Positions 1-39,951 of a DNA stretch of 39,951 nt are shown here, in pieces. The notes beneath the pieces are model-generated. The model saw nothing but the letters and a program-made list of their open reading frames with translations, was not told the origin of the DNA and ran no database searches. The position numbers and the translations under genes were made by a program. Positions within the stretch are counted from its first letter, which is position 1; every line of letters starts with the position of its first letter. The DNA comes from Elusimicrobiota bacterium (lineage in GTDB: Bacteria; Elusimicrobiota; Elusimicrobia; F11). The stretch spans positions 1 to 39,951 of the forward strand of contig JBJXGI010000009.1 in NCBI GenBank assembly GCA_046153645.1, in the 5' to 3' direction.

Positions 1-16
1 GTAAAAAAGAACTTAT

Positions 17-295
17 ATGGGTCTAATAAAACAGTTTTTCATCAAATTATTTGGCATTCGCCCCACAGAAAAAACTGGTGAAAATATTTCTATTATCCCA
101 CCAAAAATAGACCCCCTACAAACAATAAAAGAAATTGAAAAAGAATATGATCTTTTTGATTGGAAAGCCGATAAAACTCAACCTTTTTTAGAAGAATTAA
201 AATTAATCAAACCCATGTCTAAATTTTTTGAAAAAGAAAAAGAAGAAATTATTCAAGAATTAAAAAGATTGGACACCCGTTCAAAAAGAACTTGA
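17..295 (+). CDS. hypothetical protein (92 aa)
   Basis: ATG with AAGAAC/GA-rich upstream sequence; same strand and AT-rich codon style as its neighbours; no recognisable motif. Confidence 0.6.
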   Translation: MGLIKQFFIKLFGIRPTEKTGENISIIPPKIDPLQTIKEIEKEYDLFDWKADKTQPFLEELKLIKPMSKFFEKEKEEIIQELKRLDTRSKRT

Positions 296-307
296 GGTTG
301 GAGTCAT

Positions 308-682
308 ATGAACCAAAGACGCGGCGCTGACCGCCGAAAAGATCTCCGTTATGAAATTGCCCTAGATATCGATATTCGATTTATTCCAGATGGGACACCC
401 ATTAAAGGTTCAGCGGTAGAAGTCGGCCCCAATGGAATGAGAGTGATAGCAAAACTCCCTTTGGTTGAGGCCAGTTATGTTCACATTTCATTTGCAGGCG
501 CCTCCAACAACACTCATTGTGAGGGGCGGGTTGTTTGGACTCAAAAAAATAAAAGTGGTAAAAACTTATACGAAAGTGGAATTGACGTGCAACGATGGGG
601 TGGAGACGTTCCTGGAGAACGGGCCCTCAGTGAATTTAATAACACACCTGCCAAAGAAGATCGACGGAAGCTTAAGAAGTAA
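308..682 (+). CDS. PilZ-domain protein (c-di-GMP receptor)
   Basis: N-terminal DRRKDLR (RxxxR) switch, E-V-G-P-N-G-M (variant of D/NxSxxG-hydrophobic), GRVVW strand; GGAG Shine-Dalgarno upstream. Confidence 0.8.
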   Translation: MNQRRGADRRKDLRYEIALDIDIRFIPDGTPIKGSAVEVGPNGMRVIAKLPLVEASYVHISFAGASNNTHCEGRVVWTQKNKSGKNLYESGIDVQRWGGDVPGERALSEFNNTPAKEDRRKLKK

Positions 683-791
683 TTTACCTTTCTTTGAATA
701 TTTCTTTACACTGAAAACTTAAACATTTTGATTTAATACACACCTCTCCTCCCATCTCGGAAACCCTTCCTTCCATATTCAGGAGTTTATT

Positions 792-1154
792 ATGAAGAAA
801 GTTGCGCTTATAGCCTTGTTTTTTACGGGGCTCATTTCACCCGCCATCGTTAAAGCTGTTGATGCAGTTCCATCAACAATGTTCCGTTTTTACGGAAAAA
901 TAACGGCCATAAATAATAATGATCATATCATCACTGTTCATAACAAAAAACAGAAACTAGACGCTAAGTTTAATTTAGATGATCAAACCAGTATTGTTTC
1001 TGCAAAAAAAATGGTGCCTCAATCTGAATTAAAAGTAGGGCAGTCATTGATTGTTTCTTATTTTGCGGAAAACAATCAAAATAAAGCCAAAAAAATTACT
1101 ATTCGTAAAATAACAGGATTCAAGAAAAACACGAGTACTGAAACAGAAAAATAA
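792..1154 (+). CDS. small exported beta-barrel/OB-fold-like protein
   Basis: AGGAG SD; Sec signal peptide (MKK + hydrophobic stretch + AVDA); GKITAI...LKVGQSLIVSY...AKKITI pattern typical of DUF5666-like OB folds. Confidence 0.65.
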   Translation: MKKVALIALFFTGLISPAIVKAVDAVPSTMFRFYGKITAINNNDHIITVHNKKQKLDAKFNLDDQTSIVSAKKMVPQSELKVGQSLIVSYFAENNQNKAKKITIRKITGFKKNTSTETEK

Positions 1155-1170
1155 ATAGAAATATCAGATT

Positions 1171-1225
1171 AAGTCGTCACCCCCGCTTGCCCGCCACGTT
1201 GTTTGGCGGGGGGTGACGACTTTTT
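1171..1225 (+). terminator. intrinsic terminator / nested GC-rich hairpin
   Basis: AAGTCGTCACCCCC (1171-1184) pairs with GGGGGTGACGACTT (1209-1222); inner CCCGCCA/TGGCGGG stem; followed by a T-run right after the 792-1154 stop. Confidence 0.8.
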
Positions 1226-1279
1226 ATATTCATATCCATACTCGAACTGTAGGATTAATTTGTACTATTTTTATGAAAT

Positions 1280-2224
1280 ATGAAAAAAATCCCTGTTTTA
1301 CTTGGTCCGACCGCTTCTGGAAAAACATCAATTGGCATTTTATTAGCCAAGGAACTGAATGCTGAGATCATTTCTGTCGATTCAAGAAAAGTTTATAAAG
1401 GCCTCAAAATTGGAACGGCCACTCCAGAGGGAATTTATAAGAACAACACTTATATTGTTGAAGGAATTCCGCATTATCTCATCGCGCACTTAAATCCAGA
1501 TGAAGCCTATAATGCCGGAAGCTTTGTACGAGATGCGACGGAATTGATTAAAGATATTCAATCTCGAGGAAAGCTTCCTCTGCTTGTGGGGGGAACAGGT
1601 TTCTATTTTAAAGCGCTCGAATCGGGGCTTCCCGATCTTCCTCAAGCTCAAATCAAAATGAGAATTGAAATTCAAAAACGAATTCAATCGGAAGGGACAA
1701 CGGAGTTATACAACGAATTTAAAGCCAAAGACCCAGAAGCGGCAGAACAAATACATCCCAACGACCGCCACAAAATTATTAGAGGCTTAGAAATAATTCA
1801 TTTTACGGGAGAAAAATACTCTTCTTATAAGAACCAAAAAAAGAAATCCCCGTTTGATTTTATCACCATGGCCCTTACTTGGCCCAAAGATCTTTTAGAT
1901 CAAAGAATTAAAGAAAGAAGTGCTCAAATGGAAAGAGAGGGCATGCTTGAAGAGACAGAAAAAATTTTGTCGAACGGATTTCCTTATGATTGTCCTGCTT
2001 TGGTTAGTTTTGGTTATAAAGAAGCGGTTCAAGTTATTCGAGGGGAAATTCCCCGCAGTGAATTTCTTCCCTTATTAATAAGAGGAACCATTGCTTACTC
2101 TAAAAGACAAAAAACATGGCTTAAAACCCAAACGCAAGCAAAATATTTTGAATGCGACCTCTCCTCGAAAAAGCGGGAAATCTCATTGAAAATGAGGGAT
2201 TTTCTGGAAACGCAATCTATCTGA
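1280..2224 (+). CDS. miaA: tRNA dimethylallyltransferase
   Basis: GPTASGKT P-loop, IISVDSRKVYKGLKIGTA, VGGTGFY, IHPNDRHKIIRGLE, YSKRQKTW motifs. Confidence 0.97.
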   Translation: MKKIPVLLGPTASGKTSIGILLAKELNAEIISVDSRKVYKGLKIGTATPEGIYKNNTYIVEGIPHYLIAHLNPDEAYNAGSFVRDATELIKDIQSRGKLPLLVGGTGFYFKALESGLPDLPQAQIKMRIEIQKRIQSEGTTELYNEFKAKDPEAAEQIHPNDRHKIIRGLEIIHFTGEKYSSYKNQKKKSPFDFITMALTWPKDLLDQRIKERSAQMEREGMLEETEKILSNGFPYDCPALVSFGYKEAVQVIRGEIPRSEFLPLLIRGTIAYSKRQKTWLKTQTQAKYFECDLSSKKREISLKMRDFLETQSI

Positions 2225-2311
2225 AGTGTTATAATCTTTTTAATTTTAAGGTCTTAATAATCCAATGAAAGGTGGTTCTCACGTATCCAACACGCATTAG
2301 AACAAGTAGCG

Positions 2312-3538
2312 ATGGTAGGCTTAAAATTGGGCAAACAAACCCAAGATGATTTTGATTCATTAATGGATGAGTTAGAGCGACTCATCGAAACAGCCGGTGG
2401 GAAAGTGGTTCATCGTTTTTTTCAAAACAAAGATAAAAAAGATCCTGCCACTTTATTGGGAAAAGGGAAAATAAGCGAAATTGGCGCGCAAATAAAAGAT
2501 CTAAAAATTAAAACATTAATATTCGATGACGATTTATCTGCTGGGCAACAAAAAAATATTGAGAAAATAACTCATGCCAAAGTTATCGACAGAACCCGTT
2601 TAATTCTTGATATTTTCGCTCAAAGAGCCAGAACCAAAGAAGGGCAATTACAAGTTGAGCTAGCGCAGTTAAATTATTTGGTTCCACGATTAACCGGCGC
2701 TTGGAGAGGATTTTCTCAGCAAGGAGGGGGAATCGGTTTAAGGGGCCCCGGAGAAAGAAAAATTGAAGTTGAAAGACGCTACGTACGAGATCGAATCAAG
2801 CGATTAAAAAAAGAAATTTCAGAAATAAATGATCATCGCGAGAGAGCCCGAGAAGGCAGAGAAAGAGTGCCACTTCCGCAAGTGGCGTTGGTGGGGTATA
2901 CCAATGTGGGCAAATCTACTTTATTGAACAATTTGACAGGAGATCTTGAAGCGGTTTACGCAGATGACAAGTTATTTGCAACGCTCGATCCCACGACAAG
3001 AAGAGTTAAATTACCCAGCGGCCGCCCCATTTTATTTACTGACACAGTGGGGTTTATTCAGAAATTGCCGCATGATTTGGTGGCAGCTTTTAGAGCGACG
3101 TTAGAAGAAGTTTCCAAAGCCTCCTTAATGGTTCATGTAACAGATGCGTTAGCGGTTGATAAATTGCATCAAGAAAAAACAGTTATGGAAGTAATAAAAG
3201 AACTAAAGGCAGAAAAAATTCCTCTCATTAAGGTTTATAATAAAGCCGATGGGCTAACTAAACAGCAAATGGAAGCGATAAATCAATCAGGGGCTATCGC
3301 GATTTCAGCAAAAACAGGGCTTGGGGTTCAAAGTTTACTTGAGCGCGTTGAAGAAATTTTAGATGAATCTCTCATTGAGGTGGCATTTCATTTGCCTTTT
3401 AACAAAAGAGGCGTTCTCGGAGATATTTATCGAATGGGGCATGTTTTAACTGAAACACCCCACAAAACAGGAACAAAACTACGCTTGAGAATTGACAAAG
3501 GAAATTGGGAGAGAATCTCAAAAGAAATAAACAACTGA
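2312..3538 (+). CDS. hflX: ribosome-splitting GTPase HflX (true start may be about 9 codons upstream)
   Basis: DRTRLILDIFAQRA, QVELAQL, RGPGE, GYTNVGKS, LFATLDPT, DTVGFI, NKAD motifs. Confidence 0.97.
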   Translation: MVGLKLGKQTQDDFDSLMDELERLIETAGGKVVHRFFQNKDKKDPATLLGKGKISEIGAQIKDLKIKTLIFDDDLSAGQQKNIEKITHAKVIDRTRLILDIFAQRARTKEGQLQVELAQLNYLVPRLTGAWRGFSQQGGGIGLRGPGERKIEVERRYVRDRIKRLKKEISEINDHRERAREGRERVPLPQVALVGYTNVGKSTLLNNLTGDLEAVYADDKLFATLDPTTRRVKLPSGRPILFTDTVGFIQKLPHDLVAAFRATLEEVSKASLMVHVTDALAVDKLHQEKTVMEVIKELKAEKIPLIKVYNKADGLTKQQMEAINQSGAIAISAKTGLGVQSLLERVEEILDESLIEVAFHLPFNKRGVLGDIYRMGHVLTETPHKTGTKLRLRIDKGNWERISKEINN

Positions 3539-3539
3539 C

Positions 3540-4091
3540 ATGGAAACAGCCCTCATAAAAAAAACGCGTGTTATGACTCTGGCCAATAAAATAACGATAC
3601 TCAGAATTTTATTGATTCCGTTTATTGTTATTGGCTTATTGAAGGGGCATCCAATTCGAATATTGCCCCTCATTGGTTTTTCAATGTTAACTGATTTTAT
3701 TGATGGTGTTGTGGCTCGAAAAAGAGGAGAGCGAACCAAATTAGGCGCCTTTTTAGACCCTATGGCGGATAAATTGTTTTTGTCTGCTCTTTTTATTACC
3801 TTGGTTTTTCTAGGGAAAATGGAGGTCTGGGTTTTTGTTATGGCTTTTTCTCGAGATCTTTTGATTGTTTTGGGATGGCTGATTATTTTTATTTTAACTG
3901 GTTCATCTGAAATCGAGCCGCGAATTTTGGGCAAAATTGCCACGGCCGTTCAAATGACGTCGGCTATTTTATTTTTATTTGATATCACTGATCCTGCCAG
4001 GTCTGTTTTATTATGGAGTATGGTTATTACAACGGCCGCATCGACGATTGATTACTTATTTATAGCGGAAAAAAAACTCGGAGGATTTTAA
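3540..4091 (+). CDS. pgsA: CDP-alcohol phosphatidyltransferase (PgsA-like; alternative start 3573, MTLANKIT)
   Basis: ANKITILRI, TDFIDGVVAR...GAFLDPMADK signature; multiple TM helices; sits in an operon with plsY and gpsA. Confidence 0.85.
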   Translation: METALIKKTRVMTLANKITILRILLIPFIVIGLLKGHPIRILPLIGFSMLTDFIDGVVARKRGERTKLGAFLDPMADKLFLSALFITLVFLGKMEVWVFVMAFSRDLLIVLGWLIIFILTGSSEIEPRILGKIATAVQMTSAILFLFDITDPARSVLLWSMVITTAASTIDYLFIAEKKLGGF

Positions 4092-4092
4092 G

Positions 4093-4680
4093 TTGAAGTC
4101 TATTTTTGTTTTGATGTTAAGTTATTTCATTGGTGCCATTCCATTTGGGCTCATTATTTCTCAGAAATTCTATGGCGTTGATATTAGGCAACAAGGTTCT
4201 GGTAACCCCGGCGCGACGAATGTTTGGAGAGTTCTCGGGAAAAAACCTGGAATCATAACGCTCTTATTAGACTTTTCAAAAGGACTCATTCCCATTCTTA
4301 TCGCTAATGCCCTCTTACCTCGAGAATATGGCACAACGGCTCTGGCCGGTTTATTGGCTATTGTTGGGCATAATTGGAGTGTGTTTCTCAAAGGCTCAGG
4401 TGGAAAAGGGGTTGCCACCTCAGCTGGAGTATTTGTGGGGCTCATGCCGATTCAAACAATGATCGCAATTGTAGCCTTTGGTGTGGTTTTTTTCTTCTAT
4501 AAATGGGTTTCATTGGGGTCGATGGCCGCCGCGGTTTTTTTAGTGCTCTCTTCTCTTATTACCAATAGCCCTGTTCTTTATAAATTTTTGACTCTTGTTG
4601 CGGCTTTTATGGTGTTTTGGAAACATCGATCCAATATTAAAAGACTCTTGAAGGGTGAAGAGCCCAAGGTAAATTTCTAA
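4093..4680 (+). CDS. plsY: glycerol-3-phosphate acyltransferase PlsY (TTG start)
   Basis: GSGNPGATNVWR, DFSKG, GHNWSVFL, GGKGVATSAG, KHRSNIKRLLKGEE motifs; GGAGGA SD. Confidence 0.96.
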   Translation: MKSIFVLMLSYFIGAIPFGLIISQKFYGVDIRQQGSGNPGATNVWRVLGKKPGIITLLLDFSKGLIPILIANALLPREYGTTALAGLLAIVGHNWSVFLKGSGGKGVATSAGVFVGLMPIQTMIAIVAFGVVFFFYKWVSLGSMAAAVFLVLSSLITNSPVLYKFLTLVAAFMVFWKHRSNIKRLLKGEEPKVNF

Positions 4681-5699
4681 TGAAAAAAGAAAAAATCGCA
4701 GTACTAGGCGGAGGAAGTTGGGGGGCCACTTTGGCCGCGCATCTAGGGAATCTAGGTCATGATGTTATGATTTGGGAATTTGTTAAAGAAGTGGCTGATT
4801 ACCTAGAAAAAAATAGGCATCTTAAAACATTGCCGCATCTTAAGCTGCCCAGCTCCATTAAAGTTTCAAATGATCTTTCCTTTGTCTTAAAAGACCGACC
4901 TATCATTTTATGCGTGGTGCCATCACCTGCAGTGAGAAGCACATTTGAAGCTTGCCAAAAAACAGGCATGGTAAATCCAGGAACAATTATTATAAATGCA
5001 TCAAAAGGTATTGAAAACCAAACATTTTTAACAATGACGCAAGTGGTTTCTTCTGTCTTAAAAAATGCAGGGGATTTGGTTGCTTTCTCTGGTCCAAGTC
5101 ATGCCGAAGAAATTGCTCTTGGAAAACCTGCCGTTTTAGTGGCCGCATCAAAATCTAATGAAGCCGCTGAACGAACCAAAAACATGTTTTTATCAGAAAA
5201 TTTTAGAGTCTATACCAGTCAAGACCCACTTGGCGTTCAACTGGGGGGAGCTATAAAAAATGTATTTGCTGTGGCCTGTGGTGTCATTGACGGTTTAAAA
5301 CTGGGAGATAACACCAAAGCGGCACTCATGACACGGGGTCTCATCGAAATGGCTCGAATTGGCAAAAGCTTTGGCGCCGAAACTTTGACTTTTTTTGGAT
5401 TATCAGGGTTAGGGGACTTAATTGTAACCTGCGCTTCCCAACATTCTAGAAACCGACTTCTCGGAGATAAAATTGGCTCAGGCAAATCAGTTGAAACGGC
5501 TTTATCTGAAATGACTATGGTGGCCGAGGGCTACTACACCGCTAAGTCAGCCTTTATGTTGGCCAAAAAAAATAATATTGATGCTCCCATTATCGAAGAA
5601 ACCTATAAAATACTTTATGAAAAAACCTCACCACAAGACTCTATGAAAAGACTCATGAGTCGCCAAGTGGGAGCGGAAATGGAGGGACTGGTGTTATGA
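4680..5699 (+). CDS. gpsA: NAD(P)H-dependent glycerol-3-phosphate dehydrogenase
   Basis: GGGSWG Rossmann motif, SKGIE, SGPSHAEE, KNVFAVACG, GLGDLIVTC, SRNR, VAEG; TAATG overlap with plsY. Confidence 0.97.
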   Translation: MKKEKIAVLGGGSWGATLAAHLGNLGHDVMIWEFVKEVADYLEKNRHLKTLPHLKLPSSIKVSNDLSFVLKDRPIILCVVPSPAVRSTFEACQKTGMVNPGTIIINASKGIENQTFLTMTQVVSSVLKNAGDLVAFSGPSHAEEIALGKPAVLVAASKSNEAAERTKNMFLSENFRVYTSQDPLGVQLGGAIKNVFAVACGVIDGLKLGDNTKAALMTRGLIEMARIGKSFGAETLTFFGLSGLGDLIVTCASQHSRNRLLGDKIGSGKSVETALSEMTMVAEGYYTAKSAFMLAKKNNIDAPIIEETYKILYEKTSPQDSMKRLMSRQVGAEMEGLVL

Positions 5700-5953
5700 A
5701 TAAAGCTGACATGGTAGAAGGCGTATCAAAGTTAACGGGTTCTCGTGTGGAATCACAGCGTATCGTGGATTATTTGTTTCAAACGATGCGCGAATCCTTG
5801 AGAAAAGGGGATAAAGTGGTTGTTCAGGGGTTTGGTAGTTTTCACATTGTTATCCGCAAAGCCAAAAAAGGGCGAAATATTAAGACCGGCCAAGAAGTGT
5901 TAATTCCTGAAAGGCAGGCCATTAAGTTTCGTAAGGCAAAAGATTTTCTCTGA
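5696..5953 (+). CDS. HU/IHF-family nucleoid protein (IHF-alpha-like by context)
   Basis: MNKADMV, GDKVVVQGFGSF, GRNIKTGQEV; ATGA overlap with gpsA; directly upstream of a MerR gene, as ihfA is in many bacteria. Confidence 0.9.
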   Translation: MNKADMVEGVSKLTGSRVESQRIVDYLFQTMRESLRKGDKVVVQGFGSFHIVIRKAKKGRNIKTGQEVLIPERQAIKFRKAKDFL

Positions 5954-6008
5954 GATATTCAATTAAAACTTTTCAAAATCATGTATTTATAGCTAGAATA
6001 AGCGGTAT

Positions 6009-6383
6009 ATGAATATCCCTGAAAAGTATTTTTATACCATTGGCGACGTGTGTGACATCACAGGTGTTAAATCCCATATTTTGAGATATTGGGAATCTGA
6101 GTTTAAACTTCTTCGCCCCGCAAGACGATATTCAGGACATAGAAAATACACCAAAAAAGATATCGAGCTTATTCAGAAAATTAGAATTCTCATTGTTGAC
6201 CGTAAATTCACGCTGGCTGGTGCTAAGCGAGAAATTCAAAAACAATTCTCATCTGTTACTTCATCAAAACCTTTACAACAAGCCAATATAAACGAAGCCA
6301 TTCCTGTTTTAAGAGATATTAAAAAAGATGTGGATGCCTGCCTCCAACTACTCTCCGAAGATCTACAAGCAAAACTGTTTTAA
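6009..6383 (+). CDS. MerR-family HTH regulator (ihfA-associated type)
   Basis: IPEKYFYTIGDVCDITGVKSHILRYWESEF...GHRKY...FTLAGAK, typical of the ihfA-linked MerR subfamily. Confidence 0.92.
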   Translation: MNIPEKYFYTIGDVCDITGVKSHILRYWESEFKLLRPARRYSGHRKYTKKDIELIQKIRILIVDRKFTLAGAKREIQKQFSSVTSSKPLQQANINEAIPVLRDIKKDVDACLQLLSEDLQAKLF

Positions 6384-6466
6384 ACTTTAGTTTCGGTTCT
6401 GTTTCAAGTCGTTTACAACTTTTCCTTAAAAAATAACTCTCAGTTCACGTAATTTTAAAATTGTAT

Positions 6467-6475
6467 TGATAGAAT
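6467..6475 (+). promoter_or_regulatory. extended -10 box (TGaTAGAAT) 7 nt before the ATG of giant gene 1; probable leaderless promoter
   Basis: TG at 6467-6468, TAGAAT at 6470-6475, ATG at 6483, no SD. Confidence 0.55.
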
Positions 6476-6482
6476 TTTTTAT

Positions 6483-9400
6483 ATGAAAAGTTGTATCTTT
6501 TTTCGCTTTTTATCGGTTTGGTTATCAGCGATTTATTTTGCTACAAATTGTGCGTTTGCACATAAGCCGGAAACCAATATCTGGGACGAACGTCGTCAGG
6601 TGCAACTGGCGCAAGCCCCGATTGGTTCTTTAAAAAATTCTCCTCACGTTTTTAATCAGCTTCCACCCATTGGCACTTCACTTTCGAAAAAAATAACTGC
6701 TTTGGTCCCCCAAAAAATGAACCAGAGTTTACACCCTATTTTTCAGTCGCTTTCTTCCACCTATGGTTCTGTTCGGAAAATATCGGTTCCTCATAATGCA
6801 AAACCAGGAAAAATTCTTATTCATATTCAAGACGTTCACATGAATAAAGAAGCGCAAGTCAATATTGCCCAAGGAATTCAAGAATTAATAAACAAAGGCC
6901 AAGTGGATTTAATCGCTCTTGAAGGCGCATTTAACAACATTGATCTCTCCGCTTTCAGATCTTTCCCAGATAAAGAGATTGTTCGAAACGTGGCAGATTA
7001 TCTTCTTCGGTCGAACCAAATTTCAGGCCCCATTTACATGGTTTTGACGAGTGATAAAAATATTCCATCTATTATTGGGATTGACGATGAAAATCATTAC
7101 AACGCTAACGTTGCCGCTTATGTTGCTTCGAAACCGATGTTAACGTCTGTTAAAGAACGATTATCAAACTCACGCAATAAATTAACCGAAGAAAAATATA
7201 AAAATTTCAATGCTGACTTGTCACAGTTCGACAATGAAGTCGACGCCTATCGTCAAGGAACAATTTCGATGGGGGGTTACCTTGGTATCTTGAAAAATCA
7301 AATGACACCATTGTCTGTAGAGCTAACTCAGTTTCTTGACGCTTTTACCTTGGAATCTTCACTTGATTTAAAACGTGTTGAACGTGAACGCGCCTCTCTT
7401 TTAAACATTCTTCTGGTTCGTCTTAAGAAAAATGAAACCGCCGATCTTGTTAATGCCAGTTTGGCTTTTCGAACAGGTCATTTATCTCAAGGAAACTTTT
7501 ATAGCTATCTTCAAGAGCTTTGCGCAAATAAAGGTGTTTCTCTTGCTTCATTTCCCGCTTTGCGTGCTTACCTTCGTTATGTTTTATTGTCTGAAAATAT
7601 CGATGTTGAACATCTTTTTTCTAAGGTTAATAAAGCTGAGGTAGCAGCTTACGCTAGACTTACAAAAACACAGGAAGAAAAAGCGCTCGTTTTAGAATCC
7701 CAAAAACTTTACCTTACAGAAAAGCTGGTTGATTTTTCACTCACGAAAGATGAATGGAATGACTACAAGAAAAAATGTGCAGGGACATTAGATCTAACGT
7801 CATTTGAAAAATTTTATATTGAAGCCGAGGCGCGCGACCAAGCTATGGCTCAAAACCTCATTCGTGAAATGGGCAGGTTAAAGGCCCAGGTTTCTATTCT
7901 GGTAACAGGAGGCTTTCACTCAACTGGCATCACTCACCTTACAGAACAAGCCGGAATTACCACCATAGAGTTTGTACCTAAAATTACAAAAGTAGACACT
8001 GCCAAAGGCTCTTCTTACTTGAGTGTTTTCATGCAAGAAAAAACACCACTTGAAAAACTATTTGAAGGAAAGAAATTGTTCTTATCACAAAAAGTATGGA
8101 CAGGCCCCACACGTTATTTGGCCGGGGTCCTGGTTATGCTTCGTACTTTTTGGCTGCGTTTGGGAGACTTAAAAGGTCAATCCGAAATGAAAGAGCAGTT
8201 GGCGGTATTAACCGGCCAACCTGTCGACAATTGTTCTTTCTCAATTCAAGATGGGGATGCCAAGATGGACAACCAGACTGTTCAAATTACAGTTCGTCAA
8301 AATAAAAATGAAATTATTTCAGTTAGTCAAAAACCATCTTTCTTTTGGGTACCCTTCAGAGAATTTCAAGATACTTTTGCTATCGCACTTAAAAAAATAG
8401 ACCCTCTTAAATTTGTCATGAACCATCCACAATCGCAAGATATCAATGTGACATTAAAGCGTCTGTTGGGTTTAAAAGTGATGGGTACCTTGACTTGGAT
8501 GGGACTGGCCATTTCGCCCATCATTGTTGGTATGGCAGTGCTGTTGGGTGCCGGCTCGTGGGCCATGATTTTCTTTATTCTTTTTCGAATTAAAAATATT
8601 GATATGCGCATTGCCCATGTGATTTCCCATTGGATCCAAATGGCTCTTTTCCCGGAAGCGCGGTTGAGTGAAGGAAACAATAAAGAAATAAAAGCTGTGG
8701 TACGAGTACAAAAAACGAAGGAACTTATCTGGGATCCCGAACTGATAAAGAAAAGTTTCGAAAAACAATGGGAGCATTTTCCACCTGAAGATATGAGAGT
8801 TTCAAAGATGGAACCTGGTTACGCCGCGGTCGCAAGAGACCTTATCACTCAATTATCTCAAGAAGAAGTTTTTGATCTAACCGAAAAAAAATTCGCTGTT
8901 ATTGGTTTGTCGCTTGCAGAAATGATTGATAATTCTTTTCAGGCCAATGGAAATTCTTATGTTGGTGTTCGTGTGATTGGTATTCATGAGGAAGGGCACT
9001 TCCGTATTTATGTTCAGAACCCACAAGTAATCGACCTGAAAATTCTTTTAAATTCAGATCGATTGAACGAACTGTTGGCATTCTTAAAAATAGCCCACAC
9101 AGCGGTAACAACAAAAAATAAAAACTTTGTGGAAAACGAAAAAAATTTTCAATTTAAAGAGAGCGTTCTAACATGGTTGGACGAAGGTGCCATTCAAAAC
9201 TCAATTAAGCTTATTTCTGAAATACTAGAAAATAAACAATTGTCTGCTGAAGAAGAACTTAGCTTGGCCTTTGACTTCATAACGGGATATATGACGACCG
9301 GTCATGTGAATAAATTAAAAAATTATTACATAGCTGATCGCCCTATAGAAAGTGGCACTACAATGGGCATCGGCATGTGGTACGCACGGGAACGATTGGG

Positions 9401-12400
9401 GACTCAAGGCCTGGATTTAAAAATGCGCTTAGGAAACACTCCTCTTGAGCCGGAAACCGTTTTTGAAATTATTGTTCCTTATAAAAATAACACCGATCCC
9501 GCGAGTCCCTCTGAGCATCCTGGCGCCATCAACGACAGCTTCAACCGCTTTGTGATGCGGGTGGCGAATTTTTTTGGAGTAAGCACTAGCGGTCAATGGG
9601 CGGTAGTTGGTTTTTTTGAAGGGGCCTTTCGGCAAATGGGGTTTTATGTTTTGTTTCCAAGTATCTTTTTGGGAGTTTTTAAATTTTTGAATTTAAGTGG
9701 TCATTGGGCAATGGCACCACCCCTTATTGTTGGACTTTTCTTGTTTCTTTATACCGCTTTCTTTCTTGTTTTTTCTATCCGCTATTTCTATAAACAGCAT
9801 CTCAATAAAGGTGTCATTACTTTAACAGGCCCTGTCATTAATAATCCAAAAATGGCTCACCTATCCACGTGGACGGCCGCTTGGGGGTATATGGGGCTTC
9901 TCTTGGCCATTCCCGGATTTTTAATCGTCTTTTTTTCTTCAGATTTAGTAGGCATTATCATCGGGTGGTTATTTATTGGCATGGGTGTAATTATTGGCGG
10001 CTTTATGCATGGGAGAAAGAATTTTCATCTCTCAAAATTATCTGATAAAACAGAAATCCTAAAAATACCTCGAATCTCTTTTTACCGCGCTCTTAGTCAT
10101 TCATTTTTTGGGGATGATTTAAATAAATATCCTTTGACCGCTTCTGATCATCCAATTTTATTTTATCTAAGTTACTTCCCTCTTCTTTTTTCAATTACAA
10201 CAATCGGGTTTATGCTTTTTTTGTCTGCTGTTTTTGATGCGCCAAATTTCTTGTGGTTTATTAGCATTCTCTTGATTGGACCAGCTTTTACTTTTTCTGA
10301 ACTTTTAGCTGAAGGTCATGTCCCTTATATGGATGTATCTTTCTTGGTTTCTCGAACAGCGCGTCGCGCGATAAAAGAAAACAAGACAGGCATAGATCCA
10401 GACATCCAAACCATTTCAGATAATTTTGAACGTAAGACCGGTTGGAAAATCATCTGGCAAGAAAATGATTATATTCTTGCTGAGCTTGACTTGGACCAGA
10501 AAGAAATAAAAATGACACTGGGTTGGAAGGTTCCTCTCCAAAATAAAAAAGATATTGATAGTCGAAAAAGAATGTTCTTTGCCGTGCTCGAATCCGCAAA
10601 AAAATCAATAAAAAATGGTACCGGTTCTCAAGTGGACACCTTTAATCAACAAAATCCTCACACGCCTGGTGCCATCGCAAGCCCTCAGAATAAAATACTG
10701 GCCGCAGAAAAAGGGTTGGGTGCTGTTGGATGGAGAGAGCATCGAATCGGAATAGTTTCATATGTCTTCTTCGTTTTGGCCTATATGGGTGTTTACGCGT
10801 TGTTGGTAAGCCTTGGTTATCTCCCGGCAGCGCCGCCAGAAATGAGAGGCATCTTTTTTCTTTCGCTTCTTCAATCAACCGTTATTTTTTCAGTTATTTC
10901 CTTCTTAACTCTCCTTTACAAACATCACACTTATGGCGTCCTTCAAAAAGATCTAACGATAACAAGAAATTATTTTTCTGGAACGTGGGTGGCCTGGTCA
11001 GGTTTAATGATCAGCATCAGTATTATTTTTAGTGCTCTAAGTTTGACCCTGTTTAATCCAAACCTAATAAACGTTCTTACAACTATAGCTCTCAGTGTGG
11101 GGGGATATCTTCTTGGAGGATGGAACCATAGCACCATGAATTTAAGAGATACTGCCACTGTTAAAAACGAATTATTAAACGAAGTTGATCCAGCCACAGG
11201 TGCTATTTTGGAGACAACTTATCCACGTAGTCATATTCATGCGCACGGCATTTGGCATCAAACAGCGCATGTTCTCTTGCGAAGTCGAGATGGTCGTATT
11301 TTAATTCACGAGAGAAAAGACAATAGAAAAATAGAAATGAGCGCTTCAGGGCACATTGAAACAAATCATAGTCCGATATTTACTGCTCTTAAAGAATTGG
11401 AAGAAGAGCTTCAATTGATTCGATTGGGGATAAAAATTACTGCGGACCATTTAAAACCAATTTCATCGCCGTGGAATGAAGCTTTTTTTAGAAAGTCAAC
11501 ACAGGCTGAGATGGAAACCTCAGGTTATGGTGAAGATCGCATTTACCGATCAAAGTCAAAAGATAAATTTAATAATGAAATTAGTTATTTGTTTTCTGTC
11601 ACTATTGAAGATAGTCAAATGGATAAACTATTAGCTAAATTTAAACCCAATGAGGAAGTAAAAACCGTTAAAGCTGTAACAGTCGACACTTTGGTTTCTG
11701 ATATAGAAAAAAATCGATCAAATTACGCCAGTACTCTTCCACAATACTTTGAGGATCCTTTTGTTCGAACTCACGTGGTTAAAGAAATTGAAGACACTTC
11801 AATACTCGTTTCACTTGGCTCTTCGCTAAAAAAGAAAGTTGCTTTTATGGCCGCCTCCACCTTGATTTCAATGGCACTTTATGTTTTGTTTACTGTTATC
11901 ATTTCTCAAATAAATTTAAATTTTAAAGTCGCATACCCTATTGCTCTTTTTTGGGTCATAATTATTCTTCAGTTTGTGGGAAGCTTATGGGCCACTGTTC
12001 TTGCTTTTGGTTGGAAATGGGCCCTCACAAAAGAGTCGAAAGATAAACTATCTCTTTCAGAAATACGACAAGAAATTTTTGCCCGTTCTCTTCTTGCACC
12101 TCATTTTGCTGTTATGGCTGGGTTTTTATTATACGGTTGGCTTTTACCACTGATTAATTGGGGAAATTTTGATATGTACAAAGGACTCATTCTTCAAATT
12201 GCCATTTGCCCGTGGTTATTTGACGCAAATGCCTTTGTGTTGATTCGCCGATTTGCCAAACGCGTTATGGGGTTTACTCAGAATTATTTGGACGCAAAAA
12301 AAGAATTGCGTGGACTGGTGGTATTGGCTCTTTATTTCTTTATTCCAGGTCATATGATTGCAACTCAATTGGACCCTGTGTGGGCTGTGGCGACACTCAG

Positions 12401-13454
12401 ACTAATTGATTTTTTATTTGTTATTGCCTTCGTCATCCATTTTGACAAGAAATGGAATGAACGGATTCGCACCGGTTATGCTCAATTTCGTGACCGCTTG
12501 GAGAAGTCTTCATATTTTTCTTTGCAAGTGTTGGGATTAACGTTCTTAGTATTTGATCTGGCCGCTTGGCTGGCCAATCGGATTGCGGATTTTTGGACGT
12601 GGGTTTTATTTAAGCACTATGAAAAAAAATGGATCCGTAACACGCATTTCTTTTTAACAATCATTGTTCCTATTGCCCTTGTCAGTTATCGCATTGTTGA
12701 CATTGCGCCGGCGAGTGGTCCTTTCATTGCGCTGGTTTTTATATTGCTTGAAGCGTTCATGATCTATCGTCTCATTTGGGGGAAAGATGATGATAGTGCG
12801 ACGCCTGTTACTTTAAATGACATTCTTCCTCTTCCCACAAAACATGGGCTTGATCAGGTTTTAGGGGCAACGTTAGAAGGAATTCATGAGAAAACAACAA
12901 TTCCACAAGCTGAACTAAAAGGTGTCCAAATCAGTGGAAGTGAAAACCTGGAATTACTGTTGGTGCCTGTATTCGATTGGCTTCAAGCGGATACTTCTGA
13001 AACAAGGCAGGCTGAATTTTATATTACCAACTGGAATGAGAGAGAAGAAATTGCGCGGTCAATTCAGACTCTCGCAAATAATAAAAACATTTCGTTAGCA
13101 GCACTTCAAAATAAATTGACATTTCAATTTCATGATCCTTCTTTTGGCGCTACTTATTCCATTCCAACTGCGCTCAGTCTGGCTTTTGATACAAATGTTC
13201 CTATCACTCAGGAAAATTTTGGATTACCAAATAAAAAACTAACCGCTCTATCAACCCGAGTTACTTGGATTCTTACCACAAAAAATGGATGGGACCCTCT
13301 CATCGATTTTTTTGTCCATCTTGGTTCGATTAAAATACCCGTGAGTGAAGTGGTCCCCTATCTTGTCGATTTAACTCGAAAAGAAGCCGAACTTATTGAT
13401 CTTAAAATGAAGCGAGAGATCAAAACTCTATTTGAAGCCCAACGTGCAGCATAA
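6483..13454 (+). CDS. giant modular membrane/exported protein 1 (2323 aa): conserved N-domain, HATPase_c-like, Nudix (IDI/YfcD-like), several TM modules
   Basis: Signal peptide ending AFA, then IWDERR; HIQDVH/ALEGA/GIDD/RDQAMA/GGFH; HATPase motifs EMIDNS and GIGM...TVFEI (~8850-9480); Nudix HGIWHQTAHV...SGHIE...ALKELEEEL (~11170-11790). Confidence 0.9.
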   Translation: MKSCIFFRFLSVWLSAIYFATNCAFAHKPETNIWDERRQVQLAQAPIGSLKNSPHVFNQLPPIGTSLSKKITALVPQKMNQSLHPIFQSLSSTYGSVRKISVPHNAKPGKILIHIQDVHMNKEAQVNIAQGIQELINKGQVDLIALEGAFNNIDLSAFRSFPDKEIVRNVADYLLRSNQISGPIYMVLTSDKNIPSIIGIDDENHYNANVAAYVASKPMLTSVKERLSNSRNKLTEEKYKNFNADLSQFDNEVDAYRQGTISMGGYLGILKNQMTPLSVELTQFLDAFTLESSLDLKRVERERASLLNILLVRLKKNETADLVNASLAFRTGHLSQGNFYSYLQELCANKGVSLASFPALRAYLRYVLLSENIDVEHLFSKVNKAEVAAYARLTKTQEEKALVLESQKLYLTEKLVDFSLTKDEWNDYKKKCAGTLDLTSFEKFYIEAEARDQAMAQNLIREMGRLKAQVSILVTGGFHSTGITHLTEQAGITTIEFVPKITKVDTAKGSSYLSVFMQEKTPLEKLFEGKKLFLSQKVWTGPTRYLAGVLVMLRTFWLRLGDLKGQSEMKEQLAVLTGQPVDNCSFSIQDGDAKMDNQTVQITVRQNKNEIISVSQKPSFFWVPFREFQDTFAIALKKIDPLKFVMNHPQSQDINVTLKRLLGLKVMGTLTWMGLAISPIIVGMAVLLGAGSWAMIFFILFRIKNIDMRIAHVISHWIQMALFPEARLSEGNNKEIKAVVRVQKTKELIWDPELIKKSFEKQWEHFPPEDMRVSKMEPGYAAVARDLITQLSQEEVFDLTEKKFAVIGLSLAEMIDNSFQANGNSYVGVRVIGIHEEGHFRIYVQNPQVIDLKILLNSDRLNELLAFLKIAHTAVTTKNKNFVENEKNFQFKESVLTWLDEGAIQNSIKLISEILENKQLSAEEELSLAFDFITGYMTTGHVNKLKNYYIADRPIESGTTMGIGMWYARERLGTQGLDLKMRLGNTPLEPETVFEIIVPYKNNTDPASPSEHPGAINDSFNRFVMRVANFFGVSTSGQWAVVGFFEGAFRQMGFYVLFPSIFLGVFKFLNLSGHWAMAPPLIVGLFLFLYTAFFLVFSIRYFYKQHLNKGVITLTGPVINNPKMAHLSTWTAAWGYMGLLLAIPGFLIVFFSSDLVGIIIGWLFIGMGVIIGGFMHGRKNFHLSKLSDKTEILKIPRISFYRALSHSFFGDDLNKYPLTASDHPILFYLSYFPLLFSITTIGFMLFLSAVFDAPNFLWFISILLIGPAFTFSELLAEGHVPYMDVSFLVSRTARRAIKENKTGIDPDIQTISDNFERKTGWKIIWQENDYILAELDLDQKEIKMTLGWKVPLQNKKDIDSRKRMFFAVLESAKKSIKNGTGSQVDTFNQQNPHTPGAIASPQNKILAAEKGLGAVGWREHRIGIVSYVFFVLAYMGVYALLVSLGYLPAAPPEMRGIFFLSLLQSTVIFSVISFLTLLYKHHTYGVLQKDLTITRNYFSGTWVAWSGLMISISIIFSALSLTLFNPNLINVLTTIALSVGGYLLGGWNHSTMNLRDTATVKNELLNEVDPATGAILETTYPRSHIHAHGIWHQTAHVLLRSRDGRILIHERKDNRKIEMSASGHIETNHSPIFTALKELEEELQLIRLGIKITADHLKPISSPWNEAFFRKSTQAEMETSGYGEDRIYRSKSKDKFNNEISYLFSVTIEDSQMDKLLAKFKPNEEVKTVKAVTVDTLVSDIEKNRSNYASTLPQYFEDPFVRTHVVKEIEDTSILVSLGSSLKKKVAFMAASTLISMALYVLFTVIISQINLNFKVAYPIALFWVIIILQFVGSLWATVLAFGWKWALTKESKDKLSLSEIRQEIFARSLLAPHFAVMAGFLLYGWLLPLINWGNFDMYKGLILQIAICPWLFDANAFVLIRRFAKRVMGFTQNYLDAKKELRGLVVLALYFFIPGHMIATQLDPVWAVATLRLIDFLFVIAFVIHFDKKWNERIRTGYAQFRDRLEKSSYFSLQVLGLTFLVFDLAAWLANRIADFWTWVLFKHYEKKWIRNTHFFLTIIVPIALVSYRIVDIAPASGPFIALVFILLEAFMIYRLIWGKDDDSATPVTLNDILPLPTKHGLDQVLGATLEGIHEKTTIPQAELKGVQISGSENLELLLVPVFDWLQADTSETRQAEFYITNWNEREEIARSIQTLANNKNISLAALQNKLTFQFHDPSFGATYSIPTALSLAFDTNVPITQENFGLPNKKLTALSTRVTWILTTKNGWDPLIDFFVHLGSIKIPVSEVVPYLVDLTRKEAELIDLKMKREIKTLFEAQRAA
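10662..11141 (+). repeat. TM cassette shared with giant gene 2 (copy 1)
   Basis: TPGAIASPQN...KGLGAVGWREH...LLYKHH...SGTWVAWS...GGWNH; aligns by eye at protein and DNA level with 18936-19415. Confidence 0.9.
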
Positions 13455-13498
13455 ACCGGCCTGAATTAATAATTCACCTCGTTAATATAGCGCGATTT
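13209..13498 (+). repeat. 290-bp direct repeat, copy 1 (3' end of giant gene 1 plus trailer)
   Basis: Matches 20209-20498 at an offset of exactly 7000; I count 14 mismatches over the first 279 bp. Confidence 0.95.
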
Positions 13499-13625
13499 GG
13501 GATTGTTGCAAAAGTAAGCCTCCTCATTCGTCATTCCGACTCTTCCGTTAAATACAGTGGTCGATGAGGAAGAGGTAAGCCGGAATCCTGCAGCGTTAAA
13601 TGCGGAGGCTTTATTCGATAAACCC
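13499..13625. mobile_element. palindromic MITE/REP-like element or IS end
   Basis: Nested stems: AAGCCTCCTCATT (13516-13528) with AATGCGGAGGCTT (13599-13611), ATTCCG with CGGAAT, CTCTTCC with GGAAGAG; imperfect outer ends GGGATTGTTGCAAAA and TTATTCGATAAACCC. Confidence 0.6.
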
Positions 13626-13665
13626 ACCGTTATTTTCCGTCAAGGAACGATTTTATTTTTGTCCC

Positions 13666-14083
13666 ATGAGACTCAGCAGAAAACTCATTGACACCGCAAT
13701 ACACCAACGACAACTTAGAAGGGCCCAGATGCATTCTTCTATTACGATTTGGAAACGATTGTTCCGCTCGATCACGTCTTGCGACAACACAAAGAAAGCT
13801 TTCTGGTGAAAGAATCAGCAGAAGAACCGGAACACTGGAAGAAAAGCTTGGAGCAGGAAGAGCAATTGTGCTACAACTTTGATATAGGTTGTTCTGCGAT
13901 TTCATCTTGGAATCGCAAAAGTCGGACCACACGTTTTTCTATCGAACGAGGAAAAACATGAGTGATGAGAATATTCCGGTGATGTTCAATAAGATCGTAG
14001 AAGACGCAAAGCTGTGCAGGATCTTCAAACCGCTCGAGACGTTTGTGGATGCGAGCGTGGTCAGTAGAAAAGAAGCAGAGTGA
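13666..14083 (+). pseudogene. decayed IS1182/IS5-type transposase fragment
   Basis: Frameshifted pieces YDLETIVPLDHVLRQ, LEEKL, and YRLFCDFILESQKSDHTFFYRTRKNM...MFNKIV...FVDASVV resemble the N-terminal, PDHS and first-catalytic-Asp regions of these transposases; internal stop, truncated. Confidence 0.7.
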
Positions 14084-14234
14084 GCGAAGCGGGAAGAAAG
14101 ATCGTCAACTCAACGCAGAGGCCGGAACAATAAAGAGTTGAGTCACGAATAATTAATCTGAACTGAAAACACCGCTCGAATTCAACTTCATCAAAAATTA
14201 AGGCAAGTTTCTTAGCTTTTTCACATTATTCCTT

Positions 14235-14240
14235 TATAAT
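14235..14240 (+). promoter_or_regulatory. -10 box TATAAT 6 nt before the ATG of giant gene 2; probable leaderless promoter
   Basis: Perfect TATAAT at 14235-14240; ATG at 14247. Confidence 0.55.
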
Positions 14241-14246
14241 TGAGTA

Positions 14247-17200
14247 ATGAGAAGAGTAATATCAGTGCCATTAATCGCATTCATTTATTCTTTCACGCAA
14301 GTTCTTTTTCCTCATATTGCGGAGTCTTCTTTATGGGATGAGAGAAAGCAAGCATCAGCACGCATCAAAAACCAACAAATGGCTTTTCAGTCTTACTTCT
14401 CACCCGCCTTGATGCCGAAATTAAACGCTATTTTGCCCACACCGATCGAAGCGTATATTTCACCAATTCAAAAAAAATTAACCCCTTCGATACAAAGAAT
14501 TTTTTCAAAAATAGATACTCGCGTTTGCCGCATTTCAAAAACAACTTTTCCACCCACTTCTCGGCTTTTTCGAGGAGTGGTGATTCATATCCAAGATGTC
14601 CATCAAAATGAAGAAGCGCAAAAAAACATTGCCTCGGTTCTCACACCGCTGATGAATGAATCAGTTATTAATACACTGGCACTGGAAGGAGCATTTAACA
14701 AGCATGATTTTTTAGTTCTTCGCCGTTTCCCACAGCGTGAAGCGATTCAAAATGCGGCAGATTTCCTCCTTCATGAAGGGTTCATTTCTGGGCCCGTGCG
14801 TGCTTATTGGAACCTTGATCCCTCTTCAAATGTCAACTATGCTGGTATTGACGATAAAGAGCTTCATTCAAAAAACGTTCAGGCCTATCTGGATTCCTGC
14901 AATATAAAAGAAAGTATCGTTAAAAAACTATCCGTGATTCACAATTCTTTGATTCAAAAAAAATCAAAAGTATTTTCAATAGATTTCTTAAAGGCAGACA
15001 GTGTCATTGAAAATTTTCATATTGGAAAAACATCTCTATTTGAAGTGGTTAACCTTTTTCATTCGCTAGGAATTACATTAACAAGTAACCTTAAAAAATT
15101 CTACGAGGCTTCAATCATAGAAAAAAATCTCAACTGGAACCGAGTTGAACAAGAAAGATCTTTGGTGTTAGAAAAGATCGCTTCACGGCTTTCACTGGAT
15201 GATATGAATCAATTAAGGATAGGAAGCCTGGCTCTTCAAGAAGGACAAATAACGCATAGGCATTTTTATGAACTCTTCTCAAATATTTGCCTAAAAAAAG
15301 GTTACCCACTTACTCAATACCCTGCATTAGAAACTTATGTGAAATATATCACATTGGCAGAATCAATCAATGCTTCAGACCTTTTTTTAGAAGCTCAAAA
15401 AGAAGAAAAATTTTTTTATGAAAAGTACGCCCAAACTCCTGAAGAAGAAACACTGATTAAGCAATCTCAAGAAGAAAGGTGGCTTAAAAAACTAGTTCAA
15501 TTTGAACTAACACGTTCAGAGTGGGAGAGACAAGAAAAAAGCTTATCTTTACCATTAACAAGAGAAGAAATTTTTCCATTTCTTTCTTTTTATGAATCAG
15601 CCCTCAAACGGGATCTTGCCATGGGTGAAAATGTAAATAAATTAGCCACCAGTGAGAAAGAATCCATTATTGCACTTGTTACCGGAGGTTTTCACACCGA
15701 TGGATTAACATCGCATCTTACCTCTGATGGCTGGGTGGTCATTACACTCACGCCTAAACTAACCAAAATTGGATCCACAGAAGCTTCTTCATATTTATCT
15801 GTTTTTGCAAGCGAACATACGCCACTTGAAAAACTTTACCGCGGAGAAAAACTTTTTTTATCAGGTGACCCCAAGGCCGGAGAAGCGTTTATGCCTACAT
15901 TGGTCACAGGTTATATGTTTTCAACTGGCGCCAGAGGAAGCGCTCCTACAGACACATTTAATAATTTAGAACCAACTGTTAAAGCTGAAAGTGTCTCTGT
16001 TAAACCTACTAATGATGGAATAGAAGTTAAATTAGATTTTGATGAAACAGAAATTCAAGCTTCAATAACACATGATCAAAATAAAAAAATTACAGGGTTT
16101 AAACAAAAATATTTTCATAAGGTGTTAACCTGGTCAGCTCTTGAAACTCTTTTTCAGGTGGGTGTCATTCATTTAATTGGGGGTTTCTTGGGATGGATAA
16201 TCGCTGTCCCCGTCTTTGTGGTTCTTCATTACAGAAAGCCCTTACTACACTGGGTTAAAACTGGTATTCCACCTACTTTATCTTTTTCTAGCGGAGCCGA
16301 GCTTTTAATCCGTTTTCTCCTCGCCTTTGGATTTGCGGAATTAATTTTAATGTCGCATTCCAATGGGTATTTATATGCCTTCACTGCGCATGTGGTTTGG
16401 AATTTCTTATCAATCACTTTTTTTGATGAGTGGGCACTAATGACGCTTCCCCAAAAGAATGCTTTAGAAAAACTTAAGAAAGCCAAAGAAAAACTAAAAA
16501 ATACTCCCTCTCAAAAAAATGCTTTAAATGTTGTTGCTGCAATGGAGGGCATCTCACCCGGCGATGATATAGATGAAGCGGTTATTGAATTAACTGAATT
16601 TGCATTAGAGTTTGATGCGGATATAGCAGACTTAAACTGGAAAATTGTGGAACAAATTTTTAATCACGGACTTAAGGACAATGATAAGTCAGCGAAATCG
16701 GATCTCATGGAAATTATCAATAAATCTCAATCAGTATTATCAGTTAAAGAAGAGCCAGATCTTCACAGAATTACAATTAACACATTAAAGTTTTTATCTC
16801 AAGAAGAGGAATCAGAATGGAAGAGAGATTTGTGCGTTGCTCTGCTGCGCAGAGTTATATTCTCTATCGTATTTAGTATTGATATTAAAGATAACGTTAA
16901 TGCTTGGTTTCAAGAAGAAAATGAAATTCCGAAGGGAGCTGAGTCCTCACTCGCTGATGTGATTGCTTATAACGCTCGAGAAATGAATACAGCTTTTTTA
17001 AGTGACCCTTTAAATAAAAAAATATTGAATCAGTGGTTTTCTCTTGTAGTCATGCATGGCAATTTTGAAAATGCTCAAACAATGAAATTTTTGAGTGCCA
17101 TTGATGTTCCTTTAAAACTTTCCCAAAAGGTCAAAGATGCTCTTGCTCTTGAGCTCGAAAATGGAGTGTCTGAGACAAGAGTTAAATTATATATACGTTT

Positions 17201-20171
17201 TATGCCTGAGATGGTTTCTCGTCGAAGGGGTATTGAAGCACAAAAAATTATGGAATTAGTTACAGATGAAATGGAAAAAGACGCAGGCAGCATTGCTTTT
17301 AGGATTCCGTATACAGATGCCTTGTTAAGAGTTTTAATGTCTGAAATAAAATGGGATGCGGAAGGTTTAAGATCTTATCTTGGCTTATTATTTCAGGCAA
17401 TTACAGAATTTCCAGGAAGAATTTCACCTGAGATTGTTGAAAAATCTAGTGTCGGAGTCGAAAATATTGCTAAGCAATATTTAAAATTATTGCCTAATGC
17501 AGAAATTGAACAAGTTACTTCTTTTTTCTTTTTGATCTCACTAATTCCAGATGCCCAAAAAAGAAAAGAATGGGTAACAAAATTTTATGAAGCTGTGCAA
17601 CATCATGATTATGCACCGGGCATTTTAACAGTCAATATTGCGTCTGAAGAAGGTTCAGGCTTTCTACGCCGTTTTTATGGCGAACTTATAAATCAAAGTA
17701 ATTTTAATTTAGCCATCCAAAATCCAGCTCAATCTCCATTCAATAGAGAAAATTTTTATAGTTATTTAGAAAATTTGATTCGCTTTGAAAGTGAATTTTC
17801 TCCAGAGGCAGCGGCGGCTCTAATAACTTGGGCTCATTTTCACAGGAGTGAAAGTAATTTTAAGCAGATTCAGGATTTTAAAGGTCTTTATCCTTTAATG
17901 TTTTTGAAAATCATTCCATTACTTAGAGAATCCGCTAAAGAGTTTCGTAATGAATTAATCACTGACATTCCTGGGTTAATATTAAACATTTTTTCTTTTG
18001 AGCGATTACTTATTGCTGAATTACACACTCAAATTACTCCACTAAAAGATCCGTGGCAAGAGGTGATTGAACCTCATCGCGCGTACATTGAAACCAATAT
18101 GGCCGAAGCGATGATCGATAGTCCTGTTATAATCGCTCTTATTGAAGCACTGGAAAGCGCAGTGTTATCAAATGCTGAAAATTTGATTTATGCGCATCCC
18201 TACTCTTTTAGGCCACTCTTGCAAATTCTTTCAAATCCAGGTACTTACAAGCAACAATCTTACTCCGATGAAAAAGGTGGATATGAAATAGCTATAGAGG
18301 CCGCAAAAGCCTTACAAAAAATTAGAAATAAAATAAAAGATCAAATGAATCATGAAGCAAATAGTGCCACCATTCGCCTTCGAAAGGAAATAGAAAAGTA
18401 TATAAATGGAAAGAAACTTTCCTTACAACATGAAGGTCTATACCAAGCAAAATGGGAATTAACAATTCTTCAATACTTATTTCACGATCCGCTTTATGAA
18501 AAAATCAGAGGAGAATTTTCATTTCCCTTTAGAATGTCTTATTTCTTAAAAGAAACTCAAAGAGGAAATGCTGATGAACCTCTTCTCATGATCGTTATTG
18601 CAAAAACACTTGCCGACCAACTGCAAAAAAAACTTAAGGGTGTTAATGAGAAAAACTTTTCTAAAAAAATGTCTAAATTAGATCAAGAAGCGCTTGAATT
18701 GTGGCCTTTATTTGCCCAGCTTATACAAGACGCAAAACTGGCGCTTGATAAAATTGAAAATGATCCTGCCCTTGGGAGCAATTTTGATTTATTTAAAACT
18801 CGTATTCAAAATAGGTTAATTGATCAAGCCCGCGCATTACTTAAAGAAATTCGATCTAAAGAAAAAGAAAAAAGTAAAACCAATTCCTATATCAAAAAAA
18901 TGGGTGACCAATTAGAAGCTGCTTTAAAAACACCAACCCCTGGTGCTATCGCCAGTCCAGAAAATATGGCTCTCGCCAAAGAAAAAGGTTTGGGTGCCGT
19001 GGGTTGGAGGGAACACAAAATAGGTATAGTGGGCTTTCTACTTTTCGTTCCTGTTTATATGGGCGTTTATGGACTCTTGATAAACTTAGGTTATCTTTCT
19101 GTGGTTCCGCCAAACATGCAAAACGCTTTGTTTGTTCAGCTTCTTATTTCAACCGCCATCTTCTCAATTGTTTCTTTTTTTACTCTTCTCTACAAACATC
19201 ATAAATACGGCGTCCTCCAAAAAGAGTTAACCCTCACTCAAAATTACCTTTCCGGCACTTGGGTCGCTTGGTCCAGTTTGATGATGAGCGTCATCATCAT
19301 TTTAGGTGCCACTACTTTCGCGATTTTTAACCCGAATTTAATTACTATTCTTACCACAGTCGCTGTTAGTATGTGGGGATACTTTCTCGGAGGTTGGATT
19401 CATAGTAAAAAAAATAGTGGTGCCACCGATTTGATGCTTATTAAACCTGACAGCAGAGTTCAGTCTCTCGCCAAAGAAACCCTTAAATTTCATCGAGAAA
19501 AATTAAATCCAACGAACAAATTGACTACTGAGCAGCATCTTTGGCTCAATGAAGTAACGGTTAATTTGCAGCTTGCACCCACAAATCTCGGTGTTCAAGA
19601 GGCAATGAACAACCCCGCTTATTGGTTGGGAATGGCGCAAGTGGCGGCTTATGCTAAAAAAGAGAAAACTTATGAATTTGAAAATGTGATGAAATCAAGT
19701 TCGGTAAAAAAAATAAAGATAGGTGTTATTCATATTCACACAGATGAAGATTTAGAAGAATTAAAAACTATGACACGTCTTCTCTGGGAAAACCAATTAG
19801 AGGGAGTAGCCGTCATGAATCACAATCCCAAGTTCTTAAATGAAACTCAAGGTATTTTGGCAGGTCTTTCAGAAGAAAAAGCAGTGATATTTAACGTGGA
19901 TGAGTTTTCCAGAAACATAGAAACCGGCTTATATACCTATGACGACGTTTTAAAGCGAGCCGCAGAGCGTGGGCTTTGGACCGCAAAAAAGATTTTGGAT
20001 AAGTCAGCAACGATCGATATTTTGGTGGTCACCCATCAATTGGAACCTTTTGGAGCCAGTGAAAACCTAGTCCAAATGATTCATTTAATCCTCAATTTAG
20101 GCCAAGGCTGGGCCCACATGAGGCTTGAAGAATCTATTAACGCCAGTCACACCGCTCAAAAACACGCCTAA
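14247..20171 (+). CDS. giant modular protein 2 (1974 aa): conserved N-domain, TM module, long alpha-helical (HEAT/ARM-like) region, TM module, C-terminal domain
   Basis: Signal peptide, LWDERK, HIQDVH, ALEGA, GIDD, RDLAMG, GGFH, TPLEKLYRGEKLFLS; TM modules at ~16131-16445 and 18936-19415. Confidence 0.9.
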   Translation: MRRVISVPLIAFIYSFTQVLFPHIAESSLWDERKQASARIKNQQMAFQSYFSPALMPKLNAILPTPIEAYISPIQKKLTPSIQRIFSKIDTRVCRISKTTFPPTSRLFRGVVIHIQDVHQNEEAQKNIASVLTPLMNESVINTLALEGAFNKHDFLVLRRFPQREAIQNAADFLLHEGFISGPVRAYWNLDPSSNVNYAGIDDKELHSKNVQAYLDSCNIKESIVKKLSVIHNSLIQKKSKVFSIDFLKADSVIENFHIGKTSLFEVVNLFHSLGITLTSNLKKFYEASIIEKNLNWNRVEQERSLVLEKIASRLSLDDMNQLRIGSLALQEGQITHRHFYELFSNICLKKGYPLTQYPALETYVKYITLAESINASDLFLEAQKEEKFFYEKYAQTPEEETLIKQSQEERWLKKLVQFELTRSEWERQEKSLSLPLTREEIFPFLSFYESALKRDLAMGENVNKLATSEKESIIALVTGGFHTDGLTSHLTSDGWVVITLTPKLTKIGSTEASSYLSVFASEHTPLEKLYRGEKLFLSGDPKAGEAFMPTLVTGYMFSTGARGSAPTDTFNNLEPTVKAESVSVKPTNDGIEVKLDFDETEIQASITHDQNKKITGFKQKYFHKVLTWSALETLFQVGVIHLIGGFLGWIIAVPVFVVLHYRKPLLHWVKTGIPPTLSFSSGAELLIRFLLAFGFAELILMSHSNGYLYAFTAHVVWNFLSITFFDEWALMTLPQKNALEKLKKAKEKLKNTPSQKNALNVVAAMEGISPGDDIDEAVIELTEFALEFDADIADLNWKIVEQIFNHGLKDNDKSAKSDLMEIINKSQSVLSVKEEPDLHRITINTLKFLSQEEESEWKRDLCVALLRRVIFSIVFSIDIKDNVNAWFQEENEIPKGAESSLADVIAYNAREMNTAFLSDPLNKKILNQWFSLVVMHGNFENAQTMKFLSAIDVPLKLSQKVKDALALELENGVSETRVKLYIRFMPEMVSRRRGIEAQKIMELVTDEMEKDAGSIAFRIPYTDALLRVLMSEIKWDAEGLRSYLGLLFQAITEFPGRISPEIVEKSSVGVENIAKQYLKLLPNAEIEQVTSFFFLISLIPDAQKRKEWVTKFYEAVQHHDYAPGILTVNIASEEGSGFLRRFYGELINQSNFNLAIQNPAQSPFNRENFYSYLENLIRFESEFSPEAAAALITWAHFHRSESNFKQIQDFKGLYPLMFLKIIPLLRESAKEFRNELITDIPGLILNIFSFERLLIAELHTQITPLKDPWQEVIEPHRAYIETNMAEAMIDSPVIIALIEALESAVLSNAENLIYAHPYSFRPLLQILSNPGTYKQQSYSDEKGGYEIAIEAAKALQKIRNKIKDQMNHEANSATIRLRKEIEKYINGKKLSLQHEGLYQAKWELTILQYLFHDPLYEKIRGEFSFPFRMSYFLKETQRGNADEPLLMIVIAKTLADQLQKKLKGVNEKNFSKKMSKLDQEALELWPLFAQLIQDAKLALDKIENDPALGSNFDLFKTRIQNRLIDQARALLKEIRSKEKEKSKTNSYIKKMGDQLEAALKTPTPGAIASPENMALAKEKGLGAVGWREHKIGIVGFLLFVPVYMGVYGLLINLGYLSVVPPNMQNALFVQLLISTAIFSIVSFFTLLYKHHKYGVLQKELTLTQNYLSGTWVAWSSLMMSVIIILGATTFAIFNPNLITILTTVAVSMWGYFLGGWIHSKKNSGATDLMLIKPDSRVQSLAKETLKFHREKLNPTNKLTTEQHLWLNEVTVNLQLAPTNLGVQEAMNNPAYWLGMAQVAAYAKKEKTYEFENVMKSSSVKKIKIGVIHIHTDEDLEELKTMTRLLWENQLEGVAVMNHNPKFLNETQGILAGLSEEKAVIFNVDEFSRNIETGLYTYDDVLKRAAERGLWTAKKILDKSATIDILVVTHQLEPFGASENLVQMIHLILNLGQGWAHMRLEESINASHTAQKHA
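18936..19415 (+). repeat. TM cassette shared with giant gene 1 (copy 2)
   Basis: TPGAIASPEN...KGLGAVGWREH...LLYKHH...SGTWVAWS...GGWIH. Confidence 0.9.
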
Positions 20172-20205
20172 ATTTTGAACCATCAAGTATAGCGCTTCAA
20201 AATAA

Positions 20206-20454
20206 ATGCAGGAAAATTTTGGATTACCAAATAAAAAACTAACCGCTCTATCAACTCGAGTTACTTGGATTCGTACCGCAAAAAATGGATGGGACCCACT
20301 CATCGATTCTGTTGTCCACCTTGGTTCGATTAAAATACCCGTGAGCGAAGTGCTTTCCTATCTTGTCGATTTAGCTCAAAAAGAAGCCGAACTTATTGAT
20401 CTTAAGATGAAGCGAGAGATCAAAACTCTATTTGAAGCCCAACGTGCAGCATAA
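20206..20454 (+). pseudogene. orphan copy of the last 81 codons of giant gene 1 (C-terminal cassette)
   Basis: QENFGLPNKKL...KTLFEAQRAA is nearly identical to the giant 1 C-terminus; no SD; preceded by AGCGCTTCAAAATAAAT, which matches ~13100-13116 of giant 1. Confidence 0.8.
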
Positions 20455-20498
20455 ACCGGCCTGAATTAATAATTCACCTCGTTAATACAACACGATTT
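20209..20498 (+). repeat. 290-bp direct repeat, copy 2
   Basis: Direct alignment with 13209-13498. Confidence 0.95.
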
Positions 20499-20563
20499 AA
20501 TTTCATTAGAATTTAACCCAAACTTATTGTTTTTGTCATGTTAAACCTATATAAATAAGAATC

Positions 20564-23500
20564 ATGAAAAAAGGTTTGTCCGCGCTCTTATCCGTCTTGT
20601 ATTTCGTGACGAATACAGTTTTTTTGTATTCAGCTGAAAGCAATTTTTGGGAAGATCGTCGGCGGTCTGGCCAAAACCAAATAGCATCACTTCCGACTCC
20701 TATCACGAGTAACGTTTCACCCTCGGCCAATTTGATTCGTCACATTCCTTCTTTAAGTAAAACGTTGGGTCCTTCTCTTCAAAAAAATATCCACTCTCTT
20801 GGTGATTCTGTCCCTGAAAAAGTTCGCGGTGTTCTTAATGCCATTCCTGCTCATGCCGCTTCTGTAAAAGAAGTAAGCTTAAAATTAGGAGAGAAGAATT
20901 TTGTTGTACTCATCCAAGATGTTCATATGAATGTGGAAGCTCAAAAAAATATTGTCTCTGTCATAGAAGCATTAAGAAATAAGACAATTGAAAAACCGAT
21001 CTCTGTGGCTGTTGAAGGAACAAATGGGAATTTTGATTTCAGTGATTTTGAAAAATATTTTCATGAAGAAACTCTTCGATCTGTCGCTAATTTTTATTTA
21101 GAAAATAATTTAATGTCCGCTCCCGGTCATTTTGGAATGACATCAAAACCAGGAACAACCCTTGTCACTGGTATTGACGACCCTGCCCATTACCGCGCTA
21201 ATGTAGAGGCCTATAAAACGGCCATGCTTGAGAAAAAGTCAATCACCACCCTCTTTGAAAAAGAACGGCAAGAGTTGATGAATGAAAAATTAAAAATACT
21301 AAACAAAGACCTCCGTCAACTAGATCAACATTTAAATGCTTACCAAGCTGGAAGCCTTTCTTTTGGTGATTACGTTCTTTTCTTGGCAAAACAAAACAGC
21401 ACGCAAGAAAATATGGAATTGGTTGTGGAGCAATTTATCGCCGCTTATGAAATGGAAAAAAGTTTGAATTTTTCAGAAGTGGAACGCCAACGTTCTCATG
21501 TGATAAAAAAACTCTCTGAAATATCAGATAAAAATGACCTCAAAAAACTTTTAGATATAAGCATTGAATATCAAAGTGGAAATATCAGCTACGCTAGTTA
21601 TTACCAATTCGTTAAAGAGTTCATTATTCGATCTGGTATTGATTTGCGCGCTTATCCGGCCTTTGACCAATATATTCGTTATGTGCTTTTGTCAGACGGC
21701 CTTCAAGCTGAAAAACTTTTTCATTCGGTGAACGATTTAGAACGAGCTGTCATTGCGCGTTTATGCCGAACAGAAAAAGAAAAAAACTTAATGGCAAAAT
21801 CGCGACGGCTTGAACTAAAAACGAAATTGCTTGATTTTTCTTTGATTCCAGAAGAATGGAGCGAATATAAAAAAGAGCGATCACCTCTTTTGAAACATTT
21901 TGAAGATTTCTATGAAGAAGCGGATGTTCGTAGTGAGAAAATGGTTGAGAATCTTTTGAAAGGCGTACGTAGTAAAAATAACGACGTACTCGGTACGTCG
22001 TTGCCACGCACGCCTTTCTTTTCTGTTTTTCTTGTTGGCGGTTTTCACACGCCTGAAGTAACGTCCTTACTGAGAAAGCAGCGTATCTCTTATGCGGTCA
22101 TCCAACCTAGAATTACGAAAGTCGATAGTGCTTCTGGTACCGAATATCTTTCTATTTTTTCGCGTGAGAAATCGCCCCTTGATAAAATTTTTGAAGGGAG
22201 AAAACTTTTTCTGGCCCCCGAAGAATTATTGGCCATGCGTCCTATGCCAGAGGGGATGATTGATACCACAAAATTAGGCGCGTTAATCGATTTTCATACA
22301 CTTCAACTAGCAGAAAGGCCTGAATTAGCAGAATTGGTTACAGATGCTTTAACATCAAAAAGAAATGCAGATGGATCTATTACTCATACAACACCTGATG
22401 GAGTTTCTGTTCGAACCCGGATAGATCAAAAAGAACCAAATGATAAAGAACAGGCTCGGCACACAATAAAAACACCTCAAGGAGATAAAACCGTCATTTA
22501 TCTTGGTAGCGGTTTAGGTGCCGTATGGGCGATGCTGAGAGACTTTATTAAGAAAATTCGAACGAAACGTCAGTCTCTTAGAAAAAAAGAAGATGTGGTC
22601 AATATTCAAACAAAGGATCGACCGGAAAGACTTTTACTGATATCCGCCATTGATAAAATAAAATCAGATCCCAATGGCAATGAAAACCAACTCAATCTTC
22701 TTTTGGCTTATTTACATTTATATGACCAGATTGGCGAAGAAAATCCATCCAAGCTTCCAGAGCTTTTAAAAATAGAAGAATTGAATGAAAACGATGTTCT
22801 CACCGATATCAATAAACCGTCAACAGATGTGTTTGTCATTATTGATGGCGAAGTAGGAGCAAGTGATTTTAGGCGAGGGCCGGGTTCTATTGTGGGGGAG
22901 ATGTCACAGTTGACTCAGGGAAAACGCGCATATACTTTGCGTGGACTGACTCCGAAAACAAAGGTCTTGAAAATTCCAGGGGATCAATTTCAAGCATTTA
23001 TTAGTGACAAAAATTCAGAGGTATCAAAAGCATTCTTTCAGCTTGTTCAATCCCGTAAAAATAGCAGTATTTATGATAATGATAAACGTCTTGGTGAAAT
23101 GATTGAAACACTCCGCTCCGGTGGTTATTTTCAATTTATTCCAGAACGTCCTCGTTCTCCTCAAAATAACCGCGAACGTGAGGTTGATGAGGTTTATAAA
23201 AAACTCTTCGCCTTTCTTAGAAAAGTTATTGCCCAACATAACGGCTTGGTTACTTATGAGATGGGACAAATAATAAATCCCACTGGTGAACGAAAAATGA
23301 AAATTATTCTCAGTGGCCAAGCGCAGTGGGTGTCGACTCCGGCCATTGAAGATGAAGCCATTCCTGAAATTGATGGCGCTATGTTTGGGCGAGGTAGTAT
23401 TTTGGGAGCCCGTGAAGTTGCACACAAAAAGGAGCGCAAGGCTATTTATAAAGCGGTAGAACCCGTTCAAACCATCGAATTTAATGAAGATGATTACGCC

Positions 23501-24439
23501 CAATTAATTCTGATTACTTCTCTTTTTTCTGAATCGGAAATTCCATTAACGGATGAGAATGTCAAACGTCTCACCAAATTGGGAATTATTCAGAAAACAA
23601 ATGAATCAAATGATCTTCTTACAGTTCTACCCATTACTGAATTTATTAGGGGGGAACGTGCCATTTCTCAGCCAATACGGTTGTCTGGGTGGTGGCCACG
23701 CTTTATTCGGATGCTCTTTGATATTTTTATGACCCGCTTTATTTATAAAAACGGAGTTCTTGAAACCGAAGTAAAAGAATGGAAACAACGGTTAAATGGA
23801 TCCTCTTTTGTCATTCGAAAAGAGGGAAAATGGATGGCTGTTGAACATCCTCTCGAGATGAGTATTCGAAATACCACTGAAAGTTTTTCGCTATTCCAAG
23901 ATAGAGTGGAACAAATATCTGACAGCGAAGTTTTAGCGCTCACACAGAACACGTCAAGAATCTCATCGTCTAAATTAAGTTCAGTATTTCTACCAGACGA
24001 CATTTACTTCTTTCGTCGAAATCCCTCTCAAGCAGGATCACTGACGGTACTACTTAATTTTCAAGCTCCCACAGGTGAAATAGAAGAAAAGACCATCGAA
24101 TTAAGTAAAGGTGGCACCCTAGATCCAGCCATATTAAGCGCTCAGTTCTCAGATTTTTTACCGGGTGCCATTCTTAAATCTATCCGATTTAAAAATGTTG
24201 AAGGATGGAGTCTTTATAAGCTGGATGTTTCTAATTACCGCCGGCAAGTTAAAAATTCTGTTTCTTACAGTATGAGAGAAACTCTCTATCAACTAAAGGC
24301 TGCGAATTTTGAAATTTCTGATAGTGACGCCAAACAAATTGAAATAATCTTAACGGAAACTGAAGAAGCGTTAAATAAAAAAAAACATCAGAAACCAAGA
24401 GAAGCCAGCCACAATGTTAAGTTTCGACAACCGTTATGA
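20564..24439 (+). CDS. giant modular protein 3, N-terminal part: conserved N-domain plus two cNMP-binding domains
   Basis: Signal peptide, FWEDRR, LIQDVH, AVEG, GIDD, GGFH; cNMP motifs VFVIIDGEV...GSIVGEMS...RAYT (~22760-23010) and IILSGQA...GSILGARE...RKAIYKA (~23240-23515). Confidence 0.88.
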   Translation: MKKGLSALLSVLYFVTNTVFLYSAESNFWEDRRRSGQNQIASLPTPITSNVSPSANLIRHIPSLSKTLGPSLQKNIHSLGDSVPEKVRGVLNAIPAHAASVKEVSLKLGEKNFVVLIQDVHMNVEAQKNIVSVIEALRNKTIEKPISVAVEGTNGNFDFSDFEKYFHEETLRSVANFYLENNLMSAPGHFGMTSKPGTTLVTGIDDPAHYRANVEAYKTAMLEKKSITTLFEKERQELMNEKLKILNKDLRQLDQHLNAYQAGSLSFGDYVLFLAKQNSTQENMELVVEQFIAAYEMEKSLNFSEVERQRSHVIKKLSEISDKNDLKKLLDISIEYQSGNISYASYYQFVKEFIIRSGIDLRAYPAFDQYIRYVLLSDGLQAEKLFHSVNDLERAVIARLCRTEKEKNLMAKSRRLELKTKLLDFSLIPEEWSEYKKERSPLLKHFEDFYEEADVRSEKMVENLLKGVRSKNNDVLGTSLPRTPFFSVFLVGGFHTPEVTSLLRKQRISYAVIQPRITKVDSASGTEYLSIFSREKSPLDKIFEGRKLFLAPEELLAMRPMPEGMIDTTKLGALIDFHTLQLAERPELAELVTDALTSKRNADGSITHTTPDGVSVRTRIDQKEPNDKEQARHTIKTPQGDKTVIYLGSGLGAVWAMLRDFIKKIRTKRQSLRKKEDVVNIQTKDRPERLLLISAIDKIKSDPNGNENQLNLLLAYLHLYDQIGEENPSKLPELLKIEELNENDVLTDINKPSTDVFVIIDGEVGASDFRRGPGSIVGEMSQLTQGKRAYTLRGLTPKTKVLKIPGDQFQAFISDKNSEVSKAFFQLVQSRKNSSIYDNDKRLGEMIETLRSGGYFQFIPERPRSPQNNREREVDEVYKKLFAFLRKVIAQHNGLVTYEMGQIINPTGERKMKIILSGQAQWVSTPAIEDEAIPEIDGAMFGRGSILGAREVAHKKERKAIYKAVEPVQTIEFNEDDYAQLILITSLFSESEIPLTDENVKRLTKLGIIQKTNESNDLLTVLPITEFIRGERAISQPIRLSGWWPRFIRMLFDIFMTRFIYKNGVLETEVKEWKQRLNGSSFVIRKEGKWMAVEHPLEMSIRNTTESFSLFQDRVEQISDSEVLALTQNTSRISSSKLSSVFLPDDIYFFRRNPSQAGSLTVLLNFQAPTGEIEEKTIELSKGGTLDPAILSAQFSDFLPGAILKSIRFKNVEGWSLYKLDVSNYRRQVKNSVSYSMRETLYQLKAANFEISDSDAKQIEIILTETEEALNKKKHQKPREASHNVKFRQPL
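24377..24385 (+). repeat. A9 homopolymer at the frameshift joining the two halves of giant gene 3
   Basis: The downstream frame opens at 24375 (after TAA at 24372-24374); removing one A gives ...ALNKKNIRNQEKPATMLSFDN..., a single 2633-aa ORF. Confidence 0.85.
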
Positions 24440-27400
24440 TGTATTTCAATTGGTGTCGCAATGGACGCTGCGAATGAAAATTTCTTCTAATTCTAAATTG
24501 GAGCCCATCAATATAACAGCACTGGCTCTTACATTGCAGCGTTACTTGGAAAAAAAACAGGCGTTAGCCGAATTAAAAGAAAATTCATTATTGTCAGAGT
24601 TAATCAGAAAAAATCCAGTGTCGGAAGATTTACGCACAATGGCTCGTACCGTCGTTGCTGGATACGGAAAGGTCAAAAATGGGGGTGTTAATAATGAGAC
24701 GACCCTCCAATTGTCATCGCTGAGAAATTACCGTGATGGAAAATTCTTTGCTCATGCCGGGCGATTGGCTCAATTATCACGAAGAGTGGCGAAGTCTCTT
24801 ATTTATGTTCCTCTGCGGTCTCGAAAGGGAGACAAAAAAAACAAAATAGGCCGAGTGGAATTGCCTTCATTTAAAAATTTTGACAAAGATTTTACTGTTA
24901 TTCCCGACGTTCATGAAAATATTTATGGGCTGCTTCATACGTTAGAATCATCAGGTTGGATTGATGCGGAAGGGAAATTAATCACCAATGGAAATGCGGG
25001 AAAAATACTCATACAAATGGGTGATAATATTAACCGCAATGTCAGTGCCAATGGTTTGGCTGTCCTACAATTGTGGGCGCGTTTGTGGCAACAAGCGAAA
25101 GAGTTTAATGATGCAACTGATGACCCCACTCAACATATCCAAATTCACACTCTTTTAGGAAATCATGAACTCGATTTATTGAAATGGGAGAGCCAACAAT
25201 TAGATACCAACTTCACAACCGCTGAATCGCGCTCTATTGCTGAACGCGCGCGCGATTTACTTCAGCAGATGGTGCGTTCTGGCGCTTTGCTAGGCGCTTT
25301 TTATTTAGGAAATCCAGATCTCGCCGCCGAAAAGAAAACAGGGGCACTGTTGGTACACGCAGGAATTTTGCCGGATGTTCTTAGTCGAATGAAACAAGAA
25401 ATAGGAAGCGCCAATGTCACCGGCGTTGAAATGGCTTCTTATATTAATCAGGAACTCATCAAAGCCATTGGAGATGAAAACCCCTCGGGTTATTCACAAG
25501 CCGTTTTCAATCATTTTTTATTTTCAAAATCAGCGGGCCGATCTAAAAAAGAAGGTCCCATTGTTTCCTCTGACCCATCCGGACCTTTTGAGGCAGAATT
25601 CAGTCCGCGCAAAGAAGGTGACTCATTTGAACAATTTAGAAAATTAGGGATCATCGATGGCGACGGGAAAAAACTTCTCACCGATGAAGAGATCATTGCC
25701 AAACTTGAAGATCTGTATGGCGGCCTTTTAATTTGGGTGGGGCATAATTTTTATTCAGAAGATAATATCGGTATTCGACATGCCGATACCAGCGGTATTA
25801 TTCTTCCTGCTGTTTTGATTTTAGATGGTGGTGACGGGCAAGTAGGTAAAGAATTTAATGAAGAAACACAGACGGCGGTTATTCGGCGCGGTCAGGAAAC
25901 ATTTCAAATATATGTGGAAACCGAAGAAAAGAAAAAAAAGCCAAGTTCTCTCCAGGAACGTGGAAAATGGATAAAAGATATTGGAAGTGGAATTTTACCA
26001 CGAGAGGCGGTGGCTTTTTTAGACCAACGGCAGCAGCGTTCTACACGCGCGAATAATAATTTACCTGTCGGTCAAGTGGCAAATGATCAAGCCGAACGAA
26101 TCTCTTTATTAGATGAAATCCTAAATAAAGATGGCCAAAAAGTAAACACTCGAACAGTGGCTTTAATCGCCAATAAAAGTCAACAGATTCAATCTAAAAA
26201 AGGCCAACACGTCGGTTCGAGTAATGATTATGTATTCGCCCTGAAAGGAGAATTTACGGGTAACCTAAGACCTGGACAATTTCTTCCTGAAGGCACTTTG
26301 GTGGAGTCCGATTCTGCTTTAGTCCTTTTGATTGACAAAAAAATATTTGAAGAGACCTTAGAAAATAACGCCGGCTTCCAAAATTTCATGAAGGAACAAG
26401 GTGTCCCCAGTCTTACCACTCCCAGCACGCTCCGAATCGGCCGTTGGTTTTACCGACAGTTGGGGTTGACCCGCACGGATGACGAAATTCGGACCGAATT
26501 TGCGCCGGTGTTTGAGGTGTTGTGGTTTTTTGGGATGATTCTTTTTCCGCCGCTCATTTATGTTTTCTACCGAGCGCATTTAACAAAGCCGTCATCCCCG
26601 AATGTCTCTATCGGGGATCTAGATCGTCATTGGTTGCAAAAGGGAGTGGCGCTTGTTTACGGGGTGCCTCTTTTATTCGTCTACACCCTCACCGCGCTCT
26701 TGTTTCATTTCTCATCGCATGAAAACTTTTTAACTTTTGTTCAAGACTCGCTCCCACTCCTCTTCGTCATCATCGGCCTGGCCACACTGATGAATTTCCG
26801 CATGCATAAAATATTCAATATCAACTCCGTTAAACAAGGGAAGCCGGCACTCACGACGAGAAATAGTAATAACGAATCACCAAACGTGTTAAATATTCCA
26901 GCTATGCCAGAGAATCTAGCAACAATGAATCTTGAAGCTTTTATATATGATAACGCTGTTGAATTTTTCAAATTGTCAGGCAAAATAATTGTTGGGGATA
27001 AAGAAGATTCTGAAACAGTCAAGTTTTTGGGTAAAGGATTGACTGGAACCGTTTTCCGTTTACAAATTCAAGAGTCCGATGGGCAAAAAAGATATGTGGC
27101 CGTTAAAGTAGCCAGCTCTGAACGGTTTCAATTTGATGTCATTAATTTTGAGGCCTTGGGAAAAGATATTCAAATATTTACTGATTTATATGCGGGGTCG
27201 CAAACCTATGAATCTGAGATTCCGGACGTTTTATATCTGCGATATTATGGAAAAGTACAACTAAAAAATGAATCAGAAGAAAAACCTCTTATGATTTTTA
27301 TGGAATTTGCGGAGGGATTGCCACTCAATGAATTGCAGCCGATTATAGAAGATAAAGCGTTGTCTATTGCTCAAAACACTCTCAAAGCCATCATTTCGAA

Positions 27401-28466
27401 GGGAAATAAAGGGTTTATGTTACAGGATGAAAATGGAAGTAATTTCCTTACTAATGGTAAAATTGTTTTTCCTGTTGACCTTGCGTCCTATGAAAAAGCA
27501 ACAACAACAGAGATGTTTTTCCCTGCGGTTGTCCAAAATTGGATTTATGCCAATAAAACATATGTCCCTTCTCGTTTTATGAAGGCACTCTTGGCACTAT
27601 ATGACGAAGAAGTGAAGTGGGAAAAATCACTGCAAGAAATAACAAAACGAGCTAAGTATATGGATGCCATCGGTGTTCAAGAAAGTTTGGAACAAAAGCT
27701 GAGTGTTTTATCTCCCGAACAAATAGAAGAGCGTGAAATGTTGGCCATTTTAAGCACAGAAGCCGAAGAACGCGCGCAATTAGGAATATTATTAGACCGG
27801 TATTCACCCAAAGCCACAGCCGTTGGTTTGGAGGGGGATAATAAACGTAGAGCTGAAGAATTTGACAATCTCCGGAAAGTTATCTCAGATCACTATGAAG
27901 ATAGAACAAATATGCCAGAAGGAGAACTTTCAGAAATATTGCCGGCCATGGCGCTTCTTTCCCGAAATAAAAATGAAGTTGTTGGTTTAACTAAAATTGA
28001 AAAACCAGAAGCCCCTGATTTGAAAAGCTCCTTGGTCATGGTATACGCTTCTGGTTCAAAAACCGAAGCGGAAGTTGTGAATGAAGCCAACAAGTCGATG
28101 GGTGTTAAAACGGTGATTGCTTTGGAAGCGACTCTGTTTGATTCATTTAACAAAAAAGAAGAATACGCAAAACAAGGGATTTGGTTTGTAAGAAATGACG
28201 ACCAACTGAAATTCTCACTTGAATCAATTAAAGAGTTAACAGGGGTGGAACAACTGAAGGAATTAAACTTTGTTGTTTCACGCAAAACACGTTTTTCTGA
28301 TACAACACTCGCCTCCATTGAACTCCTGAAATCATCATCTCCCGAATTGGTGGGTCTCTACCTGCTCTTAAATGAGCTCAACCGCGTTGCCTTACGCATA
28401 AACAGTGTGCAAGAGTTAGCTGATCTTGCTAAATTCCAACAACGACTGATTGATTCGCAAGCTTAA
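24414..28466 (+). CDS. giant modular protein 3, C-terminal part: calcineurin-like metallophosphoesterase, degenerate cNMP domain, TM module, protein-kinase-like domain
   Basis: PDVHE/GDNINR/GNHE/HAG/GH (~24895-25750); kinase LGKGLTGTVF, VAVK, MEFAEG, QDENGSN, VDLA (~27020-27500); no signal peptide or SD of its own. Confidence 0.85.
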   Translation: MLSFDNRYDVFQLVSQWTLRMKISSNSKLEPINITALALTLQRYLEKKQALAELKENSLLSELIRKNPVSEDLRTMARTVVAGYGKVKNGGVNNETTLQLSSLRNYRDGKFFAHAGRLAQLSRRVAKSLIYVPLRSRKGDKKNKIGRVELPSFKNFDKDFTVIPDVHENIYGLLHTLESSGWIDAEGKLITNGNAGKILIQMGDNINRNVSANGLAVLQLWARLWQQAKEFNDATDDPTQHIQIHTLLGNHELDLLKWESQQLDTNFTTAESRSIAERARDLLQQMVRSGALLGAFYLGNPDLAAEKKTGALLVHAGILPDVLSRMKQEIGSANVTGVEMASYINQELIKAIGDENPSGYSQAVFNHFLFSKSAGRSKKEGPIVSSDPSGPFEAEFSPRKEGDSFEQFRKLGIIDGDGKKLLTDEEIIAKLEDLYGGLLIWVGHNFYSEDNIGIRHADTSGIILPAVLILDGGDGQVGKEFNEETQTAVIRRGQETFQIYVETEEKKKKPSSLQERGKWIKDIGSGILPREAVAFLDQRQQRSTRANNNLPVGQVANDQAERISLLDEILNKDGQKVNTRTVALIANKSQQIQSKKGQHVGSSNDYVFALKGEFTGNLRPGQFLPEGTLVESDSALVLLIDKKIFEETLENNAGFQNFMKEQGVPSLTTPSTLRIGRWFYRQLGLTRTDDEIRTEFAPVFEVLWFFGMILFPPLIYVFYRAHLTKPSSPNVSIGDLDRHWLQKGVALVYGVPLLFVYTLTALLFHFSSHENFLTFVQDSLPLLFVIIGLATLMNFRMHKIFNINSVKQGKPALTTRNSNNESPNVLNIPAMPENLATMNLEAFIYDNAVEFFKLSGKIIVGDKEDSETVKFLGKGLTGTVFRLQIQESDGQKRYVAVKVASSERFQFDVINFEALGKDIQIFTDLYAGSQTYESEIPDVLYLRYYGKVQLKNESEEKPLMIFMEFAEGLPLNELQPIIEDKALSIAQNTLKAIISKGNKGFMLQDENGSNFLTNGKIVFPVDLASYEKATTTEMFFPAVVQNWIYANKTYVPSRFMKALLALYDEEVKWEKSLQEITKRAKYMDAIGVQESLEQKLSVLSPEQIEEREMLAILSTEAEERAQLGILLDRYSPKATAVGLEGDNKRRAEEFDNLRKVISDHYEDRTNMPEGELSEILPAMALLSRNKNEVVGLTKIEKPEAPDLKSSLVMVYASGSKTEAEVVNEANKSMGVKTVIALEATLFDSFNKKEEYAKQGIWFVRNDDQLKFSLESIKELTGVEQLKELNFVVSRKTRFSDTTLASIELLKSSSPELVGLYLLLNELNRVALRINSVQELADLAKFQQRLIDSQA

Positions 28467-28513
28467 TTTAAACTGGAATTCTATCACGAAGAATCGTATG
28501 ATCAACATCTTTC

Positions 28514-28552
28514 CGGAGCGTAGCGTAGTGGTAGCGCGCACCCTTGGGGTGG
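28514..28552 (+). tRNA. 5' half of tRNA-Pro(GGG), truncated just after the anticodon loop (pseudo-tRNA / att remnant)
   Basis: CGGAGCG-TA-GCGT-AGTGGTA-GCGC-G-CACCC-TTGGGGT-GG, then unrelated sequence; no T-arm or CGCTCCGA acceptor 3' strand found; TATGAT -10-like box upstream. Confidence 0.85.
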
Positions 28553-28771
28553 CAGTTTTGGCCTCTATGAAAATGGACCGGTAGTCGATTTTCCGTCGGA
28601 GAGACGTTCGCGGGCTTTCCTGGGCTTTCGCGAGTTTTGGCCAAAAAAGTTACGTAGAAGTTACGCTACTCGCTTGGGCAAGCGTAGTTTTCGTATTAAA
28701 CCTCCGCTTAAAGTACTCCGATAAATGGCACTTATAACAGGAAGGAGATATTTCATTTGTGAGTACGTTCC

Positions 28772-28951
28772 ATGTCTGACCAACAAACGGATGTGCCAAT
28801 TAAGGTCTTTGAAAGTTTTCTCAATGCTCTTGGAGAAGCTGGTATATCTCCGGAAATAATAAACCGTCTAAAGAAGACGTTATTAGAAGAACACAAGTTG
28901 GGGGACCGGGCTCTCAAGTCGGCTTTATTCCCGGATGAGCCAAGCCAGTGA
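28772..28951 (+). CDS. 59-aa protein coupled to the ATPase (not in ORF track)
   Basis: MSDQQTDVPIKVFESFLNALGEAGISPEIINRLKKTLLEEHKLGDRALKSALFPDEPSQ; its TGA overlaps the ATPase GTG (GTGA). Confidence 0.7.
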   Translation: MSDQQTDVPIKVFESFLNALGEAGISPEIINRLKKTLLEEHKLGDRALKSALFPDEPSQ

Positions 28952-31404
28952 TTAAAATCGAATCCGTAACGATCAAAGATTTTCGCGGTATTCGAGATCT
29001 AACCTTAGAGTTCAATCAAGACAATTTTGCGGTATGCGGTCCCAATGGCACGGGAAAAAGTGGCATCGTAGATGCTTTGGAGTTCGTTCTCACGGGCACT
29101 ATTTCCCGTCTGGCAGGTGAGGGTCGCGGCGAAATTTCTGTAAAAGATCATGGACCTCACGTTGACAAGAGAAACGATCCGGCGAAAGCTCATGTGACGG
29201 CCAAAATTTTTATTCCTTCCCTTCAAAAGACGGCCACCATTGAGCGCGACCTTAAAAATCCTAATACGGCTCGCGTCCTACCCGATGAGCCGGAAATCCT
29301 AGAAGTCCTGCGAAAGGTGGAATCTCACCCTGAGATTGTTCTTTCTCGTCGCGAGTTGATACGGTATGTTTTGGCCACTCCGGGAAAACGCGCTGAAGAA
29401 GTCCAAGCATTGCTTCATCTGGACCAAATCGAACAGGTAAGAGCCAATTTCCAGAAAATTGCAAACGCATTTGAAAAACAAATTGTGCCAATGGAATCTA
29501 ATGCACAGCAGGCTCGGCAAATGTTGCTACGTGCACTCGGGGTTACAGATCTTGCCAAGGAGCAGGTAATAACAGCCGCAAACGTCAGACGGCAGGCTCT
29601 TGGACTACCGGACTTAACTGATCTAACTCAAGCAACTTCATTGAAGGATGGCCTCGCTGCGGCGAAGGCAGCCGAGGCACAACGAATTCCTAAGACTCAA
29701 TCGTTGACAGATATTAAGGCCGTCCGCGAGTCACTCGCACAATTATCTGTCGATTCCACTGAGAAAACCGTTGTGGGAGCAACAAGCGACATGACTGCCC
29801 TGGCATCTGATCCAATAGCTGAGGCGGGAGTAAAACAAGAAACTTTCCTTCGTACCGCAATTGAGCTTGCCGAGAAAGAACAATGTCCCGTTTGTGATAC
29901 TCAATGGGACTTGGAAAAATTAAAAACCCATATTCAAAGCAAGATTTCCCATTTGGAAGGAATTTCCCTACAAAGAAAAACCATTGCTGCCAAAATTTTT
30001 CCGTTATGCGAGTTGCTTAGGGATATTAATAACGGTCTTGAACCGCTTATACGTTATGGAAATTTGGCGGCTCCTATGGTTGCGACCCCGGAGTTGCAAA
30101 AGTATCGAACCTGCTGCAAATCAATGATCAATAGTTTGGAATCCATGATCCCGTTGGCAACGACTCTCAGTATTCTTTCAACCCTTGCAGAAGTGCCTTC
30201 AGCTGTTCTTGATGAGGTTGATAAGTTAGAGAAGGCTGTCGCAGCACTTCCCGAACCGAACAAACAGGACGAGGCCCGTGAATGGCTCACATTGGCCCAA
30301 GAACGACTTGAAGTATGGCGTGAAGCGATGCGCACAAAGAAAATAGCGCAGGCCAAAGCCGAAACTGCTCGTAAAGTCGCTGAAATCTATGGAAGGACAA
30401 GCGATCAAGTTCTTACTGGCATTTATTCTGAAGTTGAGAAAGATTTTGCTTCGCTCTATAGTTTTGTGAATCGCAGTGACGAAGAAAAATTCCAAGCGAA
30501 GTTGACGCCTTCTCTTGGAAAGTTAGGATTCGACGTCGACTTTTATGGGCGCGGCTTTTTTCCACCCGGCGCATATCACAGTGAAGGGCATCAAGATGGA
30601 ATGGGTCTCTGTCTATACCTTGCACTAATGCGTCATCTTCAAAGGGGCGGATTTACGTTCGCCGTTCTTGACGACGTGCTCATGTCAGTTGATGTTGGCC
30701 ATCGAAGAGAAGTCTGCACCCTCCTAAAGAAAGAATTTCCTGAGACGCAGTTTGTGATGACAACTCATGATCCAATTTGGCTACGACATATGAGGACCGA
30801 GGGATTGGTTGGCTCTCGTAATTTAATCCAGTTTAGGGGCTGGACAGTTGACCAAGGCCCAACCCGATGGGACGGGCGAGACGTCTGGGCCGAAATTGAC
30901 GATTATCTTAAAGCCAACGACGTTCGTGCGGCCGCCGCACTTCTCAGACATTATTTGGAGTATGAGGCAACCGAACTCTGCCATAGGTTGCGCGCTCCTG
31001 TCGAATTCCGAGGCGATGCCCAGTATCAGCTCGGTGAACTTTTACCAGCAGCAACCAAACATATGAGATCTCTTCTAAAACAAGCGAAGATGGCTGCGAA
31101 TTCCTGGAACAAAAAAGACGTCATACAAGAGATCGCAACGCGTGAAGGAACCTTTATTGAATTCGTTAATGAATCGCGAACCGAGCAATGGCAGGTTAAT
31201 ATCGCTGTTCACTTTAATTCTTGGGCGAATTTGAGCAAGGAAGAATTCACTCCCGTCGTAAGGGCATTCAAAGCCCTTCTTGCCACACTGACTTGTTCTG
31301 ATTGTGACGCTTATGTGCACGTCTTGCCAGACCGAGAAAGCGCGGAGTCTGTTCGTTGTGGTTGCAACGCAATAAATATCAATCTTAAGGCAAAGGAAAA
31401 TTAG
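28948..31404 (+). CDS. Rad50/SMC-like ABC ATPase with zinc hook, C-terminal HEPN-like domain and Zn ribbon (RloC/PrrC-like defence protein)
   Basis: Walker A GPNGTGKS, coiled coil with CPVC, signature HSEG, Walker B/D-loop VLDDVLMSVD, H-loop TTHD, then LRHYLE...VNIAVH and CSDC...CGC. Confidence 0.8.
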   Translation: MIKIESVTIKDFRGIRDLTLEFNQDNFAVCGPNGTGKSGIVDALEFVLTGTISRLAGEGRGEISVKDHGPHVDKRNDPAKAHVTAKIFIPSLQKTATIERDLKNPNTARVLPDEPEILEVLRKVESHPEIVLSRRELIRYVLATPGKRAEEVQALLHLDQIEQVRANFQKIANAFEKQIVPMESNAQQARQMLLRALGVTDLAKEQVITAANVRRQALGLPDLTDLTQATSLKDGLAAAKAAEAQRIPKTQSLTDIKAVRESLAQLSVDSTEKTVVGATSDMTALASDPIAEAGVKQETFLRTAIELAEKEQCPVCDTQWDLEKLKTHIQSKISHLEGISLQRKTIAAKIFPLCELLRDINNGLEPLIRYGNLAAPMVATPELQKYRTCCKSMINSLESMIPLATTLSILSTLAEVPSAVLDEVDKLEKAVAALPEPNKQDEAREWLTLAQERLEVWREAMRTKKIAQAKAETARKVAEIYGRTSDQVLTGIYSEVEKDFASLYSFVNRSDEEKFQAKLTPSLGKLGFDVDFYGRGFFPPGAYHSEGHQDGMGLCLYLALMRHLQRGGFTFAVLDDVLMSVDVGHRREVCTLLKKEFPETQFVMTTHDPIWLRHMRTEGLVGSRNLIQFRGWTVDQGPTRWDGRDVWAEIDDYLKANDVRAAAALLRHYLEYEATELCHRLRAPVEFRGDAQYQLGELLPAATKHMRSLLKQAKMAANSWNKKDVIQEIATREGTFIEFVNESRTEQWQVNIAVHFNSWANLSKEEFTPVVRAFKALLATLTCSDCDAYVHVLPDRESAESVRCGCNAININLKAKEN

Positions 31405-31532
31405 CAATCCACGCCAGGATCAAAAACGCCTCCAATTTTCAGTGTGTTTTTGGGAATTCTATGTAACAATTTGTTTACAAAAAGTTCCGTGAAAATTAAC
31501 CCCGATTAAAGGCGATTTTAAGGCACCTTTCG

Positions 31533-31538
31533 TAGACT
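31533..31538 (+). promoter_or_regulatory. -10-like box TAGACT 7 nt before the ATG of giant gene 4
   Basis: TAGACT at 31533-31538, ATG at 31546, no SD. Confidence 0.45.
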
Positions 31539-31545
31539 TAGTAGC

Positions 31546-34500
31546 ATGAAGAAACGCCCTCTCGTTCGCTTCCTGTCGGCGACGTTAACCACCATCTATA
31601 TCGCCACCAATTGCGCCTTTGCTCATAAGCCTGAGGCGACGATGTGGGATGAGCGCCGTGGCGCGGTCAAAAATAGCGGGCCCACGCAACTCGCTCAGAT
31701 ACCTGTCAATCTTGCTTCACGGAATATCTCTTCTGTTCTTCACCAACTTCCGAGCGTAGAGCCTTCCCTACCCCATCAGCTCGAAAAATCGATTTCCAAA
31801 CAAGCGGCCTCTCAACTGGTTCCTGTCTTCAAATCCCTGTCAGGCGCTCACGGATCGATCCAAAAAATCCTGACTCCTAAGAATTCAAGGCCCGGCCGCA
31901 TCGTGATTCATGTCCAAGACGTTCATCGGAACGCCGAGGCTCAACAGAACATCAGCAAAGCCATTCAATCGTTAATTGACAACAATGTCGCCGACATGAT
32001 TGCGCTTGAAGGCGCTTTTGCTCCGATCGACATCTCTCCTTTTCGTGCCTATCCTCTCGAAGCGACCAAAAAGGTGGCGAATTATCTTCTTCGAGAGAAC
32101 CGGATTTCAGGTCCGATCTACGCGGCCTTCACAAGTCCCAAGCCGATCCCTCGAATTGTCGGCATCGACGATACCGTCCATTACAACGCAAACGTAGAAG
32201 CTTACCGACAGTCGATTTCCTCTTTGGCAGAATACAAGCGCCAGCTCAACGACCTGAGAACGAAGCTTGACGATGAAAAGAGGAAAGAATTTAGCCGACT
32301 TCTCTACGACTTTGATCGCCAAGCGCAGTCGTATGTCGATGGGAATTTGCCACTTGGACAATATGTTGAACGGCTCTCTCAACAAACATCGACGCCACCA
32401 CTAAACGTTGAAATTTTCCTCGAGGCCTACCGCTTGGAGTCCCGCCTGAATTTCGCCTCCGTTGAAGCGGAGCGCGGCCGGCTTCTCTCAGCTCTCCTTG
32501 AAAAACTCAGCACATCTGAATCTCAAAAACTGGTCGCCGCCAGCATGGCGTACCGATTAGGGAACATCTCTCACACGGACTTCTACACACGCCTAAAAAA
32601 CCTTTGCGCTCAAAATGGGATTGCCTTATCTCATTTCCCAGCCATGAATTCTTACCTTCAATACGTGCTTCTAACCGATCGGATTGATGCCGAGACTCTC
32701 TTCCGAGATATCAAGACGATGGAATCGTCGGCTTACTCCTTGCTCGCAAAAACGGAGGCCGAGAAACGCATCGTAACCGAATCAACTCAACTGTCCTTGA
32801 CTAGAAAGTTGCTCGACTTTTCTCTGACGAAAGATGAGTGGTCCGCCTATAAGGAAATCAAGAAAGGTGACCTCGCCTTTGATCTCAGTACTTTTGAGTC
32901 GTTCTACATCGAGGCTGAGCAGCGCGATCGCGCCATGTCTGAGAATCTTCTCAAAGCCGTGACTCAATCAAACGCGAAAGTAGCTGTTCTTGTCACTGGT
33001 GGGTTTCACTCCGACGGAATTGACCGTCAGCTTATGGAAAGCGGCTATATGGTCGTGTCTTTCACTCCAAAAATGACAAAAGTCGATTCAGAGAATGGAT
33101 CGGCCTATCTGAGTATCTTCGCTCAGGAAAAGACGCCATTGGACCGGTTATTTGAAGGTGAGAAGCTTTTCTTAAGCGAAGCGCCGATCCCAAAGGGCAC
33201 TCAAACCATTGAGGCGTTACAGAAACTTGCGGTGGAGGCCGACGGCCGCGCAGGCCTGTTCGAAACGAACTATACGCGAGGAACCTTCGGTGTGCTATTC
33301 GGGGAGGATGGTGAGGTCGCGGAAGTTGAATTCAAGCAACATATCGGAGCCTGGTTAGCAGAAAACGGTCTTGTAGAGAAGATCGGCGATGGTTTTCAGC
33401 AAATCGGAGCGAACTGCGCGGAAATAGCCAAAGCAATCGCAGCGCGATACGGTTTTGACATCGAGGCATTAACTGAAACCATAAAACAGGCGGGTTCAAT
33501 TGAAAACGTAAAAAGAGTTTTGTCCAAAGCCACTCCGTTCGCTCCTTTCAATTTGGTTATTCGTGCGAATCCGGCCGATCCGTCGCGCGTACATGTTACC
33601 GTTTCCATTTATGGAATTGAACTTAATTTCGGCGCGGGCAACGCCGAGGGGTTTGTTGAGCTGCACCGGGTTGATCTTAGGTCGAAGTCAGCATCTCTTT
33701 CCATACACAAAAATAGCCCCGCGTGGACCATTGGAGCTGATGTGCCAAGCAAAGGAAAAAGACCTGGAGGGGGTAAAGACGAGATCGCGAATTTATTGGA
33801 ACGCCTCAATACTGCCAAAACAAGAGATGAAAGAGAGTGGGTCGCAGACCTCTTATTAGGGGAATATGAGAGTGAGGGAATACAGTCAGAAAAAAAAGGG
33901 CGCATCCTCGATGCGCTCGTAGCTCGAGCCTCTCGCTTTCCAGCTGACTTGCTTCGACGGATTTTGGATTTAGCTCGCGAACAGCTCTTAGATGAGCTCA
34001 CTAAAAGCTTGGCTGATGTCGAGGAGGATCCAACAAAGAGCTGGCTGGAATATTTGTGCGATTCAAATGGAATTTTGAAGCTTTGGGGAAAAAGAAAAGA
34101 CATAGAGCTCTCCCTTCGGTCCATTGTCACTCACACAACGGACTACAACCGCGATCAGGTTTTCAGGGCGATCTTTTCGGATCGATTGCCTGAGCTGAGA
34201 AAAAACGGCATTGACGTCGTCGTGTATTTGCAATTCTGCGCGCGCATTCTTGCGCAAGAAAAAAGGTTGGGCTATCAAATCATCGAGGGCGTGTCGGATG
34301 GTTTGATGGAGAAAACTGTTGATATTGGTCTTCCTCTTGATGAACAAGATCGAATCTTCTCTTTTGTGTCGAAGTTTAATTCGTTTGAGCCGATCCTATT
34401 CAATCTTTACAAGCGGGACGAGACGATTTTGCTCGCTCCTCTCTTCGAATTTGCGCAGAGGATATTAATTGATGATGTAAGTCCCGAAAGAGCGGATCAA

Positions 34501-37500
34501 CTAGTTTCCTTTTATAACGAAAAAGGGATGGACGGAAACGCAATTTTGGCTGCGGCGATTCAAATGGTTATTCCCTCCTCGGGAGCTTCGTTCGTAGGAA
34601 AGAGCGAAATTGCAGGCCTTCTCCAGGAGTTTCGAGAATCAAAAGGGACTTCTGACCCGCGAGACGACGTTCCCCTGCTCCTTCGCGATATTGATTTCGG
34701 TGGCAAAGCGAAAGATGCGCTGACGCTGAAAGTGTGGTCTTTGAAAGCGGGAGAAACTTACGATCCAGACGATGCAATTTCGAACATGTTGCAGAGCCTT
34801 CGACACAAAGATTTTGGTTCTCAGAATAAGGCAAGAGTCATTGCAGCCGACAAAGGAAAGCTAACGAAGGCGTTACTCAATTACTTTTCAAATCCAAACT
34901 CGGACTCGAGCGGAAAAGCACTTAGGGCCTTTTTCTCCTTCGCGTCCCACAACGATTTGTTGGGAGAGAAGATCGACCGAATTAACCCCCGTGAATTCCA
35001 AGGTCTACAGTTGCTTGAGCAGCTTTTTGTTGACAAGGATGCTTTGGCGTCGATTCTAAAAGATGTTTTGGAGAAAATGGATCAAAACGTCTTTCCCAAA
35101 GTGTCCATGCAGACAAATCGGCCAATTGCAAATCCCGGAAGTCTTGCAAGGCAACTCCAGGGTGTGTGGGGTAGCGGGCAACCGGACAAGAAAGATCGTG
35201 TTGGTAAGATTCTCAATGAAATATCCGCGAAAGACATCGAAGATAAGGTTTTACCGTTGATCACAAATAAATTGCTCACTGCGTCTATTAAAAAAATTGT
35301 CAAAGAAGGACGGCCGGCAAGGCCCATGCAGCCCCTCGAGATCATCGAACAATTATTTAAAGAACCTTTGGCTTTTATTCAGAGAGAAAAGACTAAATTT
35401 CAAGTTGATGATCTTAGTTCCAAAATGACGCTTTCCTTTCGTGTAGTCAAAGGAGTTCCCTTCTCTCTCTGGGGAATTAACTGCGGTGTTTGTATCGCGA
35501 CGGATGTTGATCTGTGGAAAGATCCCCATTTTTTTCTGCTCGCAATGATTGATCCTAACAGCAAAACGGTGGTCGGGTTTGCGCATCTTTATGAACAAGT
35601 GATCGAAGGGAAAAAAGTGTTGACAGTTCCCGGAATTGAGCCAGGTGTGGAGTTCTTGTCGGAAGTGAATCCGAAAGATGTCTATCCACTTATCGAAAAG
35701 GCGCTGGTCGAAATAGCTCAAACGGGAGGTTATGATGCCCTTTACTTTCCCGTCAGTGAAAATATTCTTTCCAATCGACCGGATATCGCAAAGATTATTC
35801 AAAAACGCTTCCATAATAAAAAAATAACTCTATCCGAGGAAATAGATTGGAATCATGAACCACAACCATATCCATTTTCGACTGTCTACGAAGTTTGGGA
35901 AAAGAATGATGTAACTCCCCGTGATCCGGCTCAGGCCATTTCAACAAAAGTTTTTTGGCGAGCTCTTTTCGGCAATGCGAAATATGGGGAAACATTTTTT
36001 ACTGTCGCGTGGGAAGGATTTCGCCTGTCGCTTCTGTGGATCATTTTGTTTTCGCTCGACCTAACGATCTCTTCTCAATTCTGGAACGCGCTGTTCGTGC
36101 TCCAACTGTTCAACTACGCGGTGTTCTTATCGCCGCTCGAACACAAAATTGTCTCACGCCAGCAAGCCGGTGTATTGGCGCTGTTCACCGTTGGTTATTT
36201 CATCTCCTCTCTTTTTCCCGTTTTCTCTCCGTTATTTTTTGTCGCGATCTTAGCGATCTTAATCATCCATTACGCTCACGACTCTGGAATGCTCCGCAAA
36301 TTTTTGCGGACGCGATGGGAAAGAAGGAGCGACGTTTTGAAGCCATCGTGGAAAGAACACTGGAAGGTTCTGAATCCGGTTTGGATCGTTGATTCGCATG
36401 AACCAAAAACTATTTCCGACTGGGTTCAACTCGGAATGGGATACGTTTTACTTCTTTCCTTCATTCATCTTTTCAATACCGGACTCGTTTACCTGTTGGC
36501 ATCGACCACGTCGTTGGATTTTTCCAAGATCGAACATTTGGCCGATGCACTTTCCTTCGCTGTCGGCGTTTTTCCGGCGCACATGACGGTGAATGTGATT
36601 GCGGTTCTGTTGGGTTGGAAAGCGCTCTCCGAACCTAAAAATAAAGAAGATTCGAAAAAACGTTTTATTGAAGGCATTGAAATCGGAGATCAGTTCGTTT
36701 ATCCACCTATGGGCCTGGTTACCGTGGTTTCCTTGGATACCGATGGGAAATCGGTATTTTTTAAAGAAGGTGCAATAACGAGCCAAGTTGCTTTAAAAGC
36801 GGAAGGAAGAAGATCCAAGGTCGAAGTGAATGCCGCCAACTTCTTTCTCTATAAAAAAAGCGGCAAGAAAAAAATCTACAGCGAAGGCTTAGAAGCGATC
36901 CGACAAAGAGCGATCAAAAGAGTCCCGGAGCTTTATATCGCGATCTACTTCGGCCTAATGGGGATTGATAACCGATTACGCTCAGGCAATCCCAATATTG
37001 ATAAAAATTCTTATCAGGAAGCTTTTTGTGACACCTGGGAAGAAGTCTTTGATGAAACAACCCGAATAAATCAAGCCTTGGTGACCATTGCCACAAAATT
37101 GGACCGTCAGCAACTCGATGAGAAGCTTATAACCTTCCTTAGGAAGTACTTCTTAAAAATATATTTTGAAACCGGGGAAGATCTGGTTTTAACGGGCGCC
37201 ATGAATTCTTACGGGGAAAGCTTTAAATCTGGCCAATCTGAAAAATTTAAATACTTTGTCAATTATCGTCGGAATTTCAATTTGTTCGGCGACAGGGGAT
37301 TTGTTCCCAAAGATGTTCACGATTATTTCATGGATTGGGTCATCAGAACCGGCTTACGGGGAATAAACAAAGCCGGGGGAAAAGAAACAATCACTGATGA
37401 GGAATATAGAAAAATACACGATCAATATTTCTATTTTTTGGCCCCGTATTTTTCGAAAAAGGACCCGAGACATCAAACCGACGATTTCTCCAAGTTAATA

Positions 37501-39951
37501 CTTAGGCAGAAGAAAGACTTTTCGGTTACCGACGACATTGCGTCTTTGGTGAATGATCGATTGGACCAGTTATCAAGCAGCCCGTTTTCCGAAGTCGATT
37601 TGATTGTCCCGGCCCCCGCTATCAACGCATTGACAAACCAAACGATCCCGCTTGCTCAGTTCGTTGCGCAGAAACTTCAGCGTCCATTGAGCTTGACCGC
37701 CATTCGCCAGATAAGGAAACGAAAAAGCCAAAAGAAACTCTCGACAATGCAAAGGCGAGCGTTCAACGCCGGTGGCGTGTTTGACGGAACCGCTGACGAA
37801 CTCGAAGGCAAAACAATATTGATTGTTGATGACAACGAAACATCCGGATTCACCGGCGCGGCGATGATGGTCGCCGCGTATGAAGCCGGGGCAAAAAAAG
37901 TACTGCTTCTTTCCTACGGCAGATCGTTTAAAAAGAATCAGCCGGAAACGCTTCCGCCTTCACCCTCCAAACCAGAAAAGAACTTCACGTTTTCTCTTGA
38001 GAATCTTGTTGCTTTGATTTTGGGATCGGATGTCTCCAGTCGAGCAAAGGTGGCCGCCATAAACTCTCTTCCCGTTGAACATTTGTATTCATCGATTCTG
38101 ACGGCTTTTTGGGAGATTTTAAGCGATGAGGAAAAGAGTCCGGGCCTTCAAAGTGTTATCCGTATTCATTTGGGGCGAGCGTTGGGTTTTGGTTCGTCAA
38201 GGGGAATGAGCGCAGCCACAATAAGAAATGTCCCTCTGTTTATGGACTTCATGCGATCAAAGGGGATTATAGATGCGTCCTCTGCTCTCTTAGAACAGAC
38301 ACGAATGCTAAAAGCCTACAAGTTCGCCGAGAAACGCATGAAAAGAATTAGAGAGAGTGTCAATAATCCGCAGGAACCTGGCCCATCGGATTCAGCCCAA
38401 GCCATCTCCACAAAATCCCTTTGGCATTTTTTCTTCGACGACGCGAAATACGGGCAGACATTGTTCACGGTTGCGTGGGAAGCATTTCGTTTGTCGGTTC
38501 TGTGGATCATTCTATTTTCACCCGACCTAACGATCTCTTCTCAACTCTGGAACGCGCTGTTCATGCTCCAACTGTTCAACTACGCGGTGTTCTTGTCGCC
38601 GCTCGAACATTACATCACCACGCGCGGGCAATTCGGTGTATTGATCCTTCTTACCCTCGGTTACCCTTCTTCGATTCTCCTGGTCGCTCTTGTCAACCCT
38701 TGGTTTTTAGTTGCGATTATTTCTCTTCTACTTATTCACTATCGTCATGATATTGAGCGGATAAATCCGCTTTTATCAAAAGCTTCATTAAATACCGTTT
38801 TCGATTTTAATCAGGACCAAAAGCGGGTGGTCTTTTTACTGGCAATTTTCCTCACTTATGTTATGACGCCGTCGCTTCTAATATGGGGTCCTAAGGCTCG
38901 TGTCAACGGCGTCCAGAGTTTTCACAATGCTAATTTAAAAGACTGGCAAGAAATTCCGGAACCGCCACGACGTCGAGGAAGAATAAATATAGATGGCGCA
39001 GATTCGTCTCATTCCTTTTCTGGCAGTCTCAATGATTTGCCTCCGCCATCGATAATTGGGCACGAAATATACGCAATGGATATACACGCGATAAAAGAAA
39101 TAAAACAATATGAATATGGGCCGCCAACTGCAGTGATTAGAGAGGTTATGATGCCACTCATTCCAGTTGAGGACATTTATATATATCCGTTTCCGAAACC
39201 GAGAAAGGAGGAGGAAGGAGAAAAAACGGTTGTTGAACGAGAAGAAATTCCCGCGCCTTTACCGCCGACCATTGAGCTTGGTCAGGGATTTGTTCAAACT
39301 CCCGCTCGAAGTTTTATTGAAGGTGCCGAAATAACCCACGATTTATTCCTTGAAGACAATCCTTTTTTATCCATTGCGGTTGTTACGTCATCGGAAGGGT
39401 TGCCCTTAAGGCTTTTCATAAAGAAGATTGAAGGTCATGAAGATTTGATCATTAGTAAAGCTGTTAGCTTTGGGGCAGCGACATCGGTTAAATTAACCTA
39501 CATACATCATCCAGCCGATCCCGAATACCGTGTGCTAGTTGTCGTGGCCAGATTGCTGTCGGGCAACACGATGAAGTATACAGTTACATTAAACCATGAG
39601 GAAAAAACTCTTATGCTTCATAGGCAAGGCGGTGATTTTAATGGCCGTCCTTCAAGTTCTTTTGAGAGGAGAATGTCACGAACGTCACAGTCCGTAACTC
39701 CCTCGTTACATAAGAATAATTCGGATCTTAATGATTCTGCTCAAGCCACTTTAACAAGATTTGTCTCTGCGTTTGCGGCTTTCTTCATCGCACATGGTTT
39801 GCCGACCGTTCATGGCAGTGCGCGGCCAATCACCCCCGATGTATCTCAAAGCGGATACCTACTTAACGAGCTATTGGGTCCTGTTCAAAACATCGGTGTC
39901 GGATCTCTTAAACAAAATCTTAACGCATTCAAGAGTGAAATAAAAGAATCG
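31546..39951 (+). CDS. giant modular protein 4 (at least 2802 aa, runs off the window): conserved N-domain, GNAT-like, TM modules, CarD-RID-like, ComF-like phosphoribosyltransferase
   Basis: Read codon by codon in frame 1 with no stop from ATG 31546 to the end; IATNCAFAHKPE..MWDERR, HVQDVH, ALEGA, GIDD, RDRAMS, GGFH; PRTase DLIVPAP...SQKKLS...ILIVDDNETSGFT...GAKKV (~37590-37925). Confidence 0.92.
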   Translation, partial: MKKRPLVRFLSATLTTIYIATNCAFAHKPEATMWDERRGAVKNSGPTQLAQIPVNLASRNISSVLHQLPSVEPSLPHQLEKSISKQAASQLVPVFKSLSGAHGSIQKILTPKNSRPGRIVIHVQDVHRNAEAQQNISKAIQSLIDNNVADMIALEGAFAPIDISPFRAYPLEATKKVANYLLRENRISGPIYAAFTSPKPIPRIVGIDDTVHYNANVEAYRQSISSLAEYKRQLNDLRTKLDDEKRKEFSRLLYDFDRQAQSYVDGNLPLGQYVERLSQQTSTPPLNVEIFLEAYRLESRLNFASVEAERGRLLSALLEKLSTSESQKLVAASMAYRLGNISHTDFYTRLKNLCAQNGIALSHFPAMNSYLQYVLLTDRIDAETLFRDIKTMESSAYSLLAKTEAEKRIVTESTQLSLTRKLLDFSLTKDEWSAYKEIKKGDLAFDLSTFESFYIEAEQRDRAMSENLLKAVTQSNAKVAVLVTGGFHSDGIDRQLMESGYMVVSFTPKMTKVDSENGSAYLSIFAQEKTPLDRLFEGEKLFLSEAPIPKGTQTIEALQKLAVEADGRAGLFETNYTRGTFGVLFGEDGEVAEVEFKQHIGAWLAENGLVEKIGDGFQQIGANCAEIAKAIAARYGFDIEALTETIKQAGSIENVKRVLSKATPFAPFNLVIRANPADPSRVHVTVSIYGIELNFGAGNAEGFVELHRVDLRSKSASLSIHKNSPAWTIGADVPSKGKRPGGGKDEIANLLERLNTAKTRDEREWVADLLLGEYESEGIQSEKKGRILDALVARASRFPADLLRRILDLAREQLLDELTKSLADVEEDPTKSWLEYLCDSNGILKLWGKRKDIELSLRSIVTHTTDYNRDQVFRAIFSDRLPELRKNGIDVVVYLQFCARILAQEKRLGYQIIEGVSDGLMEKTVDIGLPLDEQDRIFSFVSKFNSFEPILFNLYKRDETILLAPLFEFAQRILIDDVSPERADQLVSFYNEKGMDGNAILAAAIQMVIPSSGASFVGKSEIAGLLQEFRESKGTSDPRDDVPLLLRDIDFGGKAKDALTLKVWSLKAGETYDPDDAISNMLQSLRHKDFGSQNKARVIAADKGKLTKALLNYFSNPNSDSSGKALRAFFSFASHNDLLGEKIDRINPREFQGLQLLEQLFVDKDALASILKDVLEKMDQNVFPKVSMQTNRPIANPGSLARQLQGVWGSGQPDKKDRVGKILNEISAKDIEDKVLPLITNKLLTASIKKIVKEGRPARPMQPLEIIEQLFKEPLAFIQREKTKFQVDDLSSKMTLSFRVVKGVPFSLWGINCGVCIATDVDLWKDPHFFLLAMIDPNSKTVVGFAHLYEQVIEGKKVLTVPGIEPGVEFLSEVNPKDVYPLIEKALVEIAQTGGYDALYFPVSENILSNRPDIAKIIQKRFHNKKITLSEEIDWNHEPQPYPFSTVYEVWEKNDVTPRDPAQAISTKVFWRALFGNAKYGETFFTVAWEGFRLSLLWIILFSLDLTISSQFWNALFVLQLFNYAVFLSPLEHKIVSRQQAGVLALFTVGYFISSLFPVFSPLFFVAILAILIIHYAHDSGMLRKFLRTRWERRSDVLKPSWKEHWKVLNPVWIVDSHEPKTISDWVQLGMGYVLLLSFIHLFNTGLVYLLASTTSLDFSKIEHLADALSFAVGVFPAHMTVNVIAVLLGWKALSEPKNKEDSKKRFIEGIEIGDQFVYPPMGLVTVVSLDTDGKSVFFKEGAITSQVALKAEGRRSKVEVNAANFFLYKKSGKKKIYSEGLEAIRQRAIKRVPELYIAIYFGLMGIDNRLRSGNPNIDKNSYQEAFCDTWEEVFDETTRINQALVTIATKLDRQQLDEKLITFLRKYFLKIYFETGEDLVLTGAMNSYGESFKSGQSEKFKYFVNYRRNFNLFGDRGFVPKDVHDYFMDWVIRTGLRGINKAGGKETITDEEYRKIHDQYFYFLAPYFSKKDPRHQTDDFSKLILRQKKDFSVTDDIASLVNDRLDQLSSSPFSEVDLIVPAPAINALTNQTIPLAQFVAQKLQRPLSLTAIRQIRKRKSQKKLSTMQRRAFNAGGVFDGTADELEGKTILIVDDNETSGFTGAAMMVAAYEAGAKKVLLLSYGRSFKKNQPETLPPSPSKPEKNFTFSLENLVALILGSDVSSRAKVAAINSLPVEHLYSSILTAFWEILSDEEKSPGLQSVIRIHLGRALGFGSSRGMSAATIRNVPLFMDFMRSKGIIDASSALLEQTRMLKAYKFAEKRMKRIRESVNNPQEPGPSDSAQAISTKSLWHFFFDDAKYGQTLFTVAWEAFRLSVLWIILFSPDLTISSQLWNALFMLQLFNYAVFLSPLEHYITTRGQFGVLILLTLGYPSSILLVALVNPWFLVAIISLLLIHYRHDIERINPLLSKASLNTVFDFNQDQKRVVFLLAIFLTYVMTPSLLIWGPKARVNGVQSFHNANLKDWQEIPEPPRRRGRINIDGADSSHSFSGSLNDLPPPSIIGHEIYAMDIHAIKEIKQYEYGPPTAVIREVMMPLIPVEDIYIYPFPKPRKEEEGEKTVVEREEIPAPLPPTIELGQGFVQTPARSFIEGAEITHDLFLEDNPFLSIAVVTSSEGLPLRLFIKKIEGHEDLIISKAVSFGAATSVKLTYIHHPADPEYRVLVVVARLLSGNTMKYTVTLNHEEKTLMLHRQGGDFNGRPSSSFERRMSRTSQSVTPSLHKNNSDLNDSAQATLTRFVSAFAAFFIAHGLPTVHGSARPITPDVSQSGYLLNELLGPVQNIGVGSLKQNLNAFKSEIKES
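35923..36282 (+). repeat. internal TM-module repeat of giant gene 4, copy 1
   Basis: DPAQAISTK...FTVAWEGFRL...VFLSPLEH...HYAHD; the core is nearly identical in DNA to 38389-38751. Confidence 0.92.
38389..38751 (+). repeat. internal TM-module repeat of giant gene 4, copy 2
   Basis: DSAQAISTK...FTVAWEAFRL...VFLSPLEH...HYRHD. Confidence 0.92.

Follow-up and report, generated by a model that had tools for sequence, protein, structure and literature searches.

A very large family of giant Elusimicrobiota proteins with a constant TIKI/Ere/ChaN-like head and variable cargo

The TIKI superfamily includes RRSP, EreA-C, Bcr135/136, ChaN, HopBA1, TIKI1/2 and TraB/PrgY/GumN. In PrgY/TraB-type proteins, a TIKI-like domain is followed by membrane helices. 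A set of two His, two Glu and one Arg has been described for RRSP (E3900, H3902, E3930, R4001 and H4030) and the pair His85/Glu113 for Bcr135, in the sections of the source drawn on here (PMC6254334). Giant proteins that combine a signal peptide and transmembrane helices with multiple enzyme domains, and whose function is unknown, have been reported from Omnitrophota (bioRxiv 10.64898/2026.06.07.730766; West-Roberts et al., bioRxiv 10.1101/2023.11.21.568195). In the parts of these preprints that we drew on, 'TraB' and 'Elusimicrobi' occur 0 times in the 2026 text, and West-Roberts et al. include Elusimicrobia only as downloaded comparison genomes.

Here we describe a 39,951-nucleotide stretch of Elusimicrobiota DNA (the window) with four long ORFs that share an N-terminal domain, the head, followed by divergent sequence, the cargo. 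These ORFs (five with the continuation of the third) very probably belong to a very large, lineage-specific Elusimicrobiota family of giant inner-membrane proteins. This high confidence applies jointly to the architecture and the family identity; in the best explanation as a whole our confidence is moderate. A full-text literature search found no paper describing the head domain.

Four window genes with a common N-terminal part

The long ORFs begin exactly at 6483, 14247, 20564 and 31546 and are referred to as P1 to P4; unless stated otherwise, all features lie on the forward strand. Their first ~535-550 residues align with 33-47% identity and have W34, R37, QDVHxNxEAQ, EG and GGFH in common. 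The last shared block consists of P522, L523, G529, K531, L532, F533 and L534, beyond which the alignment collapses. All four N-termini combine a K/R-rich stretch, a hydrophobic stretch and an AxA-like site, as in a putative signal peptide. A profile built from the four sequences recovered each of them at E 1e-280 to 1e-295, far beyond chance. The first-pass annotation, made from the DNA letters and their translations, had described four paralogs that share a signal peptide, a W-x-[E/D]-R-[R/K] motif and a ~500-aa domain ending sharply at (T/S)PL(E/D)xxxxGxKLFL; here the motif reads WxERR, and the domain comprises ~535 aa up to TPL(E/D)xxxxGxKLFL. The starts, the alignment and the profile confirm this description, and the absence of small immunity-type genes between the four also holds, as no convincing small ORF was found in the gaps.

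P1 (6483..13454, 2323 aa) consists of a putative signal peptide, the head, transmembrane bundles, two copies of a module A, a Nudix domain (11256..11711; PF00293, 27.5 bits, cut-off 21.1), a 9-helix bundle and a unique C-terminal domain. Module A comprises ~150 aa with ~4 hydrophobic helices and starts with PGAI. It is located at 9507..9962 and 10647..11111 in P1, the second copy being 53% identical to the one at 18930..19382 in P2; the transmembrane module found in both proteins (P1 ~1341-1561, P2 ~1497-1724) covers ~150-230 aa at this identity. The genome holds seven copies of module A in five ORFs, and a search of the Atlas with it gave no usable hit. The gap between P1 and P2 contains a degraded copy of a DUF772 transposase gene (13666..14094, no strand assigned; 76-77% nucleotide identity, no intact frame), of which an intact version is present at C33:50636-51334.

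In P2 (14247..20171, 1974 aa), the head (14247-15860) is followed by a transmembrane cluster, a long helical region devoid of Pfam matches, module A and a C-terminal 'cap' domain (19683..20168), which also occurs in three other head-bearing paralogs, always at the extreme C-terminus. Inspected by eye, the post-head module of P2 shows LETLFQ, FVVLH and HVVWN, to be compared with the CPBP motifs EExxxR, FxxxH and HxxxN. The Atlas gave an Rce1-like lead for it at 0.82-0.83, below the 0.9 mark. Pfam returned nothing for this module, hhalign against Pfam-positive CPBP modules gave a probability of 0.6%, and its AF2 model (pLDDT 55.8) was too poor for a fold search; jackhmmer started from a Pfam-positive CPBP module found only itself. 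For P1 residues 704-1085 and P2 residues 596-760, the only homologues of similar length were the proteins themselves.

An orphan 3' end of 290 nt (20209..20498) starts 38 nt past the stop codon of P2 and is 94.1% identical to 13209-13498. It corresponds to the last 81 codons of P1 (90% amino acid identity) with the same stop, plus 44 nt of the downstream flank of P1. The position of this 94%-identical copy directly behind P2 shows a recent exchange of 3' ends, and two more orphan 3' ends are found elsewhere in the genome.

P3 (20564..24439) is a 1291-aa ORF with a head (20564-22213) and two cNMP-binding stretches (the best at 22778-23005). It has no predicted transmembrane helix, so that its cNMP-binding domains would share a side with the exported head. 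It overlaps by 26 nt with a 1350-aa ORF in the +1 frame (24414..28466), which encodes a Metallophos domain (24891-25202; 24.3 bits, cut-off 21.5), three hydrophobic helices (aa ~699-790) and C-terminal kinase-like motifs recognized by eye only. This second ORF is probably the continuation of the cargo of P3. An A9 homopolymer lies between the two frames (24377..24385), and one A fewer would join them into a ~2,630-aa protein. One public contig (depth 2.7) spans the homopolymer, extends 15 letters beyond it and lacks one A there, which is a hint only; contigs from another run end before it or start inside it. The N-terminal 500 aa of the second ORF had no match in 11 same-family genomes. A non-family gene for an SMC/AAA_23-type ATPase (28948-31404, 818 aa) sits between the family genes at this point.

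P4 (31546..39951) runs into the contig end at 39951, so that the truncated ORF encodes at least 2802 aa, comprising a head (31546-33174), long soluble regions, two copies of a module B and a ComF/PRTase-like domain (37627-37899) that is below cut-off (Pfam E 1.6e-4; TIGR00201 E 1.9e-6). Module B is a transmembrane module located at 35908..36492 and 38383..38778, within which 35923-36177 and 38389-38643 form a DNA repeat with 81% identity.

The initial view that the cargo strings are unrelated past the border stands in so far as similarity collapses there, but P1 and P2 have the 53%-identical transmembrane module in common. Among the cargo domains that had been named, Nudix, the two cNMP-binding domains and the phosphatase (Metallophos) are supported by Pfam, and the PRTase scores below its cut-off. 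The HATPase, helical solenoid, kinase, GNAT-like and CarD-like labels were given to motifs seen by eye only; neither Pfam at E<=1 nor PDB sequence searches supported them, and we discarded the HATPase, kinase, GNAT and CarD assignments for the window. The phosphatase and kinase had moreover been placed in the third protein, whereas this part is encoded in the separate +1-frame ORF. An Rfam scan of the window gave no match, and scans for promoter and terminator consensus sequences remained at background level.

The head domain and its junction

In P1 the putative signal peptide and head occupy aa 1-534 (6483..8084), with D117-x-H119, E147, R451 and H479 as the catalytic-type residues. The heads of 26 full-length paralogs from the same genome are 30-52% identical to that of P1, and W34, R37, D117, H119, E147, R451, G476, G477 and H479 are invariant in all 26 when aligned. 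In an AF2 model of the head (pLDDT 80.3, pTM 0.74), invariant residues are found at the C-terminal ends of strands 111-117, 143-146 and 470-476, and the core is split by a helical insert of ~260 aa.

Comparison of the model with 48,161 chains using VIA identified EreC (6xcq, Z 9.0), ChaN (2g5g, Z 8.4), 2qgm (Z 8.3), HopBA1 (5t09, Z 8.2), 2rad (Z 8.0) and PMT (2ebf, Z 5.9). Four of the five best matches (Z 8.2-9.0) are members of the TIKI superfamily, although Z scores of 8-9 are moderate and just above background, since unrelated models often reach 7-8. The top four Foldseek matches were EreC/BcR135, with E-values of 0.03-0.07. At the sequence level, PF04187 (ChaN/Tiki) was detected below its cut-off in 6 of 41 own-genome paralog pieces (21.7-24.5 bits) and in several database relatives, the best of which (P0110) scored 27.0 bits against a cut-off of 27.7. 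None of the superfamily Pfam models PF04187, PF01963 and PF05139 reached its gathering score, the latter two giving no hit at all, and a PDB sequence profile search with the head returned nothing below E 0.078.

The spacing from His to Glu is 28 residues in the head, as in RRSP and Bcr135, and that from Arg to His is 28 compared with 29 in RRSP (the sections of PMC6254334 drawn on, for RRSP and Bcr135); the equivalence of the catalytic residues is thus one of motif order and spacing, rather than of an inspectable residue-level superposition. The first acidic residue of the set is Asp in the head, where the superfamily has Glu. Overall, the head very probably represents an unnamed and very divergent branch of the TIKI/erythromycin-esterase/ChaN/TraB hydrolase superfamily, with a giant-protein architecture. 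Whether the N-terminal domain belongs to a characterized family of fixed architecture, a question raised with the first-pass annotation, is therefore answered in part: the TIKI/Ere/ChaN superfamily is known, but the branch is unnamed and has no fixed architecture.

A junction motif with the consensus YLSxFxxEKTPLxKLFxGxKLFL closes the head; in P1 it reads EKTPLEKLFEGKKLFL (8037-8084). It occurs once per protein and in none of 1,504 other ORFs. In the AF2 model of the head, this segment has a pLDDT below 50 and is thus predicted to be unstructured. The motif is confined to cargo-bearing forms. Stand-alone heads of exported type (559-587 aa), found in the genomes G003 and G004, keep the signal peptide, FWExR, QDAH, EG and GGFH, and have neither the junction motif nor hydrophobic helices. 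Cargo modules are not separated by further copies of the junction motif, which rules it out as a cleavage site used generally between modules. A search of this genome for a recurring cleavage or 'punctuation' motif at module borders found none, nor an enriched 5-mer in such a role.

Family size, cargo and membrane layout

The genome contains 48 head-bearing ORF pieces (~40 genes), which account for 12.2% of its bases. The head is N-terminal in all 48 and, in 149 of the best 150 database hits, starts no later than about residue 50. Of 401 genomes sampled from the phylum, 94 carry it, and it forms 9,712 clusters (50% identity) in public data. The named carriers are free-living environmental MAGs; the head is absent from f2 (0/118), one of the largest sampled families, which has small genomes. 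Most post-head segments (29 of 40) are BLAST singletons, and 11 other same-family genomes had no listed match past residue ~736 of P1 or ~722 of P2. Together with the diversity of Pfam domains in the cargo and the displaced 3' end next to P2, these results bear out the original proposal of an undescribed family with a constant N-terminal domain and variable cargo.

Across the family the cargo is mostly orphan sequence interrupted by transmembrane bundles. What can be recognized is regulatory or metabolic, including sigma-70 regions, cNMP-binding and AAA+ domains, helicases, methyltransferases, Nudix domains and kinases; sigma-70 regions 2 and 4 occur in three own-genome paralogs. A hydropathy scan placed transmembrane bundles along the length of almost every paralog, with a cluster of 1-4 helices 40-150 aa behind the head in most of them, P3 and P4 not included. 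One paralog of 10,189 aa has eight evenly spaced clusters of 2+3 helices. Directly behind the head, an Rce1-like CPBP module was found in 3 of 39 paralogs (one above cut-off) and an M50 module in 1 of 39, and one database relative has a rhomboid domain. When helices were counted from the head to domains of known compartment in own-genome paralogs and 12 database relatives, about half of the cytoplasm-type domains fell on the expected side and about half on the side of the head, by this crude hydropathy measure.

Many paralogs also have a DNA element upstream in common. Of 19 genome-wide nhmmer hits (E<0.01), 17 are located at most 140 nt upstream of a family gene, 11 of these being seeds and six not. 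A weak match (31470..31531, E 0.46) precedes P4. Judged from this element, many paralogs of the family are probably co-regulated.

Candidate functions and comparison with known systems

We propose that a Sec-type signal peptide exports the ~500-aa head, behind which follow paralog-specific transmembrane bundles and soluble regulatory or enzymatic domains. The head might then act in cis on its own polypeptide, as a periplasmic peptidase or esterase, and cut or trim in the region of the junction or of the WxERR segment at the N-terminus. This step would govern how the membrane and cytoplasmic modules mature, are released or are turned over, amounting to a built-in form of regulated proteolysis. 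Cis action is suggested by the intact catalytic head kept in every paralog and by the presence of the junction motif only where there is cargo. The intramembrane-protease modules behind some heads and the sigma-factor domains further back would also fit a picture of regulated proteolysis. As a reading of sequence features, this mechanism is tentative: recognizable proteases make up only 4 of 39 post-head modules, and the existence of stand-alone heads shows that the head can work without cargo, so that a role in trans is equally possible. The cargo strings turn over fast through module duplication, replacement of 3' parts, frameshifts and decay.

A more far-reaching version, which we consider rather improbable, is that these are self-processing membrane polyproteins. 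The TIKI-type head would cut its own chain at the junction in the periplasm, alone or with embedded intramembrane proteases, and so release or activate enzymes and regulators on the cytoplasmic side, with the ~40 paralogs forming one regulon via the upstream element, possibly with feedback through the sigma domains. In a related scheme, the chain would be a true polyprotein, an 'operon in a gene': the head, embedded intramembrane proteases or both would cleave it at numerous sites and so yield separate membrane-anchored enzymes. The repeated units of transmembrane module plus soluble domain (module A seven times, module B twice, and the 10,189-aa paralog) and the protease-type modules (CPBP, M50, rhomboid) are in line with this. 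A junction motif present once per protein and module borders without a recurring cleavage-type motif in the genome are not, and multiple cutting seems hardly likely to us. Receptor-type signalling calls for no proteolysis at all. The head would be an extracytoplasmic ligand-binding domain or enzyme-sensor in a one-piece receptor with variable cytoplasmic outputs. A constant sensor with variable output is the usual logic of bacterial signal transduction, and much of the cargo is regulatory (cNMP-binding, HATPase_c, sigma-70 regions, GerE, phosphatases and AAA+). Moreover ChaN, among the best structural matches, binds haem as a ligand, and divergence of the heads to 30-50% identity would be expected of sensors for different ligands. 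Invariance of five catalytic-type residues in all 26 paralogs is, however, unusual for a pure binding domain. The receptor scheme also leaves the unstructured, cargo-specific junction motif without a role, and it sits poorly with the many plain metabolic enzymes in the cargo (hexokinase, PGK, adenylate kinase, GH77, GH18 and radical SAM). On this evidence we regard it as unlikely, if less so than multiple cutting.

The first-pass annotation had favoured a multi-effector platform, possibly for manipulating host or prey. In such a platform, the head would serve secretion or trafficking, carrying along variable C-terminal parts for delivery into host or prey cells. Several features recall such systems: a putative signal peptide, a sharp constant/variable border with a conserved motif reminiscent of VENN or DPxGL borders, many fast-evolving paralogs, an orphan 3' end behind P2 that resembles displaced CT cassettes, and fold relatives of the head among injected effectors (HopBA1 and RRSP) and in a domain of PMT. 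The recognizable cargo is nevertheless regulatory or metabolic, and neither the 42 own-genome pieces nor the 120 listed relatives gave a Pfam match to a known toxin, trafficking or autoprocessing domain. The gaps hold no immunity-like genes, the orphan fragment has no partner gene, and multi-pass transmembrane bundles would arrest export; the family is also absent from the small genomes of f2 and present in environmental MAGs. Delivery into host or prey cells is thus very unlikely. Finally, the giant frames could be artefacts of mis-assembly, missed stops or run-together genes, as 17 of the 48 pieces touch contig ends and one frame break lies at a homopolymer (the A9 run). Contig breaks are expected from paralogous repeats, stop-free frames of 1,000-10,000 codons are found in dozens of genomes, some of which are assembled into 1-5 contigs, and the heads are under clear purifying selection. 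An artefact can therefore be practically dismissed.

One unnamed domain heads ~9,700 public protein clusters and ~12% of this genome. With its catalytic site, junction motif and upstream element, it offers a single entry point to the giant membrane proteins of Elusimicrobiota. Processing of the cargo by its own head, if it occurs, would represent a novel mode of organizing bacterial proteomes; otherwise the family still ranks among the largest paralog expansions without an explanation in small bacterial genomes. Self-processing polyproteins, if real, would provide a bacterial counterpart of viral polyprotein logic over an eighth of a genome, and a handle on the unexplained giant proteins of both Elusimicrobiota and Omnitrophota. 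Domain shuffling can moreover be followed in the family as in a natural experiment, in which recent exchanges of 3' ends have left their footprints.

Polymorphic toxins (CdiA-CT, Rhs-CT and MARTX) resemble the family in having a constant N-terminal and a variable C-terminal part, a conserved border motif and displaced 3' ends, which is an analogy of logic only. Unlike them, the family has no toxin domains or immunity genes, its cargo is full of membrane helices, and the similarity between paralogs ends at variable points past the border. RTX, RHS, FHA and CPD hallmarks, already thought to be missing, were found in none of the 42 own-genome pieces or 120 listed relatives; likewise, Pfam detected no TPS/FHA, RHS/YD, RTX, PAAR, CPD or Rhs aspartyl protease domain in the window proteins and 42 own-genome pieces (E<=0.001-0.01). 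In regulated intramembrane proteolysis, a site-1 protease works with S2P/M50 (for example RseP), and a few paralogs likewise hold a periplasmic protease-like domain, an M50 or CPBP module and sigma-70 regions. Here, however, all parts would be fused in one polypeptide, in a minority of paralogs, and cleavage is only proposed.

The Omnitrophota giants have very long chains, a signal peptide, many transmembrane helices, and Nudix, hexokinase, methyltransferase and HATPase domains, as does this family; in the parts of the sources drawn on, that class is described only architecturally, so the likeness is one of layout (signal peptide, transmembrane helices and unrelated enzyme domains). The window proteins, in contrast, measure 1.3-2.8 kaa, and what defines the family is the head together with the junction motif and the upstream element; 'Tiki' occurs 0 times in either main text, and a TIKI head is not mentioned in the parts drawn on. 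With the TIKI superfamily the head shares a parallel-sheet alpha/beta core, an acid-x-His, Glu, Arg and His at strand ends in similar order and spacing, and the export seen in many members. It differs in falling below every Pfam cut-off, in its ~260-aa helical insert, in Asp replacing the first Glu and in the conserved WxERR and junction motifs that flank it. In contrast to the known members, it occurs in ~40 paralogs per genome, at the N-terminus of proteins whose length runs from 1,000 to >10,000 aa and whose cargo is unrelated.

Four giant paralogs and their shared head

The window lies in a genome of 2.63 Mb (105 contigs, 99.7% complete) and opens with genes for MiaA, HflX, PgsA, PlsY, GpsA, an HU-like protein and a MerR-like regulator, before the long reading frames. 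The four paralogs, all on the forward strand, are P1 (6483–13454, 2323 aa), P2 (14247–20171, 1974 aa), P3 (20564–24439, 1291 aa) and P4 (31546–39951, at least 2802 aa, cut by the contig end). Together with the forward-strand ORF that follows P3 (24414–28466, 1350 aa), they occupy 29,206 of the 39,951 bases. The HU/IHF-type DNA-binding protein and MerR-family regulator genes (5696–6383) lie immediately upstream of P1. Between the family genes is one non-member, an SMC_N/AAA_23/AAA_15-type ATPase gene (28948–31404, forward strand, 818 aa), whose product resembles PtuA, RecF and Rad50-type defence/repair ATPases weakly at its N-terminus; no partner nuclease gene was seen for it. Because G+C rises from 0.35–0.41 over 1–28000 to 0.44–0.50 from about 28 kb onward, this SMC-like gene and P4 differ compositionally from P1–P3.

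Alignment of the first ~535–550 residues of P1–P4 gave 33–47% identity. W34, R37, QDVHxNxEAQ, EG and GGFH are common to all four, and the last common block comprises P522, L523, G529, K531, L532, F533 and L534, beyond which the alignment dissolves. Each N-terminus runs from a basic stretch through a hydrophobic one to an AxA-like site, as predicted for a signal peptide. The first-pass annotation had described such a leader, a W-x-[E/D]-R-[R/K] motif and an N-terminal domain (here, the head) with an abrupt end, and these features are borne out. It had also regarded the cargos behind the head as mutually unrelated, which holds apart from a single relation detected by BLAST of the post-head parts: P1 and P2 share a transmembrane module of ~150–230 aa with about four hydrophobic helices, beginning PGAI (53% identity). 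P1 has a second copy of this module, and P4 has two copies of a different transmembrane module. As to the cargo labels, Pfam supports Nudix in P1 and two cNMP-binding stretches in P3. The phosphatase assigned to the third protein was recovered as Metallophos, but in the separate ORF at 24414, and the PRTase label corresponds to a sub-threshold ComF/PRTase-like match in P4. The HATPase, solenoid, kinase, GNAT-like and CarD-like labels drew no Pfam match at E ≤ 1 and no support from PDB sequence searches.

P3 stops at 24437–24439, and the following ORF begins at 24414 in the +1 frame, which is closed by a TAA at 24372–24374, immediately 5′ of an A9 run (24377–24385). Deleting one A from this run would place P3 and the 24414 ORF in register, giving about 2,630 aa. 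One public contig (run X4, depth 2.7, reaching 15 letters past the run) lacks one A at 24377 (A8); the contigs of a second run end before the A9 run or start within it. This hints, short of proof, at a run of variable or mis-called length, and the frame break could reflect sequencing error, phase variation or transcriptional slippage. A search of 11 other genomes from the same taxonomic family found no counterpart to the 24414 ORF's first 500 residues.

Family size, cargo and turnover

A profile of the four heads, run against the genome's 1,552 ORFs of at least 200 codons, identified 48 head-bearing pieces, with the head N-terminal in every one. They sum to 106,760 aa (12.2% of the genome), the longest open frame having 10,189 codons. 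Seventeen of the 48 reach a contig end, which puts the true count at about 40 genes and makes the family a main cause of assembly fragmentation. Across the phylum, the head occurs in 94 of 401 sampled genomes (69 of 293 high-quality genomes; 49 of 123 genera), including all those of families f1, f4 and f10 and 48 of 89 from f16, and is absent from those of f2 (0/118), f3 (0/47) and f8 (0/48). Full-length P1 found 19–44 matches in each of the 11 other same-family genomes. A pattern scan in which a single genome represented each prokaryote species gave 381 candidates, 294 of them confirmed, and the 80 loci listed from it are all titled as Elusimicrobia/Elusimicrobiota MAGs (fen, groundwater, sludge), 'Candidatus Obscuribacterium magneticum' among them. 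The head profile matched 9,712 proteins at E ≤ 1e-3 (6,404 at E ≤ 1e-30) among 1.84 billion cluster representatives; the best 150 of the 9,712 are 553–6,142 aa long, and in 149 the head begins by about residue 50.

The downstream domains are as variable as the first reading proposed. No Pfam family was found at E ≤ 0.001 in 19 of 41 own-genome pieces; the others include sigma-70 regions 2/3/4 (three paralogs), GerE, Metallophos, UDPGP, SNF2 and SF1 helicases, AAA_5 with VWA, two methyltransferases, HATPase_c, beta-propellers, M23, M50 and Rce1-like CPBP. Database relatives add S8 peptidase, rhomboid, dockerin, GH5, GH18, GH77, hexokinase, PGK, adenylate kinase, Glu dehydrogenase, radical SAM, IMPase, GNAT, glycosyltransferases and others. 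The module immediately after the head is Rce1-like in 3 of 39 paralogs (one above cut-off) and M50 in 1 of 39. By a simple hydropathy scan, nearly all paralogs have one to four hydrophobic helices clustered 40–150 residues after the head, with more clusters downstream; P3 has no such cluster, and the first in P4 lies about 470 residues after the head. The 10,189-codon paralog (C86:11315–41881; L045, L046) carries AAA_5 and VWA domains, and in its C-terminal half (aa ~4830–9500) hydrophobic helices are arranged as eight 2+3 pairs at regular spacing, with internal DNA repeats of 76–84% identity. Three relatives (P0122, P0051 and P0066) pair hexokinase with GH77 4-alpha-glucanotransferase, GH18 or 2-hydroxyacid dehydrogenase, metabolically coherent-looking combinations that hint at membrane-tethered sugar-salvage lines in some members.

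Cargo turnover is evident from several comparisons. Among the 300-aa segments following the head, 29 of 40 are singletons by BLAST, the other 11 forming four small groups; paralog similarity typically stops at the junction, continuing for 57–264 aa in some pairs. Among the best 150 matches listed for each of P1 and P2 in the 11 same-family genomes, none extends past residue 736 of P1 (some 244 weaker matches rank below those listed) or residue 722 of P2 (some 250 rank below), the best head identities among matches listed being 50% and 39% respectively. The last ~150 residues of P2 form a cap common to three other paralogs, invariably at the extreme C-terminus. Starting 38 nt past the P2 stop, 290 nt (20209–20498) are 94.1% identical to 13209–13498, the last 81 codons of P1 plus 44 nt of downstream flank, with 90% amino acid identity and the same stop. 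This copy is recent, since the P1 and P2 heads are only ~35% identical, and from its sequence has the appearance of a 3′ end that was displaced or transferred. Two further orphans were found: a copy of the 3′ end of the 10,189-codon gene ~700 nt downstream of it (93.8% over 194 nt), and one on contig C16 matching the 3′ end of a 4,429-codon gene on C29 (91.9% over 409 nt). At this C16 locus (C16:6151–8185, L140) the copy lies some 1.5 kb from a head N-terminal fragment that is 89.7% identical in nucleotides to the start of the C81 paralog; the arrangement resembles a family gene that collapsed or lost an internal part. The 793-nt P1–P2 gap holds a decayed copy (13666–14094; 76–77% nucleotide identity) of a DUF772 (IS5/IS1182-type) transposase gene; an intact one lies near a contig end (C33:50636–51334, L139).

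Many paralogs also share an element within the 120 nt upstream, GTTACAA..TTTACA followed by two TTAAK words about 11 nt apart, the pair lying some 10–60 nt ahead of the start codon. Bare TTAAK-N5-8-TTAAK occurs 365 times in the genome (both strands). Of 30 family starts, 14 have it in the 160 nt upstream, whereas by our own arithmetic its genome-wide density predicts about 0.3. An nhmmer model seeded with these 14 sites, which match it by construction, gave 19 genome-wide hits at E < 0.01: 11 seeds, 6 further family genes assigned by coordinates, and two sites (C87:10547–10603, E 5e-5; C11:23473–23528, E 3e-4) adjoining no recognised family gene. In the window, nhmmer gave a weak match at P4 only (31470–31531, E 0.46); by eye there is a partial pattern at P1 and none at P2 or P3.

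Nature of the head and its flanking motifs

In an alignment of 26 full-length own-genome heads (30–52% identity to P1), the invariant residues include W34, R37, D117, H119, A124, Q125, E147, G148, R451, G476, G477 and H479. The AlphaFold2 model built from this alignment (pLDDT 80.3, pTM 0.74) has an alpha/beta core (strands 95–101, 111–117, 143–146, 196–200, 470–476 and 493–499) split by an all-helical insert of about 260 residues (203–465). Comparison with 48,161 PDB chains by a method other than Foldseek placed EreC (Z 9.0), ChaN (8.4), Bcr135-like 2qgm (8.3), HopBA1 (8.2) and 2rad (8.0) at or near the top, the PMT C-terminal region scoring 5.9; the four top Foldseek matches were EreC and BcR135 (E 0.03–0.07). 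The scores for the predicted fold are moderate, yet the matches all come from one superfamily. Sub-threshold matches to PF04187 (ChaN/Tiki), seen in 6 of 41 paralog pieces as well as several database relatives, point the same way.

According to PMC6254334, the TIKI-family endopeptidase RRSP uses E3900, H3902, E3930 and H4030 with R4001, and Bcr135 has a His85/Glu113 pair. The head residues D117-x-H119, E147, R451 and H479, all at strand ends in the model, follow the RRSP order; all three proteins have a His-to-Glu distance of 28, and the Arg-to-His distance is 28 in the head versus 29 in RRSP, the equivalence being drawn from order and spacing. The head is thus probably an active, unnamed and divergent TIKI/Ere-type hydrolase.

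Two strongly conserved segments lie in regions of the model with pLDDT below 50: the WxERR segment (residues 27–63, directly after the signal peptide) and the junction motif YLSxFxxEKTPLxKLFxGxKLFL (residues 505–534), which occurs once per family protein and in none of 1,504 other ORFs. Other lineages of the phylum have stand-alone heads, whole proteins of 559–587 aa, which carry the signal peptide, FWExR, QDAH, EG and GGFH, end shortly past the last strand, and have neither junction motif nor hydrophobic helices. The head can thus work alone, and the junction motif accompanies cargo.

Possible roles and relation to known systems

As some 40 paralogs each keep an intact catalytic set, and the junction motif is kept only with cargo, we tentatively propose that the head works in cis as a protease-type hydrolase, a reading we hold to be possible rather than probable. 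It would cut or trim its own chain at the junction or WxERR segment, and this cut may govern how the modules behind it mature, are released or turn over; M50, CPBP or rhomboid modules after some heads, with sigma domains further back, would fit built-in regulated proteolysis. Counting against this, the junction motif does not recur between cargo modules, P3 has no membrane helix between head and cNMP domains, and for a head-out topology our own helix counts from crude hydropathy agree only about half the time. The stand-alone heads allow a role in trans. The proteins may alternatively be receptors with the head as sensor, or true polyproteins cut at multiple sites; no punctuation-type motif was found in this genome. 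The least likely of the rivals is the multi-effector platform put forward in the first pass: no toxin, RTX, RHS, FHA or CPD domain was found in window proteins, own-genome pieces or the 120 database relatives listed, the absence of the last four hallmarks having been noted from the start.

We are confident of the constant-head, variable-cargo architecture and of the family's identity, and full-text literature searches (main texts) found no published description of it, in keeping with its earlier designation as undescribed. The expectation that the head would lie outside characterised families stands in part: by fold and catalytic motif it falls within the TIKI superfamily, yet scores below every curated sequence model. 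In overall architecture the proteins are like the 'multi-enzyme' giants of Omnitrophota, with signal peptide and transmembrane segments. The main texts of the two papers on those giants (bioRxiv 10.64898/2026.06.07.730766; West-Roberts et al., bioRxiv 10.1101/2023.11.21.568195) contain 'Tiki' 0 times each and mention no TIKI head; that of the former, a 2026 preprint, likewise has 'TraB' and 'Elusimicrobi' 0 times, and that of the latter has Elusimicrobia only as downloaded comparison genomes. We regard the head as a new branch of an established hydrolase superfamily, placed at the front of giant membrane proteins whose class has barely been described.

Follow-up and report, generated by a model that had tools for sequence, protein, structure and literature searches.

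In this study, which was based on a window of 39,951 nucleotides (the whole stretch of DNA that was analysed, i.e., positions 1-39,951 of the forward strand of contig JBJXGI010000009.1 in the assembly GCA_046153645.1 of an Elusimicrobiota bacterium), we found that nine membrane modules are carried by four giant paralogous proteins, A, B, D and F, and that, as far as sequence comparison can tell, these modules are several families and not one demonstrable family. The explanation that we consider to be the best as a whole, and to which we give roughly even confidence, is that the giants are mosaics in which the module behind the head derives from the CPBP proteases and in which other cassettes with polar sites act in cis.

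All of the frames lie on the forward strand. ORF A (6483..13454; 2323 aa) begins with a signal peptide and a TIKI/ChaN-like head (approximately aa 1-560), after which membrane modules alternate with cargo that includes a weak NUDIX match (aa 1592-1654). In ORF B (14247..20171; 1974 aa), the head is followed by a post-head module, a long helical cargo, a PGAI cassette and a C-terminal cargo. ORF C (20564..24439; 1291 aa) is composed of the head and a cNMP-binding domain that follows it directly, with neither a membrane module nor an intervening membrane helix, while ORF D (24414..28466; 1350 aa; frame open from 24375) is headless and has a weak metallophosphatase match and one membrane module. 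ORF F (31546..39951; at least 2802 aa, with its 3' end open at the end of the window) has the head, approximately 900 aa without a membrane helix, and then cassettes and cargo with a weak phosphoribosyltransferase match. ORF C is probably the front half and ORF D the continuation of one gene; a run of nine A (24377..24385, forward strand) lies inside a 65-nt stretch (24375-24439) in which both frames are open, and a one-base slip at this run would join them. The membrane topology of the giants is unsettled because of the helix-free C after an exported head and the 900 aa of F before its first helix. The head of approximately 540 aa is common to A, B, C and F, with a pairwise identity of 26-49% over that length; its PF04187 matches are weak and under the cut-off, and Sec-type signal peptides with AxA-like sites were read by eye in all four. 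Searching the source genome with the head revealed 59 matching stretches and 48 ORF pieces, and among 8000 candidates scored, 335 relatives were found at E<=1e-3, several of which are labelled as Elusimicrobia by their sources. This hypervariable family takes up approximately 12% of the 2.6-Mb genome, and no description of it was found in the literature that was searched. The cargo domains in the relatives include hexokinase, PPDK and a sigma factor. Housekeeping-like and periplasmic-type domains were also observed in the relatives. Class-II amidotransferase domains were limited in the source genome to frames of 472-645 aa, and a phmmer search of 120 relatives yielded none.

The nine stretches that were singled out in the earlier note are real features of the sequence: all of them can be read in the A, B, D and F frames, every residue string quoted for them lies within its coordinates, and hydrophobic helices are present in each. 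Eight of the nine starts are in frame, and the start given for the module of D (26420) is 2 nt off frame. The proposal that they are one recurring kind of module held for the presence of the residues, but only modules 2, 3 and 5 were joined by BLAST or HMM, apart from the two repeats of F (modules 7 and 8), which were joined by BLASTP clustering; a comparison of all of the cassette profiles using hhalign gave no significant link beyond the obvious relatives. The same is true for the proposal of embedded CPBP-like proteases, which found support at the level of the family, since paralogues and relatives embed such domains in cis, but not for the window itself, in which none of the nine modules matched PF02517 (Pfam), the NCBIfam CPBP models or any other protease family at E<=10. 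Moreover, PF02517 was found in none of the 20 relatives that were picked for their motif-bearing modules (whole-protein E<=0.1).

The CPBP/Rce1-like proteases (PF02517; the Abi, MroQ and MrtJ types) are nevertheless the closest known system, as they share with the modules a small core with a Glu helix, an FxxxH motif and a later HxxxN motif, and Pfam-level domains of this family occur in paralogues and relatives in the place that modules 1 and 4 occupy. The differences concern the window modules, which reach no CPBP model, have a single Glu, mostly without Arg, and are repeated cassettes inside a chain of 2000-10000 aa and not a free-standing enzyme. A single Glu near the helix start was found in all nine and the canonical double Glu with Arg in none; module 2 (FEGAFR) is the only one with ExxxR, the F cassettes have ExxR, and the full EExxxR is present in the paralogues C29, C31 and C71. 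In the FxxxH motif, modules 1, 2, 4 and 6 have F at position -4 and modules 3 and 5 have L, and the motif is absent from the F cassettes (FLSPLEH) and module 9. HxxxN is found in six of the nine (modules 2-6 and 9), HxxxD in both F cassettes and HxxxH in module 1. The spacing that is typical of the CPBP family, as in archaeal Rce1, is approximately 30 residues from Glu to the first His and approximately 55 to the next. The corresponding distances are 28 and 54 in module 4, which resembles the family in this respect, 21 and 76 in module 6, 21 and 64 in module 1, and 14 and 61 in module 9; the PGAI cassette (60 and 70) and the F cassette (43 and 42) differ from CPBP in these spacings and in having motifs of their own.

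Among the nine, module 4 (16131..16445; B aa 629-733), a post-head module with E633, FVVLH (H661) and HVVWN (H715, N719), appears to be the best CPBP candidate. Its ten best named language-model neighbours all belong to the same family or clan as the top PF02517 hit, which had a score of 0.90 (177 of 256 shared features). In the profile comparison with CPBP using hhalign, its best P was 0.0012, which is insignificant and covers the HxxxN helix only, and a model based on 14 paralogue modules of divergent sequence (pLDDT 70.5, pTM 0.33) was too poor for fold searches. Module 1 (8340..8670; A aa 620-730), the first after the head of A, appears to be related, in a degenerate form, to the CPBP-like post-head modules; its E627 and FVMNH (H648) precede a single long hydrophobic hairpin, its last motif is AHVISH (H712, H716), and its only phmmer partners were the paralogues C15 and C49. 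By eye, its PF.E..FQD and FxxxHP resemble paralogues, and E, FxxxHP and AH are shared with C15, C49 and C79. In the paralogues, protease domains were detected directly. PF02517 was found over the cut-off directly after the head in C29 (27.9-28.5 bits) and in C19 (22.8 bits, falling to 20.3 and under the cut-off when the cut region was rescanned), and at E<=1 it was present in four of 43 post-head regions (L018, 28.5; L013, 20.3; L034, 14.3; and L029, 11.0 bits), one of them over the cut-off. The phmmer search tied the Pfam-positive module of C29 to C31, a paralogue with four CPBP-like cassettes between its cargo stretches. Iterated HMMs that were built from paralogue modules of the CPBP-like kind gained no further members after 19 hits in total, 12 of them in the source genome, and did not pick up any of the nine; as their seeds had been selected for the motif by visual inspection, only the phmmer link between C29 and C31 is independent. 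There is also no sequence bridge to a solved CPBP structure, even for the Pfam-positive paralogue, because PDB sequence searches with its module, the PGAI profile and the post-head profile returned nothing relevant. Other protease families were found in equivalent places: Peptidase_M50 over the cut-off in the first module after the head in C34, and Peptidase_A8 (signal peptidase II) over the cut-off in C53, just downstream of a PGAI cassette. Peptidase_A8 also occurs in the relative P0056. In related genomes, CPBP, M50 and Peptidase_A8 domains are likewise embedded in giant frames, which span 1000-12000 aa.

The PGAI cassette is a rare four-helix cassette with three copies in the window, namely module 2 (9516..10023; A aa 1012-1181; PGAI at 9519-9530, E1046, FYKQH with H1106, HGRKN with H1176 and N1180), module 3 (10662..11141; A aa 1394-1553; PGAI at 10665-10676, E1419, LYKHH, HSTMN) and module 5 (18936..19415; B aa 1564-1723; PGAI at 18939-18950, E1589, LYKHH, HSKKN). 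Modules 3 and 5 are 53% identical, with an upstream flank of approximately 60 aa included, and the identity between the subtypes is 24%. Module 6 (26418..26855; D aa 669-814; E701, FYRAH with H722, HKIFN with H798 and N802) is perhaps also a PGAI cassette; it was a singleton, with no relative detected by clustering or profile comparison. Its likeness to the cassette was seen only by eye (FYRAHL / FMH...N). In the seven cassettes of the source genome, E42, H102, H172 and N176 are invariant; in a wider alignment of 12 sequences, H102, H172 and N176 remain invariant, but the Glu column varies. Gly and Pro columns are invariant as well in these alignments, and PGAI, APP, GV and ATxTA are the cassette's own motifs. 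Searching 1.84 billion proteins with the PGAI profile matched seven proteins, none of which was an ordinary CPBP, and a word-based homologue search found only proteins of the source genome. Of the PGAI and AQAI strings that the earlier note had placed before several modules, PGAI does precede all seven own-genome copies, but it is specific to this one cassette type. The model of the cassette (pLDDT 82.3, pTM 0.75) consists of an amphipathic helix and four long membrane helices. In this model, Glu lies 11 residues inside helix 1 from one end. H102 is located at the end of helix 2 that points to this same side, and H172 and N176 sit 9-13 residues away from the corresponding end of helix 4. A bridge joins residues 11-12 (A-I in PGAI) with the hairpin at 107-114, and this block has a pLDDT of 91. 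As modelled, the PGAI segment would be a structured, conserved part of the cassette, and a purely structural role would fit equally well. An Rce1-like fold was sought for the model using Foldseek and VIA-align; both gave generic helical bundles (Z<=6.9), with no Rce1 among the matches listed.

The F cassette is a second rare type with two copies in the window, module 7 (35923..36282; F aa 1460-1579; AQAI at 35929-35940, WEG with E1490, SPLEH with H1533, HYAHD) and module 8 (38389..38751; F aa 2282-2402; AQAI at 38395-38406, WEA with E2312, SPLEH, HYRHD). An alignment of four sequences revealed conserved WEG, EH, RxQ and HD, the last three of which are the cassette's own motifs. In one of the four sequences, the first His of HYxHD is replaced by Gln, which leaves only the final H-D conserved. 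The language-model neighbours of the F cassette were small inner-membrane proteins with a best score of 0.78 and no CPBP among them, and the word-based homologue search again found only own-genome proteins.

It is possible, albeit rather unlikely, that all of these cassettes are mere membrane anchors or topology-return units in which His, Asn and Glu are conserved for packing, a structural metal or a lipid head group. Bundles with an even number of helices would return the chain to the same side, and the giants would be intact, membrane-tethered enzyme arrays. Such a role is in agreement with the plain four-helix bundle of the PGAI model and its generic matches, with the PGAI flank being a structured part of the cassette, with the invariant Gly and Pro columns beside the polar ones, and with a protease family having been detected in none of the nine modules. 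However, the invariance of two His and one Asn in helices that diverge as fast as those of the PGAI subtypes points beyond packing, and the presence of three true intramembrane-protease families in equivalent positions of paralogues and relatives is hard to explain by anchoring alone.

A quite improbable alternative is that the pattern is partly a coincidence and that module 9, the module of D and perhaps module 1 are unrelated helices. Under loose rules (any Glu, any His, and Hxxx with N, D or H behind it), many membrane modules that contain histidine would fit. Module 9 (36349..36630; F aa 1602-1695) has KE and IVDSH in soluble sequence and HMTVN in a helix, no relatives of it were detected by clustering or profile comparison, and its pattern may be due to chance. 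Coincidence would be consistent with the lack of relatives with which conservation in these modules could be checked, and with the position of Glu and the first His in modules 1 and 9, where they precede the helices and are not part of the hydrophobic sequence. The frequency of the motif order was determined in the membrane modules of head-bearing proteins, both from the source genome and from 120 relatives that were fetched. Among 93 first modules, 16 have the strict order E..[hydrophobic]xxxH..HxxxN, compared with 0.8 +/- 1.0 in shuffles (maximum of 4 in 200), and among 223 internal modules, 31 have it, compared with 2.2 +/- 1.4 (maximum of 8), while the loose order E..H..Hxxx[N/D/H] was found in 27 of 93 and 91 of 223; these counts overstate the significance because the paralogous repeats are not independent. 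In post-head regions, the motif order was present in 17 of 43 (own; 3.3 +/- 1.7 shuffled) and 43 of 122 (relatives; 11.4 shuffled). The loose order also arises in approximately 5-6% of the shuffled modules (4.3 of 93 and 13.0 of 223), which favours chance, as does the absence of enrichment in the ALT/ALS/ALM/RLS tail that had been noted behind several modules; [AR]L[STM] occurred in 13 of 114 compared with 9.6 +/- 3.1, and 82 of 500 shuffles reached 13. P-x-A-[STLIVM] after HxxxN was present in 17 of 114 compared with 6.6, although this motif was chosen post hoc; together with the PGAI in front of seven of seven cassettes, it is all that the sequence offers as a hint of cleavage sites. Against coincidence stand the several-fold excess over the shuffles across the family, the conservation of the residues of the PGAI and F cassettes across paralogues, and the features that module 1, by eye, has in common with its three paralogues.

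Finally, it is highly unlikely that the giants are multi-effector proteins that are exported like MARTX or the large clostridial toxins, with hydrophobic cassettes that enter the membrane of a target cell and carry the cargo across it, and embedded proteases that free the enzymes in its cytosol. The Sec-type signal peptides on A, B, C and F, the normally cytosolic cargo (cNMP-binding, NUDIX and phosphoribosyltransferase, and in relatives hexokinase, PPDK and sigma factor) behind a head that is exported, with no helix between the two in C and F, and the investment of such a share of the genome in a hypervariable family would suit it. However, no pore-forming repeats, cysteine protease domain or secretion partner was seen, a signal peptide with polytopic helices behind it is an ordinary inner-membrane topology, the relatives have housekeeping-like and periplasmic-type domains, and no host or prey is known here. 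Those toxins are giant chains that free their internal effectors by means of a built-in, inositol-phosphate-activated soluble cysteine protease. If the giants process themselves, the release of internal domains by a built-in protease would be a shared trait by analogy, but no sequence relation to them was seen.

Returning to the mosaic explanation, the nine stretches would be real membrane cassettes that belong to giant mosaic proteins, a very large family in Elusimicrobia. Each giant would start with an exported head of the TIKI/ChaN-like type, behind which membrane cassettes and enzyme-like cargo alternate. The post-head module would descend from CPBP/Rce1-type glutamic intramembrane proteases, a descent that is shown at the Pfam level in paralogues, is likely in module 4 and has a degenerate form in module 1. 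The PGAI and F cassettes would be rare four-helix bundles that keep one Glu (mostly), two His, and Asn or Asp, and if the order of the helices in the model is a guide, the polar residues would all lie toward the same membrane face. Such sites may be catalytic or bind metal or water, like a minimal CPBP site, and the cassettes would work in cis, either on the giant chain itself or on its direct neighbours; the PGAI junction, which is conserved and is docked beside His102 in the model, is a candidate substrate or product segment. What we infer is that the PGAI and F cassettes are homologous to CPBP, that they are hydrolytic and that cleavage takes place. Many proteins of the CPBP family are not known to be active proteases.

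Site-2 protease (M50) and signal peptidase II (A8) hold cassette positions in C34 (M50) and in C53 and P0056 (A8), although no M50 or A8 domain lies within the window; these enzymes are normally separate and act on other proteins, whereas here they are embedded in their putative substrate chain. A PrsW-type membrane peptidase, distantly related to CPBP, has been described in fusions with polymorphic toxin domains, for which the release of the cargo in cis was proposed (Zhang et al. 2012, PMC3482391). According to the available text of that paper, a membrane-embedded peptidase is likewise joined to variable cargo, as one N-terminal peptidase with one C-terminal toxin, whereas the giants here have an exported head, several cassette types per chain and cargo that resembles metabolic enzymes; PrsW was not detected in them. 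Similarly, in the Archaeovorin giants of Omnitrophota, many membrane regions are interleaved with glycolytic or PPDK-type domains, and it was suggested that these proteins are cleaved after translation to give several products (West-Roberts et al. 2023, bioRxiv 10.1101/2023.11.21.568195). As far as the accessible portion of that preprint goes, the two have in common a giant chain of many membrane regions with enzyme domains between them, but Archaeovorin belongs to another phylum and is much larger, the proteases proposed for it are soluble C39 and S8, and that portion mentions no TIKI-like head or CPBP-like cassettes.

The giants may be cut into pieces. We regard it as doubtful that they are true membrane polyproteins in which each cargo has its own minimal intramembrane hydrolase cassette and is cut in cis at a conserved junction; the cassette would then be CPBP-derived behind the head, of the PGAI or F type further along, and M50 or signal peptidase II in paralogues. 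If this were true, one precursor of 2000-10000 residues would give rise to a set of membrane-tethered or released enzymes, and the PGAI and F cassettes would be two previously unrecognised families of minimal intramembrane proteases, which would extend what is a short list of intramembrane hydrolases. Even if no cleavage occurs, the rare four-helix cassettes offer structural work and mutagenesis a defined target in their invariant His, His and Asn. The family is not marginal, considering its share of the genome and its hundreds of relatives, and if the cassettes are active, they would be a modular route by which bacteria build and mature very large membrane polyproteins.

The window, which corresponds to contig C80 of the organism's own genome (2.6 Mb in 105 contigs), starts with the housekeeping genes miaA, hflX, a pgsA-like gene, plsY and gpsA, which are followed by six large ORFs (A-F). 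ORFs A (6483-13454; 2323 aa), B (14247-20171; 1974 aa), C (20564-24439; 1291 aa) and F (31546-39951; at least 2802 aa, running past the window end) share an N-terminal domain of approximately 540 aa, the head, which follows a signal-peptide-like start and has a pairwise identity of 26-49%. A cNMP-binding domain lies directly behind the head of C, while approximately 900 residues of F lie ahead of its first helix. ORF D (24414-28466; 1350 aa) has no head, and ORF E (28948-31404) encodes an SMC_N/AAA_23/AAA_15-type ATPase that is unrelated to these giants. The end of C and the start of D are overlapping open frames (24375-24439) around an A9 run at 24377-24385, where a one-base slip would join them into a single head-bearing protein of approximately 2640 aa; the frame break may stem from misassembly, from phase variation or from programmed frameshifting. 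The G+C content rises from 0.35-0.41 across ORFs A-D to 0.45-0.50 across ORF E and the front half of F (28000-36000).

The head domain matched 59 stretches across the genome, and its HMM identified 48 open-frame pieces (the longest of 10189 aa), which sum to 106,760 aa and account for 12.2% of the genome. When residues 1-760 of B were used as a database query, the 8000 candidates that were scored yielded 335 relatives at E<=1e-3, and several of these relatives carry the source label Elusimicrobia. The annotated cargo of the relatives is highly varied and includes NUDIX, inositol monophosphatase, PPDK, sigma-70, glycosyltransferases, hexokinase and subtilase. The similarity of the heads to the ChaN/Tiki family (PF04187) was weak and under the cut-off both in the window (E=0.0091 for A and 0.0035 for F) and in the relatives (E<=0.1 in 15 of 20). 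No account of this Elusimicrobia family, nor of cassettes of the CPBP type (Rce1-like proteases, PF02517) in polyproteins, was found in the openly accessible full-text literature that was searched.

The earlier note had described nine recurring membrane modules, which lie in A, B, D and F, as otherwise divergent but sharing CPBP-like Glu, His and His-x3-Asn/Asp residues. All nine stretches and residue strings translate as described, with every string inside its coordinates, and all nine contain hydrophobic helices; eight of the starts are in frame, while that in D is 2 nt off. The residue pattern is real, but BLAST, HMM comparisons and clustering separated the modules into several groups, and the description was over-unified. 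Modules 2, 3 (9516-10023 and 10662-11141 in A) and 5 (18936-19415 in B) are homologous by BLAST and HMM and belong to a cassette with seven copies in the genome, here termed the PGAI cassette. Modules 7 and 8 of F (35923-36282 and 38389-38751), the F cassettes, are near-identical repeats; clustering joined them to the paralogue C91 (its first membrane module) and to the database relative P0005. Modules 1 (8340-8670) and 4 (16131-16445) are each the first membrane module to follow a head, in A and B respectively, and no relative was detected for module 6 (26418-26855 in D) or module 9 (36349-36630 in F). Upstream of the helices of modules 1 and 9, non-hydrophobic sequence carries the Glu and first His, and a CPBP-like nature of module 9 is unsupported. 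Further membrane regions occur in A (aa 1763-2133, 11770-12880; aa 1203-1309, 10090-10410), including a domain of roughly ten helices near its end, and in B (aa 1212-1336); these had no Pfam match and no relatives except A's own database entry.

Within the PGAI and F families, the residue pattern goes beyond chance. E42, H102, H172 and N176 are invariant in the seven PGAI cassettes, together with PGxI, APP and GV columns, and both His residues and N176 remain so when five distant relatives (20-24% identity) are added; the Glu column then varies, although a Glu close to the N-terminal end of helix 1 is present in every sequence. The F cassette keeps WEG, EH, RxQ and the final HD in 4/4 sequences. 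AlphaFold, using 12 sequences, gave a good model of module 2 (pLDDT 82.3, pTM 0.75), in which four long helices (31-67, 79-104, 118-147 and 151-185) follow an amphipathic one (15-26). Judging from the helix order of this model, Glu42, His102, His172 and Asn176 would all lie toward the same bundle end, the side of both flanking cargos.

None of the nine modules matched PF02517 (E<=10) or the NCBIfam CPBP models. The PGAI profile found seven proteins at E<=1e-3 among 1.84 billion representatives (three from the own genome), none of them an ordinary CPBP, and nothing relevant among PDB sequences. The suggested fold comparison with Rce1, run on module 2, gave no Foldseek match at E<=1e-3 and only generic helical bundles among the VIA-align matches listed (best Z 6.9 among all representatives and 5.0 in a second look), which does not amount to a rejection. 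The protein-language-model neighbours of the F cassette included no CPBP lead (best score 0.78), and profile-profile comparisons among the cassette types were insignificant. Module 4, with motif spacings of 28 and 54 residues, is likely of the CPBP type as judged from its sequence: its ten best named protein-language-model neighbours all belong to the family or clan of the top PF02517 match (0.90; 177/256 shared features), and its HxxxN helix gave the best hhalign match of the nine to a CPBP profile built here (P=0.0012). Its model was poor (pTM 0.33) and its fold searches carry no information. The interpretation given in the note is partly supported: it holds for the family, probably for module 4 and possibly for the PGAI and F cassettes.

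The proposal that intramembrane proteases are embedded in the giants is supported by paralogues and relatives, all of them lying beyond the window. Searched genome-wide, PF02517 matched one free-standing gene and the module immediately following the head in two frames over the cut-off, at 27.9 bits in C29 and 22.8 bits in C19, and weakly in C56; among the 43 own post-head regions, four were matched (28.5, 20.3, 14.3 and 11.0 bits), one of them over the cut-off. Peptidase_M50 occupies this position in C34 (27.5 bits, over cut-off). Independently, phmmer linked the C29 module to C31 and C20. The 2471-aa frame of C31 (loci L020, L045-L047) is the clearest case of cassettes between cargos in the genome, with four near-identical CPBP-like copies (EExxxR / HxxxH / HxxNN) approximately 460 aa apart (aa 659-763, 1187-1296, 1650-1759 and 2116-2226); C71 has two, and Pfam recognised the copies of neither. 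In 20 related genomes, PF02517 was found within frames of 1431 (50.4 bits), 12118, 5065, 3219 and 1516 aa, M50 within frames of 1115-3623 aa and Peptidase_A8 within frames of 965-1431 aa. A single 1431-aa frame (genome G012, contig C178) carries both CPBP (50.4 bits) and Peptidase_A8 (34 bits). In the own genome, a PGAI cassette is closely followed by a signal-peptidase-II-like Peptidase_A8 module (26.6 bits, over cut-off) in a 1082-aa frame at the edge of contig C53 (locus L004 and downstream), and relative P0056 has A8 at 792-863 (40.5 bits). In the 10189-aa protein (C86, locus L044), a membrane-module pair is repeated eight times; its second module keeps HExxH...E and looks metalloprotease-like, with no Pfam family at E<=1.

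The reading to which we give about an even chance is that the modules directly behind the heads would have descended from CPBP, while the PGAI and F cassettes would be distinct, rare four-helix families whose CPBP-like polar sites, on one membrane face, would act in cis by hydrolysis or by metal or water binding. Plain membrane anchors with structural polar sites are a possible, if rather less likely, explanation. Of the motifs that had been noted ahead of the modules, PG[AS]I precedes all seven own PGAI cassettes, embedded in a longer conserved flank (e.g., TGSQVDTF..NP..PGAI), and AQAI precedes both F cassettes, although these are recent repeats. Because A-I of PGAI is beta-bridged to hairpin 107-114, just after His102, in the module 2 model (pLDDT >90), PGAI is modelled as a docked, structured segment, for which substrate- or product-like and purely structural roles fit equally well. 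The proposed AL[TSM]/RLS tail was not enriched (13/114 vs 9.6 shuffled, a count reached by 82/500 shuffles). P-x-A-[STLIVM] after HxxxN (17/114 vs 6.6; reached by 0/500) is a lead only, since it was defined after inspecting the data.

That the pattern in the singletons is coincidence is an unlikely reading. The order E..FxxxH..HxxxN/D occurred in 17/43 own post-head regions (3.3 +/- 1.7 shuffled, maximum 8 in 500 shuffles) and in 43/122 relatives (11.4 +/- 3.1); in membrane modules, the strict order was found in 16/93 first (0.8 shuffled) and 31/223 internal modules (2.2) and the loose order in 27/93 (4.3) and 91/223 (13.0), all of which are descriptive excesses given without P values because repeats and paralogues are not independent. 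Chance does not account for the PGAI and F families or for the family-wide excess. For singletons, among them modules 6 and 9, it may, since 5-6% of shuffled modules satisfy the loose rule. The cNMP-binding domain right after the exported head of C and the long stretch before the first helix of F imply that either much cargo is extracytoplasmic or the N-terminus does not act as a cleaved signal. That the giants are secreted multi-effector proteins is very unlikely.

Among known systems, CPBP/Rce1 enzymes are closest in mechanism to the cassettes of the giants. The closest fusion precedent for a protease embedded in cis is the PrsW-toxin fusions proposed by Zhang et al. 2012 (PMC3482391). The closest layout is found in Omnitrophota, whose giant proteins combine many transmembrane regions with enzyme domains and were suggested to be cleaved by C39 or S8 domains of soluble type (bioRxiv 10.1101/2023.11.21.568195). 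The strongest argument that membrane-embedded hydrolysis may matter to the giants is the recurrence of three unrelated intramembrane-protease families as cassettes. If the PGAI sites are cut, each product of A would retain an N-terminal cassette and be a membrane-tethered unit rather than freed cargo.
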